A DNA stretch of 64,000 nt, from positions 137,389 through 201,388 of the forward strand of contig CAVXDP010000015.1 in assembly GCA_963760485.1 (NCBI GenBank), in the 5' to 3' direction. The number at the start of each line of letters is the position of its first letter. Within the stretch, counting starts at the first letter, position 1. Source of the stretch: Candidatus Bathyarchaeota archaeon (GTDB lineage Archaea > Thermoproteota > Bathyarchaeia > 40CM-2-53-6 > CAVXDP01). Positions 1-64,000 of the stretch are shown one piece after another. The notes beneath the pieces are model-generated. The model was given only the letters and a program-made list of their open reading frames with translations, was not told where the DNA came from and did no database searches. The translations under genes and the position numbers were made by a program.

Positions 1-289
1 TTAAGGTATGCGTCTTTGTTTAGTCTTGTGTAGAGACGCGGCTCCAAACTTACAGAGGCATTTGATGGAGACGCGACTGTTTTGACGGGAAAGTGGCTTA
101 CCGAGAGCATTGCTAAGAAGATGAGAAATCCAACTACGAGCGCTGTCTTTGGTGTTGCCATGGCGTTTTCAGTGGAGACTACTAGCTTATCATTTCTCTA
201 TTAACGGTTTTCCAAATTCATCGTACGGACGTTATTGTGCCATTGCATGGCAAACACTGATCCAATGATAGAGAAAAACGAACTGAGTT

Positions 290-455
290 TGGCGCCGGGA
301 GAGGGATTTGAACCCTCGAGGCCCGTAAGGGCCACGGGCTCTCTGTCTTCAGACTCAAGGCCCGCGCCTCTAGACCCCAACTTTTCTTGGGTTAGTCCAC
401 TCGGCCCACGGGATACATGATCTGCTCAAGCATTATCCCGGCAGATCGTCCCGGC
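290..455 (-). tRNA. Class II (long variable arm) tRNA, Ser/Leu-like, apparently carrying multiple introns; CCA encoded
   Basis: On the minus strand there is a T-arm GAGGG-TTCAAAT-CCCTC followed by acceptor 3' strand TCCCGGC, G73 and CCA (plus 290-300). The matching 5' acceptor strand GCCGGGA is at plus 449-455. A GCCGAGTGG D-arm motif and a GGCCC/GGGCC variable-arm hairpin are present. The gene is about 166 nt, which implies 2-3 introns. Exact intron boundaries were not resolved by eye. Confidence 0.5.
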
Positions 456-499
456 GCTTCCAGAAAAAATGTAAGCGACATTGCTCAATCTTAAAGTCT

Positions 500-1004
500 T
501 TGTTGAACTCCCAAAAGGATTTGAAGAACGATTGGCGAGATGTGCAAGGCTGGTATGCCGTGTCAAGGTCACCGGAGAAACGATTTGAATTCCTAGAACA
601 TACATCAGATGCTTACGTAGCGGCGTATGGAAAATCGTTGGAAGAAGCTTTTGAAAACGCTGCCTCTTGCAATGTTCGAACTCATGACCGATACCTCCAA
701 CGTTGAACCTAGAACAGCTGACTCATTTCAGATGGAAGCCCACGATGAATATGCTCTACTCTACAAGTGGCTTGAGACACTGCTAGTGAAGTTTGAGACT
801 GACATGAGACTCTACTCACGTTTCAATGTTGTCGCAATTGACAAACGTAACGGAGCGTTTACCCTTGAAGCCAAAACCTATGGAGAGACATATTCGCCTG
901 AGAAGCATCGGCCGAGAGTTGAGGTCAAAGCGGTCACATATCATAGGATGGAGATAAAAACCGAACCAAGTTTGGTTACGGTCCGTTACATTCTAGATCT
1001 CTAG
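500..1004 (+). CDS. Archease (RtcB activator), read in two frames (500..706 and 627..1004), consistent with a single-base indel near 660-668
   Basis: Frame A carries the archease N-terminus KRFEFLEHTSDAYVAAYGKSLEEAFENAA. Frame B continues with LAMFELMTD...VKAVTYHRMEIK, the archease C-terminus. Removing one T from gcctcttgc restores ENAALAMFELMTD. The gene sits immediately upstream of rtcB. Confidence 0.7.
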
Positions 1005-1118
1005 AGTTCTTGCTCCGATCTTCCTAGATGGGTCCAATCATCAAGGCCTCTGATTGATAGAAGTTTAAATGTGCCATACAAATTAGTTACGAGACCAATC
1101 AGGATTTGAAGGGATGAA

Positions 1119-2603
1119 TTGTTGAGTGATGGGGGCGGTTCTGCCCGATCTTCTGAAAGAGTTCCATTAAGGAAGATATCAAATTACATTTGGGAAATAC
1201 CTCAATCCTACAAGTCAGGAATGCGTGTTCCTGGGCGAATCTATAGTGATGAACAGCTTCTTGAGAAGATGAAAAGTGACCAGACAATAGAGCAATGCTC
1301 CAATGTTGCTCACCTTCCAGGAATCTACAATTGGGCTGTAACGCTCCCAGACGGCCACGAAGGATACGGTTTTCCAATAGGAGGTGTCGCTGCCACAGAC
1401 TATGATGAGGGGGTTGTGAGTCCTGGAGGTGTAGGATACGACATAAACTGTGGAGTAAGGCTATTAAGAACAAACCTTGAGGAAAAAGATGTTCATCCCG
1501 TTATGTCTCAGCTTTTGGAAGCCTTCTTCAACAATGTCCCATCTGGATTGGGAAGTCGAGGCAAGATAAGAGTCAGCCCAATCGAACTGGACAAAGTGGT
1601 GTCAGATGGCGTTCAGTGGGCTGTGGACAAAGGGTATGGTTGGCCAGAAGATTCAGCGCACTGCGAAGAAAATGGATGCATGGAATCTGCTGACCCGTCT
1701 AGAGTCTCATCCTCAGCTAAGGCACGTGGATGTTCTCAACTAGGGAGCCTCGGAAGCGGAAATCACTTCCTAGAGATAGAGAAAGTTGACAAAATCTTCA
1801 ATCCAAGTGTAGCGAAAAGCTTCGGTATAGAAAAACCGGGGCAGGTATTGATTCTAATTCATACTGGAAGTCGAGGTTTCGGTCATCAGATATGTAGTGA
1901 CTATCTGGTTGTCATGGAGAGGTCCGTTCGCAAATATGATCTGAGACTCCCAGACCGTCAACTTGCTTGTGCACCTTTGAAAAGCAAGGAAGCGGAAGAC
2001 TATCTTCCAGCGATGGCTTCAGCCTGCAACTTTGCGTGGGTCAATAGACAGATGATTACCCACTGGACTCGAGAAGCCTTTGAGAAGGTTTTGGGAAGGT
2101 CAGCCGAGGCGATGAACATGCACGTCACATACGATGTTGCCCATAATATCGCAAAGATAGAAGAGCATGAAATCGATGGAAAGACAGTGAAAGTCTGCGT
2201 CCATCGAAAGGGAGCCACGCGAGCATTTCCCCCTGGCAACGCAAATATTCCATCTGACTATAGAGAGGTTGGCCAGCCAGTGCTACTTCCCGGAAGTATG
2301 GGGACCTCGTCTTGGGTTCTAGTCGGAACAAAAAAGGCGATGGAACTCAGTTTCGGATCCACAGCTCACGGTGCCGGGCGCGTTCTAAGTAGATCGGCGG
2401 CCAAGCGAAGATTCTGGGGTGCCGATGTAAAGAAGAACTTGGAAGACCAGGGGATAATGATTAGAGCAGCTGATATGGCGGTTGTAAGTGAGGAGGCACC
2501 ACAGGCCTACAAGGACGTGGACAGGGTGGTAAACGTGAGTCATGAACTCGGAATAGCGACAAAGGTCGTAAGGCTCGTTCCCCTTGGAGTAACGAAAGGT
2601 TAG
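1119..2603 (+). CDS. rtcB: RNA-splicing ligase RtcB (tRNA ligase)
   Basis: The 494-aa product has RtcB hallmarks: MRVPGRIY, GYGFPIGGVAATD, NCGVRLL, and His-rich metal sites (HTGSRGFGHQ, HNIAKIEEHE). It is adjacent to archease. Confidence 0.9.
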   Translation: MLSDGGGSARSSERVPLRKISNYIWEIPQSYKSGMRVPGRIYSDEQLLEKMKSDQTIEQCSNVAHLPGIYNWAVTLPDGHEGYGFPIGGVAATDYDEGVVSPGGVGYDINCGVRLLRTNLEEKDVHPVMSQLLEAFFNNVPSGLGSRGKIRVSPIELDKVVSDGVQWAVDKGYGWPEDSAHCEENGCMESADPSRVSSSAKARGCSQLGSLGSGNHFLEIEKVDKIFNPSVAKSFGIEKPGQVLILIHTGSRGFGHQICSDYLVVMERSVRKYDLRLPDRQLACAPLKSKEAEDYLPAMASACNFAWVNRQMITHWTREAFEKVLGRSAEAMNMHVTYDVAHNIAKIEEHEIDGKTVKVCVHRKGATRAFPPGNANIPSDYREVGQPVLLPGSMGTSSWVLVGTKKAMELSFGSTAHGAGRVLSRSAAKRRFWGADVKKNLEDQGIMIRAADMAVVSEEAPQAYKDVDRVVNVSHELGIATKVVRLVPLGVTKG

Positions 2604-2630
2604 TACTTACTGGTACTAAGCTAAGCGTCT

Positions 2631-3704
2631 TCACCATATCGTCCGCTTCAGCTTTGATATACCATCTATGGGAGTGGGATCGATTCCCCTAGCAATCGCC
2701 AAATAGACCGAGACATAGTCGCCCATGTAGATAGCGGTTAGTAGTCTTGCCAGTCTGTTTGACCCCGTTCCAACGATTTCTGAAATGTTTTTTATCCCAA
2801 GATTCTTGAGGTATTCTAGGGTTCCCTGAACGATTCGACTCTCCTTCTCATCTTGATTGTCATCTCTGATAAAGATGAATGAGCACCTCCAGAGATCAGA
2901 GGCAAGTTCAGGCCAACTCTCAACCTCGTTATGGCAAATCTCGGGAATAGTATCGAATTTTGAATGGACTTTGCTGTTCTCGTTTAGTTGGTTCTTGAAT
3001 CGTCGGGCAGTGCTTCTCATACGTTCAAGTGAATAGATTATGGGAAACCTGTTGACGAGTCTCAAAGCCATTCTCTTGGCGGGGTTGCCCTCGGTGTCTC
3101 CGGAAATATCTAGTGCCTGCCTGAGTGCTTTCAAATCATCTACAGCGGATTCTATATCCCCGAAATCCCGAATAATTCCGTACTCCAGCAAGATCGAGCT
3201 AACGGCACCAAAAATCCGTGGAAACGCAGCTCTCGGAGGGATGCCTGCTTCAACTCGCGTAATAGGGATGTCATGTTTCCTAGACAATTCTTCTAGTCTT
3301 CCTCCCGAAGTCACTGCGTGAACAAGGCAACGTTTACTTCTAGCTTCGTCGAATTGGCCGAGTGTTTCTCTAGTTTCTCCAGAGTAGCTTATGGCTATCA
3401 CAAGCGTATTCTGATCTGCGAATTTCGGTAGGCGAAGTCCTCTATTCACAACTATAGGAATCGGAACATTCTCCAACAACCAGTCCGAGATGACGTCACC
3501 TGCAATTGAGGATCCGCCCTGGCCAGCGACAATGACCTTTTCTGGCATTGCATGGTTCTTGGTTCCAGCTTCACTTGACTGGTAGCTCCTGATCGTGACT
3601 TGCAGATCTTCAGGGAGATGTTGAATATTCGATAGCATATGAGAGCGATCGATACTTCTCATCCGTGATAAGTCGTCGAGTATGCTTGACATGTCATTTT
3701 CCAC
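2631..3704 (-). CDS. SIS-domain sugar-phosphate isomerase, likely a bifunctional phosphoglucose/phosphomannose isomerase
   Basis: The 357-aa product has an SIS fold signature (VIVAGQGGSSIAGD ... AISYSGET); its length and architecture resemble archaeal PGI/PMI. Confidence 0.55.
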   Translation of the reverse strand: MENDMSSILDDLSRMRSIDRSHMLSNIQHLPEDLQVTIRSYQSSEAGTKNHAMPEKVIVAGQGGSSIAGDVISDWLLENVPIPIVVNRGLRLPKFADQNTLVIAISYSGETRETLGQFDEARSKRCLVHAVTSGGRLEELSRKHDIPITRVEAGIPPRAAFPRIFGAVSSILLEYGIIRDFGDIESAVDDLKALRQALDISGDTEGNPAKRMALRLVNRFPIIYSLERMRSTARRFKNQLNENSKVHSKFDTIPEICHNEVESWPELASDLWRCSFIFIRDDNQDEKESRIVQGTLEYLKNLGIKNISEIVGTGSNRLARLLTAIYMGDYVSVYLAIARGIDPTPIDGISKLKRTIW

Positions 3705-3938
3705 GATTCATGGTGTCTTCTAGATCTAATGTAAGCTTTTTCACCAATCAACAATGAAGGCGAACAATAGAAACAAGGAGAGGATCAAAATGTCTGTGCC
3801 TCTTCTGGAGGTTGATTGAAGAAACCTTAAAATGGTTGATTCTTCGTTGTAGACTGGCTTTCCTCGAGAGTTCCAAGCGAAAGCTCCAAGCAACGAGCTT
3901 GGTCCATCGCTATCAGAATTTCTAGGGGTAAGATTTCA

Positions 3939-4946
3939 ATGGGTCACAGAAAGATACATGGTCCTAAGAGAGGTTCTCTCGCCTACTTGCCTAGGGGACG
4001 AGCTGCAAGTGTTGTTGGTAGAATAAGACACTGGCCTACAGTCGACGGGAAACCTTCTCTTCTTGCGTTTCTTGGGGTGAAAGCGGGAATGACGCATGTT
4101 CTCGCAACGGACAGTAGAAAAGGTTCTATGACATTCGGGAAGGAAATCGTGATTCCAGCCACGGTAATAGAAACCCCGCCTGTGGTGGTGGCTGGAGTTA
4201 GAGCATACGTGGATACTGTAAACGGTATCAGATCGTATGGCGAGGCATGGGCTAGCAATCCTCTGAAGGACTTGGGCAGAGTACTGACACTTGCCAAGGA
4301 GTATCCCACAGAATCTTCTTTGAAGAAGATTGAGGACGTATTAGAGAAGGTTGTGGAGGTCAGGGCTATCCTTGCGACTCAACCGAGACTTACAAAGATT
4401 GGCAAGAAAAGCCCAGACATTTTGGAAGTCAAGGTGGGAGGCGGAACGACAAAGGAATGTTTCGAGTACGCCAAGAGCCTTCTTGGAAAAGAAGTGAAAT
4501 TCCAAGATGCATTCAAGGAAGGTCAGATGGTTGACGCGATCGCAGTGACCAAGGGAAAAGGAATTCAGGGACCTGTGAAACGGTGGGGTGTTAGTAAACT
4601 TTTTCACAAATCGAGAAAGACCGTACGTGGTACTGGAACACTCGGTGCTTGGCATCCTCACTACGTTATGTACTCAGTCCCACGGGCCGGGCAGATGGGT
4701 TTCATGCAGAGAACAGAGTATAACAAACAGATCCTCAAGATTGGAGAGAAGGGCGTGGACATCACTCCAAAAGGCGGATTCATCAGATACGGCATCGTTG
4801 GTGGAGGATACGTCCTTCTAAGAGGAAGTGTTCCAGGGCAACTCAAGCGGGTGATCACCTTAAGAAGGGCTGCTAGACCCCCAACCTTGGAGACAGAGCC
4901 GAAAAAGTTCGAGTACGTTAGCCTAGGATCTACACACGTGAAATAG
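3939..4946 (+). CDS. rpl3: 50S ribosomal protein L3
   Basis: The 335-aa product is L3-like (FLGVKAGMTHV ... GKGIQGPVKRWGV), and it is first in the L3-L4-L23-L2-S19-L22 gene order. Confidence 0.9.
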   Translation: MGHRKIHGPKRGSLAYLPRGRAASVVGRIRHWPTVDGKPSLLAFLGVKAGMTHVLATDSRKGSMTFGKEIVIPATVIETPPVVVAGVRAYVDTVNGIRSYGEAWASNPLKDLGRVLTLAKEYPTESSLKKIEDVLEKVVEVRAILATQPRLTKIGKKSPDILEVKVGGGTTKECFEYAKSLLGKEVKFQDAFKEGQMVDAIAVTKGKGIQGPVKRWGVSKLFHKSRKTVRGTGTLGAWHPHYVMYSVPRAGQMGFMQRTEYNKQILKIGEKGVDITPKGGFIRYGIVGGGYVLLRGSVPGQLKRVITLRRAARPPTLETEPKKFEYVSLGSTHVK

Positions 4947-4949
4947 TAG

Positions 4950-5753
4950 GTGTACATCTTGTCCGGACACTTGGTGAAAGTCTACGATATTGATGGGAAG
5001 GAGACAAGAGAGATCAGCCTTCCAAAGATCTTCTCGGTCGACTTCAGGCCAGATGTCATAAGGAAAGTCGTGGTCGCCCTTCAGTCACATTCACTTCAGC
5101 CAAAGGGTCGAAATCTTATGGCTGGGAAAAGAACCACAGCAGAGTCACTCGGCGTCGGGCATGCCTTGGCAAGGGTGCCGCGTGTCAAAGGAGAGCGTTA
5201 CCCGCGGTCTGGCAATGCGGCTTTTGCTCCGAACACCGTTAAGGGTCGAGTAACCCATCCGCCGAAAGCTGAAAAGACTATCAGAAAAAGGATCAATCGA
5301 AAAGAACGTTTGATGGCTTTGTTCTCAGCCGTAGCTGCAACGGGGTCGAAAGATCTTGTTCAGAAGCGTGGGCATGTTGTGGATGAAGTTCAGACTTTTC
5401 CGTTGGTAGTTACAGATGATATTCAGAATCTCTCTCGAACATCAGATGTTCGAAGCCTGTTGACAAGAATTGGAGTAGTCGATGACTTGGAGAGGGCTCG
5501 AGACAGAGAGAAGAGCCTATCAGGCAAGAGTAGAATGCGCGGCAGAGCGAAACGGTTTGGAGTGGGACCTTTGCTGGTCGTTGGAGAGGACAAGGGATTG
5601 GGAAAGGCGGCGCGCAATCTCACGGGTGTTGATGTGGTTGAAGCGAAGAACTTAAACGTTCAACTCCTCGCGCCAGGTACAGACGCCGGAAGGCTCACAG
5701 TTTGGTCCGAATCAGCTCTAAAGATACTGGACCAATTCCATTCGAAGGTGTGA
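4950..5753 (+). CDS. rpl4: 50S ribosomal protein L4
   Basis: The 267-aa product has the L4 N-terminus VKVYDIDGKETREISLP; its position follows L3. Confidence 0.85.
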   Translation: MYILSGHLVKVYDIDGKETREISLPKIFSVDFRPDVIRKVVVALQSHSLQPKGRNLMAGKRTTAESLGVGHALARVPRVKGERYPRSGNAAFAPNTVKGRVTHPPKAEKTIRKRINRKERLMALFSAVAATGSKDLVQKRGHVVDEVQTFPLVVTDDIQNLSRTSDVRSLLTRIGVVDDLERARDREKSLSGKSRMRGRAKRFGVGPLLVVGEDKGLGKAARNLTGVDVVEAKNLNVQLLAPGTDAGRLTVWSESALKILDQFHSKV

Positions 5754-5757
5754 GAAA

Positions 5758-6027
5758 TTGGGAAAGATGACAAGTCGTGAAGTGATCGTTCATCCACTGA
5801 TCTCAGAGGATACCATTACGTTGATTGAAGCCGAAAACAAGATAACGTTTATCGTCAGCATCAAGGCTGATAAGCACGATATCAAGAGGGCTGTAAGAGA
5901 ACTCTACGAGGTAGACGTGGTCCAAGTTACTACTTGCATAACGCCGGACGGACGCAAGAAGGCCTATGTAAGACTCGCTCCTGAGAACAAGGCAGCAGAC
6001 TTGGCCGTAAAACTAGGTGTACTATAG
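5758..6027 (+). CDS. rpl23: 50S ribosomal protein L23
   Basis: The 89-aa product matches the L23 family and sits between L4 and L2. Confidence 0.85.
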   Translation: MGKMTSREVIVHPLISEDTITLIEAENKITFIVSIKADKHDIKRAVRELYEVDVVQVTTCITPDGRKKAYVRLAPENKAADLAVKLGVL

Positions 6028-6038
6028 AGGGGTTAGAT

Positions 6039-6782
6039 ATGGGAAAACGGATAATGGTTAGGAGAAGAGGCAGGGGAACATCTGTCTTCAGGGCTCATAC
6101 TTATGGGAGAATCAGCGAAGCTTCTTATCCACCACTTCCAATCGGCACGTCCGAGACTGTGAAAGGAGTAGTTGAGGATATCTTTCATGAACCGGCCAGA
6201 GGTACGCCATTGGCACTAATCAGATTTGAGAATCGTGAAGTATTCTACATTCCAGCACCAGAGGGGCTGAGCACTCAGAGAGACGTGGTCTTCGGTCCAA
6301 CTGCCAATGTGGAAATTGGAAACATTAAACCAATCAGCTCAATCCCAGAAGGCACCATGATATGCAATATTGAATTTCGCCCCGGCGACGGTGGAAAGAT
6401 TGCGAGAGCTTCGGGAACATACGCGACAGTGGTTGCACATACGCCTATAGGAACCGAGTTGAAATTGCCTTCTGGAAAATCCATTTACATCGGGGATCAA
6501 TGTCGCGCGATGATTGGAGTTGTAGCCGCAGCGGGTAGAACTGAGAAACCATTTCTCAAAGCTGGGTCGGTCGAGTTTCTCATGTCCTCGAGAGGTAGAA
6601 GATGGCCAGTTGTCAAGGGACAAGCTATGATTTCAGCCTCACACCCGTACGGAGGAGGTAGACACAAACACGCTGGAAAGCCAACTACAGTAGGCAGAGA
6701 TACTCCGCCGGGCAGAAAAGTTGGATTAATAGCTGCGAGACAGTCAGGAAGAGCAAAGAGAAGAATGCGAATCGCGAGATAA
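6039..6782 (+). CDS. rpl2: 50S ribosomal protein L2
   Basis: The 247-aa product has L2 motifs (GRNSRG-like GGGRHKHAGKP, SGRAKRR). Confidence 0.9.
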   Translation: MGKRIMVRRRGRGTSVFRAHTYGRISEASYPPLPIGTSETVKGVVEDIFHEPARGTPLALIRFENREVFYIPAPEGLSTQRDVVFGPTANVEIGNIKPISSIPEGTMICNIEFRPGDGGKIARASGTYATVVAHTPIGTELKLPSGKSIYIGDQCRAMIGVVAAAGRTEKPFLKAGSVEFLMSSRGRRWPVVKGQAMISASHPYGGGRHKHAGKPTTVGRDTPPGRKVGLIAARQSGRAKRRMRIAR

Positions 6783-6832
6783 AAATTTGAAAGACTTAAC
6801 TAGATCATTCGGAACTTGATGAGATGATATAG

Positions 6833-7238
6833 ATGCCTAAAGAATTCTTATTTCAGAGGATACAACCTCGAACAACTCCAACAGACATCGATGGACGACT
6901 TCATAAGACTACTTCCGGCAAGACAGCGTCGATCATTACTAAGAGGACTTACTGATGATCAGAAGAAACTGCTGGAACACATCAGACAAGTGAGACGCGC
7001 ATCCGAAAAAGACAAGAAATCCCCGATAAGGACACAATGCCGAGATATGATAATCCTTCCCGAAATGGTGGGGTTGACTATACTAGTCCACAACGGCAAA
7101 GAGTTCGCTCAGGTTGACATAACGCCAGCGATGATCGGGCACTATCTCGGTGAATTCTCCAGCCCAATCAAGAAGGTATCCCATGGAACTCCAGGAATCG
7201 GAGCATCTAGGAGCTCAATGTACGTTCCATTGAAGTAG
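6833..7238 (+). CDS. rps19: 30S ribosomal protein S19, with its N-terminus in a different frame from the body (single-base indel near 6848-6856)
   Basis: ATG at 6833 gives MPKEFLF, which matches the S19 N-terminus MPKEF.YRGY. The body [32 protein letters not shown]...GHYLGEFS is offset by +1 after tttc. The ORF track starts only at the internal Met at 6891. Confidence 0.8.
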
Positions 7239-7302
7239 TCCAGTACCACCTTTTCTATTTGATGACGAGCACCAGAGCGATCTTGTTGTTCATGGATTAA
7301 GC

Positions 7303-7554
7303 CTAATTTGACTTCTTCTTTGCGACACTGTAAGCAAGGTATCCACACACTGAAGCAATGACTAGGATAGTCAAAGATAGCATAGGTGCAAAGGTTGTCT
7401 TCACCGCAGCACCTGCATTCGCCTTGACACTTGTTTCCCTAAGAATCTCATATGTGGCAGGCGTGGTAACGTGTGGAATCACCTGAAAGTAGGTGAAGGT
7501 CAAAACAACGGCCAGAAGTAGCCCAAATGCTGCGTATCCAGCTTCCCTTTTCAA
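7303..7554 (-). CDS. Small membrane protein (two predicted TM helices), hypothetical
   Basis: The 83-aa ORF has hydrophobic segments. It is inserted on the opposite strand between rps19 and rpl22. Confidence 0.3.
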   Translation of the reverse strand: MKREAGYAAFGLLLAVVLTFTYFQVIPHVTTPATYEILRETSVKANAGAAVKTTFAPMLSLTILVIASVCGYLAYSVAKKKSN

Positions 7555-7626
7555 ATTCTCCCTCCCTCTTCTTTCAATTCAAATCGGCTCATTTAATTCT
7601 AGACTCTAGAACGACAAGTTCACTTT

Positions 7627-8088
7627 CTAGAACAGCTTCTCCTTCCAAATTCTTACAGTCTCAAATATCGACGTGGCCGATGCGATCAAGCCGAAGATCA
7701 CTGCCATCGTGTCTGGAACCAATGAGAGCCATAACGATCCCATCAGATACAACATGAGCGAGGCCGAGAAGAAAACGGCGTAGAAGAGATAGCGTGGTAG
7801 AACAAGCTTCCCGAACTTTAGAAAGAGGCGGAGTGTACCAACTTTGACCTGTTCAATGAGACGATACTGGCCGTACTCGTCCTTTTGGATAACGCCTAAT
7901 TCCCTTAGTTTTTCAAGATGATGAAGGGCTGTGCTTGGGCTTGCAAGCCCACAGGCTCTCTGGACCTCTCTGACCCCAACAGACTTCTGAGATTTGAAGA
8001 CTTGCCAGTATATTCGAAGTGTGGTTCCACGAAGTTCCGCCTCTACCCTTTGAAGCCCTTCTTTATTCTCCGACATTTTGCCACACAC
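7627..8088 (-). CDS. Membrane-anchored winged-helix transcriptional regulator (wHTH N-terminus plus two C-terminal TM helices)
   Basis: The N-terminus has a wHTH-like segment LRIYWQVFKSQKSVGVREVQRACGLASPSTALHHLEKLRELGVI; the C-terminal portion is hydrophobic. It lies opposite-strand inside the ribosomal-protein cluster. Confidence 0.45.
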   Translation of the reverse strand: MCGKMSENKEGLQRVEAELRGTTLRIYWQVFKSQKSVGVREVQRACGLASPSTALHHLEKLRELGVIQKDEYGQYRLIEQVKVGTLRLFLKFGKLVLPRYLFYAVFFSASLMLYLMGSLWLSLVPDTMAVIFGLIASATSIFETVRIWKEKLF

Positions 8089-8276
8089 TGCTCCATTAGC
8101 ATACTATACTCGTGGAATTCTAGGATAGTCGTGTTCTGACCATATCAAAAGCCTTTTTATTACCCAGTATTCTTCTAGAACGCAACTTCGAAAGTGGATA
8201 AGGTAAAACGTCATGCCAGAATGGGGTTACTCGGTCAAGGGGCTGGATCCCGATAAGAGTGTGAAATGCGCAGGTC

Positions 8277-8681
8277 GTGAACTCAAAATATCACCCAAGG
8301 CCGACCGTGGAAATCTGTCACACAATAAGAGGGATGAAAATCGCTGAGGCAAAGACCCTGCTCGAAGAAGTGATCAAGAAGAAACGGGCTATAGCCTACA
8401 GGCGATACAAGAAAGAGGTTTCTCACAAGAGCCTGCCAGAAAGATGGTACGCAGGGAAATACCCCGTAAAGGCCGCAGATCGAATTTTGATGTTACTGAA
8501 CGAACTTGAGGCCAATGCCGAGTACAAAGGCCTTGATTTGGAGAACCTACGAATTATTCACGCAGCATCTCATAGGGGACGAAAGATTAGGGGTTACACT
8601 CCTCGAGGTTTCGGTAGGGCTTCTCCATCCTATGAGACACTAACTCACGTTGAACTTGTAGGATACGAGGCTTCTTCGTAA
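8277..8681 (+). CDS. rpl22: 50S ribosomal protein L22
   Basis: The 134-aa product is L22-like (KAIAYRRYKK ... ILMLLNELEANAEYKGLDLENLRI...ASHRGRKIRG). Confidence 0.85.
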   Translation: MNSKYHPRPTVEICHTIRGMKIAEAKTLLEEVIKKKRAIAYRRYKKEVSHKSLPERWYAGKYPVKAADRILMLLNELEANAEYKGLDLENLRIIHAASHRGRKIRGYTPRGFGRASPSYETLTHVELVGYEASS

Positions 8682-10214
8682 TTAGTTCCCTTATTGACCG
8701 AGCAAGATGTCACTAGGTCCTCTGTATCCCTCTTTGGAAGGTCAAGGTCTCTATGGGCCCAGATACCTTCCTTAAGTAGCTTTGGCGCTCGCAACCTAGA
8801 TGAAATGGGCTTATTTCGAAGGATTTTACTTTGACTTCCTTTGTGAATTTGCTTCTTTTAACCTAATGAGCTAGTTTCAGGATGTTTGCTTGCTTGCCCG
8901 TTATGTAAGGATCCAGAAGACGTACCTTAGACCTTTCAATGCAGTGATATTACAGAAGGTCTTTAGAGGCTTGCATCCAGCAGTATGAAGAATCCATAAG
9001 AACGTCTTGTAGAACGCAAGAAGCAGCAGAAGAAGGAACGCATCGTGCTTTGCTAAGGCTTTGCTTATGTTCTATCGTTCCTTGAAGGGCCTTTATCTGC
9101 TTCTATTGTGAAAGAGCTAGGCATATCAAGGCATAGTAGAAGAGAGCATAAGCAAAGAAGTCAAACGCTTTCAGCATACTCCTAAGTCAGTACAGTCTGC
9201 CATCTACTAGTATCATATTTTCTGGCCTTTGTCTGCTTGTAACCATATGCTATGATCATTGTACTGGAATGATGTTCTTTGAATGCTCTTGGTAGCACAA
9301 GAGCATCTCATGTGAGTTCCTTTGATGGTCTCAGAGAGTAGAAAGAGCTAATTGTCGCAAAATGAGATTTTTAGACAAATTTACAAAGGAGCTGTAAGCC
9401 AGTTTTGGCTATTTACCTCATTTCTCGCTTATTTGTTCCTGTAGACCTTTCGCTTAGAGAGGTTCAGTCCAAAATGAGCCTCATGAGCCTATCTAGAGAC
9501 TTCAGTCGAAGGAGAGGTTCCAGAGGCGCGTCCTGCTTGTTCGGAGGAGGAAAAGAGCGTATTGGTGATGGTTTCTAATGTCCTTCGAGGGCTTTGCGGC
9601 AATCTGGTTATTCTTCAAGGGTCTTCTGGTGCTTCTTCGGCTTTCTTAGAGCTTGATGTCTTCTTTGCAGGCTCTCTGAATCCTTGCTAAGGAGCTTTGC
9701 TGTCTTCTTGAGCCTCTTCTTCTAAGGGATAGATATTCATGATAATAGTTCTTGGTGAAGCCTTCAGAGTGTACTAGAAGCCTAGTTCTCCTGCTCACCT
9801 ACGTTTTCACTGCCTGTCATCGCCTTCATCACTGCTTATCATCACTTTCACCAATGCTCATCACTGCCCTCGTCACTGTCTTCGGGCTTGTGTACACATT
9901 TGCCTGTATCCGTCACTCGAAGTTGACTATTAGACGCCTAGCACTTGTTGTGGTTGAACTTTGAACCTCTGTGGTGGTTAAGCTTGTAGTTATGCCAGTA
10001 CCGACAATCGTCCCAGCCTGTGAGAAACCTGATCGAGGCTCCGCAGTCACAGACTCCCCAGATGCTGCAGTTAGCAATCGACGGAGTCCACGTACAGGTT
10101 CCAGGCGTAGCGCTTGACCATCTCATCGTTTGTGTTTTTCTCCTTCAGTCGTTCCCATTGCCCGGTAGCATCAAAAACTTGAACTGGAATACGGTAATCT
10201 AATAGCTCTTCAAA

Positions 10215-11072
10215 ATGACTTTCGCTGCAGCTAATGGGAAGGAAAAAGTAATGAGTTTACCACCGTCGACATGGCAAGAGCATTGGTTCGAACATAATCA
10301 ACTAGTGAAACTCAAGTACTATGACGATTTTGTTGCAGTGTACTTCGATGACGACATGAGAGAAGCAGAGTCTTCTTGGCTCTATCAATACATGAGCACT
10401 CTTGCACAATATACAAAGTCACACTATGGCGATATTCGTTCGGATAGACTATACGCCATCTTCCACAAGGGGAAATACGGAGGAGGTCACCCCTCATACT
10501 ACTACGATGGAAGCCATGACTTCAGAAATGTGATTGATTGCGGGTCTGATAATTGGCAGGCTCCATCTACTTCTAGTCCATCTTGGCAATTTGATGGTCC
10601 TTCTCATGAAGTGGCTCACATAATCGAGTCTACGGTACACGGAAAACACAACTCTCCATGTTTTGGTCTATGGAATGATAGCAAGTGGGCAGAATTCTTC
10701 CAATATGGCTTCTACAAAGACATCGGTATGACGACATATGCTCAGACTAAATACAACGAATTCATGTCAAAATCTGATGATTATCCTCGGCCGGGCACTC
10801 AATGGTTCAGAAAGTGGTTTTCAATCCTCTATTCTACTTATGGAGGATCCAAGTGCATGAGAGAGTTCTATCATATGATAGATCAGTATTGGCCATATCA
10901 AAACAAGTCGATGAATTGGGGAGAGTTAATTCATTTCATGAGCGCAGCTGTTGGAACTGATCTAAAGTTTCCAGCTGAAGCTGCATTTGGCTGGTCTAGT
11001 GAATGGGAAGATCAATACCAACAAGCCATGCTCGTCTACAAATTTACTACTACGCCTGACGGCTCAACGTGA
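10215..11072 (+). CDS. HExxH-motif protein, a putative zinc metallopeptidase with no signal peptide; first cargo gene of the island
   Basis: The 285-aa ORF contains SHEVAHIIESTVHGKH (HExxH). After the stop at 11070, a second frame stays open to a TAA embedded in repeat A (11237-11239), so the true 3' end is uncertain. Confidence 0.45.
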   Translation: MTFAAANGKEKVMSLPPSTWQEHWFEHNQLVKLKYYDDFVAVYFDDDMREAESSWLYQYMSTLAQYTKSHYGDIRSDRLYAIFHKGKYGGGHPSYYYDGSHDFRNVIDCGSDNWQAPSTSSPSWQFDGPSHEVAHIIESTVHGKHNSPCFGLWNDSKWAEFFQYGFYKDIGMTTYAQTKYNEFMSKSDDYPRPGTQWFRKWFSILYSTYGGSKCMREFYHMIDQYWPYQNKSMNWGELIHFMSAAVGTDLKFPAEAAFGWSSEWEDQYQQAMLVYKFTTTPDGST

Positions 11073-11216
11073 CTGGGCCTTATCATCATGATGATGGGGT
11101 TCGGCTTACCGCTATTCCTGCTCTCGCTGAATGGTCTGATGCCTTAACGGGTAAGAACGCCGAAAAATTCTACAAATTCCAGAGTATACCAGTACTCATC
11201 CACTGTCTCCATATGG

Positions 11217-11259
11217 AGAGAACAGTTTAACCCCGACGATAACGTGGGACAAGATCCCA
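11217..11259 (+). repeat. Island repeat copy A: conserved box GAGAACAGTTTAACCCCGACGATAACG plus hairpin TGGGA-CAAGA-TCCCA
   Basis: Direct sequence reading: a 5-bp perfect stem immediately after the conserved box. Confidence 0.8.
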
Positions 11260-11337
11260 GTCGAGGCGCTATTTCGGCTTTTGACCTGTATTGCCATGTT
11301 CTTTTGGTCGCGGTACGAAGGTATTCCTTAGATCTGT

Positions 11338-11445
11338 CTAATATGAGTCTCGCATGTCTGATTTCCTCAGCCTGATGTTGCAGAAGGGGCATATTGGCTG
11401 GTAATCAGAGAACTGAGTCTTACATCGATCGCAATACCAACCCAT
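11338..11445 (-). CDS. Mini-ORF (35 aa) with CxxC...CxxC zinc-ribbon spacing (MGWYCDRCKTQFSDYQPICPFCNIRLRK...)
   Basis: Hand-translated; it lies 41 nt downstream of the RHH ORF on the same strand. It is below the ORF-track size cutoff. Weak. Confidence 0.2.
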   Translation of the reverse strand: MGWYCDRCKTQFSDYQPICPFCNIRLRKSDMRDSY

Positions 11446-11486
11446 TAGATGACCCTTCCACTGGATTGAAACAAGTGCGCATGCAT

Positions 11487-11630
11487 CTATTTTTCCTTGG
11501 CAACCCACGTTTTTACGGATTCTTCGACAGCTCTAGATAGGTCGCCCTTTTTCCCACCAAATCTCTCAATAGTCTTAAACCTTAACTTCTTTTCCAGCTC
11601 ATCAGAGAGTTCCACACTGATTCGACCCAT
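11487..11630 (-). CDS. Ribbon-helix-helix (CopG/Arc/MetJ-like) small protein, 47 aa
   Basis: Hand-translated: MGRISVELSDELEKKLRFKTIERFGGKKGDLSRAVEESVKTWVAKEK. The ISVxLxDEL N-terminal beta-strand and following helices are typical of RHH antitoxins/regulators. It is below the ORF-track size cutoff. Confidence 0.4.
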   Translation of the reverse strand: MGRISVELSDELEKKLRFKTIERFGGKKGDLSRAVEESVKTWVAKEK

Positions 11631-12310
11631 TCCAATCACCAACATCAATCTTTATGCAGGATTTGCAGACGTCAGGCGTTCTTCCAGTAAGCAAAATCGT
11701 GGATGCCCGCTGTTGCTTTTCTTGTTATCATTTTCATTCACCCAACGTTTGCTTACCCACCTATCCATATATGTGCTTACCAGCCTATAAGGATATTGGT
11801 TTAATGGTCATCGGGGTTAAACTACAGTTCCTCAACTCACGAGTGTGCAATATACGGCGCCTAAGAGATCTAATGCGATTCGCTAGGGCCTGTTGTTTTC
11901 TGCTCTCTTTCTTTCTCTCATCTTCTATCTATCAGGATCGTAAGGGTGCTTCGGGCTGGTTTCCAAAATAATAATCTGGATTAGAAGGAATAGGTATTGT
12001 ACAAGCGGGTTATAGAAATATCATAGAAGGTGGAAGACGTGAAACATCGAAAGCATGAGAAAGCTCAATCCTACGACAGAATGGGTTACCTCGTATTATT
12101 CAAGGATGGAACAATTCTACCACTTGTGGACAAACCCAACGCCAAAGAAATCGAGCAAATCTTCTGTTAGACTAGAGTCACCATTATTCTGCTAACCCGT
12201 TTGTATGTAAGTCCGGGCCGGCCGAGACAACAACAGATTGTCTGTGAATCCTCTTCTTCAATGTAACATGAGATCTGTAATGTGAGGGACGGCAAGATTA
12301 TATTGGGAAG

Positions 12311-12760
12311 GTGCAAGCGTGCTTTTCCAAGGTATGCATCTTGGCTAAGGAACCAATCTATAAAAGAACGCTTTTGGACCTGGCAGCCGCTTTCTTTCTG
12401 ATAGGCGGAGTCGTCGCCCTAGCTAGTACAATCGTTATGATTCCTATCGCTACAGTCTATCCATTCACACTGAGAGCAGTGACTTTCGTTACACTGGTCG
12501 TACTGGTTGTAGGCATTATTTGTGCCGTGGAAGCTCTGGAATGCTACAGCTTTGCGTCCAAGAGACTACTGCTAAAGGCTGGGATGAGGGGTATAATCGT
12601 TGGAGCAATCCTCCTCAGTCTAAGCGTAGGCCTGATAGGAATACAAGATGTCAGAACCCAGCTGGTGGCCGGAAGCGCGATTCTGATGATAATAGGCGGA
12701 GTGATATGCTATATCTACAGGGAGCCAACGATTGACTTCCACGCTAAAAAGGAGAAGTAG
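12311..12760 (+). CDS. Integral membrane protein (about 4 TM helices), hypothetical
   Basis: The 149-aa ORF is strongly hydrophobic; the start codon is uncertain (GTG at 12311). Confidence 0.35.
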   Translation: MQACFSKVCILAKEPIYKRTLLDLAAAFFLIGGVVALASTIVMIPIATVYPFTLRAVTFVTLVVLVVGIICAVEALECYSFASKRLLLKAGMRGIIVGAILLSLSVGLIGIQDVRTQLVAGSAILMIIGGVICYIYREPTIDFHAKKEK

Positions 12761-12791
12761 AAAAGCATTCTCTGAAACGCTAGGACAACCA

Positions 12792-13511
12792 ATGGCGATT
12801 ATATCTATGAAAAACAAACGCGGGATACTGTCTTTATGTATAATTATTTTGTTCATTTTGGGATCGCTAAACCTCAGTCTCATAGTTGCAGCCGTGTCCA
12901 GTGGCGAATGTTACACAACCAAACGAACTTACCAGTATGGTGAGAATGTGATTGTCAATATCGCCACGTCAACGGGGATCAACAATACCAGAGTGTTGAT
13001 CTATCTCCCAAACGAAGAGGTTAACACCTTTACTATCGGCAGACTTGGCACTGGCGCATGGCAGTTTTCAATAGGTCCCGCGGGGTCTCCAATTGGCCAA
13101 AGGATGGTAGTGTTGTTGGACGGTTCAACAACTCTTTCAACAACCTACTATACGGTTGTTCAATCCTCTTCAACAACTACCATAACCGTTGCTACGGCAA
13201 CAAGAACATTGACGGGAACCGTTACGCAAACCTACACAGTCACCCGATTCACAACAACTTTTCAAACAACAACCGAATATCAGACATCAACAGTATCCAG
13301 AACTAAGACCGAATCCTCTACGGTGACGATGCAGACCACGACGGTCACAACCCAGTATCAGACGCTATCCACGTCCAGTACCGTTACGCAGATGTACACG
13401 ATCATTTTGCCAATACTGGGTCCAATGACTCTTGTTTACACATTGTTAGCAGTGATAGTCCTTCTCATCTTTGCCATAGTATTTGTAGCTTCGAAAATGG
13501 CCAAAAAATAG
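12792..13511 (+). CDS. Secreted/surface protein with signal peptide, Thr-rich stalk and C-terminal TM anchor
   Basis: The product starts MAIISMKNKRGILSLCIIILFILGSLNLSLIVAA (signal-like). It has a long T/V/Q-rich low-complexity tract (TVTQTYTVTRFTTTFQTTTEYQTSTVS...) and a C-terminal hydrophobic helix with a KK tail. Confidence 0.5.
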   Translation: MAIISMKNKRGILSLCIIILFILGSLNLSLIVAAVSSGECYTTKRTYQYGENVIVNIATSTGINNTRVLIYLPNEEVNTFTIGRLGTGAWQFSIGPAGSPIGQRMVVLLDGSTTLSTTYYTVVQSSSTTTITVATATRTLTGTVTQTYTVTRFTTTFQTTTEYQTSTVSRTKTESSTVTMQTTTVTTQYQTLSTSSTVTQMYTIILPILGPMTLVYTLLAVIVLLIFAIVFVASKMAKK

Positions 13512-13900
13512 TTGCTCATAGAGATGGCATCTTCGGATTCGCTAAGGTGTTGGGTCGTGAGAAGAGAATAGTTCTACTTTGTTTTTCTCGGTTGGCAAGC
13601 AAACTGGCGAGTGCAAGATACTCTCTGTCAGTATCGCTTACCAGTCTTCTTCACTGGGTTGTTCGTCCTCTTCTTCCACGTCTTTTTCTTCGTCCATTCT
13701 GATTATCACCGAAACGAGCGACCATCCCTTCTAGCTAATAATACTTATGATTACTAAGCATGGGCTTTTTCCGGGTGAACAAACTTTCAACAAGAGTAGC
13801 ACGTTTTCTAGGACACCAATTCGATGAGAGAAAACAAATCGCTGAAAGAATGGCTGAGTTCTATGATAAGCGAAGTGCAGTGGTACACGGTGAGAATGTT

Positions 13901-13944
13901 GAAAAGCAGTTTAACCCCGACGTTATCGTTGGTTAAGATCCCAA
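13901..13944 (+). repeat. Island repeat copy B: GAAAAGCAGTTTAACCCCGACGTTATCG plus hairpin TTGG-TTAAGATC-CCAA
   Basis: Direct reading. The stem sequence differs from copy A but pairing is retained. Confidence 0.75.
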
Positions 13945-14045
13945 TCCTCTTGGGTAACGTTTTGCCAGGTTGGTTTCGGTTAGCATCAGACGATCTCTCA
14001 CTCAACAGAGCAAACTCAATTGTAGCCAGCATCGAATTGAGTTGG

Positions 14046-14066
14046 TTTATCCCCGACGATATATCC
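14046..14066 (+). repeat. Island repeat partial copy B': TTTATCCCCGACGATATATCC
   Basis: Direct reading. It shares the CCCCGACGATA core, lies about 100 bp after copy B, and is preceded by the 7-bp inverted repeat CTCAATT...AATTGAG. Confidence 0.5.
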
Positions 14067-14134
14067 GATTAAAGAGATCTAATCATTTGATATGATCCTG
14101 ACGCAGCTCTTAAGTTAGGGACAACGAAACCAAT

Positions 14135-14608
14135 GTGTGGCGAATATGTTTGGTCAAAGAGGGAGATAAGGCTCCGGACTTCACTTTGCAGGCAGATGAT
14201 GGACGTGAAGTGTCACTCAAAGATTATCAAGGTAAGAAAGTAGTTCTCTATTTCTATCCAAAAGATGACACTCCTGGTTGTACTCGTGAAGCTGCTGAGT
14301 TTAGGGACACAATAAAAGAGTTGGAGAACGAGAACGCTGTAATAGTCGGCGTGAGCAAAGACAGTGTTGAATCCCATAAGAAATTCAAGGAAAAGTATGG
14401 GCTACCTTTTACATTGCTTAGCGATCCTGAAGCCAAAGTCTTAAGACTCTATGAGGTTTGGAAAAAGAAAAGCCTCTATGGTCGCGAGATGATGGGTACA
14501 GAGCGAACCACCTTCCTGATAGATGAGAAGGGGATAGTCAAGAAAGTATATCGGAAGGTGAAGGTTGAAGGACACGCAAAAGCCTGTCTGATGGACTTGA
14601 AGTCTTGA
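14135..14608 (+). CDS. bcp: Peroxiredoxin, Bcp/PrxQ-type thiol peroxidase
   Basis: It has KAPDFTL, YFYPKDDTPGCTREA (peroxidatic Cys) and the AhpC/TSA fold. The true start is probably TTG at 14150 (MVKEGDKAPDF). Confidence 0.8.
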   Translation: MWRICLVKEGDKAPDFTLQADDGREVSLKDYQGKKVVLYFYPKDDTPGCTREAAEFRDTIKELENENAVIVGVSKDSVESHKKFKEKYGLPFTLLSDPEAKVLRLYEVWKKKSLYGREMMGTERTTFLIDEKGIVKKVYRKVKVEGHAKACLMDLKS

Positions 14609-14723
14609 TGCGTAGAGCGCCTAACTTGTCGTAGGTTTCCATCTTCTTCTTCGACTATATGCCCATTCAATCTGATCCGGTGCAGTCCAGAAGCATATAC
14701 CTGCGCAATCACAGCATGTATAC

Positions 14724-15044
14724 TCAGCGAAACCAATGTTGAAGTTCGATGACATTGCCCTCGGGGTCAGTAACGTAGACGATTCTAGCCTTACCTGCAC
14801 CATCGATCTCCGTGGTAACGATTTTTCCAACATCGCTGCCACCTGCTGCAATCACTGCATCATGTGCTTGGTCCACATCATCTACTGCAAACGCAATGTG
14901 GCCAAAACCGGGGCGATTGACAGCGGTTCCAGGCTTTTCGGTCTCAACATCGTACTGAAAAATCTCGATCGTTGGACCAGTGTTACCGTAACCCGGCGCA
15001 CGCAAGTGTGCGCCACGAATATGAGCAGATCTTATGCTTGTCAC
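14724..15044 (-). CDS. Glyoxalase/bleomycin-resistance (VOC) family protein
   Basis: The 106-aa product has HIAFAVDDVDQAHDAVIAAGG ... DPEGNVIELQ, typical of the VOC superfamily. Confidence 0.7.
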   Translation of the reverse strand: MTSIRSAHIRGAHLRAPGYGNTGPTIEIFQYDVETEKPGTAVNRPGFGHIAFAVDDVDQAHDAVIAAGGSDVGKIVTTEIDGAGKARIVYVTDPEGNVIELQHWFR

Positions 15045-15284
15045 GTCATCCAGCCACTGACCTGAGAGATCACGCTCAGGCGGAACTAGTGCGCAGCCAA
15101 AGACCTCAATGTAAAACTTGGCAAGACGTTTCCAATCTTGCGCAACGATGTTCGTGTGAACAAATCTAGCATTTGAAACAGTTCCCGTTTTCTACTCCTC
15201 CTCAACCACTACCATATGGACTGAACTGGGATCTAGACGATGTTCATGTATTACTCCTGTACACGATTGAAAACGTTTTGTCCC

Positions 15285-15321
15285 GAAAAACAGTTTAACC
15301 CAGACGATAACGTGAGATAGG
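15285..15321 (+). repeat. Island repeat copy C: GAAAAACAGTTTAACCCAGACGATAACGTGAGATAGG, with a degenerate hairpin
   Basis: Direct reading. The box has C to A at one position and the downstream hairpin is lost. Confidence 0.65.
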
Positions 15322-15431
15322 TGCAGGAACCAGTTGGTATCAGTTGGCGGGTAATGCTTACGCGCCATTCGGAGCCGTCTTAACAGAAAGCACAGGTGAC
15401 TTGATATTCGGAATCAACTTCACCCAGTTGA

Positions 15432-18400
15432 ACCCCCAAGCAACGGATCAGTACTTTATACTATGGTCTAACGATTTATCTGCCACCGGAATTCAAGCCG
15501 CCAGTGGACTGGGCAACGGCTGACACTTCGAATATTATTACGACCATTACAAACGATTACAGCGTCATCTACGTTTGGAAGGCCGATGTGAAAGATCCCT
15601 TCGGACCGGGCTGGTGGGTTATCTACATACGTGCCCCCGGCGGTGGAGAATCCTCACACTCCATTATGATTTTCTCGCATGATAACGGATACAAGGAATG
15701 GTACTATGTTCGTGTGAACGGTATGACTGCGCCTAAGATTGCTGGTCGATACTTTTTCAAAATGTTCCTTGGCGAAAGCTATCCAATCATGAATGCGGTT
15801 AATCGTGACGGTTCCACCGTGAACCCGGACAGATTGCCGGTGCTGAACACGATGCCTGCGGAGAACTGGCCTGTAATGCTTGTGAAAGGTGAAGTTGATC
15901 CAGGCATTATTGAAGGGACAATTCGCTACGGTGCATGGAACCAAGCATTATACAATAAACCAATTCAACTTCCAGGCCGAGTTCGTGCGGTTGGAGTTGC
16001 AGATGACCCCTATACTGGTGCTAGTACAGGTCGTGCAGTTGAAGCTCGTGGATACTTTAACGCCTCAGCGAAAGGTCACTATGAGGTTGAAGGTGTAGCT
16101 CCAGGGGTCTATGACATTTATGCGAGTGCAGCTGGATACCCGGAAATGAAAGTTGCAAGCGGTGTAAAGATTATTGCAGGTAAAAGTTTCCACATGGATT
16201 TTCTATTGCAACCAGGTCCAATCATTACAGGTGTAATCTATAGCAAACACAGCTTCGGAGAAGTTAGCATGGTCGAGTACACGTCCAGTAACAGTAGAAA
16301 TCTATGACAGCAACGAATGGCCAGTAGCGAAACCAGGTTATGGCTGGGATTCTGCTGGAAATATCATTTGAACAGGGAACAGGCGAAGTATGGACTGATA
16401 TGGGTTACAAAGTTGTTAATGCACACCTGAAGAGTTTCTCACCAATCAATTTGACCCAAGCACCATTCACAAGTTATGTAGACTGGAAACGTAATCTATG
16501 ATCCAGCTAAAGGCTACGCTGATCTTCTGCACCCTGGCACTGTTTCGTTTTCTAGTCTAAGGGAATGTTCCTGGTGGACAACCTAAGCTAGTTGCATTTC
16601 CATGGGAGGGTCCCAAGAATCCATCGAGTTGCTTTACCATCAAGTTTCCTGGGGTCATGAATGAGTACTCTGATATTCCAGATGATCTAACGTCTCAGAA
16701 AGATAATTATGGCTTGTTCAATGGGGTTGGTCCAGCGCAGTACTGGTGGGTTGACAAACTAGGCCAATGGACGAATGGTGGCGGATCAAATAGTTTCCGT
16801 TATCAATTTGGAATCAAAGGATACTACGGTGCACCAATGGAATTCGACGGTCACATGCCACAAGTCTGTGCAAGCTGGGTTAACGGGTTGACCGCAGGCA
16901 CATACTACCTCCGTTCATGGATCAATGGCTACGTCCAAACTGATGTTAGCGGCACATACGTAGATTATCCATTCAGTGTCGCGGCACAGGAATGGGCTGG
17001 TGACATTAACACTCCAATGGACCTTGAAACGTCAAGCTGGATCAACAAGACTGTACACTTCCACGATTTGCCAGGCACCTTGCAGACAAGTCCGATTCGC
17101 GGACCAGATCCCTACAGGTACATGATCGCTGAAGCATACGACGCAGACAATGTGCTTGTTGCAATGAACTTTACACAGGTTCCAGTGAAAGACCGATACG
17201 GCAATCTAGTGAGTGACTGGAACATTACATTGAACGGATTCGGAATGGCAGGGCCGGTCTACATTATTCCGTCTGATTTATGGGTTGACTGAAGTGATTC
17301 TCGATGGTATTCCACCGGGCATGAAGTTCTTCCTGTACAGGTATAGGCATATCCGTGATTATGGCATGATGCCAGGCACTTACACGATCCGCGTCTACAT
17401 GAGAGGCTATGTGCAACAAGAATTTGAGATGGCTTCAATTAGTTTGAGCCAAAGTCCAGCGATAATCAGCAACCACATGTATCGTGGAGCAGGAATCAAC
17501 ATGACTATCTACTCAATTGACTGGGAGCATCCACGCGTCGACAGGCCATGGAACTTTCCATGGCGATGACATAAGAGTTCACGTGTTCAATGAGGCAGGA
17601 GACGACATGGGCCTACGTCAGATGGTGGGATGGGACGACAGGCCAACTATAGATACTTGGGTTGTGCCCAACACAGACTCAGCGGTAGCACAGTAGTTCC
17701 AAGCAAGGATTGGCCTGCACCAGCCCGGCTAGTAAGCTCAAGTTCAACGGTTCAACAGTTCTAGAAGTTTATGGACCGGACACGGGTGGTGGCTGGTTCC
17801 CATTCCGCTCTTAACTTTACACTTCCAATCTTAACGGCCCTGGCAGTACAGATGCGGGGACTGGTATATGGCTTGAATTCGGTTATTATAGAAGCGGGTT
17901 CTTGACAAGTCCAAACCTGTACAGAACTGCTGATCTGAAGACAAGGGTTGCCTTAGAAACTGGTACATACGACGCTTAAGGCGTGGACGCTTGGTTACGT
18001 CCAGAAGAAGGATATCACAGTCTACGCGCAGAAAGGATCACAGGCAGATACCAAGCTCAACCTAGTCATAGGCGTGAACATGACGGTTAACATCAAATTC
18101 AAGAAGGAAGGCATCTTCACACACGTACCATTTGACCAATCCTTTAGGATAAGAGTCTTCGACGATAACAATGGGCTAGTTGCCACATGGTACACCAGCT
18201 ATCTTCGATGATAGTACCTTCTACCATGGCGTGCTTCCACGATGCGGTCAACAGAGCCTACGGTGGATTCATGGAAAGGGGACCAGTGACATAATTCTGA
18301 GCGACGAATGAAGACTTTGGTCAGAGACAGCACCACCGACCTACAGGTTGTACTGGCTGGAAACTACTACTACTTCGAAATCAACAGCTATGGCTATGTT

Positions 18401-19062
18401 CCATTTGAAGAAAGAAACTATGCTCTATCCAGGGCTAATGGAATCGATGGGTGGCCGAATTATCAGGGTACTTGGCGCATCGAGGTTGATGCAGTCAACC
18501 TGGTACTATAGCGACAAGTGGTTCCCAGCTCCTCCAGGCCTGCTACTTGGTGAAAGCTACCACATAATCAACGGCGTCGAAGGACCGTACAACGGCATGT
18601 GGAAGTATAACCATCTTGGCCCATGGGAACAGAAGATGGTTGTTACAGTGCCAAATGCTCACTTGGGAGCTGAAGCAAGCGTCGTCTTCGAACTAGACCA
18701 ACGAGGCCTAGTCTCAGGACAAATCGCAGGATTCAGTTGGAGTGACGAACTCCGTCCAACAAGTTGGGCAACAATCACAGGCAGCTGGTGCAGGCGGGAC
18801 CTTCACAGTCTACTCGGCAGACGGATACTATGACATGTACCTTCCAGCAGGCAGCTACGAATTCAGCGTCATGGAAAGCCCAGGACACGCAGCAAAGAGC
18901 GCAAGCATAACCGTCAGTACAGGCCAACAAGTGACAGGATATAGCTTCTACTTAGAAAGAACCAACGTTCCAATTCCAGAATTCGGACCAGTCATAGCAC
19001 TAGTAGCAGCACTCGGAGCATCACTGTACGTGCTACGGAGAAACCGCAAAAAGGGCAACTAG
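15432..19062 (+). pseudogene. Giant surface protein (about 1200 aa if joined) with a PEF-CTERM-like C-terminal sorting tail. It is fragmented across at least six ORFs in three frames: 15504..16307, 16657..17292, 17285..17569, 18308..18511, 18348..18833 and 18742..19062
   Basis: Coding-like translation hops between frames, with stretches of 350 and 740 nt lacking any long ORF. The C-terminus is ...NVPIPEFGPVIALVAALGASLYVLRRNRKKGN (PEF, then TM helix, then basic tail). The disruption density is several-fold higher than in neighbouring genes. Genuine decay or mis-assembly of a hypervariable gene cannot be distinguished from sequence alone. Confidence 0.4.
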
Positions 19063-19191
19063 GCCCTTGCCTCTCTTTTTTCTTTCTTCAGCTCAAATTG
19101 GTTTCTGAAAAACATACTTTCTGAAGCGAAACTGGTTGTCTCTACGTTAAGATCGAGGAAAGTCTGACTTACCGGCCCGTATTGAAGCGCT

Positions 19192-19234
19192 GAGAACAGT
19201 TTAACCCCGACGATATCATGGGATAACATCCCAT
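19192..19234 (+). repeat. Island repeat copy D: GAGAACAGTTTAACCCCGACGATATC plus hairpin ATGGGA-TAAC-ATCCCAT
   Basis: Direct reading. It has a 6-bp perfect stem and lies about 130 bp after the PEF-CTERM gene end. Confidence 0.8.
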
Positions 19235-19929
19235 CGGCCCCCTCATCGCTAGGAATGATTCTAACAGGTAAGAGTGGCGATTTCAATCCTCTGAAACTAC
19301 CACACGATTACGTACCTCACCTGAATTTCCACTGCAGACGCGACAATTTCCTCTGCAGAAAAAGGCTCGTGATGGAGTATTAGCCTAGCTCCAAAGCCGC
19401 TGGGAGCGCCTTCAGACATAGCGTTCAGAGCAATTCCACCAGAAACAGAAAACGAAGCATGAACTGAAACTGGAAGTTCGATGCTTATCGTGCAATCCCC
19501 AATTCATTACTTTGCCTCTTTGATAATGTACTCTACAGCAGACAAGAAGCTATCTGCAACAGCTGTTGGTTCTACTTCCTTTTCTTGGAGTTCTGCAAGG
19601 TATTTGTTTCCGTGTCCAGTAAGAGGCTGTTTTGCACCCGGCATTCTTGCCCATAACAATGTCAGAAAGGTGATCGCCGATAGCTCATGACCCTACTGAT
19701 TCAATTCCGTACAGTGTAACTATTTTGTCGTTGCGTTTAGTGCTGGGGGGCGTTTGAGGCCGATAGATTTCTGACTGCTACTCGATACAGAGTTTTACGT
19801 AATGATACATAATTTTAGTTTAGAGCTAGGCGCCGAAGCCTTCTCGGCTTATATACAACAGAAACCTATACAATTTTTTAAACTAAACCTAACCATTAGT
19901 TGTCTTTGCTTTACTTCTGAGGGATCCAG

Positions 19930-22197
19930 TTGCAGTCCACAAGTAGAATAAGCGTAGAAGTGTTTGACGCAGCCTCCGCTCCGGTGCGTATGCAGATTCT
20001 CAAGCTTCTATCTTCGAAAGGGGCGTTTGCCTACACAGAGATAATGTCGTCGATAAAGCTGGATCCGATTAGAGATGCTGGAAAATTCGTCTACCATCTT
20101 AAGAGTCTCGTGGAAGCAGGGCTTTTAGACATTGACAAGGAGACAAAGAAGTACTCAATAACTGAACTGGGAAAGATGGTTGTCGGTTTTGGTAGAGATG
20201 TGGAGGAGTATGTCGCTGTCAAAAAGGGGAGATTACTCGTTAGAACCTCACGTTTCTCCATTGAGGAGTTTGACCGAGACAAGATCAGGGTTTCTCTTGT
20301 TCGCGAGGCAGGCGTCCCACATGAACTTGCGCAGGACTTGGCGGTAGAGGTTGAGGAGCGTCTTCTAAAGTCTAAGACTAGGTACCTCACGGCGCCTCTT
20401 ATACGTGAACTGATAAACTCAATCTTGGTTGAGAAGAAACTCGAGGATTACCGCCATAAACTGACAAGGCTTGGTATGCCAGTCTACGACGTTACTCAAC
20501 TAATGAATGAATCAAGCGATCGATTGCTTGACGTCAACTCGGTCAAGGAATCTGCAGGTTCATCTGTTCTGGAAGAATACGTATTGCTGAATGGGATTCC
20601 GCGAGATGTTGCGGACGCTCATCTCTCAGGCCAACTGTATCTCGGATTTTTAGATGATTGGATCTTGAAACCCGAGGAAGTTCAACATGATCTTCGCTTC
20701 TTCTTCAAGAAAGGATCAGCTATCTTCAATCCTCCACACAGTTTTCAGTCAGGCCTTGCAATATTAGAAAGAGTATCCAACCTTTGCTCTGCGGAAGTCT
20801 CTGGTGATCAATCATTCGATATGTTCAACGTATTCTTCGCGCCGTTCGTGGAGGGCATGAGAAAGGACAAGGTGTCTGAAACTCTCCAGGTCTTCTTTAA
20901 TGGGCTGAATAGATGGCTCGGCTCCAACATATCGAGGTTTCCCATCTCGTTTGGAATAGAACTTGCGGTTCCAAGCTATTTGGAGAAAGTTGATGCCGTT
21001 GGAATCGATGGGAAAATAACTGGAACCTATGGGGACTTTCGAAACGAGACCAAAGCATTGGCTGAAGCGATTATTGATGCAATCCATGATATCGCATCTC
21101 ACCAACTACTGCTCAATCCACGTTTTGTCTTCAAAATAAGGAAAAAGATGTTGAATGACCCAAACTTCGAGCCCTTGATCTCGAGTATCTATAGCTTGGC
21201 TGGGAAATATGCACTGCCGAATCTTGTTATCCTCGAAGACAATACCCGATTATCTTGCACTTCCAGTGGCCTAAAGCTTGGTGACGATTGGAAGGGAGAT
21301 TGGCAAACAAGCTGCATTCGGACGGGGAACCTTGGCACAGTGTTCCTCAACCTACCCAGAATCGCCTATGAAGCTCACAGAGACGACGAGCATATGTTCA
21401 AGATACTCTCAGATACCATGAAGATAACTGTGGAAGCCTTCAAATCAAAACGTGTAGCTATCGGTGACAGGATGAAACAGGGACTCCTTCCAGTACTATC
21501 AAACACATTTGACAGTTCTCCATATTTCTTTCAAAACAATGGATCATATTCGATGAGTTACGTTGGATTGACCGAGGCAGTAAAGTACCACACAGGAGGC
21601 GAACTGTACAAAGACGACAGTGCAATGAAGTTTGCATCAACAATCCTGTCGAAGATAACTCAGGAGGCGAAAACAATTTCCGAGGAATTGGAAATGCGCC
21701 TGCAAATCGCGCAAAGACCTGGTGATGACGCCGCAACTAGACTCGCTGAACTCGACATGGAGAAGTATGGTCGAGCCACGACTGTGGTTGAGGGTACCCG
21801 CAGTCACCCTTGCTACACGGAGCTTACGGTTCTACCCGCGTCAGTTAAGATTCTGATTCGAGACAGAGCACGAGTAGAGAGCAGGTTCCAAGCAGCGACC
21901 CCGGGAGGACACTTGCTTCCTGTGAATCTAACGCCCAAAGAGCATGACTCACGAACTATTCATAAGCTTAGTTCAGAGGTCCTATCTGAGAATATCCTGT
22001 GTTTCACCTACGCAAACACCTTCTCTTATTGTAGGGGCTGCGGAGATTATGCCGTAGGAATCACTTCAAAATGCCCCAGATGCAACTCCACATTGATCAC
22101 CCACGTAGGACGATGCTCTGCAACTTACGAACCGTTCGCCATATGGCCCGAGGCGAAAAGAAGGACTGTTGAGAAAAGGGTTTGCTATCCCTCATAG
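19930..22197 (+). CDS. NrdD-like (class III anaerobic ribonucleotide reductase family) protein with N-terminal ArsR-like wHTH, ATP-cone and C-terminal Zn ribbon. No recognisable glycyl-radical RxCGY motif
   Basis: The N-terminus has a wHTH (ILKLLSSKGAFAYTEIMSSIKLD...YHLKSLVEAGLL). An ATP-cone follows (VRTSRFSIEEFDRDKIRVSLVREAG...). An NrdD-like HLSGQLYLGFLDD segment is present, and the C-terminus has CRGC...CPRC. Where RVCGY is expected the sequence reads GRCSATYEP, and the protein ends ...EKRVCYPS. Confidence 0.55.
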   Translation: MQSTSRISVEVFDAASAPVRMQILKLLSSKGAFAYTEIMSSIKLDPIRDAGKFVYHLKSLVEAGLLDIDKETKKYSITELGKMVVGFGRDVEEYVAVKKGRLLVRTSRFSIEEFDRDKIRVSLVREAGVPHELAQDLAVEVEERLLKSKTRYLTAPLIRELINSILVEKKLEDYRHKLTRLGMPVYDVTQLMNESSDRLLDVNSVKESAGSSVLEEYVLLNGIPRDVADAHLSGQLYLGFLDDWILKPEEVQHDLRFFFKKGSAIFNPPHSFQSGLAILERVSNLCSAEVSGDQSFDMFNVFFAPFVEGMRKDKVSETLQVFFNGLNRWLGSNISRFPISFGIELAVPSYLEKVDAVGIDGKITGTYGDFRNETKALAEAIIDAIHDIASHQLLLNPRFVFKIRKKMLNDPNFEPLISSIYSLAGKYALPNLVILEDNTRLSCTSSGLKLGDDWKGDWQTSCIRTGNLGTVFLNLPRIAYEAHRDDEHMFKILSDTMKITVEAFKSKRVAIGDRMKQGLLPVLSNTFDSSPYFFQNNGSYSMSYVGLTEAVKYHTGGELYKDDSAMKFASTILSKITQEAKTISEELEMRLQIAQRPGDDAATRLAELDMEKYGRATTVVEGTRSHPCYTELTVLPASVKILIRDRARVESRFQAATPGGHLLPVNLTPKEHDSRTIHKLSSEVLSENILCFTYANTFSYCRGCGDYAVGITSKCPRCNSTLITHVGRCSATYEPFAIWPEAKRRTVEKRVCYPS

Positions 22198-22206
22198 AAC
22201 CGTCGT

Positions 22207-23394
22207 CTATCGGGTAGCCGCTAGCGCTACGACCGCCAGAATCGCCATTATTCCTCCATACATGAAAGTTACGTTTGGAGAGATAGCACTCCAAAGAAGT
22301 CCAGCGATAATGCTTGCAGGCAAATCGGCAATTCCATTGATGGTATGCAACGTGCCGTAGCCGGTACCTCGAAGGTCAGCTTGAACAAGGTCGGCGGTGT
22401 ACGCTCTCTCTAGGGTGTCAACAGAAGCCGAAAAGAAACCAGCAAGAACAAACAATCCAGCAATCATGAAGATATCACTGGTTACAAACATGAACCCGAA
22501 ACACGCTAACCCAAACGCAAAGTAACCAACACCTAGCAGTACACGCTTACCAATCCTATCGCTCAATACACCTATTGGAAGAGATGACGCCGCGTAGATT
22601 ACGTTCATCAATGCATAAAGGAGGATTGTGATTTGTAAAGCGGCGATGCTGCCAAACTTCGGAGTCAACAGGATATTTGTATTCAATATGAAGAAGGCGT
22701 TACTGAAATTACCCAGACCAAATACTAGCACGGCCAGCAACAACTTCTTGAATTTGCTCGGGAAAGTTTTCATCCCTACATCCAGCCGAAGTTCTTTGAC
22801 AGGGGCCTTCGATTTTTCTTGAACGAAGAATAGTAGGATCGCTACGGAGATTAAACCTGGAACTAGCGACCAAGCGAAGACGCCGCGATAAAGATAGACT
22901 GGAAGGAGGACAAAAGCCAGTGCGGGGCCTACAACAGCACCCGCAGTGTCTAATGCACGATGAAGGCCGAACGTACGTCCCGTTCTAGAAGATGAGGTTG
23001 AATCTGCAATCAAAGCATCCCTCGGTGCCGTTCTAATCCCTTTGCCAACCCTGTCAAAGAACCTGAGGCCTAGTACCTGAGGCCAACTGTTGGAGATAGC
23101 AATAAGTGGTTTAACTGAGGTTGAGAGACCGTATCCTAGCGTAGTAAGAGGTTTTCGTTTGCCTGTTCGATCACTTAACCAGCCAGATACAACTTTCAGT
23201 AGACTAGATGTTGAGTCACTTACTCCTTCAATTGTGCCTAGTATCGCAGCAGAAGCTCCCAGTTCGGAGACAAGGAACATAGGTAGAATCGCAACGATCA
23301 TCTCTGTACTGATATCCGTGAAGAGACTGACTAGGCCCAGTGCAAGAACGTTCATCGATACTCCAAGAACCATGTTGTTCCTAGAATTGGACAA
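22207..23394 (-). CDS. MFS (major facilitator superfamily) transporter
   Basis: The 395-aa product has 12 predicted TM helices and MFS-like loop motifs (GWLSDRTGKRKPL; DRIGKRV). Confidence 0.75.
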   Translation of the reverse strand: MSNSRNNMVLGVSMNVLALGLVSLFTDISTEMIVAILPMFLVSELGASAAILGTIEGVSDSTSSLLKVVSGWLSDRTGKRKPLTTLGYGLSTSVKPLIAISNSWPQVLGLRFFDRVGKGIRTAPRDALIADSTSSSRTGRTFGLHRALDTAGAVVGPALAFVLLPVYLYRGVFAWSLVPGLISVAILLFFVQEKSKAPVKELRLDVGMKTFPSKFKKLLLAVLVFGLGNFSNAFFILNTNILLTPKFGSIAALQITILLYALMNVIYAASSLPIGVLSDRIGKRVLLGVGYFAFGLACFGFMFVTSDIFMIAGLFVLAGFFSASVDTLERAYTADLVQADLRGTGYGTLHTINGIADLPASIIAGLLWSAISPNVTFMYGGIMAILAVVALAATR

Positions 23395-23522
23395 GCTAGT
23401 CTAACAACCCAGTTACGTTGAGAAACTCGTCTTCAATAAAACTTTATTCGAACCAACGGTTCCTATGAGACGAGAAGGCGGGTGAGGGGTCTTCCACCTG
23501 TTCCGCCCTAGAAATCCCGGAG

Positions 23523-24053
23523 TTGGAAGGATCATTGAGAACGAAATCGATAATGTTGACGGCTGCCTTTGCAGCTCTCTACGCAGTTATTGTTTTCATA
23601 TTCTCGGGAATAAGTTTCGCAGTCTTTCAGGTGCGCGTCGCCGACGCATTGATCCCACTTTCAATCATTTTTGGATGGCCGGTGGTGTGTGGAGTTACTA
23701 TAGGCTGTGCGATAGCAAACGTAGTTAGTCCACTTCCGAGTATTGCAGCGGACATAACTTTCGGTTCTGTTGCTAACTTCATTGCAAGCCTACTCGCTTG
23801 GAGAATCAGCTTGTTGAAACGAGGGAGAGTCGGCGAGCTGTTCGGATGTCTTGTGTCCATTGTGATCGTTACATTCGTCGTAGGAACATACTTGGCTGTC
23901 ATTACTGCAATGAGTTATTGGGTATGGTGGGCTGCAATTGGCGTCGGCTCAATCGTAAGCATAGGATTCCTTGGATTCGCACTTGTCAGTATCCTGAGAG
24001 GCCTAAGAACTCGAAATCCGTCTGCCAAAGCAATTTGTCGATCTAAAGTTTGA
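23523..24053 (+). CDS. Small polytopic membrane protein, possibly an ECF-transporter S component
   Basis: The 176-aa product has 5-6 TM helices. Resemblance to QueT/ECF S components is by pattern only. Confidence 0.35.
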   Translation: MEGSLRTKSIMLTAAFAALYAVIVFIFSGISFAVFQVRVADALIPLSIIFGWPVVCGVTIGCAIANVVSPLPSIAADITFGSVANFIASLLAWRISLLKRGRVGELFGCLVSIVIVTFVVGTYLAVITAMSYWVWWAAIGVGSIVSIGFLGFALVSILRGLRTRNPSAKAICRSKV

Positions 24054-24103
24054 TCAACTACTACTGTAGATCCTCAAAGTAACCAGATTGCTAGGATGAA
24101 CGC

Positions 24104-24412
24104 ATGAACAGAATATCGATACTGGTGGACAAGAAGATGGCTGCATATCTCGAGTTGCCGAAGAACATAGGCATCTCGGTGGCGTCGGGGAGAAATGACG
24201 CAGTACGCAGATTCAAAAGGCTGCGTTGTGATAATGACATTTCAATTATCATGGTTTCTAGAAGAGTCTTGGATTGGATAGAACAGCCCCTGTCGATGTG
24301 CACTGAGCAAGGCGGATGTCCGTTTGTTGTATCTCTTATCAACAAGGGTGGCCCAAGGACCCAGGCTAGACATGTTTCAAGGTTACTGGGAAAAATTGTT
24401 GAATCAACCTAG
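24104..24412 (+). CDS. V-type ATPase subunit F-like paralog
   Basis: ISILVDKKMAAYLEL...IGISVAS...DISIIMVSRRVLDWIEQ aligns with the bona fide AtpF at 63410 (VAIIADKYLATGFRLAGV...YDIIIMTEKLAMALKRE). It stands alone next to the P-type ATPase. Confidence 0.4.
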   Translation: MNRISILVDKKMAAYLELPKNIGISVASGRNDAVRRFKRLRCDNDISIIMVSRRVLDWIEQPLSMCTEQGGCPFVVSLINKGGPRTQARHVSRLLGKIVEST

Positions 24413-27194
24413 GGTCGCCGGCTAGTTCTCTTTTTGTCAACAGATATACTTGAAGCGGTGATTCGAGTCAGGTGCTTTCGAACCTCCTCGGCTACTAGTG
24501 GAAGAGGCGCGAGTAGGAGGAGAACCGCCCAGTTTTGGATTGTTAGTGGATACGTTCCAAAAATGGTCTGGAGAGGAGGAAGGTAGACGATTCCAGATAA
24601 TATTATGATTTGGGATGCAATCCCGAACCAGATCCACTTGTTACTGAAGGGCTTCACCTCTGAAATTGACGTTCTTCCAGTTCTACACGCAAACAGGTTC
24701 GCAGATTGCGCCACGACGATTCCAGCAAGGGTCATCGTGGTCCCCTGCCGATAAACTGGGTTATCTGAAGCTAGTCCCAACCCAAATCTCCATCCTCCAG
24801 CAATCCAAACAAGGAAACAACCAGTCAAGGACACTAGAGACACGAATATTCCAAGGAAAAGAGATCTTGCGATCGTTTTGGAATCGAAGAGTCTTTCTTT
24901 TGGACTTCGTGGAGGTCTATTCATGATGTGAGGTTCTGGGGGTTCGATGCTCAAGGCCAATGATGGAATGACCTCTATACCCAAATCGATTGCAAGAACT
25001 TGAGTGACAAGTAGTGGGAGTGGGATTCCGACTAGGACAAAAAGCAGGTAAGGTATCAGTTCGGCCCAGTTGTGCGCGAAGACATACGTTATGAACTTTC
25101 GTATGTTGTCATAGATTGCTCTGCCGCCTTCGATAGCCTTTGAGATCGATGCAAAACTATCGTCAAGCAAGATCATATCCGCAGATTCTCTTGCAACATC
25201 GGTGCCAGCCACACCCATCGCTACACCTATGTCCGCTTTCTTCAAAGAGGGCGCGTCGTTGGCTCCATCACCTGTGACCGCGACAATCTCTCCCATCGAC
25301 TTGAGTAGGGACACGATCCGCATCTTGTGTTCTGGCGTTGCTCTTGCAAAGATTATTTCTCCGGCATCAATCTGCCTGATCAAGTCGGGCTCAGTGAGTT
25401 TGTCCAGTTGGGCTCCAGTCAATACCGTACATTTTTCCGTCTCAACGATCCCTACTTGTCGGGCTATCGTGAGTGCGGTAGGTCCATAATCTCCCGTAAT
25501 CAAGATGACCCTTATGCCCGCCTTCTTCGCGTCCATGACGGCTTTTCTAACCTCGGGTCTGGGCGGGTCTAGGATTCCAAGAAGACCAATGAATACAAGA
25601 TCTGTTTCAACGGTATCGACATTCCATTCATGCAAGTCGGGTGGTAGTTTCCGATAGGCCACTGCCAGAACGCGGAGACCCTCCTCACCAAGTCTCCTTT
25701 TTTCAAGATTTATCTGATCAATATCTTCCTGAGCTAATGGGTGCACCTCAGACCCGTCAAGAACATGGGAACAGACATTGAGTGTCTCTTTTGGAGCTCC
25801 TTTGACGTAGGCGATGTTGCCGTCCTTTGTCTTGTGAATTGAAGACATCCTTTTTCTTATGGATTCGAATGGCAAGAGTTTGACTAATGGTGCATCAACT
25901 AGTTCGTTCTGCACGTTCAAATCCATCTTCAACGCCAATGTCAGAAGCGAGCCTTCAGTCGGGTCTCCAAGTACTCGCCACTGGCCACTTGTATCCGTAG
26001 GTGGAATCAGTTTCGAACTATTGCAGAGCGACGATGCCTTGAGGAGTATTTCTACACCTTTTCTCTCGCCGAGCTCTAGTTTCCGATCTCCAATGAGTAG
26101 TTCTCCTGATGGGCCGTAACCCTCGCCGGTCACGTCAATCGTTTCACCATCTATCCAGATCTTCTTGACTGTCATTTCTCCTTTGGTTATTGTTCCCGTC
26201 TTGTCGGTGCAGATCACTGTGGTGCTGCCGAGAGTCTCCACTGCTGAAAGCCTCTTGACTAGAACATTCTGCCGGGCGAGTCGAACAACTCCGAGGGCTA
26301 GCGCGGTTGACACAGTAACCTGCAAACCCTCTGGAACACATGCAACCATGACGCCTATCATGAAAAGGAATCCTGTTAGTGCATTCATGTGGAACCAGAG
26401 TGTATCCACCATGAAGAATAGTACCCCAACAGTGATCGCGATCACAAAGTCGATCTTGCGGCGTGCGATATCTGGTTCTGAAGTGGACTAACCGTATCTT
26501 CTATTGACTCGCTCATACCGGCAATTTTTCCAAATTGAGTTCTCATTCCGGTGTCATACACAACCGCTCTTCCAAAGCCCGACGCCACGGTGACTCCCAT
26601 GAACACAAGGTTCGTTACGTCGAGCCAACTTGCGGTTTCTGCCTGCATGGGATCAGCGTCTCTGGGTTGCGCCTCCGACTCTCCTGTTAGGGCGACGTTA
26701 TTCGTAGAGAGATCAAAAGCTTCCACAACACGTGCGTCTGCTGGAACGCGATCACCTTCATTTAGAATCAGTAAGTCTCCAGGGGCGATATCCTCAGCCT
26801 GGATTACCTTGGTTTCACCGTCCCTTACAACAGTCGCACGAAAAGGCAGGAATCTTTTAAGGGCCTTTACCGCCCTTTCAGCACGATATTCTTGAACGAA
26901 ACTCAATATTGCATTTAGAATAACCACCACAAGAACTGAAATGCCAAACTCAACCATGCCAGTTACGAAAGCCAAAATAGCGGCTATTATCAGGAGAGCG
27001 CTAAAGAGATCTTTGAACTGAGAAAGAAACTTGTTGAGAGCTGCTGCCCGCTTTGGTTCAGACAGCCGGTTCGGGCCGTACTCCTGCAGTCTCTTTTGAG
27101 CTTCGTCTTCTGTTAATCCTGTTGATCTTGTCTCTAACCTCTTGAGTACATCTGAAACCGGCCATGTATAGATTGGCAAAGAGTCCTTCACCAC
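24409..27194 (-). CDS. P-type cation-transporting ATPase (about 925 aa), split into two ORFs (26442..27194 N-terminal, 24409..26445 C-terminal), consistent with a single-base indel near 26445-26470
   Basis: The N-terminal ORF carries TGES (NVALTGESEAQP) and the TPLQ-like SPLQNQI segment. The C-terminal ORF carries PEGL, DKTGTIT, TGDGANDAPSL and GVAGTDVA. The ORFs overlap by 4 nt in different frames. Confidence 0.8.
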
Positions 27195-27377
27195 TCAAGG
27201 AAGGGAACCAGTTAGACTTCAGACGCGCTACCCTCGCAAGGAAAACGGGAACTCAAACTGGCTTTAAAAGTCTCTGTCTGAGAAACCGTGAAGGAAGCTT
27301 CTGGCAATAGGTCAGTGCGGCAGCTCAAGGATATCACGGAGAACATCGCGTCTCTGTCTGTCGCACGAGCACTTAGC

Positions 27378-27800
27378 TTACCTGCCCTTGTATCGTTTTC
27401 TTTCCGAGTAACCCGAGGATGGAGATTGCGCCTCCGATAGAGAGGATGGCTGAAACTTGAACATGAACGATGCGTTGGCTGTTGAGAAGAGTGCCACTGC
27501 TATGCCTTCGAGGAAGCCAGTAAGTGCTCTGAGGGTGTTTGTACTCTCTCTCAAGGTATACGCTTGGCTGAGCCAATCTAGAGGAGCAGGCAAGGCGAGT
27601 AACAGGCATATCAGCAGTTGATATTGTAGGGAAAGATCCAGAAAGGCTGATGGCTCAATAATCCAGACTAAGGCGATGAATAGAACAAATCCTATGACTG
27701 TTCCACTGCATCGCGCACAGATATTGAGCCGTCTACTGCCGAGAGGTACTGTTATCCAATGGCCATGTCGTATTAGGATGTTCCAATCGAACTGTCCCAT
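27378..27800 (-). CDS. DUF2085-like membrane protein (CxRCxG motif followed by TM helices)
   Basis: The 140-aa product has ICARCSGTVIGFVLFIALV. Family assignment is from memory and tentative. Confidence 0.3.
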   Translation of the reverse strand: MGQFDWNILIRHGHWITVPLGSRRLNICARCSGTVIGFVLFIALVWIIEPSAFLDLSLQYQLLICLLLALPAPLDWLSQAYTLRESTNTLRALTGFLEGIAVALFSTANASFMFKFQPSSLSEAQSPSSGYSERKRYKGR

Positions 27801-27807
27801 CTAGTGG

Positions 27808-28362
27808 TCACTTTAGCTTCTGACCACAGTATGGGCATGTGACAAAGTCTGGCAGAACAGGTTTTCCGCATCCAGTGCATGGTTTACCAGCGACAAAAGG
27901 CTGCTTAATCGGCAATGATGCCCGGAACATCTGTACCCGTGCCCTTGCGGGCAACTGATAGTTGACCCTTATTGAAGTTCCTCCTTCCTCGGTTTCGGTG
28001 AACTCAAAAGATGTTTCGCCTTCGAGTGGGTCAGAAAGCCGGTACAGGCGGGGTGGCAATGATTGTGTTACAGTGAATCTTTCCTTCGGAACTTTTCTTA
28101 GAGAGAAGCGCGAAGGTTTGGTTGTCTCTATGCTCTGTGTTCGCCAATTCTCGACTTCTTTTTTCACGAGTTCGAAAGCTTCATCTGGTTTGTAGGATGT
28201 GAACCAGATATCGCTTTCGCCAGAGGTGGTCGGTCCAGCGGCACCGCGTTGACCTCTTTTCATCAACATTGGCATCATACAGCAGAGAAGCAGCGGGATA
28301 ATCAGCAAAAGCATTTGCAGATTACCTCCGGGCGCTGCTTGAAGCGTGGTTACAGGAAGCAT
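27808..28362 (-). CDS. Membrane-anchored protein with C-terminal zinc ribbon (CTGCGK...CPYCGQ)
   Basis: The 184-aa product has an N-terminal hydrophobic/Cys-rich segment and a C-terminal CxxC...CxxC. Confidence 0.35.
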   Translation of the reverse strand: MLPVTTLQAAPGGNLQMLLLIIPLLLCCMMPMLMKRGQRGAAGPTTSGESDIWFTSYKPDEAFELVKKEVENWRTQSIETTKPSRFSLRKVPKERFTVTQSLPPRLYRLSDPLEGETSFEFTETEEGGTSIRVNYQLPARARVQMFRASLPIKQPFVAGKPCTGCGKPVLPDFVTCPYCGQKLK

Positions 28363-28512
28363 TCATTTCACCTATATACTGTTTAGGAGCGTACCCTACC
28401 ACGGACCTAGATAATAGCTTTCGCTTTCCTATGTTTTGATAATCGAGAAATTGCTTCAGAGACTCTCTTGTGGCAACCACAAGATCGTGACGTATCTGTG
28501 ATATCGAAAAGT

Positions 28513-28815
28513 CTATTCGACCTTGATTCTTATGGCTGAAAGCTTCTTTTCTTTGAGTGGGACTTTGATGTCGAGGAGACCGTTCTTGAAAGATGCCTTT
28601 GCCTTTTCTGGATCGATCTTTTCTGCGGAATGTATGTGCCCCAAGAACTCTATGTCCTCTTTCTCCGCTCTCACGTAGATGACATCGTCGCGCATTCTCA
28701 AGTCAATGTTCTGCTTATCGACTCCAGGGAGGTCAACAGTTACGAGCAGATTCTCCTCGTTGTCATCGAGACAGGCGAAGCTGTCAGGTTGAACTCTAGG
28801 TTTCCTATGTGTCAC
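28513..28815 (-). CDS. Small heat-shock protein (Hsp20/alpha-crystallin family)
   Basis: The 100-aa product has an alpha-crystallin domain pattern (VDLPGVDKQNIDL...FKNGLLDIKVP). Confidence 0.75.
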   Translation of the reverse strand: MTHRKPRVQPDSFACLDDNEENLLVTVDLPGVDKQNIDLRMRDDVIYVRAEKEDIEFLGHIHSAEKIDPEKAKASFKNGLLDIKVPLKEKKLSAIRIKVE

Positions 28816-28876
28816 ACTGAATTACCACTGGTTGATTCTTTGGTGAGATGATGTAGGTTGGTACAGAAAATACGAT

Positions 28877-29107
28877 TCAGGTTTTCAGTTCTCCCACAAT
28901 CGGAACACGTTCCAAAACTTCTTCACCATGAGGTGCATCCTTGAAAATTTCAGTAAGATCTGCGCCGGCTAGATGCTCAAAGTGCATCCCAGAATCCCAG
29001 AGGCTACTTTGAGTAACATCGTAGACTTTTCCATTGTAGGCTACGTAGGCAGGCCTTCCATCCTTGCCATCGAATTGTTTCAACTCCTCAACCGTGAACT
29101 GTCTCAT
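28877..29107 (-). CDS. Cytochrome b5-like heme/steroid-binding domain protein
   Basis: The 76-aa product has FTVEELKQFDGKDGRPAYVAYNGKVYDVT, a cyt-b5-like fold signature. Confidence 0.55.
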   Translation of the reverse strand: MRQFTVEELKQFDGKDGRPAYVAYNGKVYDVTQSSLWDSGMHFEHLAGADLTEIFKDAPHGEEVLERVPIVGELKT

Positions 29108-29178
29108 CAGACCTCCATCTCCAACGCGAATTTTTCATGGCCTAGTGATCTATATCTCCTTTTCTCAATGCGAATTCG

Positions 29179-30399
29179 CTACGCTAATCCACTCAGCAGC
29201 TTCTCTCTAATATCGCTTACATTAGCTTCCATTCTAATCAGTTTCTCAATTCTATCTGCATCCCGCGTGTAGCCAAGGAGTAATGCTCCTACCATTTTGT
29301 CTCCTTTTAGCACGAATTTTCTATATGCATTCTTCTCATTCACGTCGCAAGAAAGAACCTCGTAGTCAGCTGATGGTGGTGATGTCGTTCCAATAGATGT
29401 TAGAGTAAAATCATAGATCTTCTCTGAGTTTGAGCAGACTCCTCCACAGAACGTTTCATGAATCCCAGATATGTTCGATCCAGCGATAGTGCCTTGCTCA
29501 ACAGCGTTGTTCCAACTCGTGTTTAGCCTGTAATCTTTGTATACGACATCATAAGCTTGGGCAACATCGCCTGCTGCATAGATTTCTTCGATATTTGTTT
29601 GCATTCTATCATTGACAACAATTCCTTTATCGATTCTTATTCCGCTATCTTTCAAGAAATCAACGTTTGGTGTAATGCCTATAGATACACCAACTAATTG
29701 GCACGTTATCTCGGTTCCACTTGTTGTGACTACTCCGGAGACAGCGTCGCTTTGCCCAACAAATCTTTCTACTTCTGTGTTGAAGTCGACTTCAATCCCT
29801 TCTTGCTCTAACCTCTTGGCAATGATGTCTGAAGCTATCTGATCGAGCATAGCCGGCCATAGTCTGTCACCTCTGACAAGCAGGTTCACGTCCAATCCTC
29901 TTTCTCGTAGAGACTGTGCCAGATTCAATCCGAGCAAACCGCCACCAACCACGACTGCCCGTTTTGTTCTAGCGACAAACTCTACCATTGTCCGAGCATC
30001 TTCAAGCGTTCGAGTAGTCATTATGCCTTTCAGATTTGAGCCCAGCCATCTTGGCCTTAATGGTTTTCCACCAACCGCTAGTAACAAATTGTCATATGAG
30101 ATCTCTCTGTTGTCGTCCAGCAGAATCAGCTTCTCCTTGGGAAGAACCTTCGTCACAGTTTTCCCAAGGGTTTGCACGACAGCTTTCTCCTCGTAGAAAC
30201 TAGGGGGGTACACCCTTAGATTCTCGGATTTGCATTTGCCAGCTATGAACCTGGAAAGTAGCCTTCGATAGTAGTAGAGCTGTTTTTCATCGGAGATGAC
30301 GTTTATTCTGGATTCAGAATCATGCTTTCTAATAATTTCAGCAGCTCGAATCCCAGCAGGCCCATTACCAACAATTACATGATTTGTCAAGCTAGTCAT
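29179..30399 (-). CDS. FAD-dependent pyridine-nucleotide-disulfide oxidoreductase (NADH oxidase/CoA-disulfide reductase-like)
   Basis: It has an N-terminal GNGPAG dinucleotide fold, a second Rossmann motif VVGGGLLG and AAGDVA near the C-terminal part. Confidence 0.7.
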   Translation of the reverse strand: MTSLTNHVIVGNGPAGIRAAEIIRKHDSESRINVISDEKQLYYYRRLLSRFIAGKCKSENLRVYPPSFYEEKAVVQTLGKTVTKVLPKEKLILLDDNREISYDNLLLAVGGKPLRPRWLGSNLKGIMTTRTLEDARTMVEFVARTKRAVVVGGGLLGLNLAQSLRERGLDVNLLVRGDRLWPAMLDQIASDIIAKRLEQEGIEVDFNTEVERFVGQSDAVSGVVTTSGTEITCQLVGVSIGITPNVDFLKDSGIRIDKGIVVNDRMQTNIEEIYAAGDVAQAYDVVYKDYRLNTSWNNAVEQGTIAGSNISGIHETFCGGVCSNSEKIYDFTLTSIGTTSPPSADYEVLSCDVNEKNAYRKFVLKGDKMVGALLLGYTRDADRIEKLIRMEANVSDIREKLLSGLA

Positions 30400-30436
30400 C
30401 GCTATTCGATTCTTGGAGACTGCGTATCTTCATCAC

Positions 30437-31006
30437 TTATGACAAGTGAACGCTCATCGAGAGGGCCTCGTCAACTACTCTCCAGTCAACTTCAGTTTCG
30501 ATGCAACCATCGCGTGACAGTGCTACACCCTGGCTTATCGCACCGAATCTCTCGCAGACGAAACCTCCCAATACCAGCTCCTTAAAACACGCGACTCCAA
30601 GACATGCCAAAGGTCTTTCTCGCTTGAGAATGGATCCCACCATGCTACCGCCCGAGAGAACGTAGGCACCTTTGTATCCTAGTTCCAGGGCCCTTGAGAT
30701 AACCCGATGGATTCCACATCTTCCACATTTCTTGCAGACATAACCAGACTCACTCAAAGAGGCTGGGCATTCTCTGGACCTTAGACACTGAGGAAGGAAG
30801 AGTATCCTTTTTTGGAATGGTATTCTGGCAAATGGTGTCTTAGTAGTCGCATTCTTTGTCTTGACGTATACTTCCAGAAGTCTCGTTTCGTCTATGCCGA
30901 TTTTCGCGGCTATCTTCTCGATCTTTGTGAGAGCAATGGCACCGATTCTATGCTCAGCAAGTTTCTCTATCAAGAGCATTGCAGAAGCTTCTTCATTCAG
31001 TGCCAT
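30437..31006 (-). CDS. Cys-rich DUF116-like protein
   Basis: The 189-aa product has CLRSRECP ... CKKCGRCGIH ... several conserved Cys. Family call from memory is tentative. Confidence 0.4.
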   Translation of the reverse strand: MALNEEASAMLLIEKLAEHRIGAIALTKIEKIAAKIGIDETRLLEVYVKTKNATTKTPFARIPFQKRILFLPQCLRSRECPASLSESGYVCKKCGRCGIHRVISRALELGYKGAYVLSGGSMVGSILKRERPLACLGVACFKELVLGGFVCERFGAISQGVALSRDGCIETEVDWRVVDEALSMSVHLS

Positions 31007-31126
31007 TTTGGATTCATCGCCCTCTGCTAAGAGGTATGACCATTAGGAATATCAAGCCTTTGAATATCGATGGTCCATGGTCCAATTATTCAGTGAACAT
31101 TCATTTCCAGCATTTGTTTGCTAGGT

Positions 31127-32476
31127 CTACTTGGTCGATCTTGTTATTCTAACGTTGTCCACGTAGAAGTGGGACAAGAGTATTGGAATATCCACTTCCC
31201 ACCACTTGACCCACAGTCGATCCTTTGAAATTGCCATTATTGACTGCAAGATTCGCAGCATGTTGTCGCTCATCCTAAGGCCTTTTACTGGACCAGCCAA
31301 TTCGCCGTTTGATATCGTAAAGATTCCATCTCTACATATAGTTGAAAAGTCTCCTGTCTGGTAGTTCTGGAAGCGCGTGTACCAGTTATTCGTAACGTAA
31401 ATTCCGTTTCGAACCTCTTCAAACAATTCCTCTTTTGAATAGTTTCCAGGCTCAACCATCAGGTTCGACGGTACAGGTACAATTCCAGAGTCACCACCAT
31501 AGTATCCATGTCCTGTCAAGTCTGCGTCGAATTTCTTGGCAGTGTAGGAACTGTGAAGCAGAGTTCTCAGCTGACCATCCTGAATGATTGTTGTGGGTTT
31601 GGTTGGAAAACCTTCGTCGTCGAAGGCGTGGGAACCTGGGCCTCCGGGGAACTGTTGATCATCTATCAGAGTAAAGGTGTCTGAGGCAACTCTCTGTCCA
31701 AGTTTGTCGGGGAAATATGACATGCCAATCTCAACGGCATAGGCTGAGGCTGATAGTGCTGTCGTGTTCAGCAAGTTGGCCATTATCGACGGTCCTAGGA
31801 CCGCTCGATAGACTCCTTCTTTGCCTTCCTTGGGTGCAATCGCCATCTTCGCTATAGTGCCCGCTTCTCTTCCCGCTATTTCAGGATTGAAATCCTGGAA
31901 TGTTGTTGAGCACGATACTCCTTGTCCACTGGAATCATCTTCAACAAAGGCCCTCACAGTAAGTTCGAGTAGTGTCCCCTTCTCTCTTCCTTCGTTTCCC
32001 GTTGACGTTCTCAGCATTCGATTCCATTCAGTAGCCGCCAGTACTCCAGATACTCTTTTTGCACCTGCATCGAGCGCCGAATTGATCGAGGCTGCAACTG
32101 CATCTGTCAACTCATCAGTCGATGATGGCACTCTTGGATCGTAGTTGTTCTGAATTGTGCTGTACGTGAATGGTCCTTGAGGGAGTCTTGAATCTACATC
32201 TCCGGGTTTCATGAGTCTTATTGTCTTTGTTAGAGTTTCCATTGCGGACGTGATGGCTTCGGGAGTTGGATCTTCAATGGTACATCCGGTTCTTCTGGGG
32301 CCCATACTCATGTAGATTGTCGGGGTGATCGTGTTCCAGGCTTGGAGCACAGTAATCGAATTGTTACTGAATCTGAGCATCCGTTTGTTCTCTTCGACGA
32401 CTATAGCGCAGACGTCTGAGGCTCCAGCCTTCTCTCCCTGAGAGACAATTAATGCTGCAATTTCATTAGAGTTCAA
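31127..32476 (-). CDS. pmbA: PmbA/TldE-family metalloprotease component
   Basis: The 449-aa product belongs to the TldD/PmbA family (C-terminal GxxxG/HSSYT-like region) and is paired with the tldD fragments upstream. Confidence 0.7.
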   Translation of the reverse strand: MNSNEIAALIVSQGEKAGASDVCAIVVEENKRMLRFSNNSITVLQAWNTITPTIYMSMGPRRTGCTIEDPTPEAITSAMETLTKTIRLMKPGDVDSRLPQGPFTYSTIQNNYDPRVPSSTDELTDAVAASINSALDAGAKRVSGVLAATEWNRMLRTSTGNEGREKGTLLELTVRAFVEDDSSGQGVSCSTTFQDFNPEIAGREAGTIAKMAIAPKEGKEGVYRAVLGPSIMANLLNTTALSASAYAVEIGMSYFPDKLGQRVASDTFTLIDDQQFPGGPGSHAFDDEGFPTKPTTIIQDGQLRTLLHSSYTAKKFDADLTGHGYYGGDSGIVPVPSNLMVEPGNYSKEELFEEVRNGIYVTNNWYTRFQNYQTGDFSTICRDGIFTISNGELAGPVKGLRMSDNMLRILQSIMAISKDRLWVKWWEVDIPILLSHFYVDNVRITRSTK

Positions 32477-32478
32477 GG

Positions 32479-33931
32479 TTAAAGCCCTCCAAGTCTCAGT
32501 CTTCTAAGCCTGATTTCGGGTCCCCCAGTCCACACAGGTGCTCCCTGCTGGGGGTCTCCTTTTCCACAAGTCGCTGCTTGAAAATCAACAGTCTTTGACA
32601 CAGCGTCCACGCTGCTATAAAGGCTGTGGGTGGTAACCTCAAGTACAGGGTTCCTGATTGGTCGAGTAACCTCTCCATTTTGGATCAGGTAGGCTTCGAG
32701 GCCGACATATCGCTGGTTGTACCTCCTATCGTCGATGTTCCATTCCATGAATGTCTTGATGTAGACTCCTGACTTTAGTTCGTCAAAGAGTTCTTCTCGA
32801 GTATAATTGCCTGGTTTCATGTACGTGTTTGCCATCCTGATAATGGGTTCTCGACTGTACGCAACGGCTCGTGCGGCACCGTTGCTTTTCACCCCCATCT
32901 CAGCTGGCCGTTTCACGGTTGTGTAGGAAACTTCTGATTACGCCTTTCTCAATCAGCACTCGTTCTCCAGTGCTCACCCCTTCATCATCGTAAAGGTAAT
33001 AGCCAAACGACCTTGGCAGGGTAGGGTCATCTACGATAGTAACGTGATCGCTACCGATTCTTGTACCGATCATTTCAGGCTTCAGATAGGATTCTCCTGC
33101 CTGCGCTGCTTCTCGTCCCAGTATTCTGTCTGCCTCTTGCGGATGGCCGCATGACTCGTGGCATATGATCCCGACAACCTCAGATCCCAGAATGAGGTCA
33201 GTTTCACCCTTAGGTGGGGCTGAGCCTTCTTCGAGAATCTTGCCCAAAGTTTTCGCTTCGTCAGAAACTAGTTTCGGGGGATCCCATTCCTGTACAGCTT
33301 CCCAGCCTCTGCTTTCTCCAACATGTGTCCATCTCTGAAGTGTTCCTTTGCCAGGCTTTGAAGCTGTGAGAAAATACCAGAGGCTGATTCGAGGGACTCT
33401 TCCATGGATCCTTGTACCTTCGCTATTTACGTAGAACTTTTCCTGTCTGTCATGTGAAAGTGTCATATACCGGGAGGGTAAATCGACACCTACTTTCTGT
33501 GGATCGAGCATATGCTCGACTTCAAGAAGAAGATCGAACTTCTCTTCTGGGCTTATGTCTTCAGGAGAAGATGCAGCTTTCACTTCCCAGCTCGTTTGAA
33601 CAGTCTTCTCAATTGAAAGTTTCACAGGGTTCTTGACGAGGCGTGAGGCAGAACGTGCCATATTGTATGCGAGTTTCACAAGATCTTCTACGTCGACTTT
33701 CGTTAGTTTATCTGTTGAAGCAAATCCTAGAGCTCCGTTAACTAGGATGCGAACTCCGATGCCAACAGCTTTGGATAATTGAAAAGTGTCCGGGATACCG
33801 TTCTTCAACGTGTAGGTGTTCTCTACGTCGCTCTGAATTCTTGCTTCAACATAATCAGCACCGAGATCTAATCCTCTTCGAATAACGTTCTCCGCCAAGT
33901 CTTCCATTCTTAGACGGTCACCATCGCTCAA
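32479..33931 (-). CDS. tldD: TldD-family metalloprotease, split into 32900..33931 (N-terminal) and 32479..32916 (C-terminal), consistent with an indel in a C5 homopolymer near 32905-32912
   Basis: The N-terminal ORF (343 aa) ends ...FLHNRETAS; the C-terminal ORF (145 aa) starts ...EMGVKSNGAARAVAYSREPIIRMANT. Together they span about 488 aa, which is TldD length. The overlap is 17 nt and falls in a ccccc run. Confidence 0.7.
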
Positions 33932-34931
33932 TCTCTAATTTGGTAGAAGCTGTTTCCACAATTACTCTACGATCGTTTGTAACCCTGCCAACAACTTGTG
34001 ATCCCTTAATGATGGTGAGTGTCTTTCTTTCATCCGCCCTTGGAACCACCATCAAGAATCCAGTTCCCATGTTGAAGGTTCGGTACATCTCTCTGTCAGT
34101 GACTTTCCCTTGTCTCTGTATGAGTTTGAAAATCTCTTGCGGTTGGAATAGATCATCAAGATAGAAACCCACATTCGCTCTAGTTCCGATTCTCTTCAGT
34201 TTCGAGTATGCGCCTCCTGTTATGTGTGCCATTCCGTGAACGTGTACTCTGGATCTCAAGAGCTCCATTATCGGTTTCACGTAGATGCGTGTCGGAGTTA
34301 GAAGCATTTCAGCGACGTGTCGACTAAACTTCTTAAGAAGGATTTTTCTGGCAAGGGTCAAGCCGTTACTGTGTATTCCAGTACTTGAGAGACCAATTAT
34401 TGAATCTCCAACTTCTATTCTGGTGCCGTCGACAATTCTGTCTTTTCTAACCACTCCAATGCTCGTCGCTGAGAGGTCGAAACCCTCTATGACATCAGGC
34501 ATAATAGCGGTCTCGCCTGAAACGATCGCTACACCAGATTCTAGAGCGCCTCGGCGAAGCCCTTTCATCACGCCTTCGATTAGTCTTTCGTTGGGTTTCT
34601 CCAATGCAAGATAATCCACAAGTGCAACTGGTTCAGCCCCAACGCATATGATGTCGTTAACGTTCATCGCTACACAGTCGATTCCCACACCTTCATATTC
34701 TCCCAACATGAGCGCTACGAGAACCTTCGTTCCTACTCCATCGCTGTGAAGTGCCAGTGCTTGTCCCTTGCCTATGTCTATCAAACCGGCATAGTGCCCT
34801 CTAATGTCCAGTACCTTGCCAAATCTTCCTTTTCGTGTTGAGAAAGTCTCGGAGGCGATTTTGTCGATATCTCCGTGAATCTTCTTGACCTTTCTAATGT
34901 CAACGCCCGCTTTTGCATATGTGAAGCTCAT
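33918..34931 (-). CDS. purM: Phosphoribosylformylglycinamidine cyclo-ligase (AIR synthetase)
   Basis: The 337-aa product matches the PurM family (GVDIRK..., GIDCVAMNVNDI). Confidence 0.9.
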   Translation of the reverse strand: MSFTYAKAGVDIRKVKKIHGDIDKIASETFSTRKGRFGKVLDIRGHYAGLIDIGKGQALALHSDGVGTKVLVALMLGEYEGVGIDCVAMNVNDIICVGAEPVALVDYLALEKPNERLIEGVMKGLRRGALESGVAIVSGETAIMPDVIEGFDLSATSIGVVRKDRIVDGTRIEVGDSIIGLSSTGIHSNGLTLARKILLKKFSRHVAEMLLTPTRIYVKPIMELLRSRVHVHGMAHITGGAYSKLKRIGTRANVGFYLDDLFQPQEIFKLIQRQGKVTDREMYRTFNMGTGFLMVVPRADERKTLTIIKGSQVVGRVTNDRRVIVETASTKLEIERW

Positions 34932-34956
34932 TACTGGGTCAGCTACTGCCGCATTG

Positions 34957-35388
34957 TCATATAGAGGTCTGATTTTTCAACTCGAGAATTCTTTGTGCGA
35001 AGTAGGCTGCGTTCTCGGCGTTATCTATGCCAACGCACGCCACGGGGATGCCTTTCGGCATCTGGACAATTGAGAGCAGGGAGTCCAATCCGCCTACAGC
35101 CTTGTTGACTGGAACGCCGACTACAGGCTTCTTAGTTCTGGCGGCGATGTATCCTGGAAGATGAGCTGCCAGACCGGCTATCGCGATGTAGACGTCTGCG
35201 TCGGAGGATGCTAGGTAAGACTCGAGATCCTTGTAGTTCCTGTGGCATGAGAGGATTTTCGTCTCATAATTCACCGTGAGTTCCCTAAGAACTCCTTCAG
35301 CTTTCCCGGCAATTTCCAGGTCGCTTTTCGAACCGATTATGATCGATACTTTTCCATTCATCTCATTTTCCCCCTTGACGTTATTCAA
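34957..35388 (-). CDS. purE: N5-carboxyaminoimidazole ribonucleotide mutase
   Basis: The 143-aa product has PurE motifs (IIGSKSD..., AGLAAHLPG). Confidence 0.85.
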
Positions 35389-36353
35389 CTCTGTCTATTA
35401 CGTGCTTTTCCAACATTCCAGAGTTCCTTCAGGTCGTATTTGATACTGACTTTCTCCTGTTTTGCTGTTGCGATGAGAGTGTTGTGAAGTAGAATAGCAA
35501 CCGTCATAGGTCCAACTCCTCCCGGAACGGGGGTGATGTATGACGCCTTTTCGAGAACACCGTCGAAGTCCACGTCGCCGTAGGTCCTTCCGTCAATCTT
35601 CGATGAGCCAACATCAATTATGACAACTCCATCTTTCACCATGTCTTTTGTAACAATGAAATCTGGTCTATTCCCAACGGCACTCACTAGGATGTCGGCG
35701 TCTCTAGTGTATTTTTCAAGGTTCTTTGTCCTTGAATGGCATATGGTAACTGTTGCGTCAGCGTTCAGGAGTAAGATGTCGGTACTCAGAAAAAGCAGCT
35801 GTAGTGGGTCCAGAGTTGATAGAAGAAATGAAAGTGGTTTTCCAACCAGATTGCTACGGTTTATGATCACTGCATGTTTTCCATCTAGACTTATCTTGTA
35901 ATGTGTGAGAAGTGTCATAATGCCCTTGGGCGTGCATGGCACCAGCTCATATTTTCTGTACGATAAGTGACCGGCGTTTATTGGGTGAAGTCCGTCAACG
36001 TCTTTGTAAGGGGCTATCTTCTCAATCAGGTCTTCTCCGTTGAGTCCCATTGGGAGCGGCAGCTGAACCAATATGCCGTGAACGGACAGGTCATTGTTCA
36101 AGGTCTCTATGAATTTGTACAATTCCTCTGCGTGGGTGGTTGCTGGAAGTTGATAGTCTCTTGATTGGATACCAACCTCTTGGCAACCCAAGTGCTTTAT
36201 TTTCAGATAGGTCTTGGAGGCTGGATCGTCCCCGACTAGAATTGTTGCTAAACAGGGATTGACCGCTTTCTCTTTGAGTGATTTGACTTCGAGTTTTATG
36301 TTATCTCTAATTTCCTGTGCAAGTCGTTTACCATCCATTATGGTTGCTGTCAT
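35385..36353 (-). CDS. folD: Bifunctional methylene-THF dehydrogenase/methenyl-THF cyclohydrolase
   Basis: The 322-aa product matches the FolD family ([14 protein letters not shown]..., VQLPLP). It is embedded in the pur operon. Confidence 0.85.
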
Positions 36354-37114
36354 AGAATGTCCTCTATCCGCTTTCCTTCTTTCAGCAGCTCCTCTGTTTG
36401 AAAGTGGATGTAGGCCTTCTCTCTAGTCTCCCACAACTTGTCCCAGTTCTCGCCGTAGTCTACTCCTACAGTCTTCCCTTCAACCTTCAGCCGTCCATCA
36501 ACGTGGAGTTGAATTGCCTTTGAGTAGATTCTATGTTCATAGATGAGGATTCTTTCCGATAACGTATCTGGTGTATCACTCGGTTTGACAGGGACAGTAT
36601 GTTGCAGGATTATTGGTCCACCATCGACATCGTTGGTGACATAATGGATTGTGCATCCAGACTCCTTTTCTCCTGCTTTCAAGACAGCCTCGTGAACGTG
36701 ATGTCCATACATTCCCGGGCCTCCATATTTCTGAATGTTTCTTGCGGGGTGAATATTCATTATCTGCAATCGGTATTCGTCGACGATGTACGGACCTAGG
36801 ACTTGCATGAATCCTGCAAGAGCGATCACGTCGACCTTATGATCCCTCAGTGCTTTCACAGCTTTCCTGTCGAATACCTCTCTTTCTCTCTCTTTCGCTT
36901 CCGGGCTGGCGAACTTTTTTCCAAAAAGTCCTTCGATGAACAAGGTCGGTATTCCGTTACGTTGCGCTCTCTGGATCGAGTAGGCTTTGCTATTGTTACT
37001 GATCAAGATACCAATCTTGACATTCCGTAATACATCAAGCTTAATGTGATCTACGATAGACTGAAAGTCGGATCCTTTGCCAGAAGCAAACACACCTAGA
37101 ACATGTGTTGTCAT
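36350..37114 (-). CDS. purN: Phosphoribosylglycinamide formyltransferase with a C-terminal extension of about 55 aa
   Basis: The PurN core is present (GVFASGKGSDFQ..., NIHPA). The 254-aa product is longer than the usual length of about 200 aa. Confidence 0.7.
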   Translation of the reverse strand: MTTHVLGVFASGKGSDFQSIVDHIKLDVLRNVKIGILISNNSKAYSIQRAQRNGIPTLFIEGLFGKKFASPEAKEREREVFDRKAVKALRDHKVDVIALAGFMQVLGPYIVDEYRLQIMNIHPARNIQKYGGPGMYGHHVHEAVLKAGEKESGCTIHYVTNDVDGGPIILQHTVPVKPSDTPDTLSERILIYEHRIYSKAIQLHVDGRLKVEGKTVGVDYGENWDKLWETREKAYIHFQTEELLKEGKRIEDIL

Positions 37115-38562
37115 CTTAGCTTTCTCACATGTTCGATTCTCTTCTGTATCAACTGGTCAGTTCCAACATCTTTTCTATGGCGTAGGTTTCCTTTCACGTG
37201 ACTCGTCACCTTCTCTGAAATCTTCTCTGCTTCGCTGATTGTGTCAGCGAACCCAGTTAGTGCCACAGTTCTTGACGTGGTTGTGACGATTTGACTATTG
37301 ATCATGTCAACACTTGCGTAGAAGACTTGGGCGCCGTCTTTTCGAATTGCTTTTTCGTCGACGACAATTGGGTCTCCGGGTTTCACGTTCTCTGGATAGT
37401 CTGCTGGAACAAGATACTTACATACTGTAGCTTTAGACTCGAACTCACCTGACTTGGTCATGTTTCCATCAGCGATCCCACAGTAAAGCTCCAGTGGATC
37501 AGTGTCCAGCAGCGGAAGTACGTTCATGCTTTCGGGGTCTCCAAATCTGGCGTTGAACTCTACAACGTTCACTCCAAAATCCTTCTTGACGTTACCTCGG
37601 CCTAAGAGGAACTGTCCGTAGAGGATTCCTTTGTAGGGGATGCCTATTTCCCTCTTCAGCGCGTCCACAGTTTTCTTCATTATTTCCAAGCTGTCTTCAA
37701 ATTCCTGACGAGTAAGGAATGGCAAGAGATGGTTCTTGTCACTGTAACTTCCCATTCCTCCGGTGTTTGGGCCTACATCTCCATCGTATGCTCTCTTGTG
37801 GTCTTGGACACATGGCATCGGCTTCAGATTTTTTCCATCTACAAAAGCCTGGAGTGTATACTCCTCACCGTCAAGTCTCTCTTCTATGACTACTTTGCCG
37901 ATTCCGCCTGGTTTCTGGTCGAGAATTTTCTGCACGTATCGACTTGCTTCTTCACGGTTCTTGAGATGTTCTCCGACTATTTGAACGCCCTTTCCTCCGG
38001 TTAGCCCTGCGGGCTTTATTACGGCTTCACCAATTGAATTGATAGACTCAGATGCCTCATGTGGATTCGAGCATACTTCGAAATGTGGAAGACCCGGGAT
38101 GGAATACTTCTTCATCAATTCTCGGCAGAAGGCTTTGTCTCCTTCAATCATGGCCAGACGTTTCCTAGGACCTACGCACCTGATTCCCTTGTCTTCCAGT
38201 GTATCAACTACACCGCTGACTAACGGTGCTTCGGGTCCAACAATGGCGATATCAACCCTGTTCTGAAGAGCAAAGTCTGTTACGAAACTACTGTCAGTTA
38301 TCTTTCCTACGACGTACTTTTTTGAGCGTGTCATGATCCCGGGGTTTCGTCCGCTCATTATCGAGAATAGCCGCGCCTTCTCGTTTCTTGCCACGCTTTC
38401 AGCGATCGCGTGTTCTCTTGCACCAGATCCGACTAGCAGGACGTTTATCACTATTTCATCTCCCAGTATCGGATTCGTTCGTTTGACTTCTTTCCCTTCA
38501 TCTGGTCCGATAACTCTTGCGCGAGCGGAGTTGGATATTCTCCCGTTAGGCATCCAAGGCAT
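37111..38562 (-). CDS. purD: Phosphoribosylamine-glycine ligase (GAR synthetase); the real start is likely near 38450 (INVLLVGSGAREHA)
   Basis: The PurD ATP-grasp domain is present. The ORF as drawn overlaps the purF 3' end, and the first 38 residues are probably not translated. Confidence 0.8.
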   Translation of the reverse strand: MPWMPNGRISNSARARVIGPDEGKEVKRTNPILGDEIVINVLLVGSGAREHAIAESVARNEKARLFSIMSGRNPGIMTRSKKYVVGKITDSSFVTDFALQNRVDIAIVGPEAPLVSGVVDTLEDKGIRCVGPRKRLAMIEGDKAFCRELMKKYSIPGLPHFEVCSNPHEASESINSIGEAVIKPAGLTGGKGVQIVGEHLKNREEASRYVQKILDQKPGGIGKVVIEERLDGEEYTLQAFVDGKNLKPMPCVQDHKRAYDGDVGPNTGGMGSYSDKNHLLPFLTRQEFEDSLEIMKKTVDALKREIGIPYKGILYGQFLLGRGNVKKDFGVNVVEFNARFGDPESMNVLPLLDTDPLELYCGIADGNMTKSGEFESKATVCKYLVPADYPENVKPGDPIVVDEKAIRKDGAQVFYASVDMINSQIVTTTSRTVALTGFADTISEAEKISEKVTSHVKGNLRHRKDVGTDQLIQKRIEHVRKLR

Positions 38563-39914
38563 AACTCTTGGTCGCTATAGCCTATGGCATGCAATAGTCC
38601 CTCTAACGTCTGGTAACGGAGTCTGTCGGCTTTCACGAGTTTCTCTATCTCTGGAATCGATCTCTCAAATGCGACTAGTTCTTTGTGTGTTGCTATGTCG
38701 ATTCCATAGAAGCATGGTGATACTATGGGTGGACACGTGATCCACAGTTCAACTTTCTTGGCCCCCGCATTCTTCACCAAGCTTACGATCTTTTCTGATG
38801 TTGTTCCTCTCACGATACTGTCATCAACTAGGACCACTTTCTTGTCCTTTAGGACAGACCTGACGGGGTTAAGTTTCACGGCGACCGAATTCGATCTAGT
38901 TTTCTGTTCAGGCATTATGAATGTTCTCCCTATGTACCGATTCTTGATCAAGCCTTCGGCAACGTAGATTCCTGTTTCTCGGGAGATTCCCTCAGCAGCG
39001 GGGCGAGCGGTATCTGGAACGGGGACTATGACATCCGCGTCTGTACTGTACGTTTTCGCTAGGTTTCTTCCAAGGTTTATTCGAACGCTGTAAACATCCT
39101 TGCCGTTTAGGGTTGAGTCTGGTCGGCTAAAATAGACATACTCAAACATACAATGAGCTTTGCGTGTGCAGGGGCACACGTCCTTTCTCCATGTATCATG
39201 GTCCGAGCTGGACAGCACAAGTTGACCCGGTTGAACATCCGAGATTGACGTGATACCATTCACATTTAGGGCGACGCTTTCCGATGCCATCATAGTCAAG
39301 TTTTCGTTTTGGCCATAGCAGAGTGGTCTGAATCCGTATGGGTCTCGGAAAGCGAATACTTCCCCCTCACCCGTTACGGCTGTTATTGAGTAGGCCCCCT
39401 CCATTTGTGACATGCATTCACTGACAGCAGTCTCAAGATCCTTTGTCGCCATGAGCGCTTTCACGAGCGTCTTCAGTATTATCTCACTATCTGATTCTGA
39501 TGAGAGGAAGATGCCTGATGAGAGTAACTTTTTTCCAAGAGCGATTTTGTTGACTAGGTTGCCGTTATGACATAGTGCTATTCCATTCTTCTGATAGTCG
39601 ACGAAGAAGGGTTGAGCGAATCCATCAATTGAGAAAGCTCCGTTGCGAATGTCTTCTGAAGCTGATTTGCCAACTGTCGAATAACGAGTATGGCCGATTC
39701 CAATACTCCCTCTAAGGTGTGCGAAGTTTTCCAGTCCGGGCACTAGGCCAAGTTTCTTCTCATGATAGAACTTGTCTCCGTCATGCGTGTAGATGCCTGC
39801 GGCCTCTTGACCTCTATGTTGCAGCGCGAGAAGTGAGAGCCAGATATTCTCAACAACGTCGCCGCTCTTCTTTACCGCACCAACAACTCCACAACTCTCT
39901 CTCAGAGGTTTCAT
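38451..39914 (-). CDS. purF: Amidophosphoribosyltransferase
   Basis: The 487-aa product has an N-terminal CGV nucleophile region and a PRTase domain (VLVDDSIVRGTT). Confidence 0.85.
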   Translation of the reverse strand: MKPLRESCGVVGAVKKSGDVVENIWLSLLALQHRGQEAAGIYTHDGDKFYHEKKLGLVPGLENFAHLRGSIGIGHTRYSTVGKSASEDIRNGAFSIDGFAQPFFVDYQKNGIALCHNGNLVNKIALGKKLLSSGIFLSSESDSEIILKTLVKALMATKDLETAVSECMSQMEGAYSITAVTGEGEVFAFRDPYGFRPLCYGQNENLTMMASESVALNVNGITSISDVQPGQLVLSSSDHDTWRKDVCPCTRKAHCMFEYVYFSRPDSTLNGKDVYSVRINLGRNLAKTYSTDADVIVPVPDTARPAAEGISRETGIYVAEGLIKNRYIGRTFIMPEQKTRSNSVAVKLNPVRSVLKDKKVVLVDDSIVRGTTSEKIVSLVKNAGAKKVELWITCPPIVSPCFYGIDIATHKELVAFERSIPEIEKLVKADRLRYQTLEGLLHAIGYSDQELCLGCLTGEYPTPLAQELSDQMKGKKSNERIRYWEMK

Positions 39915-42097
39915 TCAACAAGTCTCCCGATCGACTTTGAGTAAGCCCTAGTCATTTCTTCGAGCGTACAGGATATTCTGCTATTTCGAGTGACAATGTC
40001 GAGACGATCGTTTCTGACGTCGCCCACCTTTGTTGCGGGGATTCTATGTTTGGTGAAGAATTTCAGAGCGTCGCTACAAGTCTTTGTTGAGATAACGAAT
40101 CTTCCACTCGATTCGGAGAAGAGGAGTTCATCATCTTTCAAGGTGTGTTGTATTCCTTTCAGGTCTATGGCCGCGCCAATACCTCCGTTGATACACATCT
40201 CCGCTAGGGCGACTCCCAAGCCTCCACCAGATACATCATGGCATGAGTTGACGTATCCGAGTCTTATCGATGCCAGCATCGCGCGCAAGATTCGCTTCTC
40301 AAGTCCAAGATCAATAGGTGCTAAAGTCACATCGCTGGCATTGACGAATCGATAGTATTCTGATCCTCCTAGATCGCGTTTTGTCTTCCCAACAACAATT
40401 ATAGAGTCCCCATCCCTGAAACCTGAAGTCGTTATGTGCTTCTTCTTGTTGATGAGTCCAAAGACCAGTATGACGGGTGTTGGCTTTATTGCGGTTCGAG
40501 TTTCCGTATCCTCATTGTAGAAACTAACTTTTCCTCCAATGCATGGGAGAGAAAGCTTCTTGCAGGTGTCGGATATCCCCTTCATTGTCTGAACGAACGT
40601 CCAGAACACTTCGGGGTTATTTGGATCTCCGAATTGGCAATGGTCAAGCATGGCGATTGGTTCTGCACCGACCGCGACGATGTTTCTACATGCTTCCGCA
40701 ACACAGTCTGCGGCTCCTGTGTAGGGATCTACGTGACATCGACTTGAATTTCCATCCGCTTTTATCGCGACAAACTTTCCATTTGGCAGTCTCAGGACTG
40801 CCGCGTCGCCTTGTCCCGGTTTAACAACAGTCCTGACACCTACTTCATGATCGTATTGTCTATAGACCCACTCTTTGCTCGCAATGTTCGGTGAGGCTAG
40901 AAGCCCCATCAGGATTTTGGCAAGATTTTTCGGTTGCTTCGGTTTCTCTCCAACACGCTTCTTGGGTTTCTTCAGTTTTCGCCATATTATTGGTGCGTTT
41001 GCAAGGAATTCTGTCGGGAGGCGTGCAAGTTCTCTCCCTTTCTCCATTACGACTATCTGTCTTTGTTTGATTACTTCTCCAATCTTTCTGTAAGGGATCT
41101 CGAATTTTTCAAATATGTCGGATATCTCTCGCTCGTGATCTTTTCCAACGATGAATACCATTCTTTCTTGGGATTCGGATATCATGATCTCGGTTGGTGT
41201 CAAGCCCATTTCGCGCAAGTGAACTTTGGAGATATCAATTTGGATTCCGGTCTTCCCCTTGTCAGCCATCTCAGATATTCCGCAGGTAAGGCCTCCTCCG
41301 CCGAGATCTTTCAATCCATGGACGTAGCCGGTGGCGGTGGCCTCAAGTGTCGCTTCCATAATCAGTTTCTTTGTGAATGGGTCCGGTATCTGGACGGCTG
41401 ATCTGTCATCTTCGCTTTTGTCCGTCAGCACTCTTGAGGCAAACGTGACTCCATGAATTCCGTCTCGGCCAGTGGATCCTCCGACAAGGATAACGGAATC
41501 TCCGGGTTTACTGGCCTTTGCGAGAACTATGTCGGCTCTCTTCCCCACACCTAAAGCTATGACATCCACGAGGCAGTTCTTTTCAAAAGACTCGTCGAAT
41601 TCAACTTCACCGGCTACTGTTGGCACACCTATACAGTTCCCATAGTCCGCGATTCCACGAACAACGTTTTTGAAAAGCCATCTTGAATGCAGACTTTCGT
41701 CTATCCGCCCGAACCTCAAAGAATCGAGGAATGCTATGGGCCTAGTCCCCATGCACAGAATGTCTCTAACGACACCGCCGATCCCCGTAGCAGCTCCACC
41801 ATAAGGGTCGATCGCACTTGGGTGATTGTGGCTTTCAATATGAGCTGTTGCCACGTATCCATTGCCTATGTCAACCACGCCCGAATCATACCCGGGACCG
41901 AGTATGACTCTCTTGCCTTTGGTAGGCAAGAGTTTCAGATACGGCTTTGATGACTTGTAACTACAATGCTCACTCCATTCAGCGTCTATCATCATCCATT
42001 CGAGGCCATTAGGTTCCCTTCGAAGGTATCTTCTTGCATACTCAACCTCTTCCTTCGTTAGGGTAACTTCAACTTCTGCAAAAGTCATTTGAGCCAA
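39911..42097 (-). CDS. purL: Phosphoribosylformylglycinamidine synthase II (large subunit)
   Basis: The 728-aa product has the duplicated AIRS-like PurL domains. Confidence 0.9.
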   Translation of the reverse strand: MAQMTFAEVEVTLTKEEVEYARRYLRREPNGLEWMMIDAEWSEHCSYKSSKPYLKLLPTKGKRVILGPGYDSGVVDIGNGYVATAHIESHNHPSAIDPYGGAATGIGGVVRDILCMGTRPIAFLDSLRFGRIDESLHSRWLFKNVVRGIADYGNCIGVPTVAGEVEFDESFEKNCLVDVIALGVGKRADIVLAKASKPGDSVILVGGSTGRDGIHGVTFASRVLTDKSEDDRSAVQIPDPFTKKLIMEATLEATATGYVHGLKDLGGGGLTCGISEMADKGKTGIQIDISKVHLREMGLTPTEIMISESQERMVFIVGKDHEREISDIFEKFEIPYRKIGEVIKQRQIVVMEKGRELARLPTEFLANAPIIWRKLKKPKKRVGEKPKQPKNLAKILMGLLASPNIASKEWVYRQYDHEVGVRTVVKPGQGDAAVLRLPNGKFVAIKADGNSSRCHVDPYTGAADCVAEACRNIVAVGAEPIAMLDHCQFGDPNNPEVFWTFVQTMKGISDTCKKLSLPCIGGKVSFYNEDTETRTAIKPTPVILVFGLINKKKHITTSGFRDGDSIIVVGKTKRDLGGSEYYRFVNASDVTLAPIDLGLEKRILRAMLASIRLGYVNSCHDVSGGGLGVALAEMCINGGIGAAIDLKGIQHTLKDDELLFSESSGRFVISTKTCSDALKFFTKHRIPATKVGDVRNDRLDIVTRNSRISCTLEEMTRAYSKSIGRLVE

Positions 42098-42750
42098 CTC
42101 AACATCGACTCGAACATTTTTCTCCCATCTTCAGATCCAAGAATGGATTCACTCGCTCTTTCTGGATGAGGCATCAAGCCGACAACATTTCTATCCTCAT
42201 TACAGATTCCAGCAATGTCATCGATTGCGCCGTTCGGATTTCCACCCGAGTATCTGAATACAACCTGATCATTTCGATGAAGGGCCTTCAACATCTCCTC
42301 GTCAACGAAGTACCTTCCCTCGTTGTGTGCTATGGGCATTCTAACGGTCTGCCCCATTTCGTAGAGTCTCGTGAAGGCTGAATTATTTGTTTCAACCTTC
42401 AACGTCGTCCATTTGCAGAGGAACTTCAAACCAGAATTTCTTAGAAGCGCTCCCGGAAGCAGTGATGACTCCACGAGAATTTGGAATCCGTTACAGATTC
42501 CGAGAATTGGTTTCTTCTGTTTCACCATTTCTTTGATCGAAACCATGGCTGGCGAGTAGGCTGCGATTATTCCCGCTCTCAGATGATCACCGTAACTGAA
42601 ACCTCCGGGCAAAATTGCCGCGTCATACTCAGAATCTTTGAAGTCCTTATGCCATATGAGGTCGGCTTGGACTCTCACAACATTTCTAAGAACGTGTAGA
42701 GTGTCTAGATCACAGTTGCTTCCGGGGAATTGAATAACGGCTACTTTCAT
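42085..42750 (-). CDS. purQ: Phosphoribosylformylglycinamidine synthase I (glutaminase subunit)
   Basis: The 221-aa product has a class I glutamine amidotransferase triad (GICNGFQ, HPE). Confidence 0.85.
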   Translation of the reverse strand: MKVAVIQFPGSNCDLDTLHVLRNVVRVQADLIWHKDFKDSEYDAAILPGGFSYGDHLRAGIIAAYSPAMVSIKEMVKQKKPILGICNGFQILVESSLLPGALLRNSGLKFLCKWTTLKVETNNSAFTRLYEMGQTVRMPIAHNEGRYFVDEEMLKALHRNDQVVFRYSGGNPNGAIDDIAGICNEDRNVVGLMPHPERASESILGSEDGRKMFESMLSWLK

Positions 42751-43046
42751 GTTTTGCCCCTAATTTCAATCTTGCAGGAGTGAGCTACAGGATTAAAGAT
42801 TCGGAGATCATTGCACATCGCGAAAACCTTCTGTCGAGCCTCTTCTTCGCTGGTAGCTTCGATCTGAACTCTCAACAGTTTTCCAGTACGGACTTCCTTA
42901 ACGCAATCGTAACCGCTCTTGTGCATAAGATCCTTCATAATGGTCTCGCCTTCTGGATCCTTTGCTTGGGGTTTGTTTCCAATGACAATTTCAACCATGT
43001 ACACTATCTTCACCACAAATTCTTTTGAGGGGTTCAAGATAGGCAA
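42747..43046 (-). CDS. purS: PurS subunit of FGAM synthase (start probably internal, near 42998)
   Basis: A PurS-like segment (VEIVIGNKPQAKDPEGETI...) of about 80 aa lies between purC and purQ. Confidence 0.65.
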   Translation of the reverse strand: MPILNPSKEFVVKIVYMVEIVIGNKPQAKDPEGETIMKDLMHKSGYDCVKEVRTGKLLRVQIEATSEEEARQKVFAMCNDLRIFNPVAHSCKIEIRGKT

Positions 43047-43719
43047 GTTCCATGATTTTCGGCATGTCCTTCCTGAAACGGTCTTTGTCGAGAATCTCGA
43101 AACTGTTCTTGTCCCAAAGTCTCATGGAATCAGTGCTCAATTCGTCTCCGACGACGAGTTTTCCTTCGCTGTCTCTTCCAAATTCAAGTTTGAAATCAGC
43201 AAGTAGCATTGCTCGTTCAGAGAGAAATCTCTCTAGTAGAGATGCCGTTCTAAGCGCTGCATCCTCCATTTCAGAGATCTCTTGGTCTGTTGCCAATCCC
43301 AGAGCTCTAATGTGGTACCGGTTAAGCATGGGGTCGTGTAATGCATCATCTTTCAGGTAAAATTCTACGACCGGGGGGTTGAGTTTTTGGCGGTATTGAA
43401 AGTATTTTCCCAAACCTACTAGATGACCAGCGGCTAGAATTCTACATACAACCTCGATGGGGATCATTTTCAGTTTCTTGGCGATCAGCTGGTTCGGGCC
43501 TGTTTGCTTGATAAGATGTGTTCTAATCCCGTTTTCTTCAAGAAGTTTGAGTAGGCGGACCGAGATAGCGGTGTTCACACGGCCTTTTCCAACCAGAACG
43601 TCATGCTTCGCTCCATCGCCACCTGTTACGTCGTCCTTGAAGTACAAGATTACTTGGTCCGGATCCTCCGCTGGTTCGATAATCTTCGTCTTGCCCTCAG
43701 AGAGTTTTCTTGAAGGCAT
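42991..43719 (-). CDS. purC: SAICAR synthetase
   Basis: The 242-aa product matches the PurC family (GKTKIIEP..., LYFKDDVTGGDG). Confidence 0.85.
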   Translation of the reverse strand: MPSRKLSEGKTKIIEPAEDPDQVILYFKDDVTGGDGAKHDVLVGKGRVNTAISVRLLKLLEENGIRTHLIKQTGPNQLIAKKLKMIPIEVVCRILAAGHLVGLGKYFQYRQKLNPPVVEFYLKDDALHDPMLNRYHIRALGLATDQEISEMEDAALRTASLLERFLSERAMLLADFKLEFGRDSEGKLVVGDELSTDSMRLWDKNSFEILDKDRFRKDMPKIMELAYLEPLKRICGEDSVHG

Positions 43720-43899
43720 AACTATAGCTCCGAACCAGCTTCGTAGTGTGGGCTCTTAAACTATTCTACACAAATTTGAGGAATTTTGAATCGATTAATT
43801 TACACGAAAATGATAAGCACCCACCAAACTCGATCGGAGCATTAGAATCGGCAGTCACCATAGTTGGTCTCTCAGATCATTCGCACTCTCTGGGGTGTG

Positions 43900-44560
43900 A
43901 ATGCAATGTCGACTACGACATTCACCATAGACATCCAGGTCTCCCCAGTACACCCGACTGACTTGATGGATTTCATACGTCAGTTCTACATTCTTCCTAA
44001 TCGAGAACTACGGTACATCTAGAAAGGGACGATTGATAATCAGCAGACAAGTTTGATCTGTCTACTCCTAGGATCGTCATTTCGAACAAGTTGCCGAACG
44101 CGGCCGCCACGGGACCAAACCTAAGTCATGGAACCGTGCTGATAACTACCGGCCTACTAGTCCAGTTGGAGGATGACCAAATACTTGGCGTCGCAGGGCA
44201 TGAGATGGATCATTTGAAAGGTCGCGATCTACTGTGGCTATTCGGATTAATGTCATCAGAATTCTTGCTTCGGCCATAACGTACTTCTTCCATTATTCAT
44301 GTTCTCGCCATTTCTTTACTTGATAATGGCTATGGAATCGTTTATTTCATAGCGAAATTCTTTGAAGCCTGAGCTGACCTTTATTCCGCAGTCGTTATGG
44401 GCCAACCATACATCATCGCGGAGGCGCTGCGGAAGATAGGACTTAGTAGACTCCAGTTAGAGAAGTATCCGCAATCTAGGATCATGGCGCGGTTGGCTTT
44501 GGCGCGATCGAAATGACGTCGCGCAGGAATTGGCTGTGACCTTTCATTAAATTCTAAAAA
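43900..44560 (+). pseudogene. HtpX-like M48 zinc metalloprotease remnant spread across several frames
   Basis: Frame 1 (44091..44279) reads PNAAATGPNLSHGTVLITTGLLVQLEDDQILGVAGHEMDHLKGRDLL, which matches M48 PNAFATG...TTGLL..L.DDEL.GVLAHELGHIKNRD. Flanking segments continue in other frames with stops. At least two frame breaks lie within about 600 nt. Confidence 0.4.
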
Positions 44561-44606
44561 ATGCTTATTTATCGGCCTAAACGTGCTTAGCCTTGGTCCC
44601 GCGAAT

Positions 44607-44776
44607 CCCGCGGTAAGACGTGAGAAACGTCCCGTAAGCTCAGCCTGGTAGAGCTTCCGGCTGTAGACCTGTGCCTAAGGCATGGGCCAACCAGCCTGCT
44701 AGGCGAACAATGGAAACCGGAGTCTGGCTTTGTGCCAGCTGGAACGTCGCCTGTTCAAATCAGGCCCGCGGGACCA
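44607..44776 (+). tRNA. tRNA-Tyr (anticodon GTA) with apparently three introns (after position 9, canonical 37/38 of about 50 nt, and in the variable region); CCA encoded
   Basis: The acceptor CCCGCGG (44607-13) pairs with CCGCGGG (44766-72), followed by A73 and CCA. There is a perfect D-arm GCTC-AGCCTGGT-AGAGC. The anticodon stem TCCGG...CCGGA has loop CTGTAGA (GTA), and the T-arm is GCCTG-TTCAAAT-CAGGC. Total length is about 170 nt. Confidence 0.55.
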
Positions 44777-44786
44777 CATAGTTGTC

Positions 44787-45680
44787 TCAGCAAGGGGTCG
44801 AATGCACTTCACCAACCTCTTCATAACCCGCAGTCTCCAGCTGTATCGTAGTATGCTTTATTCCATGTCTCTCCTTGATCCTGTCTTTCAACTCGTTCAG
44901 CGTTTTTCCAGTATTCTCATACCCATTTCTGGTGACGACAACGTGAGCGCTCAGATAATGAACATACGAAGTTATGCTCCAAATGTGAGCGTCATGCGCG
45001 TCAACCACGCCTGAAACAGACTTCAGAGTCTTGATGACGTCCTCAAGTCTGATATTGGATGGTGCCCCCTCCATCAGAATATGTACGACTTCTCTCAGCA
45101 TCTTTGAAGTACTGTAAACAATAACTGCTCCAATTATTACGCTCACAACCGGATCTATTACATACCACCCTGTGAAGAACATGATTATACCCGCCACGAC
45201 AACTCCTAGAGAGGAAAGAGCATCCCCAACAACATGGATGAAAGCGGACTTTACGTTGATGTTGAAAATACTCTTTGACAAGAACGTAATAGATACAAGG
45301 TTTGCAGCCAATCCAATGAGAGCAATGATCAACATGCCCCCCACTTCAACTTCATGTGGGTACATAATCCTTTCAAACGCTTGATAGAAAATGTACAAGG
45401 AAACAATGACTAGGGTCACGCCGTTAGCCAAAGCGGAGAGGACTTCAACCCTATAATATCCGAAAGTTTTGTCCAGCGTTGGAGATCTTAATGCCATCCT
45501 ACCTGCCAAGAAGCAGAGAAACAGAGATAGAAGATCAGTGAACATGTGCCAAGCATCGCTCATCAGAGCGAGGCTGCCATACCATAACCCCCCAGCAATC
45601 TCAACGGCCATGATCACGCTCGTCGCTATAATTGCTATTCCCAGATTCTTCTGCTCAGCACTATGAGATTCGCTTACCAT
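44787..45680 (-). CDS. Cation diffusion facilitator (CDF) family metal efflux transporter
   Basis: The 297-aa product has six TM helices and a CDF signature (HMFTDLLSL..., C-terminal cytoplasmic domain with HIWSIT). Confidence 0.8.
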   Translation of the reverse strand: MVSESHSAEQKNLGIAIIATSVIMAVEIAGGLWYGSLALMSDAWHMFTDLLSLFLCFLAGRMALRSPTLDKTFGYYRVEVLSALANGVTLVIVSLYIFYQAFERIMYPHEVEVGGMLIIALIGLAANLVSITFLSKSIFNINVKSAFIHVVGDALSSLGVVVAGIIMFFTGWYVIDPVVSVIIGAVIVYSTSKMLREVVHILMEGAPSNIRLEDVIKTLKSVSGVVDAHDAHIWSITSYVHYLSAHVVVTRNGYENTGKTLNELKDRIKERHGIKHTTIQLETAGYEEVGEVHSTPC

Positions 45681-45838
45681 ATTGAGGTCGTTCCTTAGAT
45701 CATCAACGGTAGTATATCAATAGAACGAGGTGAGACGTGGTTTACTCAGACTTGGTTTCTTGCAGACTCTGAATTACGGTGGTTCAACTTGACGATTGCA
45801 ACGGGAAACGTTGATATCAGACTTCGAGTCAACAATGA

Positions 45839-46798
45839 GTGGCGAATGAAGATTTGAAGAAGTGTTATGTGATCTTCATAGCAGTCCTTCTTGCAGTCCT
45901 GTCGTCTAGCGTTGTAGTTCCGAGTCACGCGGAGACTGTTACCAAGAACTTTACGCTAAAAGACTTTGATGTTACCCTAACATTTCCGAAGACTGCTAAT
46001 CCAGGTGACTCTGTTCCAGTTTCAGTGAATGCCGTAGCGAAAAGCTCGATAAATGTCGTTGACCTCTCAATTCAGGTACTCGCTTATGTTGAAGGTGGGG
46101 ACCTTCAATCGATTGGCAGTGCGTCGTTGGTGACAGGTCAGTCTCAATACCAATACCAGTATGTGTACAAGGGGAACACACTTCATAAGGAACTTTCCGT
46201 GACCGTCCCTTCGAATATTCTAAGAGGCGCTTTGGTAGCAGTCATTTCTGAGACTACACGCTCCACAGGTTACGCCTACTATTCGTACTACCCCTACTAC
46301 AATCAATACTACTACGACGGAAACACTCAGAATTACCAGTATTACTGGTACTACCCTTACTACTACACATACTACTACCCCGAGACTTATTATAATGAAT
46401 ATGTGGAGTCGAAGACCCTTCCCTGCACCTATATCCTCGCCACCACGCCAGAATATGTTAAACTCAAGTCTGACTACGACAAACTCTCCTCGGACTATGA
46501 TAAGCTGTCTTCTCAATACCAACAGGCCACAGAGCAGAACAAAGATCTTAACGACAGACTTTCCATGACAACCCAGGAACTAAACACCGCAATGATCCTT
46601 GCGGTCATCTTTGTGGCAACAACAGTGATTCTGGCAGCCTATCTATTATACACGCGTAGGAGAACCACGGTAATTTCAGCTGCTGGTGCACCCATTTCAA
46701 GCACGCCAGCTGCGGGCGTGCCAACTGCAGCGCCACCAGAGAAAGTCACAGCGGCACATGAAAAGAAAGAGGTTCCGAAGAAAGCGCCAGAAACCTAG
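45839..46798 (+). CDS. Type I membrane/surface protein with an extreme Tyr-rich low-complexity tract and a coiled-coil
   Basis: It has a signal-like N-terminus (CYVIFIAVLLAVLSSSVVVPSHA) and the tract YAYYSYYPYYNQYYYDGNTQNYQYYWYYPYYYTYYYPETYYNEY. A heptad-like repeat SDYDKLSSDYDKLSSQYQQ follows, then a TM helix and a basic/Pro-Ala-rich cytoplasmic tail. Confidence 0.5.
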   Translation: MANEDLKKCYVIFIAVLLAVLSSSVVVPSHAETVTKNFTLKDFDVTLTFPKTANPGDSVPVSVNAVAKSSINVVDLSIQVLAYVEGGDLQSIGSASLVTGQSQYQYQYVYKGNTLHKELSVTVPSNILRGALVAVISETTRSTGYAYYSYYPYYNQYYYDGNTQNYQYYWYYPYYYTYYYPETYYNEYVESKTLPCTYILATTPEYVKLKSDYDKLSSDYDKLSSQYQQATEQNKDLNDRLSMTTQELNTAMILAVIFVATTVILAAYLLYTRRRTTVISAAGAPISSTPAAGVPTAAPPEKVTAAHEKKEVPKKAPET

Positions 46799-47163
46799 AG
46801 TAGACAACATAGTTTTTGGCTCCTGGGGATCATTATCGGAGATACGAAACGAAAAACTCATATGGAATAGCCTATCTGCTCCATGCGATGGCCGCCGTAA
46901 CGTAGAGTGAACGAGCAAAATTCGTTCCCGCGGACCTTGGTTAGCGTACAGGCCTGAAAGGAAACGGCAAACGCCGACCTTGGCCAATGGAGCCTGGAAA
47001 GCGACCATGTAAGTGGTGCTTGGGCAAAGGCCGGGTTCAAATCACCAGTTCACTGGTGGGAAAATCCCGGCGGCGGCCCTCAAGATATTTCTTTTGAACA
47101 CGGTATTCATTCCACTCGATATCTCAAGAAAGCTTTAATGAGTCATTTTCCATTCCAGATGCT

Positions 47164-47277
47164 GGGCCGGTAGTTCAGTCTGGCATACCTGTCGAAGGGC
47201 CAAGGAACGTCCGGTTTGCAAGGTTCAGCTTAACCCAACAAGCCGGAAGGTCGCGGGTTCAAATCCCGCCCGGTCCA
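47164..47277 (+). tRNA. tRNA-Ala (anticodon TGC) with apparently two introns (in the D-loop and next to the anticodon loop)
   Basis: The acceptor GGGCCGG pairs with CCGGTCC, including a G3:U70 pair (Ala identity element). The T-arm is GCGGG-TTCAAAT-CCCGC. The anticodon stem TCCGG...CCGGA has loop TTTGCA(A). The D-stem GTTC...GAAC is separated by an insert of about 20 nt. Total length is 114 nt. Confidence 0.5.
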
Positions 47278-48643
47278 TAATTCTGCTATTTAGGGTGTCG
47301 GAAAATTCAGTCGCCCACACACCGAGGCTTGAGTCTTTAGGTCCTAAACCCTTATCCCTTTAGCACCTACGGCACAACAGAACATACATCTCCACGATTT
47401 GTTGACAGCGTAGAATACCTAGGTGGCATCGTAAAAGACTAGGACAGAACGTGGGGAATCTTATCTTCGCTCTGCTTCTAAACCCATCAACGTATGCGAG
47501 TCTAGCTTAAACTTTCGCATTATCACATCATCTGCAATCTAAATGATTACTATCATCATCAGTAAGATCACTGCGACAACTACGACTAGCACCCCAAGCA
47601 TGTTTCCAACAACAAACGCATTGATGCCTCCAAGAAACTCGTGATTTCTTGAACAATAGCCAAGGCCAAGCCAAGGACTACTCGAATCAAAATCTCTAGG
47701 TAAAGACGCACCGCAGTACCGACAGTTCTTGTAGGGAACTTTCTCCCATTCAAATCACCATTCTGCAATCTAAACCGCCACATTCTCGACAGTAGGGCAA
47801 AACGCTTCCACCTTATGGTAGTAGTCATTCCCGAACTTAATTATTTATGATGTGCTGGTCTATTGCGGTGACGGATTTGGGTCTTCAATCTGTCTACGAT
47901 TGGATCATTCAACTTGGGTCTACCAGCTGTTGTCGCAGGGATAGTAGCTTCTTTGGTCAATTGGTTTCTTGAAGGATGGAAGTTCAAACGTGAGCAAGGA
48001 ACCATTGACTTGAAGGAAAGGATAGATAAGTTCTACTCTCCATTGATTTTCCATTTTGAAAATATGAGATCTTGGGGCATATTCGTGAAATCCCTTCAGG
48101 GTTACACATAGTCCAGAGAACATCTTAAGGTGAAAACTGGAGAGTGGTATGACATAATGAGGTCAGGGATGAGATTTGCTAACCCAAAGGTTGTTGAGCT
48201 ATTATATAAGTGGCAGCCCCTTGCAATTGCTTCAAGCCAACCTGATCTCTACCCACAGTTCAGAATGGAAGATTTTATACGATGTACCAAAGAGCTGCAT
48301 GAAACATTGAAAGCTGATCGTGAACAATTGATGAAACAATATTGGAAGGTAATTGGGTAAGGCGACCAACGAACCGAAGGCTAGCACCAAGAAAAACGAG
48401 TTTAGAAGTAACGGAACTTGAATTCTAGTCTAGATGGCTTTGTGAATTTAAGTGCTTAAGGTGTTGTCGATTTAAGTCAAAGGCATACTGACGCGTTAAA
48501 GAGTGGAAAAACAATTTTCTGCCAGGCTATGCTATATGTGAAAAAGCGAGTCTGTTGAGTTCAAGAATTATCAATGGCGCAAGACTGCTGAATGTGCATA
48601 ATACTAGCCTCTGTCGTCGACGCTTGGTCCTATCTTGCTCTCA

Positions 48644-49879
48644 TTAAGATAGGGTCTTCCTTGCTTTCGCACCAAGAATCGTAGAGAAGAACCGACTCTT
48701 GAGAAGCTCGGGATGACTCGGAGCTAGCCTCGTGAGTTTTACTACAGAGAATTGACATCTGAATAGTTCAAGGAACTCCTTACCCGACAGAGATTCTAGC
48801 ATTGACATCTCCTTGTCCCATTGCTCATCGGACAGTTCAAGCCATTTCTTCTGGACATCAAGCCCAACCTGAAAGTTGTTCCATACATCTCTCTTCCATA
48901 TTTCTTCATATTTTTCAGGTCGGACTCTCTTTGCATCGCCGTTGTCGACCACTTGTTTCGCAGTCTCTCCCGCAATTCTGCCAAACTTCATTGCGAATCT
49001 AATTCCTTCAAGAACAAGGGGATTCAGATGTCCGGCTGAGTCACCGACAAGCAACACACGCTCTCCGATGGTGAGGCCTCTCGGTCCTTCGTTTGGAACT
49101 ACTCCCGAATGGAACTCTAGTGGACAAATCCTTCCCAGCCTCTTCAGTGGGCCAGGTCTCTTCTCCAGCAAGTTCATGAGTCGTTCATAGGGATCCTCGT
49201 TTGACTGAGGTCTTCCAACTCCAACGCCAATCCTAACTTTGTTTCTACCCAAGGGAAAAATCCACGCATATCCTGCAGGAGAAAAAGCCCGGCCTACCAT
49301 CAACTCCCACTTTTCTATTTCGACATTTTCGGCGTACACTTCGTATTCTGCGCCAATTCCAAATCTGTTGTATCTGCTTGCCAGGCCCAAACTGGTACCT
49401 ACTATGGTCGAAAAGCCGCTTGCATCAATCACAAGCTCTCCACGGAAATCTATGGAGCCTCGTGGTGATTTTGCAGTGACCTTCACAGAATTCTTTTCAT
49501 TCTCATACAATGCAGCATTGACTTCTGTTCGGAGAAATATCTTAGCGCCCAGTTCTGCAGCTTTTTCTGCCAGATGTATGTATAGTTTCCTGACATCCAA
49601 GACACATGCTTCAGGTTCAGTCGTCTCAAAGACATGTTCTCTACTGAGTGAGGATATTCCGTATCGCCTGATCGGGTTGTAGAACCCATGCGGAAGATCT
49701 AGTCCCTCTGTGAGCCAAGTCACGCCACTGGTTCGGATGCTATTCGCTATGCAAGGTTCTTTCTCAATTACAGCTACTCTCAGACCCTCTTTCGCAGCTG
49801 CACCTGCGGCGGATAGACCGGCAGGGCCTCCTCCAACTACTATTGCATCAAAGTCGTATGTTGCATGTGCCATAAGTTG
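48644..49879 (-). CDS. Geranylgeranyl reductase family FAD-dependent oxidoreductase (digeranylgeranylglycerophospholipid reductase-like)
   Basis: It has an FAD fold DAIVVGGGPAGLSAAGAAAK, and GDSAG near the C-terminal part; length and motifs are GGR-like. The start is taken at MAHATYDF, and the upstream part of ORF 48644..50011 is probably not translated. Confidence 0.8.
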   Translation of the reverse strand, partial: QLMAHATYDFDAIVVGGGPAGLSAAGAAAKEGLRVAVIEKEPCIANSIRTSGVTWLTEGLDLPHGFYNPIRRYGISSLSREHVFETTEPEACVLDVRKLYIHLAEKAAELGAKIFLRTEVNAALYENEKNSVKVTAKSPRGSIDFRGELVIDASGFSTIVGTSLGLASRYNRFGIGAEYEVYAENVEIEKWELMVGRAFSPAGYAWIFPLGRNKVRIGVGVGRPQSNEDPYERLMNLLEKRPGPLKRLGRICPLEFHSGVVPNEGPRGLTIGERVLLVGDSAGHLNPLVLEGIRFAMKFGRIAGETAKQVVDNGDAKRVRPEKYEEIWKRDVWNNFQVGLDVQKKWLELSDEQWDKEMSMLESLSGKEFLELFRCQFSVVKLTRLAPSHPELLKSRFFSTILGAKARKTLS

Positions 49880-50266
49880 ACCGCCAAAACACGGATAATG
49901 TTTTTGGGTACTTATGCCTATGCGGGAGGGTTGAAGGGTTGAAGAAAGGACCAGCTCTAGTGATACCAAGCCGTTCGGCAATTTCGCTAGTGCTTCTAGG
50001 GTTTGTATCACTCATCAAAATGAGGAATTTGTCTCTGGTGGCAAAAGGTCGGCTCATTGAGTTCTTTTCCGCTCTTGTTGCTCTTATCTCATGAACCCGA
50101 TTCTAACCCGAGATGCTCACGGAGCTCTCGGATGAGGGCTCTTACGCAACCGCAGAACTAGCCCGGTCCACCAATTTATTGACATCCAATCGACTGCAAT
50201 TTCCAGAGGTGTAGTACTCGTGGATCCGTTCAAATATCGACTGGTGAGAGCCTGCAAGTGGTCTTG

Positions 50267-51151
50267 TTATCTTACAACTTTCTTCAGGTCTATCTCTAGA
50301 ATGTCCGTTGCCCCAGTCTTCTTGAGAAGAGGTATGAGCTGTACCACTTGATCTTCTTCTACTGCTACCTCTACAGCATAACCGGGTTCTTTTTCCCCGT
50401 GAAGACGTGATATTGTAGGGCTCTTCATAGCAGGAAGGACTTTTGTCACGCTCACTAACATCTTCTCCGGAACATTCATCTTAAGTAGTTTCAGACCTCG
50501 TGCTTCAATGACGCCTCGAATAAGTGAGACGATATCTTCGATCTTGTCTCTTTTCCAAGGATCCTCCAGGCTCTGTCTATTGGCAACTAGCACAGCAGTT
50601 GATGAGAATAGAATGTGAGCTATGTCCCAACCGTTTTGTCTGAGTGTGGCACCTGTTTCTGAATTGTCAATGATAAGGTCTGCAACTTCGACAAACGTCT
50701 CTGTTGCTCCGTAAGACCTGATGAACCTCCATGGCATGTTATGCAAGTGTTCTTGGCATAGTTCCTTAGTGAGGTTCTCATACTCGGATGCGGCGATAAC
50801 ACGGCTACGACCAAATTCTACAAGCTTGTTAGTGAGGTCTCTGAACGTTGCTCCAGGATCTTCCAGATCCGGTTTTATGCCGTAGCGCTGTGGAATGGCT
50901 GCTACAACATCAACCTTACCGACTCCTAAGTCCAGAAACTGAGTTACATCAGATCCCAGTTCCATGATCCAATCTATTCCAGTTATTCCTATGTCGTACT
51001 TTCCTTCCTCAACGAGAGGGCCAATGTTCTGGGCTCTGTAGAGTCGCATCTCTAAATCTGGGTCTCGAGACTTGACAGTGTAAGATCTTTCATCGCTAAG
51101 TTTCGAACCGTAGCCGGCTTGTTCCAACAAGGAGGATATAGAGTTCCACAA
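50267..51151 (-). CDS. hisG: ATP phosphoribosyltransferase (long form)
   Basis: It has DIGITGIDW, the PRPP-binding region (DLIIDNSETGATLRQNG), and a C-terminal regulatory domain. Confidence 0.75.
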   Translation of the reverse strand: MWNSISSLLEQAGYGSKLSDERSYTVKSRDPDLEMRLYRAQNIGPLVEEGKYDIGITGIDWIMELGSDVTQFLDLGVGKVDVVAAIPQRYGIKPDLEDPGATFRDLTNKLVEFGRSRVIAASEYENLTKELCQEHLHNMPWRFIRSYGATETFVEVADLIIDNSETGATLRQNGWDIAHILFSSTAVLVANRQSLEDPWKRDKIEDIVSLIRGVIEARGLKLLKMNVPEKMLVSVTKVLPAMKSPTISRLHGEKEPGYAVEVAVEEDQVVQLIPLLKKTGATDILEIDLKKVVR

Positions 51152-51233
51152 GTGGCCTTTCGGTAGAGCTCGCCCTTAGTACAACCAAATCCTATCGACC
51201 CATGGATATTCGTATGTTAGCCTCTGCCAAGTC

Positions 51234-52460
51234 TCAATCGGTTCTTATCGGTGTTCCGGTATGATAGTATTTTCCTTCAGCCAGTAATGGCCAACCCGAA
51301 CGTACTCCGAAGATGCGACGTACTTTGGCTTCCAGAAAAGAGTATACTTGAAGTGCGCCATCGATTATGAAGTAGGGTAGAACGTAAGGGATCAACCCTG
51401 ACTTCCGCACCTTCATCAAGCCATAAGCCATCACGATGTTGCTGATGACAAATGGAAAGATTGTCAGAAGTCTTCCTAAGTCCGTCAATATACCCGGTCC
51501 GAGACTCGCAGTCAAAATAACGATGTACAAGACATACAGAAATGACAGGAACGTAGACGATTGTAGAGTCAATGGGAGCAAACCCACGACATGTTTCATT
51601 CTGCCAGTTCTTCCCAGCAAATCTCCAGTGTTGAATTGATACCATCTTCTGCGCTGTTTCATATATTCCCTAGGGTCCTCAACTTCTTCCTGCCAAAGGT
51701 TTGCATCAACTGCATCTATTAGCCAATTTCTTCTATAGAGTCTCATCGTCATTTCTGTGTCTTCAACGATGCTCGTTCCATGACTCTTTCCAACACTTTC
51801 CCACGCGCTTCTTCGCAGCGCATAGTTAGCCCCACTGATCAAATTAAACTGAGAAAGCCTGAACCTGCCAGTTCTTCCAAATATGACTATGTTCGTCATC
51901 CATTCATCTTCTATGGCCCGGAATCGGGTGAAGATGTTCTTGAAGTAGTTTCCACAGTGTATGGCTCCAACTACTCCTCCAACCCGAAGATCTCTGAAAG
52001 GTTGAACCATCTTCTTAGCCCAATCACGCTCGCATACTCCATCTGGGTCCGTAAGGAGTATGAACTCTCCGACAGCAAGCGTTTCTATGGCTTTGTCAAG
52101 TACTGGAGCTTTGAATTCAAAATGTTTCTCAGGTCTGAAATATCTGATGAGGCCATTCTTCTCATACCTCCTGCAGATATCTTCAGTCTCATCCGAGGAG
52201 CAATTGTCGTAGATTATGATCTCCATCTTGTCTTTAGGGTAAGCCTGGTCCAGAAAGTTCAGTATCTTTCTCTCTATGACATTGCCGGATTGCCAGGCAT
52301 ACGACATCAGAGTGACCGATGGAAAATAGCTGCAATCAACTTTCTTTTTCCTAAAATTCAATGCTATTATGAGAGACCATAGGGTTACAGCGTACATCAT
52401 GGTTACGATCACCATTTTTAGAAGATTTACAACAAGAAACGTTAGCTCAAGAGGGCTCAA
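51234..52460 (-). CDS. Membrane-bound family-2 glycosyltransferase
   Basis: It has an N-terminal TM segment, a GT-A fold with DNCSSD and DPDGV (D-x-D-like) motifs, and C-terminal TM helices. Confidence 0.7.
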   Translation of the reverse strand: MSPLELTFLVVNLLKMVIVTMMYAVTLWSLIIALNFRKKKVDCSYFPSVTLMSYAWQSGNVIERKILNFLDQAYPKDKMEIIIYDNCSSDETEDICRRYEKNGLIRYFRPEKHFEFKAPVLDKAIETLAVGEFILLTDPDGVCERDWAKKMVQPFRDLRVGGVVGAIHCGNYFKNIFTRFRAIEDEWMTNIVIFGRTGRFRLSQFNLISGANYALRRSAWESVGKSHGTSIVEDTEMTMRLYRRNWLIDAVDANLWQEEVEDPREYMKQRRRWYQFNTGDLLGRTGRMKHVVGLLPLTLQSSTFLSFLYVLYIVILTASLGPGILTDLGRLLTIFPFVISNIVMAYGLMKVRKSGLIPYVLPYFIIDGALQVYSFLEAKVRRIFGVRSGWPLLAEGKYYHTGTPIRTD

Positions 52461-52483
52461 TTCATGCTGTACCCCGGCAGTCC

Positions 52484-52906
52484 TTACATCAATCCCTTTC
52501 TTTTTAAGAAGTTTCTAAGGGTCTTTGTCAACTTGTAGTTCTTCAATTCCTTGATGTCGACCCAACGAGCGTCAAGACTATCTGATGACGCTCTTAAGCG
52601 ACCAGAGATTGGGCGACCCCAAAAATCGACAATAACATAATGATATTGAATCTTATCTCTCGAGTCTCGGGTTATGTAATCCACTACACCAAAAATACCG
52701 TCGATCTTGACCTTCAGACCCGTCTCCTCCCTTACCTCTCTCAAGGCTGCGTCTTGCACCTTTTCGCCAAGTTCCACGAGTCCTCCTGGGATTCCCCATA
52801 GCCCTCTTCCCGGTTCACCTGCTCTCTTAACTAGAAGTAGGCTCTTGCCTTTTCTAACGACGACGCTTGCTCCGACCAACGGACTTGTGGGGTACTTTCT
52901 TGTCAA
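52484..52906 (-). CDS. Nudix hydrolase
   Basis: It has the Nudix box GGLVELGEKVQDAALREVREETGL. Confidence 0.75.
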   Translation of the reverse strand: MTRKYPTSPLVGASVVVRKGKSLLLVKRAGEPGRGLWGIPGGLVELGEKVQDAALREVREETGLKVKIDGIFGVVDYITRDSRDKIQYHYVIVDFWGRPISGRLRASSDSLDARWVDIKELKNYKLTKTLRNFLKRKGLM

Positions 52907-53013
52907 GCAGCTATCTCCGGATGTATCTGTATTTCTATCCTGCTAGAAAATATGATTTTGTGGTTTCAGGCAAGGTTTCAACAAATTCTATGCTATTCTG
53001 AAGTATCTGTTGA

Positions 53014-53361
53014 CTATATTGGATTTGAGACTTGCTGCTGGCTAGAATATGAAGCGATAAATTCCCAAGCAAATCTATCAGCGTACTTCTCTGTTCCCTT
53101 GTGTTTTCCACTTGTGCTTCTCAAATGATGATAGAATTCGTGAAGAATGACATGAGGATTGTTCAGTCCATCACTTGAAGAGATGTAGATGGTGTTTTTT
53201 GAGTGAACGTAGACACCCAGGCTTGTGCGTGACCTCTTTACCCTTCCAACTTTCAGGTTTGGAGGGCGAATCGAGTATTTTTCGCTGAGAATTCTTAGAG
53301 CGGTCTCGGGTTTCTTCTGAAGAATGAGTGCCACTATCCTTGCTTTGAACTCGGTATCCAA
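53014..53361 (-). CDS. Small HExxH-motif protein (putative metallopeptidase-like), hypothetical
   Basis: The 115-aa product contains HEFYHH. Confidence 0.3.
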   Translation of the reverse strand: MDTEFKARIVALILQKKPETALRILSEKYSIRPPNLKVGRVKRSRTSLGVYVHSKNTIYISSSDGLNNPHVILHEFYHHLRSTSGKHKGTEKYADRFAWEFIASYSSQQQVSNPI

Positions 53362-53423
53362 AGGTTATGCGATCTCTTCCTTGTTTTGATTTGCTCTAGC
53401 ATAAAAAATGGATCATATCTCTT

Positions 53424-53894
53424 GTGAACTCTTATATGGTGGAGCAATTTTCAGGGATGATTTGGTGTCAGACTGTGGACGTCGTTACAAGTCGGATAAG
53501 TTTCCAGACTAGAGCAGAAACTGATATGGTCGATATTACGGATAGACTGGCAAAGAATATCAGAGATTCAGGTTTGAAAGATGGCATCGCAACCATATTT
53601 GTTCCAGGTTCTACTGGAGCTCTTACGACAATTGAATACGAACCGGGGTTGCTCAAGGATTTTCCGGATATGCTTGACAGAGTGGCTCCAAGAAACATAG
53701 AATATGAGCATGAGAGAAGATGGCATGATGGAAATGGGCATTCGCATGTTAGGGCGTCTCTAATAGGCCCAAGCATAACCATTCCTTTCGAAAATGGAAA
53801 GCCAACTCTAGGGACTTGGCAACAGATAGTTTTCCTTGAACTTGATGCACGAGGTAGATCCAGACAACTCATTGTTCAAGTCATGGGGAAATAA
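53424..53894 (+). CDS. YjbQ/UPF0047-family protein (secondary thiamine-phosphate synthase-like)
   Basis: The 156-aa product has VDITD..., THSHVRASLIGPS..., the characteristic YjbQ pattern. Confidence 0.7.
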   Translation: MNSYMVEQFSGMIWCQTVDVVTSRISFQTRAETDMVDITDRLAKNIRDSGLKDGIATIFVPGSTGALTTIEYEPGLLKDFPDMLDRVAPRNIEYEHERRWHDGNGHSHVRASLIGPSITIPFENGKPTLGTWQQIVFLELDARGRSRQLIVQVMGK

Positions 53895-53914
53895 GCTTCG
53901 TGAAGCTTTCACCA

Positions 53915-54688
53915 TCAGGCTTTGATCATCTGCTTGGTCGTCCGTGAAATTCCGGGCTGAAAAGCGCGGGCGCTGATCCCCTTCAGATGTGGGCCGATGC
54001 TTGATATCACGCCAGGCGCGTCGGTCCCCAGCTTACATATGAGAGCGTGAGCCGTTAGGCTCGGCGATTCAATGTCAGCTATATCTCTTCTAAGCCCTGA
54101 TCGTTCCACAGTATCTTCTAAGTCGCCTCTAGAACATCCAATTAGAATCACTCTATCAAAGGGAAAACGAATCCAATCGTTGAAATAGGAAACTTGTCGA
54201 TCACTGAGCTCAACATCGATTTTTCGGGAACCCATGTCTATGCCAGTCACTCTAACTTCGATGGGAAAACCTTCTTGCAAACAGAAGCGCTTGGATATTT
54301 CTCGAACAGACACTTTTTCACCGTCAGCGAGTTGACTCCGCATCGCATGCAGTGGGTACAGTGCATCAGTCTGACTCGACGATCGTAGACATATGTCCAC
54401 GTAGATCCCGTATCCAACCGTCGAATCTACGACGATGCCGCGAATGTTGTCTCCTTCCTTCAGCTCCGAAATGTCGGTTTTGGCGATTCCATACTTCCTC
54501 TTGAAGATCTCTGCTAACACCTCTGAATCGGCTCCCGAAAAGTCCACATAGACCCAGCCATACTTATCGAAGCCTATGTTATGGAGATCCACGGACAAGT
54601 CCTTGGTGAGCTTTTCGAATTCTTCTCTGAAGATCCTCAAAGCTGCGTCTCTGTTGATTCGACGAAAGTTTTCGAGCAGATAAATCAT
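53915..54688 (-). CDS. Conserved hypothetical protein (archaeal DUF-type, about 257 aa)
   Basis: It is a long ORF with no recognisable catalytic motif. Confidence 0.3.
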   Translation of the reverse strand: MIYLLENFRRINRDAALRIFREEFEKLTKDLSVDLHNIGFDKYGWVYVDFSGADSEVLAEIFKRKYGIAKTDISELKEGDNIRGIVVDSTVGYGIYVDICLRSSSQTDALYPLHAMRSQLADGEKVSVREISKRFCLQEGFPIEVRVTGIDMGSRKIDVELSDRQVSYFNDWIRFPFDRVILIGCSRGDLEDTVERSGLRRDIADIESPSLTAHALICKLGTDAPGVISSIGPHLKGISARAFQPGISRTTKQMIKA

Positions 54689-55221
54689 AGATAATCTGAA
54701 CCCATCATCTTAGCAATCTCTTCGTGGAGTCTCCTAAGCCTCTCAATCGACGGGTGGGTTGGTCCCAAGGTGTTCGCAAGTTCGTTGATGGCATCTTCAA
54801 AACTCATTCTCCGATGGCCCTTTGTTATCTTGTCAGCGTAGGCTACGATCTTTTCCTCTGGGGTTGTTTGCAGATAGTCTTTAGGGGGAAGGCCCAGTCT
54901 GAGTGCCTCTGATCTTGGGATGCCTGCACCCACATGATTCTCAACTATTCTTATCAGATCTTCAGGCATACCATTTTCGCGGGCTAGCTGGGCTCCAACG
55001 ACGGCGTGCGATATTTCGTGTGTACGTGACCGGCCAATATCATGCAGTAATGCGCCTACCTCGACCAGCCTTCTGTTGACAGTGACACCATTGGATTCAC
55101 ATTTTGAAGCTATCTGCAGGGCAACTTCAGAAACGAAGCTCACATGTTCTAGAACTTGCTGAGGACAACCAACCTTGTGAAGGAGTTTCAAAGCTTCATC
55201 TCGAGATGGGACCTCAATCAA
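54685..55221 (-). CDS. HD-domain phosphohydrolase
   Basis: It has HDIGR ... H..D metal-binding motifs. Confidence 0.7.
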   Translation of the reverse strand: MIEVPSRDEALKLLHKVGCPQQVLEHVSFVSEVALQIASKCESNGVTVNRRLVEVGALLHDIGRSRTHEISHAVVGAQLARENGMPEDLIRIVENHVGAGIPRSEALRLGLPPKDYLQTTPEEKIVAYADKITKGHRRMSFEDAINELANTLGPTHPSIERLRRLHEEIAKMMGSDYL

Positions 55222-55720
55222 TCATTTCTTCCTCAATCTGCTTGATGCGTGTTGCCAGAAATTGAACGATCTTGTCGTTACTCGTACTCTTCAGTTGCTC
55301 ACTGCACTGTATGCATCGAAAAGTGGATTCCATGGCTTCCTCAAATGTCATACGAACGGTCTTACATTTCGGACAGATGAAAAATTCGTGAGCCAACTCA
55401 AAACCGTATCTAGCTTTCACCTTCTCTAGAGTCCGTCTCTTTCTGTTTCGTATGAACGCATCAAGCTGATCAGGTTGAAGCTTCCAATAGAAGATATACC
55501 ACCCTGTCTTTTCATCTTGAACTCTCTTAGCTGATACAAGTGCATGATCATAGAGCTTATACAGGATTTTCCTTATTGTGTTGAGTCTAATGTTCGATTC
55601 GTTTGCTATCGTTTCATCAGTAGCCTCCTTGAGCTTCATGAGGGTTTTCACAATAACAAGTGCCTCTTCCCCTCCGAAGAAAGGAGCTATCTTCACGTAC
55701 TCATTATCAAGAATTGACAA
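55214..55720 (-). CDS. tfe: Transcription factor E (TFE/TFIIE-alpha homolog)
   Basis: It has an N-terminal winged helix and a C-terminal Zn ribbon (CPKC...CIQC); length and layout match archaeal TFE. Confidence 0.7.
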   Translation of the reverse strand: MSILDNEYVKIAPFFGGEEALVIVKTLMKLKEATDETIANESNIRLNTIRKILYKLYDHALVSAKRVQDEKTGWYIFYWKLQPDQLDAFIRNRKRRTLEKVKARYGFELAHEFFICPKCKTVRMTFEEAMESTFRCIQCSEQLKSTSNDKIVQFLATRIKQIEEEMID

Positions 55721-55848
55721 ATGACCGTGGCCTCTGCGTCGAACCTTTCTCGAAAGAACCGAGAGAGATTTCTCATAATTCTTAACAATCTTAAACCTAA
55801 AAACCTTTGTAGCTTATTTCATTCCAGTGTCAAGAATCGTGCTTAGGG

Positions 55849-56445
55849 TCAATCTTGTTTAGCCCTCTGGCATTCGATCACGCGCTTGCCACGAGGTGAC
55901 GGAACCAAATGCAACTTTCCGTTTTCAAAGATTCGACTCAGTGATCTTCCTTGATAGAGTCTATCTAGGAAAATAGCCAAAGCCGCTACCTCAGAGTGGG
56001 GTTGATTTCCAATGGCGACGTTGAAGTCAGAAAAGTCCTCGGAATAGAATTCTGGGGGAACTTTTTGGCTTCCAACCAAGATTAGTATCTTCTTTGAAGA
56101 ACGCTTTATTTCTTCAAGAATGTTGCTTGTCTCAAGGTTTTCTCCGTACATTGTCAGATGCACGATGATTCCTCCAGTTTTCTTCCATTCCTGTACGGTC
56201 GCTTTCCATGATTTTCCAGATTCGACGAAGAATTGTCCTCCCCAATTGTCAACAACACGTGCTATAGTTGACTTGAGAGCAGTGTCTTCAACGTCAGAGA
56301 GAATGAACCCTTTAGCTCCCAATGCACGGGCTGTAAGAGCAACGTGCGCTGTAACTCTGAAATCTCTTGGTCTATGTCCCCATCGAAGCACGAAAACTTC
56401 AGGAGCTAGTTCTACCATTGAAACAGACGCTCGATCTAGCCTCAA
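55849..56445 (-). CDS. tRNA (cytidine56-2'-O)-methyltransferase aTrm56 (SPOUT)
   Basis: It has LRWGHRPRDFRVTAHVALTARALGAKG ... DNWGGQFF, matching the aTrm56 N-terminal pattern. Confidence 0.65.
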   Translation of the reverse strand: MRLDRASVSMVELAPEVFVLRWGHRPRDFRVTAHVALTARALGAKGFILSDVEDTALKSTIARVVDNWGGQFFVESGKSWKATVQEWKKTGGIIVHLTMYGENLETSNILEEIKRSSKKILILVGSQKVPPEFYSEDFSDFNVAIGNQPHSEVAALAIFLDRLYQGRSLSRIFENGKLHLVPSPRGKRVIECQRAKQD

Positions 56446-56456
56446 AATTGGGGTGG

Positions 56457-56976
56457 TCAGCTTTCTTTGGTTTGTTTTCGCTCCTTCTTGAACTGAATAA
56501 CGTCTCCTATGGTTAACTCTGGAGTCTCACTGAGAGTTTGTTTAGGTGCATCTGGTTCAGCTGCCGGAATCATGAGTTTCATTCTCAGAACGTGTTCAAG
56601 TGTACGAGAAAGTTGAAGGTTGGGAATCATCTTTTCCAATTCAATCTTCTGAATGATCGAAAGTCTTTCCTTGGCCAGCTTGGCCAAATCCTCTTGGCTT
56701 AACCCAAGCTTCTCTCTGGCTTTTCGAATTCGATTGGCGTAATCGTCGCGAAGTTCTAGTTCAGTATACCCCTTTGGAAGAGAGCCCGTTTGCATCTTAG
56801 GTCTGGCTTTCATCGGTCTAGAGATAGGTCGCTCAGGCGCCTTCGAAGGAGCCTACCGGTTGCCAGTAATCTTCACCATGAGTTGAACATTTGGGGCAGA
56901 CGACCAGGCGAGCTCCCTCAACGACGACGTGAGCCGGAGGGCCTCTTATCGGATTGCCACAGATTTCGCAGTTCAC
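56457..56976 (-). CDS. Archaeal MBF1 (multiprotein bridging factor 1; Zn ribbon plus XRE-type HTH), split by an apparent frameshift near 56815-56845
   Basis: Hand translation of 56976..56831 gives VNCEICGNPIRGPPAHVVVEGARLVVCPKCSTHGEDYWQPV, the MBF1 zinc ribbon. The HTH part (LGLSQEDLAKLAKERLSIIQKIE) is in ORF 56457..56813, in a different frame. Confidence 0.6.
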
Positions 56977-57054
56977 TTGGGTCGACCTTCCTTATCCGGT
57001 TGACTTCGTCAAATCTGGTATGACATAACTGAAGTGTTTAAGTTGTTATAAAAC

Positions 57055-57600
57055 ATGAATGGATCGGTCGCTCTAATGAAGAGAGCAGATTATAGGGAAC
57101 TCGCGAAGCTTAGAAGCGTTGGGAACTACCAATTTGGCAAAGGCGCCGGTAACGCTCTGTTTCCCAGCAGAATTCTTCTAACTCATTCCAGAAAGACGGG
57201 AAGGGTTCGGCTAGTATATCTTGATGGAAAATTGTTGGCGACTCTTCGACCTCGAGATGGTCAACTGGCTCTCACGTTAGAAGGTGCAAGGCTTCTTCTG
57301 AGTAAGTGCAAGTCTCTCCCTGCATACGTTACAGTAAGAAACGATGTTAGGGAGTTCATTAAGAAAGGTCGAAATGCATTTGCAAAGCACGTGATTCATG
57401 TCGACAAGAAACTGCGCCCGGAAGACGAAGCACTGGTTCTGGATGAGGATAGGAATCTACTTGCTGTTGGAAGGGCAGCATTGAGTGGAGAAGAGATTAT
57501 GGCTTTCAAATTCGGAGTTGGGGTTCGTATCAGGAGGGGAATCGAAGAGAACAGAAAGAGCGAGGCCGAGTCTACGAAAGGTCATTTGCCCGCAGATTGA
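57055..57600 (+). CDS. PUA-domain-like RNA-binding protein (tentative)
   Basis: The 181-aa product has a C-terminal segment resembling a PUA fold (EALVLDEDRNLLAVGRAALSGEEI). Weak. Confidence 0.3.
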   Translation: MNGSVALMKRADYRELAKLRSVGNYQFGKGAGNALFPSRILLTHSRKTGRVRLVYLDGKLLATLRPRDGQLALTLEGARLLLSKCKSLPAYVTVRNDVREFIKKGRNAFAKHVIHVDKKLRPEDEALVLDEDRNLLAVGRAALSGEEIMAFKFGVGVRIRRGIEENRKSEAESTKGHLPAD

Positions 57601-57609
57601 GGTGATGTC

Positions 57610-58389
57610 GTGAGAGTAGGTTTCGTTCAAATGAATTCCAAAATGTTGCAAGTGGAAGACAATGTCGACAGGGCTCTCCGAACCCTCCAAAGAATGAAGG
57701 CAGACCTAGTTGTTCTTCCAGAATTGTTCAACACAGGGTACAATTTCGCAAACAGAAGAGAAGTTGACAAAGTGTCGGAGAATATTCCTGATGGATTCAC
57801 AACGGAAAAACTGCTAGAAACATCACGTGAATTGGGGATGATCATCGTTGCGGGCCTGGCGGAGAAATCAAATGGAAACTACTACAATTCCGCGGTGGTA
57901 GTAGGTGAGAAATATCTTGGAAAGTATAGGAAGATTCACTTATTCTCCAGAGAGAAGAAACTCTTCACCAAAGGGAGAGAATTCAAAGTCTTTGGAAACA
58001 TTGGAATCATGATATGTTTTGACTGGGTCTTTCCAGAGAGTGCTAGAATTCTAATGTTGAAAGGCGCGGAGGTAATAGCGCACCCCGCGGCTCTAGTACT
58101 ACCATATTGTCCTGATTCTATGAAGACTCGAAGCCTTGAAAACAGAGTTTTTACCATTACAGCCGACAGAATCGGCGTGGAAAGAGGTTTGAGATTCATA
58201 GGCAGTTCGCAGATAGTCGATCCTACGGGAAGGATAATCTTCAGGGCGACCGAGACGGAAGAACAGTCCGTAGTAAGAACCATACAACTCAAAGACGCGA
58301 GAAAGAAGAAGTTCTCACGGTTCAACAGTATCCTTGAAGACCGCGTAACCGAGGCTTATCACGATCTCGCTAAACGATCCTTGCGCTAA
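57610..58389 (+). CDS. Carbon-nitrogen hydrolase (nitrilase superfamily)
   Basis: It has the E-K-C triad context (LVVLPELF...; CFDWVFPE). Confidence 0.8.
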   Translation: MRVGFVQMNSKMLQVEDNVDRALRTLQRMKADLVVLPELFNTGYNFANRREVDKVSENIPDGFTTEKLLETSRELGMIIVAGLAEKSNGNYYNSAVVVGEKYLGKYRKIHLFSREKKLFTKGREFKVFGNIGIMICFDWVFPESARILMLKGAEVIAHPAALVLPYCPDSMKTRSLENRVFTITADRIGVERGLRFIGSSQIVDPTGRIIFRATETEEQSVVRTIQLKDARKKKFSRFNSILEDRVTEAYHDLAKRSLR

Positions 58390-58421
58390 GCTTTTAGTAG
58401 CAGCACCCGGATCAGCTCAGA

Positions 58422-58809
58422 ATGGTTGGTGTTGGAATGTCTTACAAAGCTCTGAGGTCTGTCCGAGGCATGCCGTCAGGGAGACAGGCTGCTCGGATGA
58501 TGCAACGTATGGGAATGAACTTCGACGAGGTTAGTGGTGTAACGCGCGTTACAATAGAAACCAACGAAAAGAAGATTCTGATTGATGAACCCAGCGTTGT
58601 AACGGTCACCGCGCAAGGCCAGACAATGTATCAAGTCACAGGAGGAACCATGAGAGAAGAAGTTCTGAAGGCGGCCATTCCAGAAGTCGACATCAAGCTT
58701 GTTATCGGAACAGACTGGGAAGACCGCTGAAGAAGCTAGAAAAGCTCTTGAGGACACGGGCGGTGACCTGGCTAAAGCGATCTTGTTACTAAAGTCTGGA
58801 ACAACCTGA
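58422..58809 (+). CDS. Nascent polypeptide-associated complex protein (NAC alpha) with its UBA-like C-terminus in a different frame (indel near 58700-58725)
   Basis: The NAC domain ...MMQRMGMNFDEVSGVTRVTIETNEKKILIDEPSVV... ends at a stop at 58730. The +1 frame continues AEEARKALEDTGGDLAKAILLLKSGTT (UBA-like) to a stop at 58807. Confidence 0.65.
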
Positions 58810-58945
58810 TCAATGCGGATCGACTCTCAAAGCTTCTCAGTGGGACATTGAGAATCCGAGTGCAGATCTCCAGTTCTGGAAGACTGCTATACAATAGCTT
58901 TATTTTCAATCGTTCCAAATCATCTTTCGAGTGGAGAACTGATAC

Positions 58946-60130
58946 TTGACGTACCTGATCGGTGAAGCTCTCGTTGGGCGAGAACCTGAAATTGCGCATA
59001 TAGATCTCTTGGTCGGTGACAGAGATGGTCCGGTCGGTCAGGCTTTTGCAAGTGGATTAGCGAATCTATCCGCCGGTCACACACCATTATTGGCTGTTAT
59101 CCGACCGAACCTTCCATCCAAACCGTATACCCTAATTGTTCCCAAAGTTACGGTCAAAGATTTTGAGCAGATTCAGAAAATCTTTGGTCCTGCACAGGCC
59201 GCCGTTGCCAAGGCTGTAGCAGACGCTGTTGAGGAGGGAATTGTACCGAAGGACAAGGCTGATGATTGGGTCATCGTCTGCAGCGTGTTTGTGCACCCAG
59301 AAGCGAAAGACTTCAGAAAGATATACCACTACAACTACGGAGCAACGAAGCTTGCACTTAAGAGAGCTATGACAAACTCGCCTAGCCTTGAAAAGATCAT
59401 GTACGATAAGGATAGAGCTCAACATCCTATCATGGACTTCAGGGTACCTAGGCTTTGGATGCCGCCCTACCTTCAGATCGCCCTAGATGTAACGGATATT
59501 GAGAGGGTAAAGAAGATTGTCAGTGAACTTCCTTCCAGTGACAGAATCATCTTAGAAGCTGGGACTCCTCTCATAAAGAAATATGGGGTTAGGGTAATCC
59601 AAGAACTAAGAGAGATTGCAAAGGACATATTCATCGTAGCTGATCTCAAGACTCTGGATGTTGGGCAGGTCGAGGTGGATCTTGCTCATGACGAGACTGC
59701 TGACGCTGTAGTTGCGTCCGGTCTTGCCCCGAGAGATACCCTTGAGAAGTTCAACTATGAAGCAAAGAGATTAGGGATCTACGCTATTATGGACATGATG
59801 GGAGTATCAAACCCGGTCGAAGTGCTGAGTTCGCTTAACGAGCATCCCGACGTGATAATTCTTCACAGGGGCATAGATGAGGAGAAAACTGGAAAGACCA
59901 GATGGGAGCTCATCAAGGAAATCAAGGCGATGTTCAAGGACAAGAAGATATTGATTGCTGTCGCAGGAGGCATAGAGCCAGGCAACGTCGAGGAAGCCCT
60001 CAAAGCAGGAGCAGACATCCTCGTGGTTGGAAGGTACATAACTCAGTCAAAGGACGCCGAAAGAGCTGCGAGAGAGTTTCTGATTCATATGGGTCCAGAC
60101 ATGGACCTGTTCAGAGTGCATGTTGAGTAA
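58946..60130 (+). CDS. Bifunctional formaldehyde-activating enzyme / 3-hexulose-6-phosphate synthase (Fae-Hps fusion)
   Basis: The N-terminus matches the Fae pattern ([46 protein letters not shown]). The C-terminal half is an OMPDC-fold HPS ([11 protein letters not shown]..., [11 protein letters not shown]). Confidence 0.8.
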
Positions 60131-60166
60131 CCCCATATTGACTCTGCACCCTAATCTAAGCTCTAG

Positions 60167-61666
60167 GTGAGTCGGTTGACGCTAGTTCATGAGCAAATGC
60201 GGGTCTTTTTTGAACCGAGGTCTGTCGCTATCGTTGGTGCCTCAAAGGATACAACGAAGGCGGGGCATGTCATACTCAAGAATTTCGTTGAGAACAAGAA
60301 ACGAGGACTCTTCAAAGGGGAAGTGTATCCGGTAAATCCGACGGAGCAGAGTATACTGGGGTTCCAATGTTATTCTTCGATTCTAGAAGTACCGGGGGAA
60401 CTTGACCTAGTAACTGTTGTAGTGCCAGCCAGACTCGTTCCGAAGGTCATGGAAGACGCCGCTAAAAAGGGTGTTAAGGCGATGGTTGTGATCTCATCTG
60501 GATTTGGAGAGATTGGGGAAAAGGATCTGGAGGAAGAAATCAAGAACATAGCGTTTCAGGCTGGAATCAGATTGCTTGGCCCAAACTGCCTGGGTATTTT
60601 CGATTCTCACACAGGCGTTGATATGCTCTTTCTTCCTGAGACTAAGATTCTCTCAACTGGCGACGAGATGGTTGCCACTCCTCGTCCCATGCCAGGTTAC
60701 ATTACAGTTGTCACGCAAAGTGGCGCATTTGGCCCCGCCGCACTTGATTTCCTCACGGGAAGACACCTTGGAATCAGCAAGATGATCAGTTTCGGAAACA
60801 AGGCTGATGTCTCAGAGCCTGAGATCCTATCCTATCTACTTGAAGATGACAGAACGCGGGTCATACTTCAGTATGTTGAGGGTATAAACAAAGGGAGAGA
60901 ATTTCTTGAGGTTGCACGGAAAGTCACCCTTCGTAAACCAATTGTAACACTCAAATCAGGTAGAACCAGTGCAGGTGCCAGAGCGGCAACATCACACACT
61001 GGCGCGCTCAGTGGTTCCGACGTGATATACGATGGTGCATTCAGACAGGCTGGAATAGTACGGGCCAAGGATCTGGAGGAGTTATTTGATGTGGCGAAGG
61101 CTTTCGCTTACCAGCCTCCAGCCCAAGGTGAAAACATCGTAATACTTACGGACGCGGGTGGTCCAGGAGTAATGTGCGCGGATGAGATCGAGTCAAGAGG
61201 CGTGTCCCTAAAACCCCTCTTTAGTGAAACGCTTGAGAAACTCGAAGCTCTGAAGAAGGCTGGAAAGATTCCACCTTTCGCCTCCACCCATAATCCTGTT
61301 GACCTTACGGGTTCAGCCACGTCAGAAATGTTCGAACTTTGTTCGAGGATACTCATAGAAGCGCCCAGCATTCATGGGCTCGTGGTAATAGGACTTCATC
61401 ACGTGCCGGCTTTGAAAGAAGACTACGTCGACAGGATCGGAAGCGTTTCAAAATGCTGCGCTAAGCCTGTCGTTGCATGTGATATTGGAGAAACTGAAAT
61501 GGCACTCTATGTTAGGTCTAGATTCGAGAAGTTTGGGGTGCCTTCTTATGGAACCCCCGAAGACGCGGCTAGGGCGATGTCTGCACTAGTAAGATATGGA
61601 AAGCATCTCAAGGAAAACGGATGCTACGACCAATACATGAAGGAGTATCTGGCACGCTTCACTTAG
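60167..61666 (+). CDS. ADP-forming acyl-CoA synthetase-like protein (CoA-binding and succinyl-CoA-synthetase-like alpha domains)
   Basis: It has a CoA-binding Rossmann motif SVAIVGASKDTTKAGH and NCLGIF, typical of NDP-forming acyl-CoA synthetase alpha subunits. Confidence 0.7.
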   Translation: MSRLTLVHEQMRVFFEPRSVAIVGASKDTTKAGHVILKNFVENKKRGLFKGEVYPVNPTEQSILGFQCYSSILEVPGELDLVTVVVPARLVPKVMEDAAKKGVKAMVVISSGFGEIGEKDLEEEIKNIAFQAGIRLLGPNCLGIFDSHTGVDMLFLPETKILSTGDEMVATPRPMPGYITVVTQSGAFGPAALDFLTGRHLGISKMISFGNKADVSEPEILSYLLEDDRTRVILQYVEGINKGREFLEVARKVTLRKPIVTLKSGRTSAGARAATSHTGALSGSDVIYDGAFRQAGIVRAKDLEELFDVAKAFAYQPPAQGENIVILTDAGGPGVMCADEIESRGVSLKPLFSETLEKLEALKKAGKIPPFASTHNPVDLTGSATSEMFELCSRILIEAPSIHGLVVIGLHHVPALKEDYVDRIGSVSKCCAKPVVACDIGETEMALYVRSRFEKFGVPSYGTPEDAARAMSALVRYGKHLKENGCYDQYMKEYLARFT

Positions 61667-61674
61667 CACCCGTC

Positions 61675-62571
61675 TTATCCGGAAATAAGTTTCAGAAGCC
61701 ATCTGTGTAGGCTTCTGTTTCTGGCAGCTATCAAAGACACACCTGACTCATCTTCCAATCTTTGATCAATTTGATTTCCTTTCAAGTCAGTGAATACTCC
61801 TCCAGTCTCTTCCAAAACAATCTTTGCAGCAGCAAAGTCAACGACACGCATGAAGTTTCGGACATCAATCATCGCGTCAAGCTTACCCGAAGCTACATAA
61901 CAGATTTCCAGAGACGCACTTCCCAATGTTCGAAACCTCGTTGATTGTTGAAGGCCTTCAATCTGTATCGGAAGCTCTTTGGAACCATATGAATAGAAAC
62001 TCACGAGTGGACGATTGAATGGGCGGTTAGGCTTTCGGCGTATCCGTTTACCATCATGATAAGCTCCCCGGCCTCTTGCTGCTGAAAAAACATCTCCGTT
62101 TATCACATCTCTAACTACACCCACCGTGAGATCATCAACGGTCATTCCTGCTTTGAAATGACCCGCAGCAGCTGAAACCGCGTAGAAAGGAATGGAGTTC
62201 ACGAAATTCATTGTGCCGTCCAACGGGTCAAGAACAATCGCTATCTCCGGCTCGTTTCCCAAGATTCTCGGCCGGCTTTCTTCACTAATAAAATAGGCTG
62301 AGAGACCCTTGTCTTGGAGGTAATCTATAGCTTCTTTTTCTGCAACCTCATCAATTTTCCTTGTTACGTCTGTCGGTTTCCTTCGGGTCACCCTTCTAGA
62401 CGAGGCGTCTCTTTGAAGTTTGAGGACGGCTCTCCTAACGCTTGCAGTCAAACCCTCAAGTATCTTGAGGTACTCTGTCTCCCTCACAGGTTTTCCCCTC
62501 GCAACTTCATACTCATTTCGCGACTTTACACTTTCCATAGGAAAGAATTCCCTCAACACTATTCGCTTCAA
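61675..62571 (-). CDS. Inositol monophosphatase / FBPase-family phosphatase
   Basis: It has DPLDGT and WDxAA-like motifs (IVLDPLDGTMNF; VDFAAAKIVLEETGG). Confidence 0.75.
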   Translation of the reverse strand: MKRIVLREFFPMESVKSRNEYEVARGKPVRETEYLKILEGLTASVRRAVLKLQRDASSRRVTRRKPTDVTRKIDEVAEKEAIDYLQDKGLSAYFISEESRPRILGNEPEIAIVLDPLDGTMNFVNSIPFYAVSAAAGHFKAGMTVDDLTVGVVRDVINGDVFSAARGRGAYHDGKRIRRKPNRPFNRPLVSFYSYGSKELPIQIEGLQQSTRFRTLGSASLEICYVASGKLDAMIDVRNFMRVVDFAAAKIVLEETGGVFTDLKGNQIDQRLEDESGVSLIAARNRSLHRWLLKLISG

Positions 62572-62700
62572 AGAGCCGTCTGCAGTGTCATGATGAATAT
62601 CACAAGTGTGTCAATATTCGGCGTGCATCCTCGGAAAATGATCTTTCTTTTGTAAGCAAATCCCTATACGCTTCCAACGACACTCTTCCCACCGATAGCG

Positions 62701-63066
62701 ATGTTTGCTCAGACAACCTGTTCTAGGTGCGGAAACTGGACTGACGTAGGCAATTTCTGTATTCGATGTGGGTCAAGATTATTATCCTACCAACCGATTT
62801 CTCAAGCTCCGTTAGCTCTTCCTTATCAACCGATGGTTCCTGCTATTCAAGGGTTCGCATATCCACCGACTCAGATGGCTCTTCAACCATACAGTCCTTA
62901 TGCTGGTTATGGTGCACCACCTACTCGAATGTACTTGCCTCAACCACCTCAAACATACCTACCTCAAGATCTCGAATGTACATGCCTCAAGCATCTCAAA
63001 TGTACATGCCTCAAGCACCCCCTCCATATGTCCACATGCAGACATACAACCAGCAACTGGGCATAA
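62701..63066 (+). CDS. Small protein with an N-terminal zinc ribbon and a Pro/Gln/Tyr-rich low-complexity tail
   Basis: It has CSRCGNW...CIRCGS followed by YQPISQAPLALPYQP...; the DNA carries a tandem 18-bp duplication (atgtacatgcctcaagca, two copies). Confidence 0.35.
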   Translation: MFAQTTCSRCGNWTDVGNFCIRCGSRLLSYQPISQAPLALPYQPMVPAIQGFAYPPTQMALQPYSPYAGYGAPPTRMYLPQPPQTYLPQDLECTCLKHLKCTCLKHPLHMSTCRHTTSNWA

Positions 63067-63409
63067 CCAGACGATATCTGTGAAGCGGTTTCTTCTTCTG
63101 CCAAGTTTGAGTTTCATGGGTCAGTGTTAGATCACACACTCCTGCGTTGGCCCAAATGAGGCCAACGTTCTCGTACAAACCAACCAGAACTACACATGGG
63201 AACAGGAAGAACGACTAACGACAAAGCGACAAATGCCCATGGATAAGGGCAATCACTCCGTTGCCTTCGAAAAGCAGCGGATAGAATGAAGGCATTGACG
63301 TGGTTTAATCGACATAAAGATAAAGGCTAGTTTTTTAAGTTTGGAGTTGGCTGTTAACGGACAGCCGTATAGGGACCTGCGTCAGTTTGATGCAAGGAGA
63401 CGAGGTGTA

Positions 63410-63760
63410 ATGGCTCAAGACGAACATAAAATGCATCCAAGTGTGGCGATCATAGCTGACAAGTATTTAGCAACAGGGTTCAGACTAGCAGGTGTTGTGG
63501 CATTTCCAGTCCAGAGCCCAAAAGAAGCCTCGGTAACCCTTCAGAAAATGGTTGCAGAAGACAAGTATGACATCATAATCATGACCGAGAAACTTGCTAT
63601 GGCTTTGAAGAGAGAAAGAGAAGCAATTCTAGCAAGAAGAAAGGGACGACCTGTGATGGCAGTTATTCCCGACTTCGAAGGACCTACTGGAGAGCGGATT
63701 CGAGAACTTCACTCTCTCATAAGCCAGTCCGTTGGTGCCGAACTGAAGTTTGAGAGTTGA
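63410..63760 (+). CDS. atpF: V-type ATP synthase subunit F
   Basis: VAIIADKYLATGFRLAGV...YDIIIMTEKLAMAL...PVMAVIPD matches the AtpF family; ATG at 63410. Confidence 0.8.
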   Translation: MAQDEHKMHPSVAIIADKYLATGFRLAGVVAFPVQSPKEASVTLQKMVAEDKYDIIIMTEKLAMALKREREAILARRKGRPVMAVIPDFEGPTGERIRELHSLISQSVGAELKFES

Positions 63761-63768
63761 TTTGAACA

Positions 63769-64000
63769 TTGTCCGTTGAGATTAAGGAACTGCAAGAACT
63801 AATTGCACAAGAAAGAGTAGCGGAAGAGAAGGTTAGGAAAGCGAAAGAAGAAGCTCAAGAAATTGTGAAACAGGCACGTGAAAAAGCAGAATCGATGTTT
63901 GAAACGACAGACTCTGACCCATACCAGCAGCAGTTCAGACAGACCAAGAAAGACGAGACTGAACGAAAGAAAGCAGAGATAACCGAAGAATACAGAAGAA
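63769..64000 (+). CDS. Coiled-coil V-ATPase peripheral-stalk-like subunit (H/E-like), partial at the window end
   Basis: The open frame reads LSVEIKELQELIAQERVAEEKVRKAKEEAQEIVKQAREKAE...; it follows atpF directly. Truncated. Confidence 0.3.
   Translation, partial: MSVEIKELQELIAQERVAEEKVRKAKEEAQEIVKQAREKAESMFETTDSDPYQQQFRQTKKDETERKKAEITEEYRR

Follow-up and report, generated by a model that had tools for sequence, protein, structure and literature searches.

Single-base frameshifts private to one Bathyarchaeia contig are probably errors of its consensus sequence

When conserved genes of an archaeon are repeatedly divided between two reading frames by single bases, is this a trait of the organism, a case of recoding, or a fault of the assembled sequence? 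The question is raised by the window analysed here, a stretch of 64,000 nucleotides within a contig of 251,550 bp that belongs to a metagenome-assembled genome (MAG) of the Bathyarchaeia, in which essential genes (rps19 and rpl22) are among those hit. A finished prokaryotic genome has far fewer frameshifts than seen here. The initial annotation had listed seven conserved genes as broken, had read the breaks as sequencing or assembly indels and had named programmed frameshifting as an alternative. As far as can be judged from the comparison of deposited sequences, the single-base frameshifts are very probably consensus errors of the contig and not features of the organism's DNA, because near-identical DNA has been assembled independently from other samples without them.

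Indels private to the window

As reference we used metagenome contigs that were assembled independently of the window and are 98.7-99.8% identical to it, spanning 27.4 kb of its length. Within this compared sequence seven 1-nt indels are private to the window, five insertions and two deletions, of which five lie in confident genes; in the alignments to the near-identical contigs they are essentially the sole 1-nt gaps in each. All relatives covering any of the seven sites lack the indel. Those in rps19, tldD, the P-type ATPase, aMBF1 and the DUF2085 gene are absent from contigs of at least nine other samples or assemblies, and the same five genes, a small hypothetical ORF and one site of a giant surface-protein gene (18780) are intact in one to four other assemblies each. 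Overall, the natural population, as represented by many independent short contigs, has intact genes at every comparable site. The core of the initial reading, namely that the indels stem from sequencing or assembly and have no biological cause, is upheld by this absence from near-identical contigs and by the existence of an exactly repaired aMBF1 (see below). Its list of seven genes was correct in that all seven are disrupted but incomplete, as rpl22, the DUF2085 gene, the hypothetical ORF, a site at 3764 and the giant gene have to be added, and the estimated rate of one per 5-8 kb was too low and too even: the measured density was one per ~3.9 kb over the 27.4 kb compared and one per ~230 bp within the giant gene. 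The public record of the 251,550-bp source contig carries these frameshifts, with shortened products (P0370, P0377, P0379, P0383, P0385 and P0390) already on record.

The relatives were reached by several searches. When five repaired proteins were joined into one query, TldD relatives alone came back, yielding P0121 and, through it, contig L088, and the ATPase query against contigs of GTDB representatives gave matches of at most 54% identity. For L2 and four more proteins of the window, exact look-ups gave no match because the strains differ by one amino acid or the start call differs. Likewise, the repaired archease, rpl22 and NAC proteins had no exact match on record, an absence that carries no information.

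In rps19 (6833..7238, + strand), reported as divided near 6850, the extra base sits exactly at 6850 (window TTCTTATTTC, relatives TTCTTTTTC), with MPKEF encoded in one frame and RGYNLEQL... in the next. It is the lone gap in a 3,242-bp alignment with JGI contig L001 (98.2% identical); the alignment with ENA contig L169 has three gaps including this one, and both contigs lack the base. Five other assemblies encode an unbroken 134-aa S19 (P0371, P0372, P0374, P0375 and P0376), and a shortened 115-aa product (P0370) is catalogued for the source contig. At this site the window holds both natural alleles of a Phe/Tyr SNP next to each other (TTCT[T][A]TTTC), a polymorphism that is found as Tyr in P0371 and P0374 and as Phe in P0372, P0375 and P0376. 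With five synonymous and three nonsynonymous changes vs L001, rps19 resembles its intact neighbour genes.

The tldD gene (32479..33931, - strand) had been described as split near 32908 inside a CCCCC run. The split was confirmed, whereas the location in the run was not: an extra A (coding strand) lies between C and G at 32905 (ACGGCC[A]GCTGAG), and the CCCCC run (32892-32896) falls past the stop codon (32900-32902) of the upstream frame. Positions 2-95 and 96-220 of the Pfam domain PmbA_TldD_3rd are in separate ORFs. The extra base is the lone gap in 6,226 bp vs L088 (99.7% identical), a comparison with five synonymous and no nonsynonymous differences in tldD, and it is also absent from contigs L170 and L171. 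The P-type cation ATPase (24409..27194, - strand) is one base short between 26459 and 26458 (window GCCG-CAAG, relatives GCCGCCAAG), matching the division reported near 26450; ORF 26445-27194 matches positions 4-120 of Pfam E1-E2_ATPase, and ORF 24412-26445 matches positions 126-181. ENA contig L170 and JGI contig L171 (each 99.4% identical) carry the missing C, and their frame is open. Furthermore, the adjacent DUF2085 gene (27378..27800, - strand) lacks a G between 27453 and 27452 (window AAGTTT-CAGCC, relatives AAGTTTGCAGCC), which alters its C-terminal tail; the G is present in L170, L171 and L173, where the gene call of L173 has 142 aa.

For aMBF1 (zinc ribbon plus HTH; 56457..56976, - strand), the reported split is real but its position had to be moved from about 56830 to 56853, where an extra base at 56852/56853 (coding strand GGTA[G]GCTCC) leaves the zinc-ribbon part and the HTH part in different frames. 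JGI contig L089 (99.1% identical) is without this base and encodes 172 aa, three more 172-aa versions are on record (P0394, P0396 and P0397), and the window's gene minus the extra base is an exact match to P0393 from a 6.9-kb ENA contig. The two remaining private insertions are an extra A at 3764 in the intergenic spacer between PGI and rpl3 (GGCGA[A]CAAT; not in ENA contig L169, 99.2% identical) and an extra base at 14063 (GATAT[A]TCCG) in the small hypothetical ORF (13824..14072, + strand), which is doubtful as a real gene and has 82 aa in the window vs 85 aa in two other assemblies (P0391 and P0392). The latter base is the lone gap over 3,067 bp vs ENA contig L180 (98.7%).

Archease, rpl22 and NAC were compared with relatives of ~73-76% DNA identity. 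Archease (560..1004, + strand) has one extra base at 664/665 (GCTGC[C/T]TCTTGCA), in agreement with the division reported near 663: in tblastn with the intact 147-aa protein of relative L002, frame 2 (560-664) covers residues 1-35 and frame 3 (666-1001) covers residues 36-147, and the DNA alignment with relatives, which are not near-identical, has its single gap at the split point. A similar pattern was found for rpl22 (8213..8681, + strand; one extra base at ~8303/8304, AAGGCCG[A]CCGTGG), where frame 2 (8243-8302) accounts for residues 1-20 of the L002 protein and frame 3 (8286-8672) for residues 15-143; the gene is intact at 144 aa in six relatives, again not near-identical ones, and DNA alignment placed the gap. 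In NAC (58422..58809, + strand), reported as divided near 58715, one extra base lies within 58704-58707 (GTT ATCG GAA), as indicated by both the domain split and the alignment with relatives. The Pfam NAC domain is in the upstream ORF, the 37-aa tail in the next frame gives weak sub-threshold UBA matches, and relatives L090, L091, L092 and L094 have a single continuous ORF, with one gap at the site in the DNA alignment. Contig L089 stops 58 nt before the NAC site, which hence falls outside the near-identical comparison. As side observations, six-frame Pfam scans of 8673-10310 gave no match, and Rfam and ARAGORN gave no resolution for a tRNA-like block at 286-466.

Indel spectrum, substitutions and selection

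None of the seven verified private indels lies in a homopolymer of at least three bases, contrary to the homopolymer suggestion made initially for tldD. Homopolymer-length error of the nanopore, 454 or Ion Torrent type was set aside as a candidate, as no verified indel alters a run of that length, and the 52 runs of at least five bases in the compared 27.4 kb agree between assemblies, bar one natural A4/A5 polymorphism. Three indels are naturally polymorphic (28863, 55796-55801 and 6781), all outside coding sequence, while five to six of the seven private ones lie in called ORFs (hand-worked Fisher test, P~0.03). With a coding fraction of ~87% (estimated by eye), the private indels fall in coding sequence about as often as chance predicts. 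Known spontaneous indels favour homopolymers and those of prokaryotes are deletion-biased, which is opposite to the pattern here. The insertion bias, the lack of homopolymers and the blindness to coding sequence thus point to an artefact, and not to mutation or recoding. SNPs within 30 nt of private indels numbered 8 vs 4.2 expected, a weak and non-significant enrichment (P=0.09), and direct support for an insertion placed at a strain SNP comes from rps19 only. Several 6-bp palindromes beside the sites (GAATTC, CAGCTG, TTCGAA, AAGCTT and TTGCAA) were considered as a motif and rejected, because the exact indel positions have unrelated contexts.

Investigating the substitutions, we observed that those private to the window are not in excess of those of other assemblies (2/2,971, 0/1,071 and 3/2,860 columns), and the synonymous to nonsynonymous ratio vs L088 is 14:4 overall. 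These counts are what one would expect of normal divergence between strains with purifying selection in place.

A giant surface-protein gene and a true pseudogene

The densest cluster of shifts is found in a giant surface-protein gene (15320..19062, + strand; CarboxypepD_reg domains and a PEF C-terminal anchor), whose chained translation requires ~16 frame changes. Shifts of +1 lie near 15455, 16266, 16360, 16481, 16566, 17285, 17561, 17613, 17680, 17974, 18200, 18237, 18292, 18503 and 18780, and one -1 shift near 17717 (insertion:deletion ~15:1), with a possible in-frame stop at 17812 and ~95 unrecognisable N-terminal residues. Colinear ORF matches along the gene cycle through the frames (f1>f2>f0>f1 etc.), a frameshift-aware alignment vs five homologues reproduces the same shifts, and the full chained translation (100%) aligns with intact homologues of 1,319-1,373 aa, with 60-65% identity. 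Pieces of the gene are on record for the source contig (P0379, P0383 and P0385), and this dense cluster is resolved only in part.

Might this gene be a 5'-truncated, non-functional copy in true decay, with assembly errors confined to the scattered single shifts elsewhere? We regard this as unlikely. Its shift density is ~17x that found elsewhere (16 in 3.7 kb vs 7 in 27.4 kb), homology to the intact homologues begins directly after a 42-nt repeat, no signal peptide is recognisable, and the codon that is hit by an insertion in the window (GEV-x-W) is one nucleotide short in a 4.3-kb ENA contig (P0384), all of which would fit decay. However, 16 neutral indels should come with many substitutions, stops and larger deletions, whereas nearly all shifts here are +1 insertions of a single base, accompanied by one nonsense codon at most, and identity to homologues still reaches 94% in conserved segments. 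Moreover, the single testable site, 18780, is open in two near-identical JGI fragments (P0387 and P0388; 92-99% identical). In homologues carried by other long contigs from NCBI/ENA (159 and 168 kb), splits occur at different positions, which also argues against decay, and the homologues on many other contigs (7.6-59 kb) are intact. The shifts occupy the less conserved segments (mean 0.66 vs 0.79, P=0.0005).

What decay looks like in this window can be seen in an htpX-like M48 peptidase remnant (43746..44560, + strand), to which Pfam Peptidase_M48 matches as a fragment only. The fragment contains HEMDH, and the translation shows stops inside the homologous frame together with several indels. 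An independent JGI contig, L179, has the same stops (RELRYI* and FLLR.*RTSS), plus a 28-bp deletion and further 1-nt differences; it is ~95% identical to the window in the htpX-like gene (by eye), near-identical in the adjacent purC and 97.0% identical over the whole 2.1-kb alignment. Since an independent assembly has the same stop codons, the htpX-like gene is, on this evidence, a genuine, decaying pseudogene; the multiple breaks seen initially do exist, but their reading as assembly indels does not hold. The advice to treat all pseudogene calls in the window as provisional therefore remains sound for single-frameshift calls and not for this gene, which differs from the others in its nonsense codons and its 28-bp indel, common to another assembly.

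Error, mutation or recoding

That the frameshifts are real and very recent mutations, from genome decay or a mutator clone, with many genes true pseudogenes or made as truncated or split products, would be remarkable, yet the evidence is strongly opposed and we consider it improbable. The indels do stand in deposited public sequence with shortened products on record, but each near-identical assembly that covers a site is without the indel. Many frameshifted genes in a short stretch are likewise a trait of decaying genomes, e.g. those of Mycobacterium leprae and of recent endosymbionts, and here they come with one true pseudogene nearby (the htpX-like gene) and a giant gene that seems to be without its 5' end beside a repeat. 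Unlike in those genomes, essential ribosomal proteins are hit, purifying selection persists (with tldD at 5 synonymous to 0 nonsynonymous, the disrupted genes are not under relaxed selection) and substitutions are not elevated; the indels are private to one assembly and insertion-biased, not deletion-biased, and, like their avoidance of homopolymers, this runs contrary to spontaneous mutation in prokaryotes. An S19 begun at the internal Met would presumably retain all parts homologous to bacterial S19, but a cell could hardly live with a split tldD and ATPase and broken rps19 and rpl22, given a frameshift about every 4 kb.

Among the JGI gene calls, two that lie on contigs of 1.4 kb, P0373 (115-aa S19) and P0378 (118-aa C-terminal part of aMBF1), start at the internal Met of the window's shortened ORFs. 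They could carry the same disruption in other contigs, which would favour real mutation; alternatively, the contig edge may lie near that Met. JGI contig L001 has a gene at its edge whose call begins with the first in-frame GTG, and P0373 is identical to the C-terminal part of P0374, which is intact. The shared internal Met hints that some rps19 and aMBF1 frameshift alleles may be real and circulate in natural Bathyarchaeia populations, which we find very improbable; if true, the cell would tolerate an N-terminally truncated uS19 and an aMBF1 without zinc ribbon, or a form of recoding would rescue them.

Programmed recoding, by +1 ribosomal frameshifting or transcriptional slippage with full-length proteins still made, has next to no chance of being correct. 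Most shifts go in the same direction, and a full-length product would need a +1 change as in bacterial prfB, yeast Ty1, Euplotes and the poly(A) slippage of endosymbionts. In contrast to those systems, there is no conserved site, slippery sequence or codon, adjacent stop or rare codon, homopolymer or common motif, and the context differs at every site. The shifts are missing even from 99% identical relatives, whose frames are plainly open, and this alternative of the initial annotation is contradicted by the uninterrupted frames of orthologues that are 98-99.8% identical. Furthermore, the zero-frame stop is often far downstream (~30 codons in rps19), and two sites would need a -1 shift.

The frameshifts are thus most likely no real biological feature, and errors of the consensus match them in several respects. 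Small-indel frameshifts are described as a recognised problem of long-read assemblies (10.1101/2021.08.23.457338, PMC9262707, PMC8812927), and as in long-read or hybrid assemblies, isolated 1-nt indels break well-conserved ORFs into adjacent frames with substitutions unaffected. At 251 kb the source contig far exceeds the 1-20 kb of the short-read contigs from its population, which are intact, and errors persist or concentrate in strain-variable regions. As a counterpoint, the non-homopolymer context is atypical of the best-known long-read consensus errors: typical nanopore and PacBio residual errors are described as homopolymer-length errors (PMC9262707, PMC8812927), whereas the verified errors here avoid homopolymers and the runs are correct. 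The indels may have arisen in read consensus, in polishing or in the merging of a mixed-strain population, through a process that would be insertion-biased, homopolymer-independent and strongest where co-occurring strains differ most. The rps19 site with both alleles and the crowding of the giant-gene shifts in variable segments are offered in support of such strain-linked errors.

Gene-splitting indel errors left over in long-read or hybrid assemblies are the target of proovframe, of IDEEL-type length tests and of short-read polishers. Without re-polishing, one would obtain wrong pseudogene counts, completeness estimates and metabolic reconstructions for this organism, any claim that its genome decays or is recoded would be mistaken, and single-frameshift pseudogene calls on the contig are not trustworthy, with the htpX-like gene as the exception. 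Artefact and decay are separable here even without reads, as decay is common to assemblies and comes with stops and larger indels, whereas artefacts are single-base changes, private to one assembly, that spare coding sequence no more than other DNA. With a frameshift every 4 kb or so, as observed, about one in four of the contig's genes would be disrupted and mis-called (truncated or split), and shortened products such as the 115-aa S19 and the 118-aa aMBF1 are already catalogued as proteins in public databases.

Split genes in the deposited sequence

Archease and RtcB genes, the rpl3-rpl4-rpl23-rpl2-rps19-rpl22 operon, aMBF1 and NAC make up the recognisable gene content of the window, which is assigned to an archaeon of the Bathyarchaeia by the best named hits of its L2 protein. 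The initial annotation had proposed that several conserved genes here are each broken into two frames by sequencing or assembly indels. Three-frame translations and codon-level views bear out the breaks themselves, as each of the claimed genes runs on in the neighbouring frame. The splits of archease and rps19 are evident against intact orthologues in the syntenic relatives L002-L007, while Pfam domains are cut between two ORFs in the P-type ATPase (E1-E2_ATPase, profile positions 4-120 and 126-181) and in tldD (PmbA_TldD_3rd, profile positions 2-95 and 96-220), and the two domains of aMBF1, like those of NAC, sit in different frames. The list of split genes was nevertheless incomplete, since rpl22 is also split and the giant surface-protein gene adds about 16 frame changes, detected by a frame-aware scan and homologue mapping. 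Nor does the tldD shift lie inside a CCCCC run, as had been supposed, because the upstream frame has already reached its TGA (32900-32902) when the run (32892-32896) begins. In exact look-ups, products encoded in the window, truncated ones included, were recorded for one 251,550-bp contig at NCBI and ENA, and the frameshifts are therefore present in the deposited sequence.

The VOC/glyoxalase gene at 14724-15190 (-) is open from KTGTVSNARFVHTNIV... without an in-frame start codon, and an ATG is found one base out of frame (AAATGCTAGA), which suggests a further putative 1-nt deletion right after the start (ATGGCT shortened to ATGCT). This site lies just a few bases beyond 15143, where the near-identical ENA contig L180 stops.

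Comparison with near-identical contigs from other samples

Contigs with 98.7-99.8% identity to the window, originating from other samples and other assemblers, were obtained through exact-protein look-ups and a single metagenome scan; they cover 1500-7445 (L001 from JGI, L169 from ENA), 12077-15143 (L180), 25801-39108 (L170-L178 and L088, from ENA, JGI and Logan), 42256-44366 (L179, JGI) and 55677-58646 (L089, JGI), so that 27.4 kb in total could be compared. Gaps in these alignments are very few and are located at the frameshifts. An extra A in rps19 is the sole gap across 3,242 bp against L001 and is also missing from L169, and in tldD the sole gap across 6,226 bp against L088 is again an extra A, which L170 and L171 likewise lack. 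The P-type ATPase of the window lacks a C present in L170 and L171, aMBF1 has an additional G that L089 does not have, and the DUF2085 gene lacks a G in the window only; an additional base at 14063 in a small ORF and an additional A at 3764 in an intergenic spacer are also private to the window. Once its additional base is removed, aMBF1 matches residue for residue the protein on an ENA contig of 6.9 kb, 172-aa versions occur in three further assemblies, and an intact 134-aa S19 is encoded by five. The absence of these private 1-nt indels from independent, near-identical contigs upholds the earlier reading of the single-site shifts as assembly indels, and judged on sequence comparison they are very probably an artefact of one public assembly, which matters to users of this genome and is of small biological interest.

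Occasional indels occur in other public assemblies too: at about window position 30341, the Logan contig L172 carries a private 1-nt insertion (GAGCTGCCTG versus GAGCTGCTG), which cuts the gene call of a pyridine-nucleotide oxidoreductase to 395 aa, compared with 406 aa in the other assemblies.

Natural variation and a possible origin of the probable assembly errors

Spontaneous indels in prokaryotes are deletion-biased and concentrated in homopolymers. The verified sites comprise five insertions versus two deletions (in the giant gene, about 15 versus one), and none of the seven verified indels falls in a run of at least 3 bases, unlike the homopolymer context that the initial annotation gave for tldD; the 52 runs of at least 5 bases in the compared regions match between assemblies, with the exception of one natural polymorphism. 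The natural indel polymorphisms seen between the other assemblies, namely a T at 28863, 6 bp at 55796-55801 and A4/A5 at 6781, are all noncoding, whereas five or six of the seven window-private indels lie inside ORFs, approximately the proportion expected without any selection. Private substitutions in the window do not exceed those of other assemblies where several overlap, the differences to L088 are mostly synonymous (14:4, and 5:0 inside the split tldD), and the codon differences of rps19 to L001 are similar to those of its intact neighbours. Across the site contexts and the near-identical contigs, the shift sites share no motif and are not conserved, which rules out programmed frameshifting. 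Taken together, coding placement, substitution pattern, indel spectrum, absence from homopolymers and the lack of conservation or a motif set the private indels apart from natural variation.

Truncated rps19 and aMBF1 alleles could in principle circulate, as two gene calls from JGI, each on a contig of 1.4 kb, P0373 (a 115-aa S19) and P0378 (a 118-aa C-terminal part of aMBF1), start at the internal Met where the truncated ORFs of the window also start; the sequences diagnostic of the assembled frameshift alleles are TTCTTATTTC and GGTAGGCTCC. These starts may simply reflect contig edges just upstream; on L001, also from JGI, an edge gene was called from the first in-frame GTG and not from the edge. 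The C-terminus of the intact P0374 has exactly the sequence of P0373, and we consider real circulation of such alleles highly improbable.

Assembly error remains the preferred reading, and rps19 offers a hint to its origin. Natural strains have either TTT (Phe) or TAT (Tyr), and the window has TTCT-T-A-TTTC, the two natural alleles in tandem; the insertions in archease, tldD and aMBF1 are also compatible with side-by-side alleles of a third-position SNP. This suggests that a consensus, polishing or merging step might have mishandled mixed strains and thereby generated the insertions, although beyond rps19 such an origin is only weakly indicated (SNP density near private indels, P=0.09). A long-read or hybrid assembly would fit the contrast between the long source contig and the short, intact contigs from elsewhere, but no platform can be named because homopolymer errors are absent. 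Assemblies of this kind are recognised to suffer from small-indel frameshifts (10.1101/2021.08.23.457338, PMC9262707, PMC8812927).

The giant surface-protein gene, the htpX-like pseudogene and further features

The chained translation of the giant gene aligns along its entire length (100%) to intact homologues of 1,319-1,373 aa, which occur on many other contigs of 7.6-59 kb. About 15 shifts of its reading frame go by +1 and a single one by -1, and no more than one in-frame stop interrupts it; these 16 events within 3.7 kb amount to a density about 17-fold that found elsewhere. Such a spectrum, almost entirely +1 and free of nonsense codons, points to the same artefact, presumably acting harder in a strain-variable gene; the shifts lie preferentially in variable protein segments (P=0.0005), where their placement by alignment is less precise, and two fragments from JGI, which share 92-99% identity with the window, are open across site 18780. 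On other long contigs at NCBI/ENA (159 and 168 kb), homologues in related archaea are broken at sites that differ from those of the window (P0250 with P0386 on the 159,449-bp contig; P0253 and P0380 on the 168,401-bp contig), which suggests that these sister assemblies share the quality problem. Part of the defect may still be real, given that the N-terminal ~95 residues are unrecognisable and homology begins directly after a 42-nt repeat, yet we regard this as rather unlikely.

Five copies of this repeat (core CAGTTTAACCCCGACG) lie in the window, all of them between 11 and 19 kb (11218-11259, 11809-11824 (-), 13902-13943, 15286-15327 and 19192-19233), with a chance expectation of about 0. They flank gene blocks, including the giant gene, and match the 3' end of a short ORF at 13760-13936 (...FYDKRSAVVHGENVEKQFNPDVIVG*) with an Rx4H HEPN-like motif; the copies may be what is left of a small gene family, or they may mark recombination junctions.

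The htpX-like M48 remnant (43746..44560 (+)) had been counted among the assembly errors, an assignment that does not hold, as the stop codons within its homologous frame are identical in the independent contig L179, which has its own 28-bp deletion and raised divergence, while the adjoining purC is near-identical between the two. On this comparison the gene is a real, truly decaying pseudogene, and it serves as a local reference for the appearance of genuine decay.

Synteny is lost right after rpl22 (8673-10310), where the gene order of L002-L007 runs through rps3, rpl29, RNase P p29 and rps17 onward to rpl30, all absent from the entire window; the 1.6 kb following rpl22 contain no ORF of at least 60 aa and no Pfam match in six frames, and the break could reflect a rearrangement, an island specific to this strain or a misjoin. 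A block at 286-466 (-), highly conserved with L002, includes, at 286-357, what resembles the T-arm and acceptor 3' half of a tRNA; in both sequences it received no ARAGORN call and scored under the Rfam gathering threshold, and it may represent a tRNA that is split or interrupted by an intron. The sole tRNA of the window at the Rfam threshold, 47164-47277 (+), likewise without an ARAGORN call, presumably contains an intron because it is 114 nt long. Finally, between two conserved genes, the segment 62481-63322 is longer in the window by ~760 bp compared with the syntenic relative L090 and ~270 bp compared with L091, and the additional sequence, which has a low coding signal, may represent a small insertion or a strain-specific ORF.

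Follow-up and report, generated by a model that had tools for sequence, protein, structure and literature searches.

A probably recent chromosomal break directly behind rpl22 in the ribosomal-protein cluster of a Bathyarchaeota archaeon

The ribosomal-protein cluster of a Candidatus Bathyarchaeota archaeon breaks off after rpl22, and the gene for S3 does not follow. We consider it probable that the chromosome was truly broken here, directly 3' of rpl22 and not long ago in evolutionary terms, with an unconstrained stretch of 1.5 kb beyond the break. The window, that is the whole stretch of DNA analysed here, comprises 64 kb. In the archaeal S10-spc cluster the series uS19-uL22-uS3-uL29-uS17-uL14...uL15 has been described as a 'universal core' (PMC10833476). 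Splits of the cluster are reported for Heimdallarchaeia, at other positions, and Bathyarchaeia are absent from that paper (PMC10833476).

The window holds the following genes of the cluster:

3939-4946, plus strand: rpl3, L3 (Pfam)
4950-5753, plus strand: rpl4, L4 (Pfam)
5758-6027, plus strand: rpl23, L23 (Pfam)
6039-6782, plus strand: rpl2, L2 (Pfam)
6833-7238, plus strand: rps19, S19, with an additional T in the run 6851-6853 (comparison with relatives); ORF body 6891-7238 (Pfam)
8213-8681, plus strand: rpl22, L22, with an extra A at 8304 that leaves two frames, starting at 8213 and 8277 (tblastn, strain contigs); Pfam-confirmed ORF 8277-8681

From L3 to L22 the genes, with their order and their orientation, match the archaeal S10-spc cluster. 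Pfam and full-length tblastn matches to relatives L001-L011 mark rpl3, rpl4, rpl23 and rpl2 (3939-6782, plus strand) as intact, and L3-L4-L23-L2-S19 are contiguous and co-directional as in the canonical arrangement (Pfam, coordinates). In relatives the cluster continues with S3-L29-Rpp29-S17-L14-L24-S4e-L5-S8-L6-L32e-L19e-L18-S5-L30-L15-SecY. In this genome, by contrast, the uL22-uS3 linkage is gone and the canonical continuation S3-L29-S17 is missing: tblastn with twelve proteins of a close relative (S3, L29, Rpp29, S17, L14, L24, S4e, L5, S8, L6, L32e and L19e) found none of them in the whole 64-kb window, including the 55 kb after L22 (best E 0.13). Neither did a three-frame reading with tblastn find S3 or a later ribosomal gene hidden by a frameshift in the gap. 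An earlier, sequence-only reading had described an order from L3 to L22 that then stops without rps3, and the Pfam order and the tblastn searches bear this out.

The canonical step from S19 to L22 is interrupted as well, by two minus-strand genes:

7303-7554, minus strand: 83-aa protein with two hydrophobic segments, a conserved neighbour (direct reading; no Pfam family)
7627-8088, minus strand: 153-aa winged-helix (wHTH) protein with two C-terminal hydrophobic segments (weak Pfam matches, direct reading)
8089-8212, unstranded: intergenic region between the wHTH gene and rpl22, with a TTTTTATTA box (sequence read directly)

The sequence-only reading took the first for a two-TM mini-protein and the second for a membrane-anchored wHTH regulator. 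Both descriptions agree with the hydrophobic segments seen on direct reading and, for the second, with weak Pfam matches to LexA_DNA_bind (E 7.5e-6), HTH_5 and HTH_20. Its further proposal that the pair was inserted in this genome does not hold, because in 62 of 73 Bathyarchaeia loci, even where L22 is only 59% identical, a wHTH gene already adjoins L22 on its upstream side. Homologues of the 83-aa protein occupy the same place in L001-L004 (36-57% identity). Unlike the S10-spc cluster elsewhere, uS19 and uL22 are thus split across Bathyarchaeia by one or two opposite-strand, non-ribosomal genes (61-62 of 73 loci), and this distribution points to the wHTH gene as an ancestral, conserved resident of the cluster. 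It faces away from rpl22. About 50 nt upstream of the rpl22 ATG lies the TTTTTATTA box, a putative promoter; the intergenic region around it (8089-8212) is identical at 124 of 124 positions in strain contig L142 and at 123 of 124 in L143.

Two of the ribosomal genes carry single-base frameshifts. By tblastn rpl22 falls into two HSPs in different frames, while the near-identical strain contigs L142 and L143 have no extra A and encode an intact L22 of 155 aa; compared with them, the frameshift is specific to this assembly. In rps19 the extra T separates the conserved start (MPKEFLF..) from the gene body, whose ORF begins at 6891; relatives read S19 (MPKEF.FRGY.LEQLQ..) in one frame and the window requires a shift of one base. 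Strain contigs found via L23 and the 83-aa protein end short of this site, and exact look-ups with L2, AhpC and P0140 found no contig. A third single-base frameshift in the window affects a P-type ATPase. Together the three hint to an imperfect local sequence quality.

Could the break then be a product of the assembly, with two unrelated pieces of genome joined at about 8.7-10.2 kb? The frameshifts just described are in line with an imperfect consensus, and independent contigs cover the gap on either side of 9139-9399, which leaves that interval to this assembly alone. However, both sides are crossed by short-read contigs that come from other samples. L142 (ENA) and L143 (JGI) lead from the wHTH gene across rpl22 and on into the gap, by 456 and 193 nt, L152 is unbroken over 9539-11262 and so passes from the gap into the next gene, and L151 covers 9400-9465 and 9512-9695 within it. 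A chimeric join, which the sequence-only reading had named as a way to undo its own claim, is thereby largely refuted and has hardly any probability left. The break after L22 is real, its junctions being reproduced in independent metagenome contigs of near-identical strains, and what had been read as a rearrangement or insertion breakpoint inside a conserved operon proves to be a true break directly after rpl22.

The spacer between L22 and S3 in relatives places this break in time. For 65 loci the sequence extends 1.5 kb or more past L22. In 49 of these S3 directly abuts L22, in 9 the two genes are 200-800 nt apart and in 4 they are 1.2-2.1 kb apart; in the remaining three (L062, L064 and L066) no S3 is seen downstream. 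L066 has no S3 for 10 kb after L22 and carries, 6 kb downstream, a surface-protein gene homologous to one discussed below. In L001-L004, S3 begins about 240-1240 nt after L22. L144-L149, whose L22 is 89% identical, continue after 256 nt with S3 and run through to SecY. Since such close relatives retain S3, its loss after L22 is derived, not ancestral, and the alternative that relatives share the arrangement with the same neighbours does not apply to the closest of them; the comparison of sequences indicates that the break is recent. Similarity to relatives ends at 8672, with none beyond, which sets the homology breakpoint at most a few bases away from the stop codon of rpl22. Aligning the start of the gap with the relatives' L22-S3 spacers did not place it more finely: similarity gives out at the stop codon, and the spacers vary too much. 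Relatives conserve a TATA box upstream of S3, together with the roughly 60 nt that follow it. This promoter and leader are absent from the window, and the leader shows no conserved RNA structure in relatives (4 trivial pairs, no covariation).

Several of these spacers hold additional DNA. In L005, L065 and L068 a C-terminal fragment of a Phage_integrase (E 1.8e-8), an NYN gene and a MazE-like gene lie between repeats of the S3 promoter box. Because foreign DNA has been taken up repeatedly in this way, the L22-S3 spacer can be regarded as a permissive spot.

What lies beyond the break in the window is a stretch without genes:

8682-10214, unstranded: ORF-free non-coding stretch, ~1.5 kb (ORF scan, Pfam, protein search, Rfam, coding score)
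9696-10154, unstranded: 459-nt segment including a weak 22-nt repeat; present in the window, L152 and L153, absent from L141 and L151

That no convincing ORF exists on either strand at about 8700-10200 was seen correctly: in all six frames no run free of stops is longer than 71 codons, a length expected by chance at this base composition. Scored for coding hexamers, the stretch gives -0.17 to -0.29, the level of its own shuffles (-0.166 +/- 0.068), with held-out genes at -0.14 to +0.19. Its composition had been called skewed and of low complexity; the skew stands (AT skew -0.21 to -0.31 over 9251-10000, GC 41-47%), but the low complexity was overstated. A tandem-like repeat noted at about 9840-9895 is present but weak, with TRF placing a 22-nt period of 2.1-2.3 copies at 9807-9863 (79-80% matches, score 59-60). 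Searches for DNA similarity to 140 related loci and to phage and plasmid collections returned no match.

The stretch might be the remains of one or more genes decayed past recognition, for example of an element once inserted after rpl22, an explanation of its origin that is compatible with the breakpoint. Relatives have inserted genes at the same site, the neighbouring gene at 15474-19050 is visibly decaying, and on the minus strand 9750-10250 is rich in purines, as coding strands in this DNA are. Against this, the six-frame translation of 8682-10214 matches nothing in Pfam or among 5.8 billion proteins and so offers no translated similarity by which a pseudogene would be recognised, the coding score does not rise above the shuffles, and tblastn with the inserted genes of L002, L005, L065 and L066 is empty in the stretch. 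Decayed coding DNA, one of the options of the sequence-only reading, is therefore not demonstrable; we hold it to be a serious but rather unlikely origin.

A second option was a non-coding RNA locus, or a long regulatory leader. Intergenic regions of such length are uncommon in the window, and one 150-nt segment, 9357-9506 on the plus strand, folds with a z-score of -3.4 against shuffles; extended to 9340-9530, and folded as a single sequence, it reaches -2.45, with 2 of 200 shuffles equally good. Yet over 38 windows the mean folding z-score of the stretch is 0.00, and Rfam, at the gathering threshold and up to an E-value of 5, gave matches at chance level only, namely mir-135 with 16.7 bits (cut-off 59.2) and sR5 with 14.6 bits (cut-off 40), both at E 2-4. 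The strain comparison speaks against an RNA as well. While the flanks of the gap differ from L142 by 3 mismatches in 870 nt (99.7% identity), the gap shows 18 mismatches and one indel in 457 nt (96.1%), a divergence more than ten times as high (3.9% versus 0.3%). Indels of 1, 1, 4, 5, 12 and 459 nt separate the near-identical strains within the stretch, and the 459-nt block is dispensable. All this makes an RNA or leader very improbable.

Fast divergence and indels together argue for unconstrained non-coding DNA, although recombination with a more distant strain could account for part of the faster divergence. From the negative results and the pace of change we infer that 8682-10214 is without constraint or function and most likely junk.

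The stretch had also been proposed as an island boundary, and this description fits: it forms the left edge of a gene-poor, strain-variable, accessory-like region of about 11 kb (8.7-19.9 kb), in which the following features were found:

10215-11072, plus strand: HExxH-motif protein (390 homologues)
11218-11262, plus strand: 40-nt motif, copy 1, GAGAACAGTTTAACCCCGACGATAACGTGGGACAAGATCCCA (strain comparison)
13907-13946, plus strand: 40-nt motif, copy 2
15289-15319, plus strand: 40-nt motif, copy 3
15474-19050, plus strand: decayed large CarboxypepD_reg-type surface-protein gene, in frames 3, 1, 2, 2, 3, 1
19192-19236, plus strand: 40-nt motif, copy 4

The HExxH gene has a hexamer score atypical for this genome, and the named members of its family in the match list are mostly bacterial secreted proteins, including those of Chitinophaga, Paenibacillus and Fimbriimonas. 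Its protein probably starts at ATG 10251 (273 aa): a 5-nt indel removes ATG 10215 in L152 and L153, and database gene calls give 273 aa. The surface-protein gene resembles intact homologues in broken frames and is thus a pseudogene; it was identified through two proteins used as tblastn queries, one of 1259 aa from L118 and one of 868 aa from L066, and by Pfam on the latter.

In being gene-poor and strain-variable and in carrying one gene of mostly bacterial affinity, the region is like genomic islands in general, and the spacers of L005, L065 and L068, with their integrase fragment and cargo between promoter-box repeats, are like integrase-borne elements. SSV-type elements of that kind split their own integrase gene on insertion. 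Unlike such islands, the window has no integrase, flanking direct repeat or tRNA target next to rpl22. An integrase gene or fragment at the edge of the region was found neither by tblastn with the relatives' integrase fragment nor by Pfam among the ORFs of 110 aa or more that lie between 10.2 and 26.4 kb, and there are no target-site direct repeats at both edges, as the gap sequence is not repeated elsewhere in the window and the S3 promoter box has no copy there. One might still picture a single very large island that extends from 8682 past the end of the window (more than 55 kb), with rps3 following after it. Its first 11 kb do look accessory, and the spacer of relatives accepts insertions. 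But from 19.9 kb on the genes are of a housekeeping kind (anaerobic ribonucleotide reductase, AIR-synthase-type purine synthesis genes, TldD/PmbA, a tRNA), neither an integrase (tested ORFs, tblastn) nor a flanking promoter-box repeat is at hand, and, unlike at permissive sites that took up islands, S3 does not resume past the variable region. We regard so large an island as improbable; the event would have been a rearrangement rather than a very large insertion.

All four copies of the 40-nt motif (CAGTYTAACCCNGACGNTANC) point the same way; each is placed after a gene or pseudogene, and their flanks are unrelated to each other. At the 3' end of copy 1 the homology to L141 and L151 stops and contig L152 ends; the L141 sequence past the motif matches none of the other post-motif flanks in the window. 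The motif was not found in viral contigs, and its reading as the C-terminus of a repeated gene was negative. A short motif repeated in one orientation, at which strain homology ends, is reminiscent of integron cassette arrays, which are reportedly found in Archaea. Their attC sites are imperfect inverted repeats of 57-141 nt that fold as single strands. Unlike these, the motif and its flanks form no long imperfect hairpin of the attC type (DNA folds of both strands of all four copies share none, z -0.1 to -1.7), the flanks are unrelated, and there is no integron integrase and no recombinase among the Pfam-scanned ORFs. It is conceivable, if quite improbable, that the motif is the recombination site of an undescribed Bathyarchaeia cassette-shuffling system and that the variable region at the L22/S3 boundary is the product of this system, with the ORF-free stretch as its entry platform. 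If true, the system would be integron-like in its logic, with a different type of site and an unknown recombinase.

How might the break itself have come about? In this class rpl22 already stands alone, with the wHTH gene on one side transcribed away from it. In the nearest sub-clade rps3 lies 240-260 nt from rpl22 and has a TATA promoter of its own, which suggests separate transcription of the two genes. Once S3 had acquired this promoter, the link between L22 and S3 would have become dispensable and the spacer a landing place for foreign DNA, a permissive site as its repeated use in relatives suggests. In the lineage of the window the block from rps3 to secY would then have parted from rpl22, to lie now at a distance of more than 55 kb or in another part of the genome, and the ORF-free 1.5 kb would have taken its place beside rpl22, gaining and losing bases faster than its neighbours. 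A stretch without signs of function that changes fast between strains thus favours an ordinary recent rearrangement at a weak spot over a hidden gene.

The order of ribosomal-protein genes is used as a near-invariant landmark in binning, in marker-gene phylogeny and in arguments on operon constraint. In Bathyarchaeia the adjacency of the 'universal core' (PMC10833476) is broken twice, class-wide by the conserved, membrane-anchored wHTH gene between uS19 and uL22, and in some lineages by the unlinking of uL22 and uS3. What this window teaches in practice is limited: its break is genuine, the 1.5 kb are most likely junk, and annotation should not press a gene or an RNA into them.

The ribosomal cluster of the window, as delineated with Pfam, ends at L22 and contains two opposite-strand genes between S19 and L22.

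Ribosomal cluster in the window
3939-4946, + strand, L3
4950-5753, + strand, L4
5758-6027, + strand, L23
6039-6782, + strand, L2
6891-7238, + strand, S19
7303-7554, - strand, 83-aa protein
7627-8088, - strand, 153-aa protein with weak winged-helix matches
8277-8681, + strand, L22

Twelve ribosomal proteins that a close relative encodes downstream of L22 were searched for with tblastn and gave no match across the whole 64 kb, so the sequence-only reading, which had remarked that S3 is missing after L22, described the situation correctly. The ORF-free region that it had placed there exists as well: from the L22 stop (8681) to a 285-aa ORF at 10215, every frame is closed within 71 codons.

Is this break real? 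A protein search recovered an intact L22 that shares 99% identity with the window protein once the latter is repaired. It is encoded on two contigs assembled from short reads of other samples, L142 (ENA ERZ27247591) and L143 (JGI 3300069122). Both run from the winged-helix (wHTH) gene through L22 and reach into the gap, by 456 nt and 193 nt respectively. Further contigs of near-identical strains span 9400-9465 and 9512-9695 (L151), 9539-11262 without a break (L152, ENA ERZ27247924) and 10033-11197 (L153). Since independent cover of the gap and its joins is missing only at 9139-9399, a chimeric join can be ruled out for practical purposes.

Single-base frameshifts do occur in the cluster. There is one extra T in rps19 (run 6851-6853) and one extra A in rpl22 (8304), each of which separates the main ORF from a conserved N-terminus of 20-30 residues. 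The extra A is missing from both near-identical strain contigs and is therefore either an assembly error or a private mutation. Isolated frameshifts were ruled out as the source of the gap, as many would be needed to leave 1.5 kb without an open frame, and the independent contigs also agree with the window there. Elsewhere, one frameshift (26442-26445) divides a P-type cation ATPase gene (24409-27194, - strand) into ORFs of 250 and 678 aa, in the middle of the E1-E2_ATPase domain (profile positions 4-120 and 126-181).

The timing can be gauged from the nearest relatives with a different L22 (six loci, 89% identity), in which L22 is followed by 256 nt and then by S3 through SecY. This linkage places the separation of L22 and S3 after the split from their lineage, that is, recently. 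Similarity to all relatives is lost a few bases at most from the L22 stop codon, and no trace of the S3 promoter element described below is present anywhere in the window. One giant insertion after L22 could also have produced this picture, but is less favoured: from 19.9 kb on there are core genes (nrdD, an MFS transporter, QueT, the P-type ATPase, purine synthesis genes, TldD/PmbA and a tRNA) and no recombinase among the ORFs scanned. A rearrangement, with rps3 lying outside the 64-kb window, is therefore favoured. The tRNA, 114 nt long (47164-47277; Rfam, 51 bits), presumably carries an intron; ARAGORN in bacterial mode reported no tRNA in the window.

The gap itself was searched extensively. 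Its six-frame translation matches no Pfam family, and a search of 5.8 billion proteins yielded no homologue. It likewise matches no Rfam family and no phage or plasmid DNA, and has no further copy within the window. Its hexamer coding score equals that of its own shuffles, and RNA folding gives a mean z-score of 0.00 (38 windows, both strands) with a sole outlier at 9357-9506 (z -3.4; 9340-9530, z -2.45). The AT skew falls to -0.31 around 9500-10000. The tandem-like repeat noticed in the sequence-only reading is present, though weak (22-nt unit, 2.1-2.3 copies, 9807-9863), and lies in a 459-nt block (9696-10154) that is absent from two strain contigs, L141 and L151. Compared with L142, the window shows 3 mismatches in 870 nt of flanks (wHTH gene, intergenic region and L22) versus 18, plus one indel, in 457 nt of gap. 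Strain indels of 1, 1, 4, 5, 12 and 459 nt follow further along, which a reading frame could not survive. The strain contigs are positive evidence for an absence of constraint; we read the gap as non-coding DNA under no constraint, and perhaps as what is finally left of formerly inserted genes.

The gap opens a variable region (8.7-19.9 kb) that is gene-poor, with ORFs of at least 110 aa covering roughly 40%.

Features of the variable region
10215-11072, HExxH protein of 285 aa (or 273 aa), motif SHEVAHIIE
11218-11262, 40-nt motif, copy 1
13907-13946, 40-nt motif, copy 2, same direction
15289-15319, 40-nt motif, copy 3, same direction
15474-19050, decayed large CarboxypepD_reg surface-protein gene, at least five frame pieces (frames 3, 1, 2, 2, 3, 1)
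19192-19236, 40-nt motif, copy 4, same direction

The HExxH protein has 390 homologues, and those with a named organism are mostly bacterial secreted proteins, often with secretion or carbohydrate-binding domains. The hexamer usage of its gene is atypical for this genome, which suggests acquisition across domains. As a 5-nt strain indel removes the ATG at 10215, the start is probably the ATG at 10251. The surface protein has intact homologues in the related loci L118 (1259 aa) and L066 (868 aa), in the latter 6 kb after L22. Three putative small ORFs were seen by eye: a glyoxalase/VOC-like one at about 14650-15050 (-), a ribbon-helix-helix-like one of 53 aa at 11487-11648 (-) and one of 58 aa with an R-x4-H motif at 13760-13936 (+).

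Each copy of the 40-nt motif (GAGAACAGTTTAACCCCGACGATAACGTGGGACAAGATCCCA) follows a gene or pseudogene. Three of the four match a 27-nt core pattern for which none is expected by chance. The 3' end of copy 1 is exactly where the window ceases to be homologous to L141 and L151, and contig L152 ends there too. An attC-like hairpin and the end of a repeated gene were both rejected as explanations, and searches of viral contigs and of other loci did not turn up the motif.

How unusual is a separation at this point? Among 65 loci with at least 1.5 kb beyond L22, S3 abuts L22 (within 30 nt) in 49, lies 200-800 nt away in 9 and 1.2-2.1 kb away in 4; it was not seen in three metagenome loci, L062 (2.2 kb visible), L064 (4.1 kb) and L066 (10 kb). 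The spacers belong to the sub-clade closest to the window, in which some 150 nt before S3 are conserved, starting with a ATTATATAATG or ATATATAATG box, and a GAAGGGAA box precedes the rps3 ATG; the conserved TATA-type box, a strongly conserved segment of about 60 nt and the GAAGGGAA box stand before rps3 in L001-L004, L063, L067-L073 and L144. We infer that these boxes give S3 a promoter and a ribosome-binding site of its own. The region upstream of rps3 in this sub-clade showed neither a consensus RNA structure nor covariation.

In three loci an insert of about 1.7 kb sits inside this promoter element, between repeats of GAGATAG[GA]ATTATAA.

Inserts between L22 and S3
L005, 10840-12730
L065, 5350-7400
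L068, 10460-12480

They carry a tyrosine-recombinase C-terminal fragment (Phage_integrase, E 1.8e-8) and small cargo genes (NYN-domain or MazE/MqsA-like), and resemble an element whose integration into the S3 promoter splits the integrase gene that it carries. The L002 spacer holds a 220-aa gene on the opposite strand, and L22 is nearly identical between L064 and L066, with entirely different DNA downstream. Together, these cases make the spacer a recurrent landing site. Downstream of L22 in L064 (2257-4845, -), proteins of 569 and 206 aa look virus-tail-like by eye and have no Pfam matches.

On the upstream side, the ten closest genome loci share one order with the window: archease, RtcB, PGI(-), L3, L4, L23, L2, S19, wHTH(-), L22. 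The small membrane protein gene (-) between S19 and the wHTH gene occurs in the closest four. L2 of the window is 82-87% identical to that of uncultured Bathyarchaeia MAGs. Of the 73 genome and metagenome loci that extend far enough upstream, 62 have the wHTH gene immediately before L22 on the opposite strand. The supposed insertion between S19 and L22 thus does not hold up as an event of this genome; it is an old, conserved feature of the class. The wHTH gene (7627-8088, -) is divergent from rpl22, and its product is a winged-helix protein anchored in the membrane. Throughout the class it is a non-ribosomal member of the cluster, and that it might regulate the ribosomal genes is only a guess. 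A recent survey counts uS19-uL22-uS3 in the universal archaeal core; Bathyarchaeia are absent from its text (PMC10833476). In 18 of 47 Bathyarchaeia genome loci (e.g. L015, L017-L019, L021, L025), rpl2 stands with neither rpl23 upstream nor rps19 downstream, and L118 reads L4-L23-S19, its missing L2 matching the isolated rpl2 elsewhere. Other lineages of the class thus have their breaks in the cluster at different points.

The break is real but ordinary in kind. It would be a rearrangement of recent date, at a boundary within the ribosomal cluster that was permissive and had already been uncoupled, and the junk that it left beside a variable region would be evolving fast. More interesting than the finding itself are points of comparison that lie outside it: the wHTH gene found in the cluster throughout the class, the isolated L2 of other Bathyarchaeia, the 40-nt motif and the mobile DNA that recurrently uses the L22-S3 spacer.

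What the first reader, a model, noticed from the sequence alone, without database searches (positions are those of the whole stretch)
11217..19234. Five same-orientation copies of a conserved box plus covarying hairpin punctuate an ~8-kb run of cargo genes
Four full copies and one partial copy share the core box (G)A(R)AA(C/G)CAGTTTAACCCCGACG(A/T)TA(A/T)C: A 11217-11259, B 13901-13944, B' (partial) 14046-14066, C 15285-15321, D 19192-19234. In A, B and D the box is followed at once by a short hairpin whose stem sequence changes while pairing is kept (A TGGGA/TCCCA, B TTGG/CCAA, D ATGGGA/TCCCAT). That is compensatory covariation, which argues for a selected structural DNA or RNA element rather than chance similarity. 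All copies face the same way and each sits just 3' of plus-strand cargo: the HExxH protein; the RHH/membrane/Thr-rich surface protein block; the peroxiredoxin plus glyoxalase; and the giant PEF-CTERM protein. The spacing is irregular (2.7, 1.4 and 3.9 kb), so this is not a CRISPR array. The box contains GTTTAAC, which fits the RYYYAAC inverse-core consensus of integron attC sites. Three explanations are possible: (i) cassette-boundary recombination sites (an archaeal integron-like or other site-specific system; no integrase lies in this window); (ii) a shared 3'-UTR/terminator or RNA-processing element of horizontally acquired genes; (iii) a small MITE-like mobile repeat. A weak, possibly coincidental resemblance exists between the box (CAGTTTAACCCCGACG) and the intron of the tRNA-Ala at 47222-47242 (CAGCTTAACCCAACAAG).
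Basis: partly seen in the sequence, partly recalled or inferred. Interest (0 to 1): 0.8.

Follow-up and report, generated by a model that had tools for sequence, protein, structure and literature searches.

The report
tRNA-derived recombination sites bounding gene cassettes
The repeated 40-base box is most likely a recombination-site scar, made of a conserved 21-base arm plus a decayed copy of the end of a proline tRNA gene, that marks where foreign gene cassettes were stitched one after another into an archaeal chromosome; this kind of element is known, but here it occurs in an unusual form with no integrase gene.

Summary
The repeat is real. There are four full plus-strand copies (11217-11259, 13901-13943, 15285-15321, 19191-19245) and a partial copy (14043-14062). 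All lie in a gene-variable island (about 8.7-19.9 kb) between the ribosomal gene L22 and nrdD in a probable Bathyarchaeia genome.

Each box has two parts: a conserved 21-nt arm (CAGTTTAACCCCGACGWTAWC) and a 5-7-5 hairpin. The hairpin is a decayed tRNA T-arm, and in copy D an acceptor-like tail follows it.

Three results point to recombination:
- In a relative (L127), the same island position starts at an intact tRNA-Pro. An inverted arm follows the tRNA directly. 1.6 kb further on, a box carries a near-copy of the tRNA 3' end.
- A contig 97% identical to the window (L132) loses homology exactly at the end of box A.
- Two other contigs (L121 and L126) diverge inside the T-loop-like core.

The boxes are therefore att-type recombination junctions, left by serial integration of cassettes that carry no integrase gene. 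They are not integron attC sites: there is no R' partner, they are too short, and there is no IntI. The "covariation" is weak and is explained by T-stem ancestry. No recombinase gene was found, so the enzyme and mechanism are inferred. I rate this a new variant of a known kind, of moderate interest.

The parts
8690..19871 (.). Variable island that holds all the boxes. It lies between the end of ribosomal protein gene L22 and the start of conserved nrdD synteny.
   Evidence: L127, L128 and L129 align with the window only from 19872 or 19929 rightwards. The L127 island proteins have no match in the window. The stretch 8690-10214 has no ORF of 120 aa or more and no Pfam signal in six frames.
11217..11259 (+). 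Box A. The arm is 11223-11243 and the T-arm-like core is 11244-11259 (GTGGG ACAAGAT CCCA).
   Evidence: 60.5 bits. L132 is 96.7% identical to window 10155-11259 and diverges immediately after position 11259. The core matches 12 of 17 positions of the tRNA-Pro T-arm.
11808..11830 (-). Inverted arm E (P'-type arm; plus strand reads TCATCGGGGTTAAAC). It is the putative left end of a 2.1-kb element whose right end is box B.
   Evidence: (I4, I13). It shares the CGATG variant with the arm that abuts tRNA-Pro in L127.
13901..13943 (+). Box B. It overlaps the 3' end of the 58-aa ORF 13760-13936. The core is GTTGG TTAAGAT CCCAA.
   Evidence: 67.7 bits. The same locus occurs at about 99% identity in L119, L120 and L125. 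The core matches 13 of 17 positions of the tRNA-Pro T-arm.
14043..14062 (+). B', a partial second arm in direct orientation (TGGTTTATCCCCGACGATAT).
   Evidence: D2; 12 bits, E=0.21. L123 shows a similar tandem partial arm 34 nt upstream of its box.
15285..15321 (+). Box C. The arm is intact. The core loses similarity inside the loop-like segment.
   Evidence: 51.5 bits. The core matches only 6 of 17 positions of the T-arm.
19191..19245 (+). Box D. It has an arm, a perfect 5-7-5 hairpin (ATGGG ATAACAT CCCAT) and an acceptor-like tail (CGGCCCC).
   Evidence: 64.6 bits. It matches 19 of 27 positions of the tRNA-Pro 3' end. The background tail for that score is 2e-5.
10215..11072 (+). Cargo: an HExxH protein of bacterial type, similar to basic secretory peptidases.
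   Evidence: No Pfam hit. Homologues are mostly bacterial at about 45-60% identity, with a 95% identical copy in L132.
11338..11648 (-). Zinc-ribbon ORF and RHH_6 gene, lying between the outward-facing ends of box A and arm E.
12311..13936 (+). Cargo between arm E and box B: a membrane protein, a Thr-rich surface protein, and a 58-aa fragment that contains RSAVVHG.
   Evidence: The only database homologue of the 58-aa ORF is the same locus.
14135..15044 (.). Cargo: peroxiredoxin (14135-14608, plus strand) and a glyoxalase-fold protein (14724-15044, minus strand).
15344..19062 (+). Cargo: a large surface protein ending in a PEF-CTERM-like tail. It is fragmented over several reading frames.
   Evidence: CarboxypepD_reg. 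The C-terminus reads ..PIPEFGPVIALVAALGASLYVLRRNRKKGN.

Best explanation
Each box is an att-type junction left by site-specific recombination. It has two parts. The first is a conserved 21-nt arm, CAGTTTAACCCCGACGWTAWC. The second is a core copied from the 3' part of a tRNA-Pro gene: T-stem, 7-nt T-loop, T-stem and, in the best-kept copies, the acceptor 3' strand.

Proposed mechanism (inferred). Circular DNA carrying arm-core-arm' recombines with the T-arm of tRNA-Pro, or with a resident box. This is the way class II tRNA-targeting tyrosine integrases act, using the T-stem as dyad-symmetric half-sites and the T-loop as the overlap region. Repeated rounds stack cassettes next to each other, and each leaves an arm+core scar on its distal side. 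None of the cassettes encodes a recombinase, so the enzyme must act in trans or has been lost. In that respect the array resembles accreted cis-mobilizable elements.

Shown here: the composite anatomy of the box, the association with tRNA-Pro in a relative, breakpoints at the box between near-identical sequences, and different cargo at the same locus in two relatives.

Inferred: the type of recombinase, the crossover position, the order of events, and whether the system is still active.
For: 1. In L127 (NrdD 77% identical; syntenic with the window from 19872 onwards) the island begins at an intact tRNA-Pro(GGG) at 547-637.
   - The inverted arm TTATCATCGGGGTTAAAC follows the tRNA directly.
   - 1.6 kb downstream, a plus-strand box continues as GATCCCAACGACCCCACC. 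This matches 16 of 18 positions of the tRNA 3' end, in the same orientation, within a 35-nt direct repeat at 77% identity.
   - This is the attL/attR layout of an element integrated into a tRNA gene.
2. In a fixed register, the cores match the tRNA-Pro T-arm or 3' end: A 12/17, B 13/17, L132 13/17, D 19/27, L127a 22/27. Background tails are 2e-5 to 1e-4. Most cores are closer to tRNA-Pro than to the window's own tRNA-Ala.
3. Breakpoints fall at the box.
   - L132 is 96.7% identical to the window up to ..GACAAGATCCCA and unrelated afterwards.
   - L121 and L126 share 60 nt of left flank plus the box, and diverge after GGTTAAG inside the loop-like 7-mer.
   - Box C also loses similarity there.
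4. The islands in the window and in L127 share no proteins, yet both carry the boxes. The more distant L128 to L131 have none.
5. The cargo looks horizontally acquired. The HExxH protein has mainly bacterial relatives.
6. Established knowledge fits this reading. Class II integrases target the tRNA T-loop (PMC1762012). Archaeal att sites are usually 40-50 bp at tRNA 3' ends, and tandem integration is known (PMC8371274). Decayed elements that keep att sites but have lost int accrete in tandem (PMC5704250).
Against: - No integrase or other recombinase was found. This holds for every window ORF of 120 aa or more, the six-frame translation of 8690-10214, the L127 island and the metagenome contigs.
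- The window holds no tRNA-Pro gene and no tRNA remnant that Rfam detects in 8-20.5 kb.
- Simple tandem accretion predicts an inverted arm directly after each internal box. That is seen only in L126, and partly at arm E.
- T-loop-like sequences such as ACAAGAT and TTAAGAT lack the canonical TTC. The arm has no known origin.
- The evidence rests on about 12 non-independent copies from short metagenome contigs. A breakpoint at a 40-nt repeat in a short-read contig (L132, L121, L126) could be an assembly chimera.
Confidence: 0.62

Rival explanations
1. This is a genuine integron cassette array (a CALIN). The boxes are attC sites that fold as single-stranded hairpins and are recombined by an IntI integrase encoded elsewhere.
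For: GTTTAAC fits RYYYAAC. The spacings (2.7, 1.4 and 3.9 kb) meet the under-4-kb CALIN criterion. Integrons and CALINs exist in archaeal MAGs (PMC9668308). Most copies share one orientation.
Against: 9 of 11 copies have no GTTRRRY partner within 170 nt. The conserved unit is about 40 nt. The folds are not better than shuffles. The cassettes hold several genes on both strands. There is no IntI. The 3' half is derived from a tRNA and abuts a tRNA gene in L127, which attC sites do not do.
Confidence: 0.05
2. The arms are the terminal inverted repeats of a small non-autonomous transposon with strong target preference for T-arm-like sequence, moved by a transposase encoded elsewhere.
For: Two segments are bounded by inverted arms: L127 640-2216, and window 11808-13943. 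L126 contains a 41-nt joint with perfectly inverted 10-nt ends. No integrase is encoded inside the segments.
Against: Most boxes have no inverted partner. The flanking direct repeats are 22-35 nt of tRNA sequence, not a short target-site duplication. The internal sequences are unrelated to one another. Conservation extends beyond the arm into the core. The window has no copies outside the island.
Confidence: 0.12
3. The box is a cis-acting RNA element shared by acquired genes: a 3'-UTR stabiliser, a terminator, or a processing site. One variant is that the arm pairs with the complementary trailer of the tRNA-Pro transcript.
For: Several copies lie 40-150 nt after a co-oriented stop codon: A, D, L122, L123 and L127b. 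A short hairpin is partly kept. The arm and the tRNA-Pro trailer could form a duplex of about 18 bp.
Against: Box C, L121 and L127a follow the 5' end of opposite-strand genes. Arm E precedes its co-oriented genes, while the L127 inverted arm follows its own. There is no Rfam match even at E up to 10. The fold z-scores are insignificant. There is no U-tract. This rival does not explain homology breakpoints at the box.
Confidence: 0.07
4. The boxes are remnants of the 3' coding end of one duplicated gene. In frame, the box reads (E)KQFNPDD[IN]VG followed by a stop codon.
For: In one frame most copies read QFNPD.. and stop at the same place. Box B ends a 58-aa ORF.
Against: The upstream sequences do not align. 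The only protein in 5.8 billion that shares words with the 58-aa ORF is the same locus. The stop codon is the TAA of the T-loop-like GGTTAAG.
Confidence: 0.03

Closest known systems
tRNA-targeted integrative elements of archaea and bacteria (tyrosine integrases; class II, T-loop sublocation)
   Same: Direct repeats of a tRNA 3' part bound the inserted DNA, and one repeat lies inside an intact tRNA gene (L127). The core is the dyad-symmetric T-arm. Homology breakpoints fall in or next to the loop. The site length is about 40-50 nt. The cargo is foreign genes.
   Different: No integrase gene lies in or near any element. The elements are tiny (1.4-3.9 kb). A 21-nt non-tRNA arm is the best-conserved part. 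In the window the array is no longer next to the tRNA.
Cis-mobilizable elements (CIMEs) and tandem accretion at att sites (ICESt1/ICESt3-type islands)
   Same: These too are segments without an integrase that keep att sites, stacked in tandem at one chromosomal target, with different cargo in related strains.
   Different: CIMEs are described in Firmicutes next to a cognate ICE. Here no cognate integrase-bearing element is known, the host is an archaeon, and most internal junctions lack the second (P') arm.
Integron cassette arrays / CALINs (attC sites)
   Same: This is also an array of mostly co-oriented short recombination sites that separate promoterless-looking accessory genes. There is no integrase on the contig. 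An RYYYAAC-like heptamer is present.
   Different: There is no R' or L' partner and no attC fold, and the site is too short. The site is derived from a tRNA. The cassettes hold several genes on both strands.
tRNA gene fragments scattered by a mobile element in Caldiarchaeum subterraneum (PMC3293823)
   Same: In both cases a TACK-group archaeon carries tRNA gene fragments near a 1.8-kb insertion at a tRNA locus, with population heterogeneity.
   Different: That insertion encodes a recombinase and leaves 5' tRNA fragments. Here the fragments are 3' T-arm remnants fused to a conserved arm, and no recombinase is present.

Membership tests
Integron attC / CALIN | 5' inverse core R'' of the form RYYYAAC | tested here: met
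   GTTTAAC is present in 9 of 11 copies. The exceptions are GTTTAGC in L127b and GTCTAAC in L132.
Integron attC / CALIN | 3' core R' of the form GTTRRRY, complementary to R'', 50-140 nt downstream | tested here: not met
   Absent within 170 nt in 9 of 11 copies. L126 has GTTAAAC at offset 33, which is too close. Copy C has GTTGAAC at offset 137, which belongs to a direct partial arm.
Integron attC / CALIN | Imperfect palindrome of 55-141 nt that folds as a single strand with R and L boxes and extrahelical bases | tested here: not met
   The conserved unit is about 42 nt. DNA folds are weak, with z-scores from +1.1 to -2.3, and show no common long hairpin.
Integron attC / CALIN | IntI-type tyrosine recombinase on the contig (complete integron) | tested here: not met
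   No Phage_integrase-type or other recombinase domain in any window ORF of 120 aa or more. A CALIN does not need one.
Integron attC / CALIN | At least two sites less than 4 kb apart, separating short co-oriented ORFs | tested here: inconclusive
   The spacing criterion is met at 2684, 1384 and 3906 nt. However, the cassettes hold 1-3 genes on both strands.
tRNA-targeted integrative element (att sites) | Direct repeats of a tRNA gene segment bound the insert, one repeat lying inside an intact tRNA gene | tested here: met
   Met in relative L127: tRNA-Pro 547-637 and the repeat 613-647 / 2217-2251. In the window only the remnant copies exist. No tRNA-Pro is present.
tRNA-targeted integrative element (att sites) | Related genomes differ by presence or absence, or by replacement, of DNA exactly at the site | tested here: met
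   Window versus L132 at position 11259. L121 versus L126. Caveat: these are short metagenome contigs.
tRNA-targeted integrative element (att sites) | Integrase gene carried by the element next to an att site | tested here: not met
   None in the window island, the L127 island or the small contigs.
tRNA-targeted integrative element (att sites) | Recombination at the site catalysed by a site-specific recombinase | not testable with these tools
   This needs the complete genome, read-level junction analysis or biochemistry.
Cis-mobilizable element / accretion array | Segment flanked by attL and attR that lacks integration and transfer genes | tested here: met
   L127 640-2251 has an inverted arm, four small genes and a box. 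Window 11808-13943 runs from arm E to box B.
Cis-mobilizable element / accretion array | Cognate integrase-bearing element with the same att specificity in the same host | not testable with these tools
   The source contig could not be retrieved. Viral-contig scans were negative.
MITE / TIR transposon | Short, homogeneous multi-copy element with terminal inverted repeats and a short target-site duplication | tested here: not met
   Inverted arms exist for two segments only. The interiors are unrelated. The flanking repeats are 22-35 nt of tRNA sequence.
Structured cis-RNA or terminator | Fixed orientation relative to the neighbouring gene, and a conserved stable structure | tested here: not met
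   The orientation varies. There is no Rfam match. Covariation is weak.

The most novel reading that the evidence does not exclude
This is a tRNA-anchored gene-capture platform in Bathyarchaeia that works like an integron. Small cassettes that encode no recombinase each carry one arm+T-arm site. A dedicated recombinase encoded elsewhere inserts, excises and shuffles them in trans next to tRNA-Pro. On this reading the conserved 21-nt arm is the recombinase's recognition element, and the system evolved independently of IntI/attC.
Probability: 0.2. Interest if true: 0.75.

Novelty: new variant of a known kind. Interest (0 to 1): 0.45.

Why it matters
Bathyarchaeia are abundant sediment archaea with no cultured genetic system, and very little is known about their mobile elements. 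If these boxes are active sites, they define a compact recombination module: a 21-nt arm plus a T-arm core. That module moves accessory genes, including surface proteins, stress enzymes and a bacterial-type peptidase, into a fixed chromosomal hotspot. It would explain strain-level gene-content variation, and it would point to a recombinase that could be developed as a tool. It would also be a second example, beside integrons, of cassette stacking without a recombinase in each cassette. If the boxes are only decayed att scars, the finding is an ordinary genomic island.

Tried and rejected
1. **Coding-remnant idea.** In frame the box reads KQFNPDD.VG followed by a stop codon. I rejected this because the flanks do not align and no other protein shares the peptide.
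2. **Genome-contig scan with the 16-mer.** The only scan of that collection was therefore wasted.
3. **Retrieving the source contig or strain variants by exact protein look-up.** This failed for the peroxiredoxin, the HExxH protein, L2 and the 100% identical NrdD.
4. **Viral-contig scans** for the arm, for arm-gap-arm', and for the P' arm. The first two found nothing, and the third gave only chance hits.
5. **Search for a recombinase.** I ran Pfam on all window ORFs of 120 aa or more, on six frames of 8690-10214, and on the L127 and small-contig cargo. Nothing was found.
6. **Rfam** at gathering threshold and at E up to 10 over 8-20.5 kb. There was no relevant hit.
7. **Alternative hairpin** TTAACC/GGTTAA. 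Its columns are invariant, so it is uninformative. My first structure string was also misregistered.
8. **The 60-nt segment upstream of the box shared by L121 and L126.** It is absent from the window, and its fold is unremarkable in L121.
9. **tRNA genes near the boxes in L121-L123, L126, L128 and L129.** None were found.
10. **Literature search for the arm sequence.** No paper contains it.

Full report
**The observation**

The 17-mer ACAGTTTAACCCCGACG occurs four times on the plus strand with at most one mismatch (11222, 13906, 15290, 19196). It occurs once on the minus strand with three mismatches (11809-11825). Chance expects 0.14 matches, and no shuffle out of 100 reached five. The four plus copies align without gaps over about 42 nt, with start-to-start spacings of 2684, 1384 and 3906 nt. 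The sequence on either side does not align. The partial copy B' at 14043-14062 is real. A covariance model built from 11 copies and scored over the whole window without filters finds nothing further outside 11.2-19.3 kb.

**The setting**

- The window is archaeal and probably from Bathyarchaeia. It holds a tRNA-Ala with two introns. Some of the more distant NrdD homologues (about 46-49% identity) carry that name, while the closest ones are unnamed.
- The boxes lie in an 11-kb stretch between ribosomal protein gene L22 and nrdD.
- To the right of 19872 the window is syntenic with relatives L127 to L131 (nrdD, MFS, queT, P-type ATPase). To the left it is not.
- The cargo is miscellaneous: a bacterial-type HExxH peptidase whose nearest relatives are mostly bacterial, small regulators, membrane and Thr-rich surface proteins, a peroxiredoxin, a glyoxalase-fold protein and a large PEF-CTERM surface protein.
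- No ORF of 120 aa or more anywhere in the window has a recombinase domain. Neither does the ORF-free stretch 8690-10214 in any frame.

**What the box is made of**

The decisive locus is L127, a contig from a relative whose NrdD is 77% identical.

- Its island upstream of nrdD shares no protein with the window's island. It nevertheless carries the box at 2196 and 4523 on the plus strand, a decayed third copy near 5551-5601, and an inverted arm at 640-659.
- That inverted arm directly abuts the 3' end of an intact, intron-containing tRNA-Pro(GGG) at 547-637.
- The plus box at 2196 runs on into GATCCCAACGACCCCACC. This matches 16 of 18 positions of the tRNA's T-stem and acceptor 3' strand, in the same orientation, within a 35-nt direct repeat at 77% identity.
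- The layout is therefore: tRNA-Pro, then arm', then four small genes, then arm, then a copy of the tRNA 3' end. This is the attL/attR signature of DNA integrated into a tRNA gene, with the 21-nt arms as inverted repeats around a tRNA-derived core.

Read in that register, the window's 'hairpins' are T-arm remnants with 4-5 bp stems and 7-nt loops:

| Copy | Core |
|---|---|
| A | GTGGG ACAAGAT CCCA |
| B | GTTGG TTAAGAT CCCAA |
| D | ATGGG ATAACAT CCCAT, followed by the acceptor-like CGGCCCC |

Identities to the tRNA-Pro 3' part, with no freedom of register, are A 12/17, B 13/17, L132 13/17, D 19/27 and L127a 22/27. Only 2e-5 to 1e-4 of window positions score as well, and none reach 22/27.

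**The covariation argument**

Over 11 copies the five stem pairs are paired in 63.6% of cells. Three pairs show changes on both sides. The covariation score is 0.295 against 0.187 +/- 0.047 for shuffles, and 16 of 500 shuffles reach it. Sliding the partners by one column still gives 60% paired. Single-strand folds are not better than shuffles. Pairing is thus only partly kept. Descent from a T-stem, plus a possible need for dyad symmetry at a recombinase core site, explains this sufficiently. It is not strong evidence for a new structured element.

**Evidence that the box is a recombination junction**

1. L132 comes from another sample and encodes the HExxH protein at 95% identity. It is 96.7% identical to window 10155-11259. 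Homology ends exactly after ..GACAAGATCCCA, the last base of box A, and unrelated sequence follows. In L132 the stem is the perfect GTGGG/CCCAC of tRNA-Pro.
2. L121 and L126 share 60 nt of left flank plus the box, and diverge after GGTTAAG, inside the loop-like 7-mer. Box C loses similarity at the same place.
3. The box also sits in other contexts, behind a metallophosphoesterase gene (L122) and another gene (L123).
4. Two relatives have entirely different cargo, punctuated by the same box, at the same chromosomal position.

Crossover in the T-loop with the T-stem as symmetric half-sites is the known behaviour of class II tRNA-targeting integrases (PMC1762012). Archaeal att sites are typically 40-50 bp at tRNA 3' ends, and tandem integration is documented (PMC8371274).

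**Most likely mechanism**

An element or cassette that carries arm-core-arm' recombines with the tRNA-Pro T-arm or with a resident box. Successive events stack cassettes, and each leaves an arm+core scar. The window then reads as follows:

- A left element ends at box A.
- A 550-nt spacer holds the RHH and zinc-ribbon genes.
- A 2.1-kb element is bounded by arm E and box B.
- Further segments end at boxes C and D.

No segment encodes a recombinase. The closest described situation is therefore accretion of cis-mobilizable elements, which keep their att sites but have lost int (PMC5704250).

Steps shown: the anatomy, the tRNA association in a relative, the breakpoints and the variable cargo.

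Steps inferred: the recombinase class, the crossover point, the order of events and current activity.

**Weak points**

- No recombinase gene was found anywhere.
- The window has no tRNA-Pro.
- The inverted arm that simple accretion predicts at every internal junction is mostly missing.
- The origin and role of the arm, which is the most conserved part, are unknown.
- The breakpoint evidence comes from short metagenome contigs, which could be chimeric at a 40-nt repeat.

**Rivals**

- Integron attC: the site fits RYYYAAC and the CALIN spacing rule. It fails on the R' partner, on length, on fold, on cassette structure and on IntI.
- RNA element: disfavoured by inconsistent orientation relative to genes, by the absence of an Rfam match, and because it does not explain the homology breakpoints.
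- TIR transposon: explains the two arm-bounded segments. It does not explain the 22-35-nt tRNA direct repeats, the unpaired boxes or the unrelated interiors.
- Gene 3'-end remnant: rejected.

**Verdict**

It is a tRNA-Pro-derived att-type site, not an attC site, and the hairpin is a T-arm relic. This is a new variant of a known kind: tRNA-linked integrative or accreted elements, here in Bathyarchaeia, as very small cassettes without an integrase that share a conserved arm. Interest is moderate. It would rise if the full genome reveals a dedicated trans-acting recombinase and active cassette exchange.

Noticed in passing
window 8213-8681; 24409-27194; 32479-33931; 15344-19062: Conserved genes are split by frameshifts. 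L22 switches from the frame starting at 8213 to the frame starting at 8277. A P-type ATPase is split into 250-aa and 678-aa ORFs, although relatives have a single ORF of about 900 aa. TldD is split into 343-aa and 145-aa ORFs. The PEF-CTERM gene is also fragmented. This pattern suggests assembly indel errors rather than real pseudogenes.
   Followed up: partly
window 3939-10214: The ribosomal protein operon (L3, L4, L23, L2, S19, L22) is interrupted by two minus-strand genes between S19 and L22: a membrane protein at 7303-7554 and an HTH protein at 7627-8088. The operon stops after L22. S3 and the rest are absent, and about 1.5 kb follows with no ORF of 120 aa or more and no Pfam signal.
   Followed up: partly
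window 47164-47277: tRNA-Ala(TGC) has two insertions, 25 nt in the D-arm region and 23 nt at the anticodon loop. Rfam finds it and ARAGORN misses it. Its anticodon-loop intron contains CAGCTTAACCCAACAAG, which resembles the box arm, especially the L127 variant CAGTTTAACCCCAACG. The resemblance could be chance or a tRNA-intron origin of the arm. This was not resolved.
   Followed up: partly
window 13760-13936: A 58-aa ORF ends in ..AEFYDKRSAVVHGENVEKQFNPDVIVG. The RSAVVHG stretch looks like an HEPN-type Rx4H motif, and the ORF seems to be cut off by box B. It has no Pfam hit and no homologue other than the same locus in JGI metagenomes.
   Followed up: partly
window 10215-11072: The HExxH cargo protein belongs to a family found mostly in bacteria (Chitinophaga, Paenibacillus and others; one source names it 'basic secretory peptidase') at about 45-60% identity. 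This suggests cross-domain gene transfer into the archaeal island.
   Followed up: partly
window 9696-10154, compared with L132: The close variant L132 lacks about 460 nt that the window has. L132 13-179 aligns to window 9531-9695, and L132 179-1285 aligns to window 10155-11259. The left part of the island is therefore also polymorphic.
   Followed up: no
window 11206-11219: A perfect 14-nt palindrome, TCTCCATATGGAGA, lies immediately upstream of box A. A related CCATATGG lies about 70 nt upstream of box C.
   Followed up: no
L126 116-156: A 41-nt unit, CAGTTTAACCCCGACGTTATCAATGGTTAAGGGTTAAACTG, has perfectly inverted 10-nt ends (DNA fold -9.2 kcal/mol, z = -2.3). It may be an arm-core-arm' joint with a short core.
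   Followed up: partly
window 15425-15440: A weak third direct arm-like repeat, CAGTTGAACCCCCAAG (3 mismatches), lies 134 nt downstream of box C. This mirrors B' after box B and the partial arm upstream of the box in L123.
   Followed up: no
L127 2404-4478: The relative's island also carries Thr-rich surface proteins. One has an MG2 domain. The other, 157 aa long, ends in ..VVPEFSTTFAAIIAATSLAFLILRRRKS, a PEF-CTERM-like tail. Secreted surface proteins thus recur as cargo in both islands.
   Followed up: no

What the first reader, a model, noticed from the sequence alone, without database searches (positions are those of the whole stretch)
15432..19062. Heavily fragmented giant surface protein ending in a PEF-CTERM-like sorting signal
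About 3.6 kb of coding-like sequence is distributed over at least six ORFs in all three forward frames, with two stretches (16307-16657 and 17569-18308) lacking any long ORF yet still translating into plausible peptide in pieces. The C-terminus is ...VPIPEFGPVIALVAALGASLYVLRRNRKKGN, matching the archaeosortase-dependent PEF-CTERM layout (PEF motif, one TM helix, basic tail). Disruption density (at least eight breaks) is several-fold above the background indel rate seen in neighbouring genes. This suggests genuine pseudogenisation or mis-assembly of a hypervariable, strain-heterogeneous surface-protein gene. Such genes are common targets of diversifying selection.
Basis: partly seen in the sequence, partly recalled or inferred. 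Interest (0 to 1): 0.5.

Follow-up and report, generated by a model that had tools for sequence, protein, structure and literature searches.

The report
Frameshift-riddled Bathyarchaeia surface-protein gene copy
This is one copy of a large, multi-copy cell-surface protein gene of Bathyarchaeia, broken by about 16 single-base insertions that look more like long-read assembly errors than real gene decay, so it is ordinary.

Summary
Window 15320-19062 (+) is one gene, colinear with intact 1240-1330 aa Bathyarchaeia proteins (best about 70-73% identity). It is cut into 17 frame segments by 16 frameshifts, plus one robust in-frame TAA at 17812. It also lacks the first ~97 codons, including the signal peptide.

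Fifteen of the 16 shifts are clean one-base insertions between adjacent conserved codons. They are not in homopolymers and share no slippery motif. The repaired protein keeps 150 of 151 family-invariant residues, so there is no sign of substitutional decay.

The same assembly carries gene-breaking single-base indels elsewhere that are absent from 99.3%-identical short-read contigs. Across 80 related loci, broken copies occur in 8 of 18 Nanopore-only MAG loci against 2 of 62 others.

My best reading (about 0.6) is a real surface-protein gene whose frameshifts are mostly consensus errors at a strain-variable, multi-copy locus. The 5' truncation, which abuts a local repeat, may be real. A genuine pseudogene (about 0.3) is not excluded.

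The tail (PIPEF, one helix, RRNRKK) is archaeosortase-type. It fails the PEF-CTERM model and only just reaches the PGF-CTERM cut-off. Interest is low.

The parts
15320..19062 (+). Fragmented gene colinear with residues ~98-1326 of intact 1240-1330 aa Bathyarchaeia surface proteins. Frame segments: 15320-15454, 15456-16265, 16267-16359, 16361-16480, 16482-~16550, ~16561-17304, 17306-17560, 17562-17612, 17614-17676, 17678-17713, 17716-17970, 17972-18199, 18201-18236, 18238-18291, 18293-18502, 18504-18779, 18781-19059. Stop at 19060-19062.
   Evidence: There are 537 homologues at E<=1e-3. In a MAFFT alignment the repaired protein is 73% identical to P0001; it is 69.6% by BLASTP and 75% over the aligned columns of my own alignment.
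17812..17814 (+). In-frame TAA, the only stop codon that every reference alignment requires.
   Evidence: The same frame continues on both sides. The other apparent stops (16558, 17290, 17650) disappear with alternative frameshift placements.
16059..16208 (+). CarboxypepD_reg-like beta-sandwich domain, a match below the Pfam cut-off.
   Evidence: PF13620, E=1.7e-4, 22.3 bits against a cut-off of 32.3. Homologues carry precomputed PF13620, PF14686 or PF13715.
18799..18936 (+). Second CarboxypepD_reg-like beta-sandwich domain, also below the Pfam cut-off.
   Evidence: PF13620, E=7.6e-4, 20.2 bits.
18967..19059 (+). C-terminal sorting-signal-like tail. VPIPEF is at 18967-18984, the hydrophobic helix GPVIALVAALGASLYVL at 18985-19035, and the basic end RRNRKKGN at 19036-19059.
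   Evidence: PGF_CTERM 24.6/22.3 bits against 24.5; PEF-CTERM 14.7 against 23. P-I-P nearly invariant and E invariant in 30 homologues. C-terminal helix in the model of homologue P0008.
15286..15319 (+). Truncated copy of a local ~40 nt repeat (core CAGTTTAACCCAGACGATA). It ends exactly where homology to the surface-protein family begins, so it marks the 5' truncation junction.
19192..19233 (+). Full copy of the same repeat, 130 nt downstream of the stop codon.

Best explanation
Window 15320-19062 is a copy of a Bathyarchaeia-wide, multi-copy (3-5 per genome) family. Its members are ~1250-1500 aa secreted proteins built from tandem beta-sandwich domains. They end in a PIPEF motif, one membrane helix and a basic tail, which is the layout of an archaeosortase-type anchor signal. 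That makes them cell-surface proteins and possibly S-layer proteins.

The 16 frameshifts are mostly not biological. They are residual single-base consensus errors of a long-read, probably Nanopore-only, metagenome assembly. They are concentrated here because the locus is strain-variable and has paralogues and close relatives in the same community, so the read pile-up used for consensus and polishing is mixed.

The loss of the first ~97 codons, at a junction with a short local repeat, may be a real rearrangement in the assembled strain.

Shown: the homology, the colinearity, the type and number of disruptions, the intact conservation, the indel differences from short-read contigs, and the association of broken copies with Nanopore-only MAGs.

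Inferred: that the source assembly is long-read, that mixed pile-ups cause the insertions, and the surface or S-layer role.
For: 1. Fifteen of the 16 shifts are exact one-base insertions between adjacent conserved codons with no codon lost. That gives p = 2.6e-4 against a 1:1 expectation.

2. The repaired protein keeps 150 of 151 columns that are invariant in 20 homologues, the same as intact family members. Neutral decay with 5-10 substitutions per indel predicts 7-15 changed invariant residues, P(<=1) = 6e-3 to 7e-6.

3. The same assembly differs from short-read contigs of the same population by isolated single-base indels outside homopolymers. The contigs are L004 (99.33% over 19.4 kb) and L006 (98.66% over 3.1 kb). 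These indels split a PmbA/TldD gene (483 aa intact in L004; 343+145 in the window) and a P-type ATPase (250+678).

4. Among 80 related loci from GTDB genomes, broken copies occur in 8 of 18 loci of MFD 'contig_' MAGs against 2 of 62 others, Fisher p = 5e-5. The MFD MAGs are Nanopore-only, assembled with Flye and polished with one round of Medaka (PMC12313526).

5. A second paralogue fragment, P0128 (an internal 457 aa piece), lies on a contig of 251,550 bp, the same length as the window's source contig. Related fragments P0010 and P0011 from other NCBI/ENA long contigs end in out-of-frame tails.

6. The locus is strain-variable. The short-read contig of the sister strain stops at window 15143. 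Its mismatch density rises from 0.9% to 5.4% over its last 261 nt. No protein more than 80% identical to the gene exists in the 5.8-billion-protein collection.
Against: - The 23-fold local excess of indels needs a special cause. Mixed pile-ups are my inference and cannot be checked without reads.
- The insertion bias (15:1) is stronger than in the other broken Nanopore-MAG copies (18:13) or in the window's own background (3:2). That gives p = 2e-3 against that background.
- One in-frame TAA (17812) and the missing 5' end are not indel errors. Taken alone they would already make the copy non-functional.
- I could not establish the sequencing technology of the source record.
- I could not obtain a short-read version of this gene itself.
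Confidence: 0.6

Rival explanations
1. This is a genuine pseudogene. One of several paralogous surface-protein genes lost its promoter, start codon and signal peptide in a repeat-associated rearrangement. It has since accumulated frameshifts and a nonsense codon in the real genome.
For: - No significant remnant of the N-terminal ~97 residues exists anywhere in the window.
- A truncated copy of a local repeat sits exactly at the junction.
- There is a robust in-frame TAA at 17812.
- The family has 3-5 copies per genome, so losing one is tolerable.
- The disruption density is 23-fold above the same assembly's background.
Against: - There is no excess of amino-acid change at conserved columns: 1 conservative change in 151.
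- The damage is almost only single-base insertions outside homopolymers, with no deletion and no codon loss. From general knowledge, prokaryotic pseudogenes decay with a deletion bias and many more substitutions than indels.
- Copies of this family in short-read and other non-MFD MAGs are almost never broken, 2 of 62.
Confidence: 0.3
2. This is a promoterless, 5'-truncated 'silent cassette' kept as a recombination donor for varying an expressed surface-protein paralogue. It would be analogous to bacterial pilS or vls cassettes, with its boundaries marked by the short direct repeats.
For: - Amino-acid conservation is fully maintained despite the missing 5' end.
- Direct repeats bracket the gene at 15286 and 19192.
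- There are several paralogues per genome.
- The locus is strain-variable.
Against: - There is no evidence of recombination tracts.
- The repeat is absent from all 90 other loci fetched, including 80 family loci.
- Sixteen frameshifts would be imported with any long conversion tract.
- The conservation is explained equally well by an intact gene with sequencing errors.
Confidence: 0.05
3. The gene is expressed through programmed +1 ribosomal frameshifting or transcriptional slippage at many sites.
For: Fifteen of the 16 shifts go in the same (+1) direction.
Against: - There is no shared heptamer, slippery run or stop-codon context. The inferred shift points lie 1-82 nt before the old-frame stop.
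- More than 100 homologues are single uninterrupted ORFs.
- The gene has no start codon or signal peptide.
Confidence: 0.01

Closest known systems
Archaeosortase substrates with a PGF-CTERM (ArtA) or PEF-CTERM (ArtC) sorting signal. These are described in Haft et al. 2012, as cited in PMC5244752.
   Same: The extreme C-terminus has the same three parts: a short Pro-x-Phe motif (PIPEF), one hydrophobic helix and a basic cluster. It sits on a large secreted multi-domain surface protein. The E of PEF is invariant in 30 homologues. JGI names one homologue fragment 'PGF-CTERM protein'.
   Different: - It fails the PEF-CTERM model (14.7 bits against 23; homologues score 19.9 and 14.5).
- It is only borderline for PGF-CTERM (24.6 or 22.3 against 24.5).
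- It comes from Bathyarchaeia rather than the euryarchaeal lineages for which those models were built.
- No archaeosortase was seen in the window.
Archaeal S-layer and other surface proteins built of tandem Ig-like or CarboxypepD_reg beta-sandwich domains, for example Sulfolobus SlaB.
   Same: - The AlphaFold model of homologue P0008 (pLDDT 75, pTM 0.80) is all-beta and multi-domain with a C-terminal membrane helix.
- Foldseek matches tandem beta-sandwich surface proteins, including SlaB at rank 40.
- Bathyarchaeia cells show an S-layer by electron microscopy (PMC10477458).
   Different: - There is no sequence match to any solved structure.
- TM-scores are low (0.1-0.35).
- The best fold matches are Gram-positive pilins, that is, generic domain similarity.
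- There are several paralogues per genome.
- Lattice formation and abundance are untested.
Frameshift errors in Nanopore-only metagenome assemblies.
   Same: Isolated single-base indels truncate genes that are intact in short-read assemblies of the same population. Broken family copies are concentrated in Nanopore-only MAGs.
   Different: The errors here are not in homopolymers, are almost all insertions, and are clustered 23-fold in one gene.

Membership tests
PEF-CTERM sorting domain (TIGR03024, ArtC substrates) | Score at or above the curated cut-off of the TIGR03024 model (23 bits) | tested here: not met
   14.7 bits for the window tail; 19.9 and 14.5 for two homologue tails. There was no hit at E<=0.1 in the 116 aa piece.
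PEF-CTERM sorting domain (TIGR03024, ArtC substrates) | Three-part tail at the extreme C-terminus: PEF motif, one transmembrane helix, basic cluster | tested here: met
   Direct reading of 18967-19059. P-I-P-E is conserved in 30 homologues. The P0008 model has a helix at residues 1174-1194.
PEF-CTERM sorting domain (TIGR03024, ArtC substrates) | A cognate archaeosortase (ArtC) encoded in the same genome | not testable with these tools
   Only 64 kb of the genome is available. None of about 30 larger window ORFs scanned with Pfam is an exosortase or archaeosortase.
PEF-CTERM sorting domain (TIGR03024, ArtC substrates) | An N-terminal signal peptide, so that the protein is exported | tested here: not met
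   The window copy starts at homologue residue ~98. No significant remnant lies upstream. Intact homologues do have a signal peptide.
PGF-CTERM sorting domain (TIGR04126, ArtA substrates) | Score at or above the curated cut-off (24.5 bits) | tested here: inconclusive
   The score is 24.6 bits when the 45 aa tail is scanned alone and 22.3 bits in the 116 aa piece. Three homologue tails give no PGF_CTERM hit. The motif residue is E, not G.
Genuine pseudogene | Several disabling lesions in the sequence as given | tested here: met
   There are 16 frameshifts, 1 robust stop and a missing 5' end.
Genuine pseudogene | Relaxed selection, seen as excess substitutions at conserved positions | tested here: not met
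   One conservative change in 151 invariant columns, the same as intact homologues. The expectation under decay is 7-15.
Genuine pseudogene | The lesions are reproduced in independent reads or assemblies | not testable with these tools
   No near-identical copy of the gene exists in any collection searched.
Long-read consensus indel artefact | The same assembly shows gene-breaking indels that are absent from short-read assemblies of the same population | tested here: met
   There are 5 single-base indels in 26.5 kb. Two of them split PmbA/TldD and a P-type ATPase that are intact in L004. This was tested on the flanks only, not on the gene itself.
Long-read consensus indel artefact | Breakage of the family tracks the sequencing technology | tested here: met
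   Broken copies are 8 of 18 in Nanopore-only MFD MAG loci against 2 of 62 in others, Fisher p = 5e-5.
Long-read consensus indel artefact | The source assembly is made from long reads | not testable with these tools
   I know only that the source is an NCBI/ENA contig of 251,550 bp.
Long-read consensus indel artefact | The errors lie in homopolymer runs, the usual Nanopore signature | tested here: not met
   The contexts of the 16 sites show no runs longer than 3.
Archaeal S-layer protein | Similarity to a solved or characterised S-layer protein | tested here: inconclusive
   A profile search against PDB sequences gave no hit. Foldseek gave SlaB at rank 40 with TM 0.07-0.15 among generic beta-sandwich surface proteins. 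There is a weak partial hit to the Kustd1514 S-layer model, 15 bits against 1400.
Programmed +1 frameshifting | A shared slippery or stop-adjacent motif at the shift sites | tested here: not met

The most novel reading that the evidence does not exclude
The copy is real as sequenced. It would be a promoterless, 5'-truncated surface-protein cassette, bracketed by a lineage-specific short direct repeat. It would be kept under selection as a recombination donor for varying an expressed paralogue, which would make it an archaeal counterpart of bacterial silent antigen cassettes. An unusual insertion-only mutational process would have to act on it.
Probability: 0.05. Interest if true: 0.7.

Novelty: new member of a known kind. 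Interest (0 to 1): 0.18.

Why it matters
The main value is as a caution. This gene should not be counted as a pseudogene, or as evidence of surface-protein decay or diversifying selection, until reads are checked. The same family is broken in many Nanopore-only Bathyarchaeia MAGs, which would distort pangenome and pseudogene counts.

There is a secondary point. The intact relatives form a large, unnamed, multi-copy family that is a good candidate for the Bathyarchaeia cell-surface or S-layer protein. Its PIPEF-type anchor signal is not captured by the current PEF-CTERM or PGF-CTERM models.

Tried and rejected
- **Source genome and sister-strain copy.** None of these searches gave a near-identical copy.
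  - A genome-contig scan with the N-terminal 398 aa found nothing.
  - A metagenome-contig scan found only relatives at <=67% identity.
  - Exact look-ups of the 211 aa and 267 aa fragments, NrdD, QueT, P0010, P0011 and P0128 found nothing.
  - Two further protein searches with repaired sub-regions found nothing above 80% identity.
- **N-terminus.** A low-penalty frameshift alignment of homologue residues 1-100 to 15046-15319 gives 'FPFSTPPQPLPYGLNWDLDDVHV' against 'FTVGRPTGTLPYRVRDFDPHV'. Its score of 34-39 lies within the range of shuffled DNA (maxima 37-49), so I rejected it as a remnant. No N-terminal piece lies elsewhere in the window.
- **Programmed frameshifting.** There is no common motif.
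- **Known RNA or repeat family for the 40 nt repeat.** Rfam at E<=1 over 10.9-19.95 kb gave nothing. The hairpins are not better than shuffles. The repeat is absent from the 90 other loci.
- **Sequence match to solved structures.** None.
- **Synteny with the loci of P0001 and P0005.** It is not conserved, so it was of no use for judging the flanks.
Full report
**What is in the sequence.** Between about 15.3 and 19.06 kb the plus strand carries coding-like pieces in all three frames. A crude concatenation of these pieces found 537 homologues. The best 120 are mostly uninterrupted proteins of about 1170-1630 aa (the closest ones 1240-1330 aa), apart from a minority of shorter fragments. The few that carry a source name come from Bathyarchaeia or 'Thermoproteota' metagenome bins and are called 'hypothetical' or 'carboxypeptidase regulatory-like domain' proteins.

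I wrote a protein-to-DNA alignment that allows frameshifts and ran it against P0001, P0003, P0004, P0005 and P0012. All five place the window colinear with one protein, from homologue residue ~98 (window 15320) to the last residues (19053-19056; stop at 19060-19062). With the three closest references there are 16 frameshifts. Fifteen skip one base and one skips two. The TAA at 17812 is required by every reference. Three other apparent stops (16558, 17290, 17650) vanish under alternative placements of neighbouring shifts.

**The N-terminus is missing.** Intact homologues begin with a signal peptide and about 70 conserved residues. Nothing in the window matches these. The best low-stringency alignment just upstream is no better than shuffled DNA.

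Upstream lies a divergently oriented glyoxalase gene. It is followed by a truncated copy (15286-15319) of a ~40 nt repeat, which ends exactly where family homology starts. The repeat (core CAGTTTAACCCCGACGATA) has five plus-strand copies, at 11223, 13907, 14043, 15291 and 19197, and one inverted copy near 11808. None occurs elsewhere in the 64 kb, and none is expected by chance. It is absent from the 90 other loci fetched. The copy at 19192-19233 lies 130 nt after the stop codon, so two copies bracket the gene.

**What kind of gene it is.** The pieces give sub-threshold CarboxypepD_reg hits. Homologues carry PF13620, PF14686 or PF13715. An AlphaFold2 model of the close homologue P0008 (40-sequence alignment; pLDDT 75, pTM 0.80) is a chain of beta-sandwich domains ending in one long helix.

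Foldseek against the PDB returns tandem beta-sandwich surface proteins. These are Gram-positive pilins, TIE proteins and SpyCEP-type proteases, with Sulfolobus SlaB at rank 40. TM-scores are low throughout. A family profile finds no solved relative by sequence.

A scan of GTDB species genomes with a family alignment returned 80 loci. Most are in Bathyarchaeia MAGs and a few are in bins labelled as bacteria. There are typically 3-5 loci per genome, for example SPRUCE 232 with four and SRP140028_co1_632 with five. Cultured Bathyarchaeum tardum shows an S-layer by electron microscopy (PMC10477458). A preprint reports predicted S-layer proteins in Bathyarchaeia (10.1101/2024.05.28.596244). A cell-surface role is therefore well supported. 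An S-layer role is plausible but untested.

**The tail.** The last 31 residues read VPIPEF, then GPVIALVAALGASLYVL, then RRNRKKGN. In 30 homologues P-I-P is nearly invariant and the E is invariant.
- Scanned alone, the tail scores 24.6 bits on PGF_CTERM (cut-off 24.5).
- It scores 14.7 on PEF-CTERM (cut-off 23).
- Inside a longer piece, PGF_CTERM drops to 22.3.
- Homologue tails score 19.9 and 14.5 on PEF-CTERM, 16.7 on Loki-CTERM and 13.6 on PEFG-CTERM, all below their cut-offs.

So the tail works like an archaeosortase signal but is not a tested member of either named class. No archaeosortase was found among about 30 window ORFs scanned.

**Real decay or sequence error?** Four observations point to error.

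1. *The lesions are peculiar.* Fifteen of 16 are exact one-base insertions between adjacent conserved codons with no codon lost. They are not in homopolymers and have no common motif. The direction bias has p = 2.6e-4.

2. *The repaired protein shows no decay.* It keeps 150 of 151 columns that are invariant across 20 homologues, and the one change is S to T. Intact homologues show 0-14 such changes. Within the close group its rate of private changes (7.9%) lies between those of P0005 (5.0%) and P0007 (12.6%). With 5-10 substitutions per indel, 7-15 invariant residues should have changed, P(<=1) = 6e-3 to 7e-6. That ratio rests on general knowledge of prokaryotic mutation spectra. The window's own background ratio is about 1 indel to 33 substitutions.

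3. *The assembly has the same kind of lesion elsewhere.* Exact-protein look-ups found short-read (k141_) contigs of the same population. L004 is 99.33% identical to window 26070-45440. L006 is 98.66% identical to 12077-15143. L005 is 99.58% identical to 34163-38177.
   - They differ from the window by five isolated single-base indels, three extra and two missing bases in the window.
   - Two of these split genes that are whole in L004: PmbA/TldD at 32905 and a P-type ATPase at 26457.
   - The substitutions between the strains look like real variation. Six differences fall inside the peroxiredoxin gene and its protein is unchanged.

4. *Breakage of this family tracks technology.* Of the 80 loci, the longest ORF covers less than 90% of the match in 8 of 18 loci from MFD 'contig_' MAGs, against 2 of 62 others. 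Of those two, one has a single stop and the other has no frameshift. Fisher p = 5e-5. The MFD MAGs have contigs up to 2.4 Mb and are Nanopore-only, assembled with Flye and polished with one round of Medaka (PMC12313526). The broken MFD copies have 1-7 frameshifts each.

Two further points fit this picture. The window's source is an NCBI/ENA contig of 251,550 bp. A contig of exactly that length also carries P0128, an internal 457 aa fragment of a different paralogue. P0010 and P0011, from other long NCBI/ENA contigs, end in out-of-frame tails.

**What the error reading does not explain well.**
- The 23-fold local excess (p = 3e-11).
- An insertion bias stronger than in the other broken copies (18:13) or the background (3:2), p = 2e-3.
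- The TAA at 17812.
- The 5' truncation.

For the excess, my inference is that the locus is strain-variable and has close relatives in the same community, so consensus and polishing work on a mixed pile-up. Three things support the variability. The sister strain's short-read contig ends at 15143. Its mismatch density rises from 0.9% (26 in 2806 nt) to 5.4% (14 in 261 nt) over that end. No protein above 80% identity to the gene exists in the collections, although the flanks have 99% relatives.

The truncation at a repeat looks like a real rearrangement. If so, this copy may be non-functional even if every frameshift is an error.

**Verdict.** My confidences are:
- 0.6 for a real surface-protein gene copy, possibly truly 5'-truncated, whose frameshifts are mostly assembly errors;
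- 0.3 for a genuine pseudogene;
- 0.05 for a silent recombination cassette;
- 0.01 for programmed frameshifting.

The remainder is unassigned. Either main outcome is ordinary, so interest is low. Read mapping would settle it.

Noticed in passing
window 11218-11259, 13902-13943, 14043-14062, 15286-15319, 19192-19233 (+); about 11808-11830 (-): A ~40 nt repeat (core CAGTTTAACCCCGACGATA, in some copies followed by a small TGGGA..TCCCA hairpin) occurs six times within 8 kb around the surface-protein gene. It occurs nowhere else in the window, with 0 expected by chance. It has no Rfam match, its hairpins are not better than shuffles, and it is absent from 90 other loci. The sister-strain contig L006 has the 13907 copy. 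Its nature is unknown.
   Followed up: partly
window 32905 and 26457 (also 44059, 27452, 14063): These are single-base indels relative to 99%-identical short-read contigs L004 and L006. The one at 32905 splits a PmbA/TldD gene (343+145 aa against 483 aa). The one at 26457 splits a P-type cation ATPase (250+678 aa). They are probably assembly errors.
   Followed up: yes
window 8682-10205 and 11073-12280: These are two stretches of 1.5 and 1.2 kb with no ORF of good codon score on either strand. The first follows the L22 gene of a ribosomal-protein cluster (L3, L4, L2, L22) where an S3 gene would be expected. No Rfam family reaches its gathering score there.
   Followed up: partly
window 14727-15191 (-): A glyoxalase/VOC gene has an open frame of 155 codons but no in-frame ATG, GTG or TTG before codon 50. 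An out-of-frame ATG at about 15163 suggests another single-base indel or a lost start. The sister-strain contig ends at 15143, so this could not be checked.
   Followed up: partly
window 47164-47277 (+): A 114 nt tRNA match from Rfam (51 bits) that ARAGORN did not call. This is consistent with an intron-containing archaeal tRNA.
   Followed up: no
window 12732-13511 (+): A 259 aa protein with an N-terminal hydrophobic segment, a Thr-rich stretch and a C-terminal membrane helix with a KMAKK end. It looks like a second small surface protein. It is also present in the sister-strain contig L006 and has no Pfam match.
   Followed up: no
window 13760-13936 (+): A 58 aa ORF ending ...YDKRSAVVHGENVEKQFNPDVIVG carries an R-x4-H motif reminiscent of HEPN nucleases. 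One copy of the 40 nt repeat overlaps its 3' end.
   Followed up: no
L012-L091 (GTDB genome loci): The surface-protein family has 3-5 paralogues per Bathyarchaeia genome. It also turns up in bins labelled Methylomirabilota, Acidoferrum and Acidiferrales, which probably reflects binning contamination.
   Followed up: no
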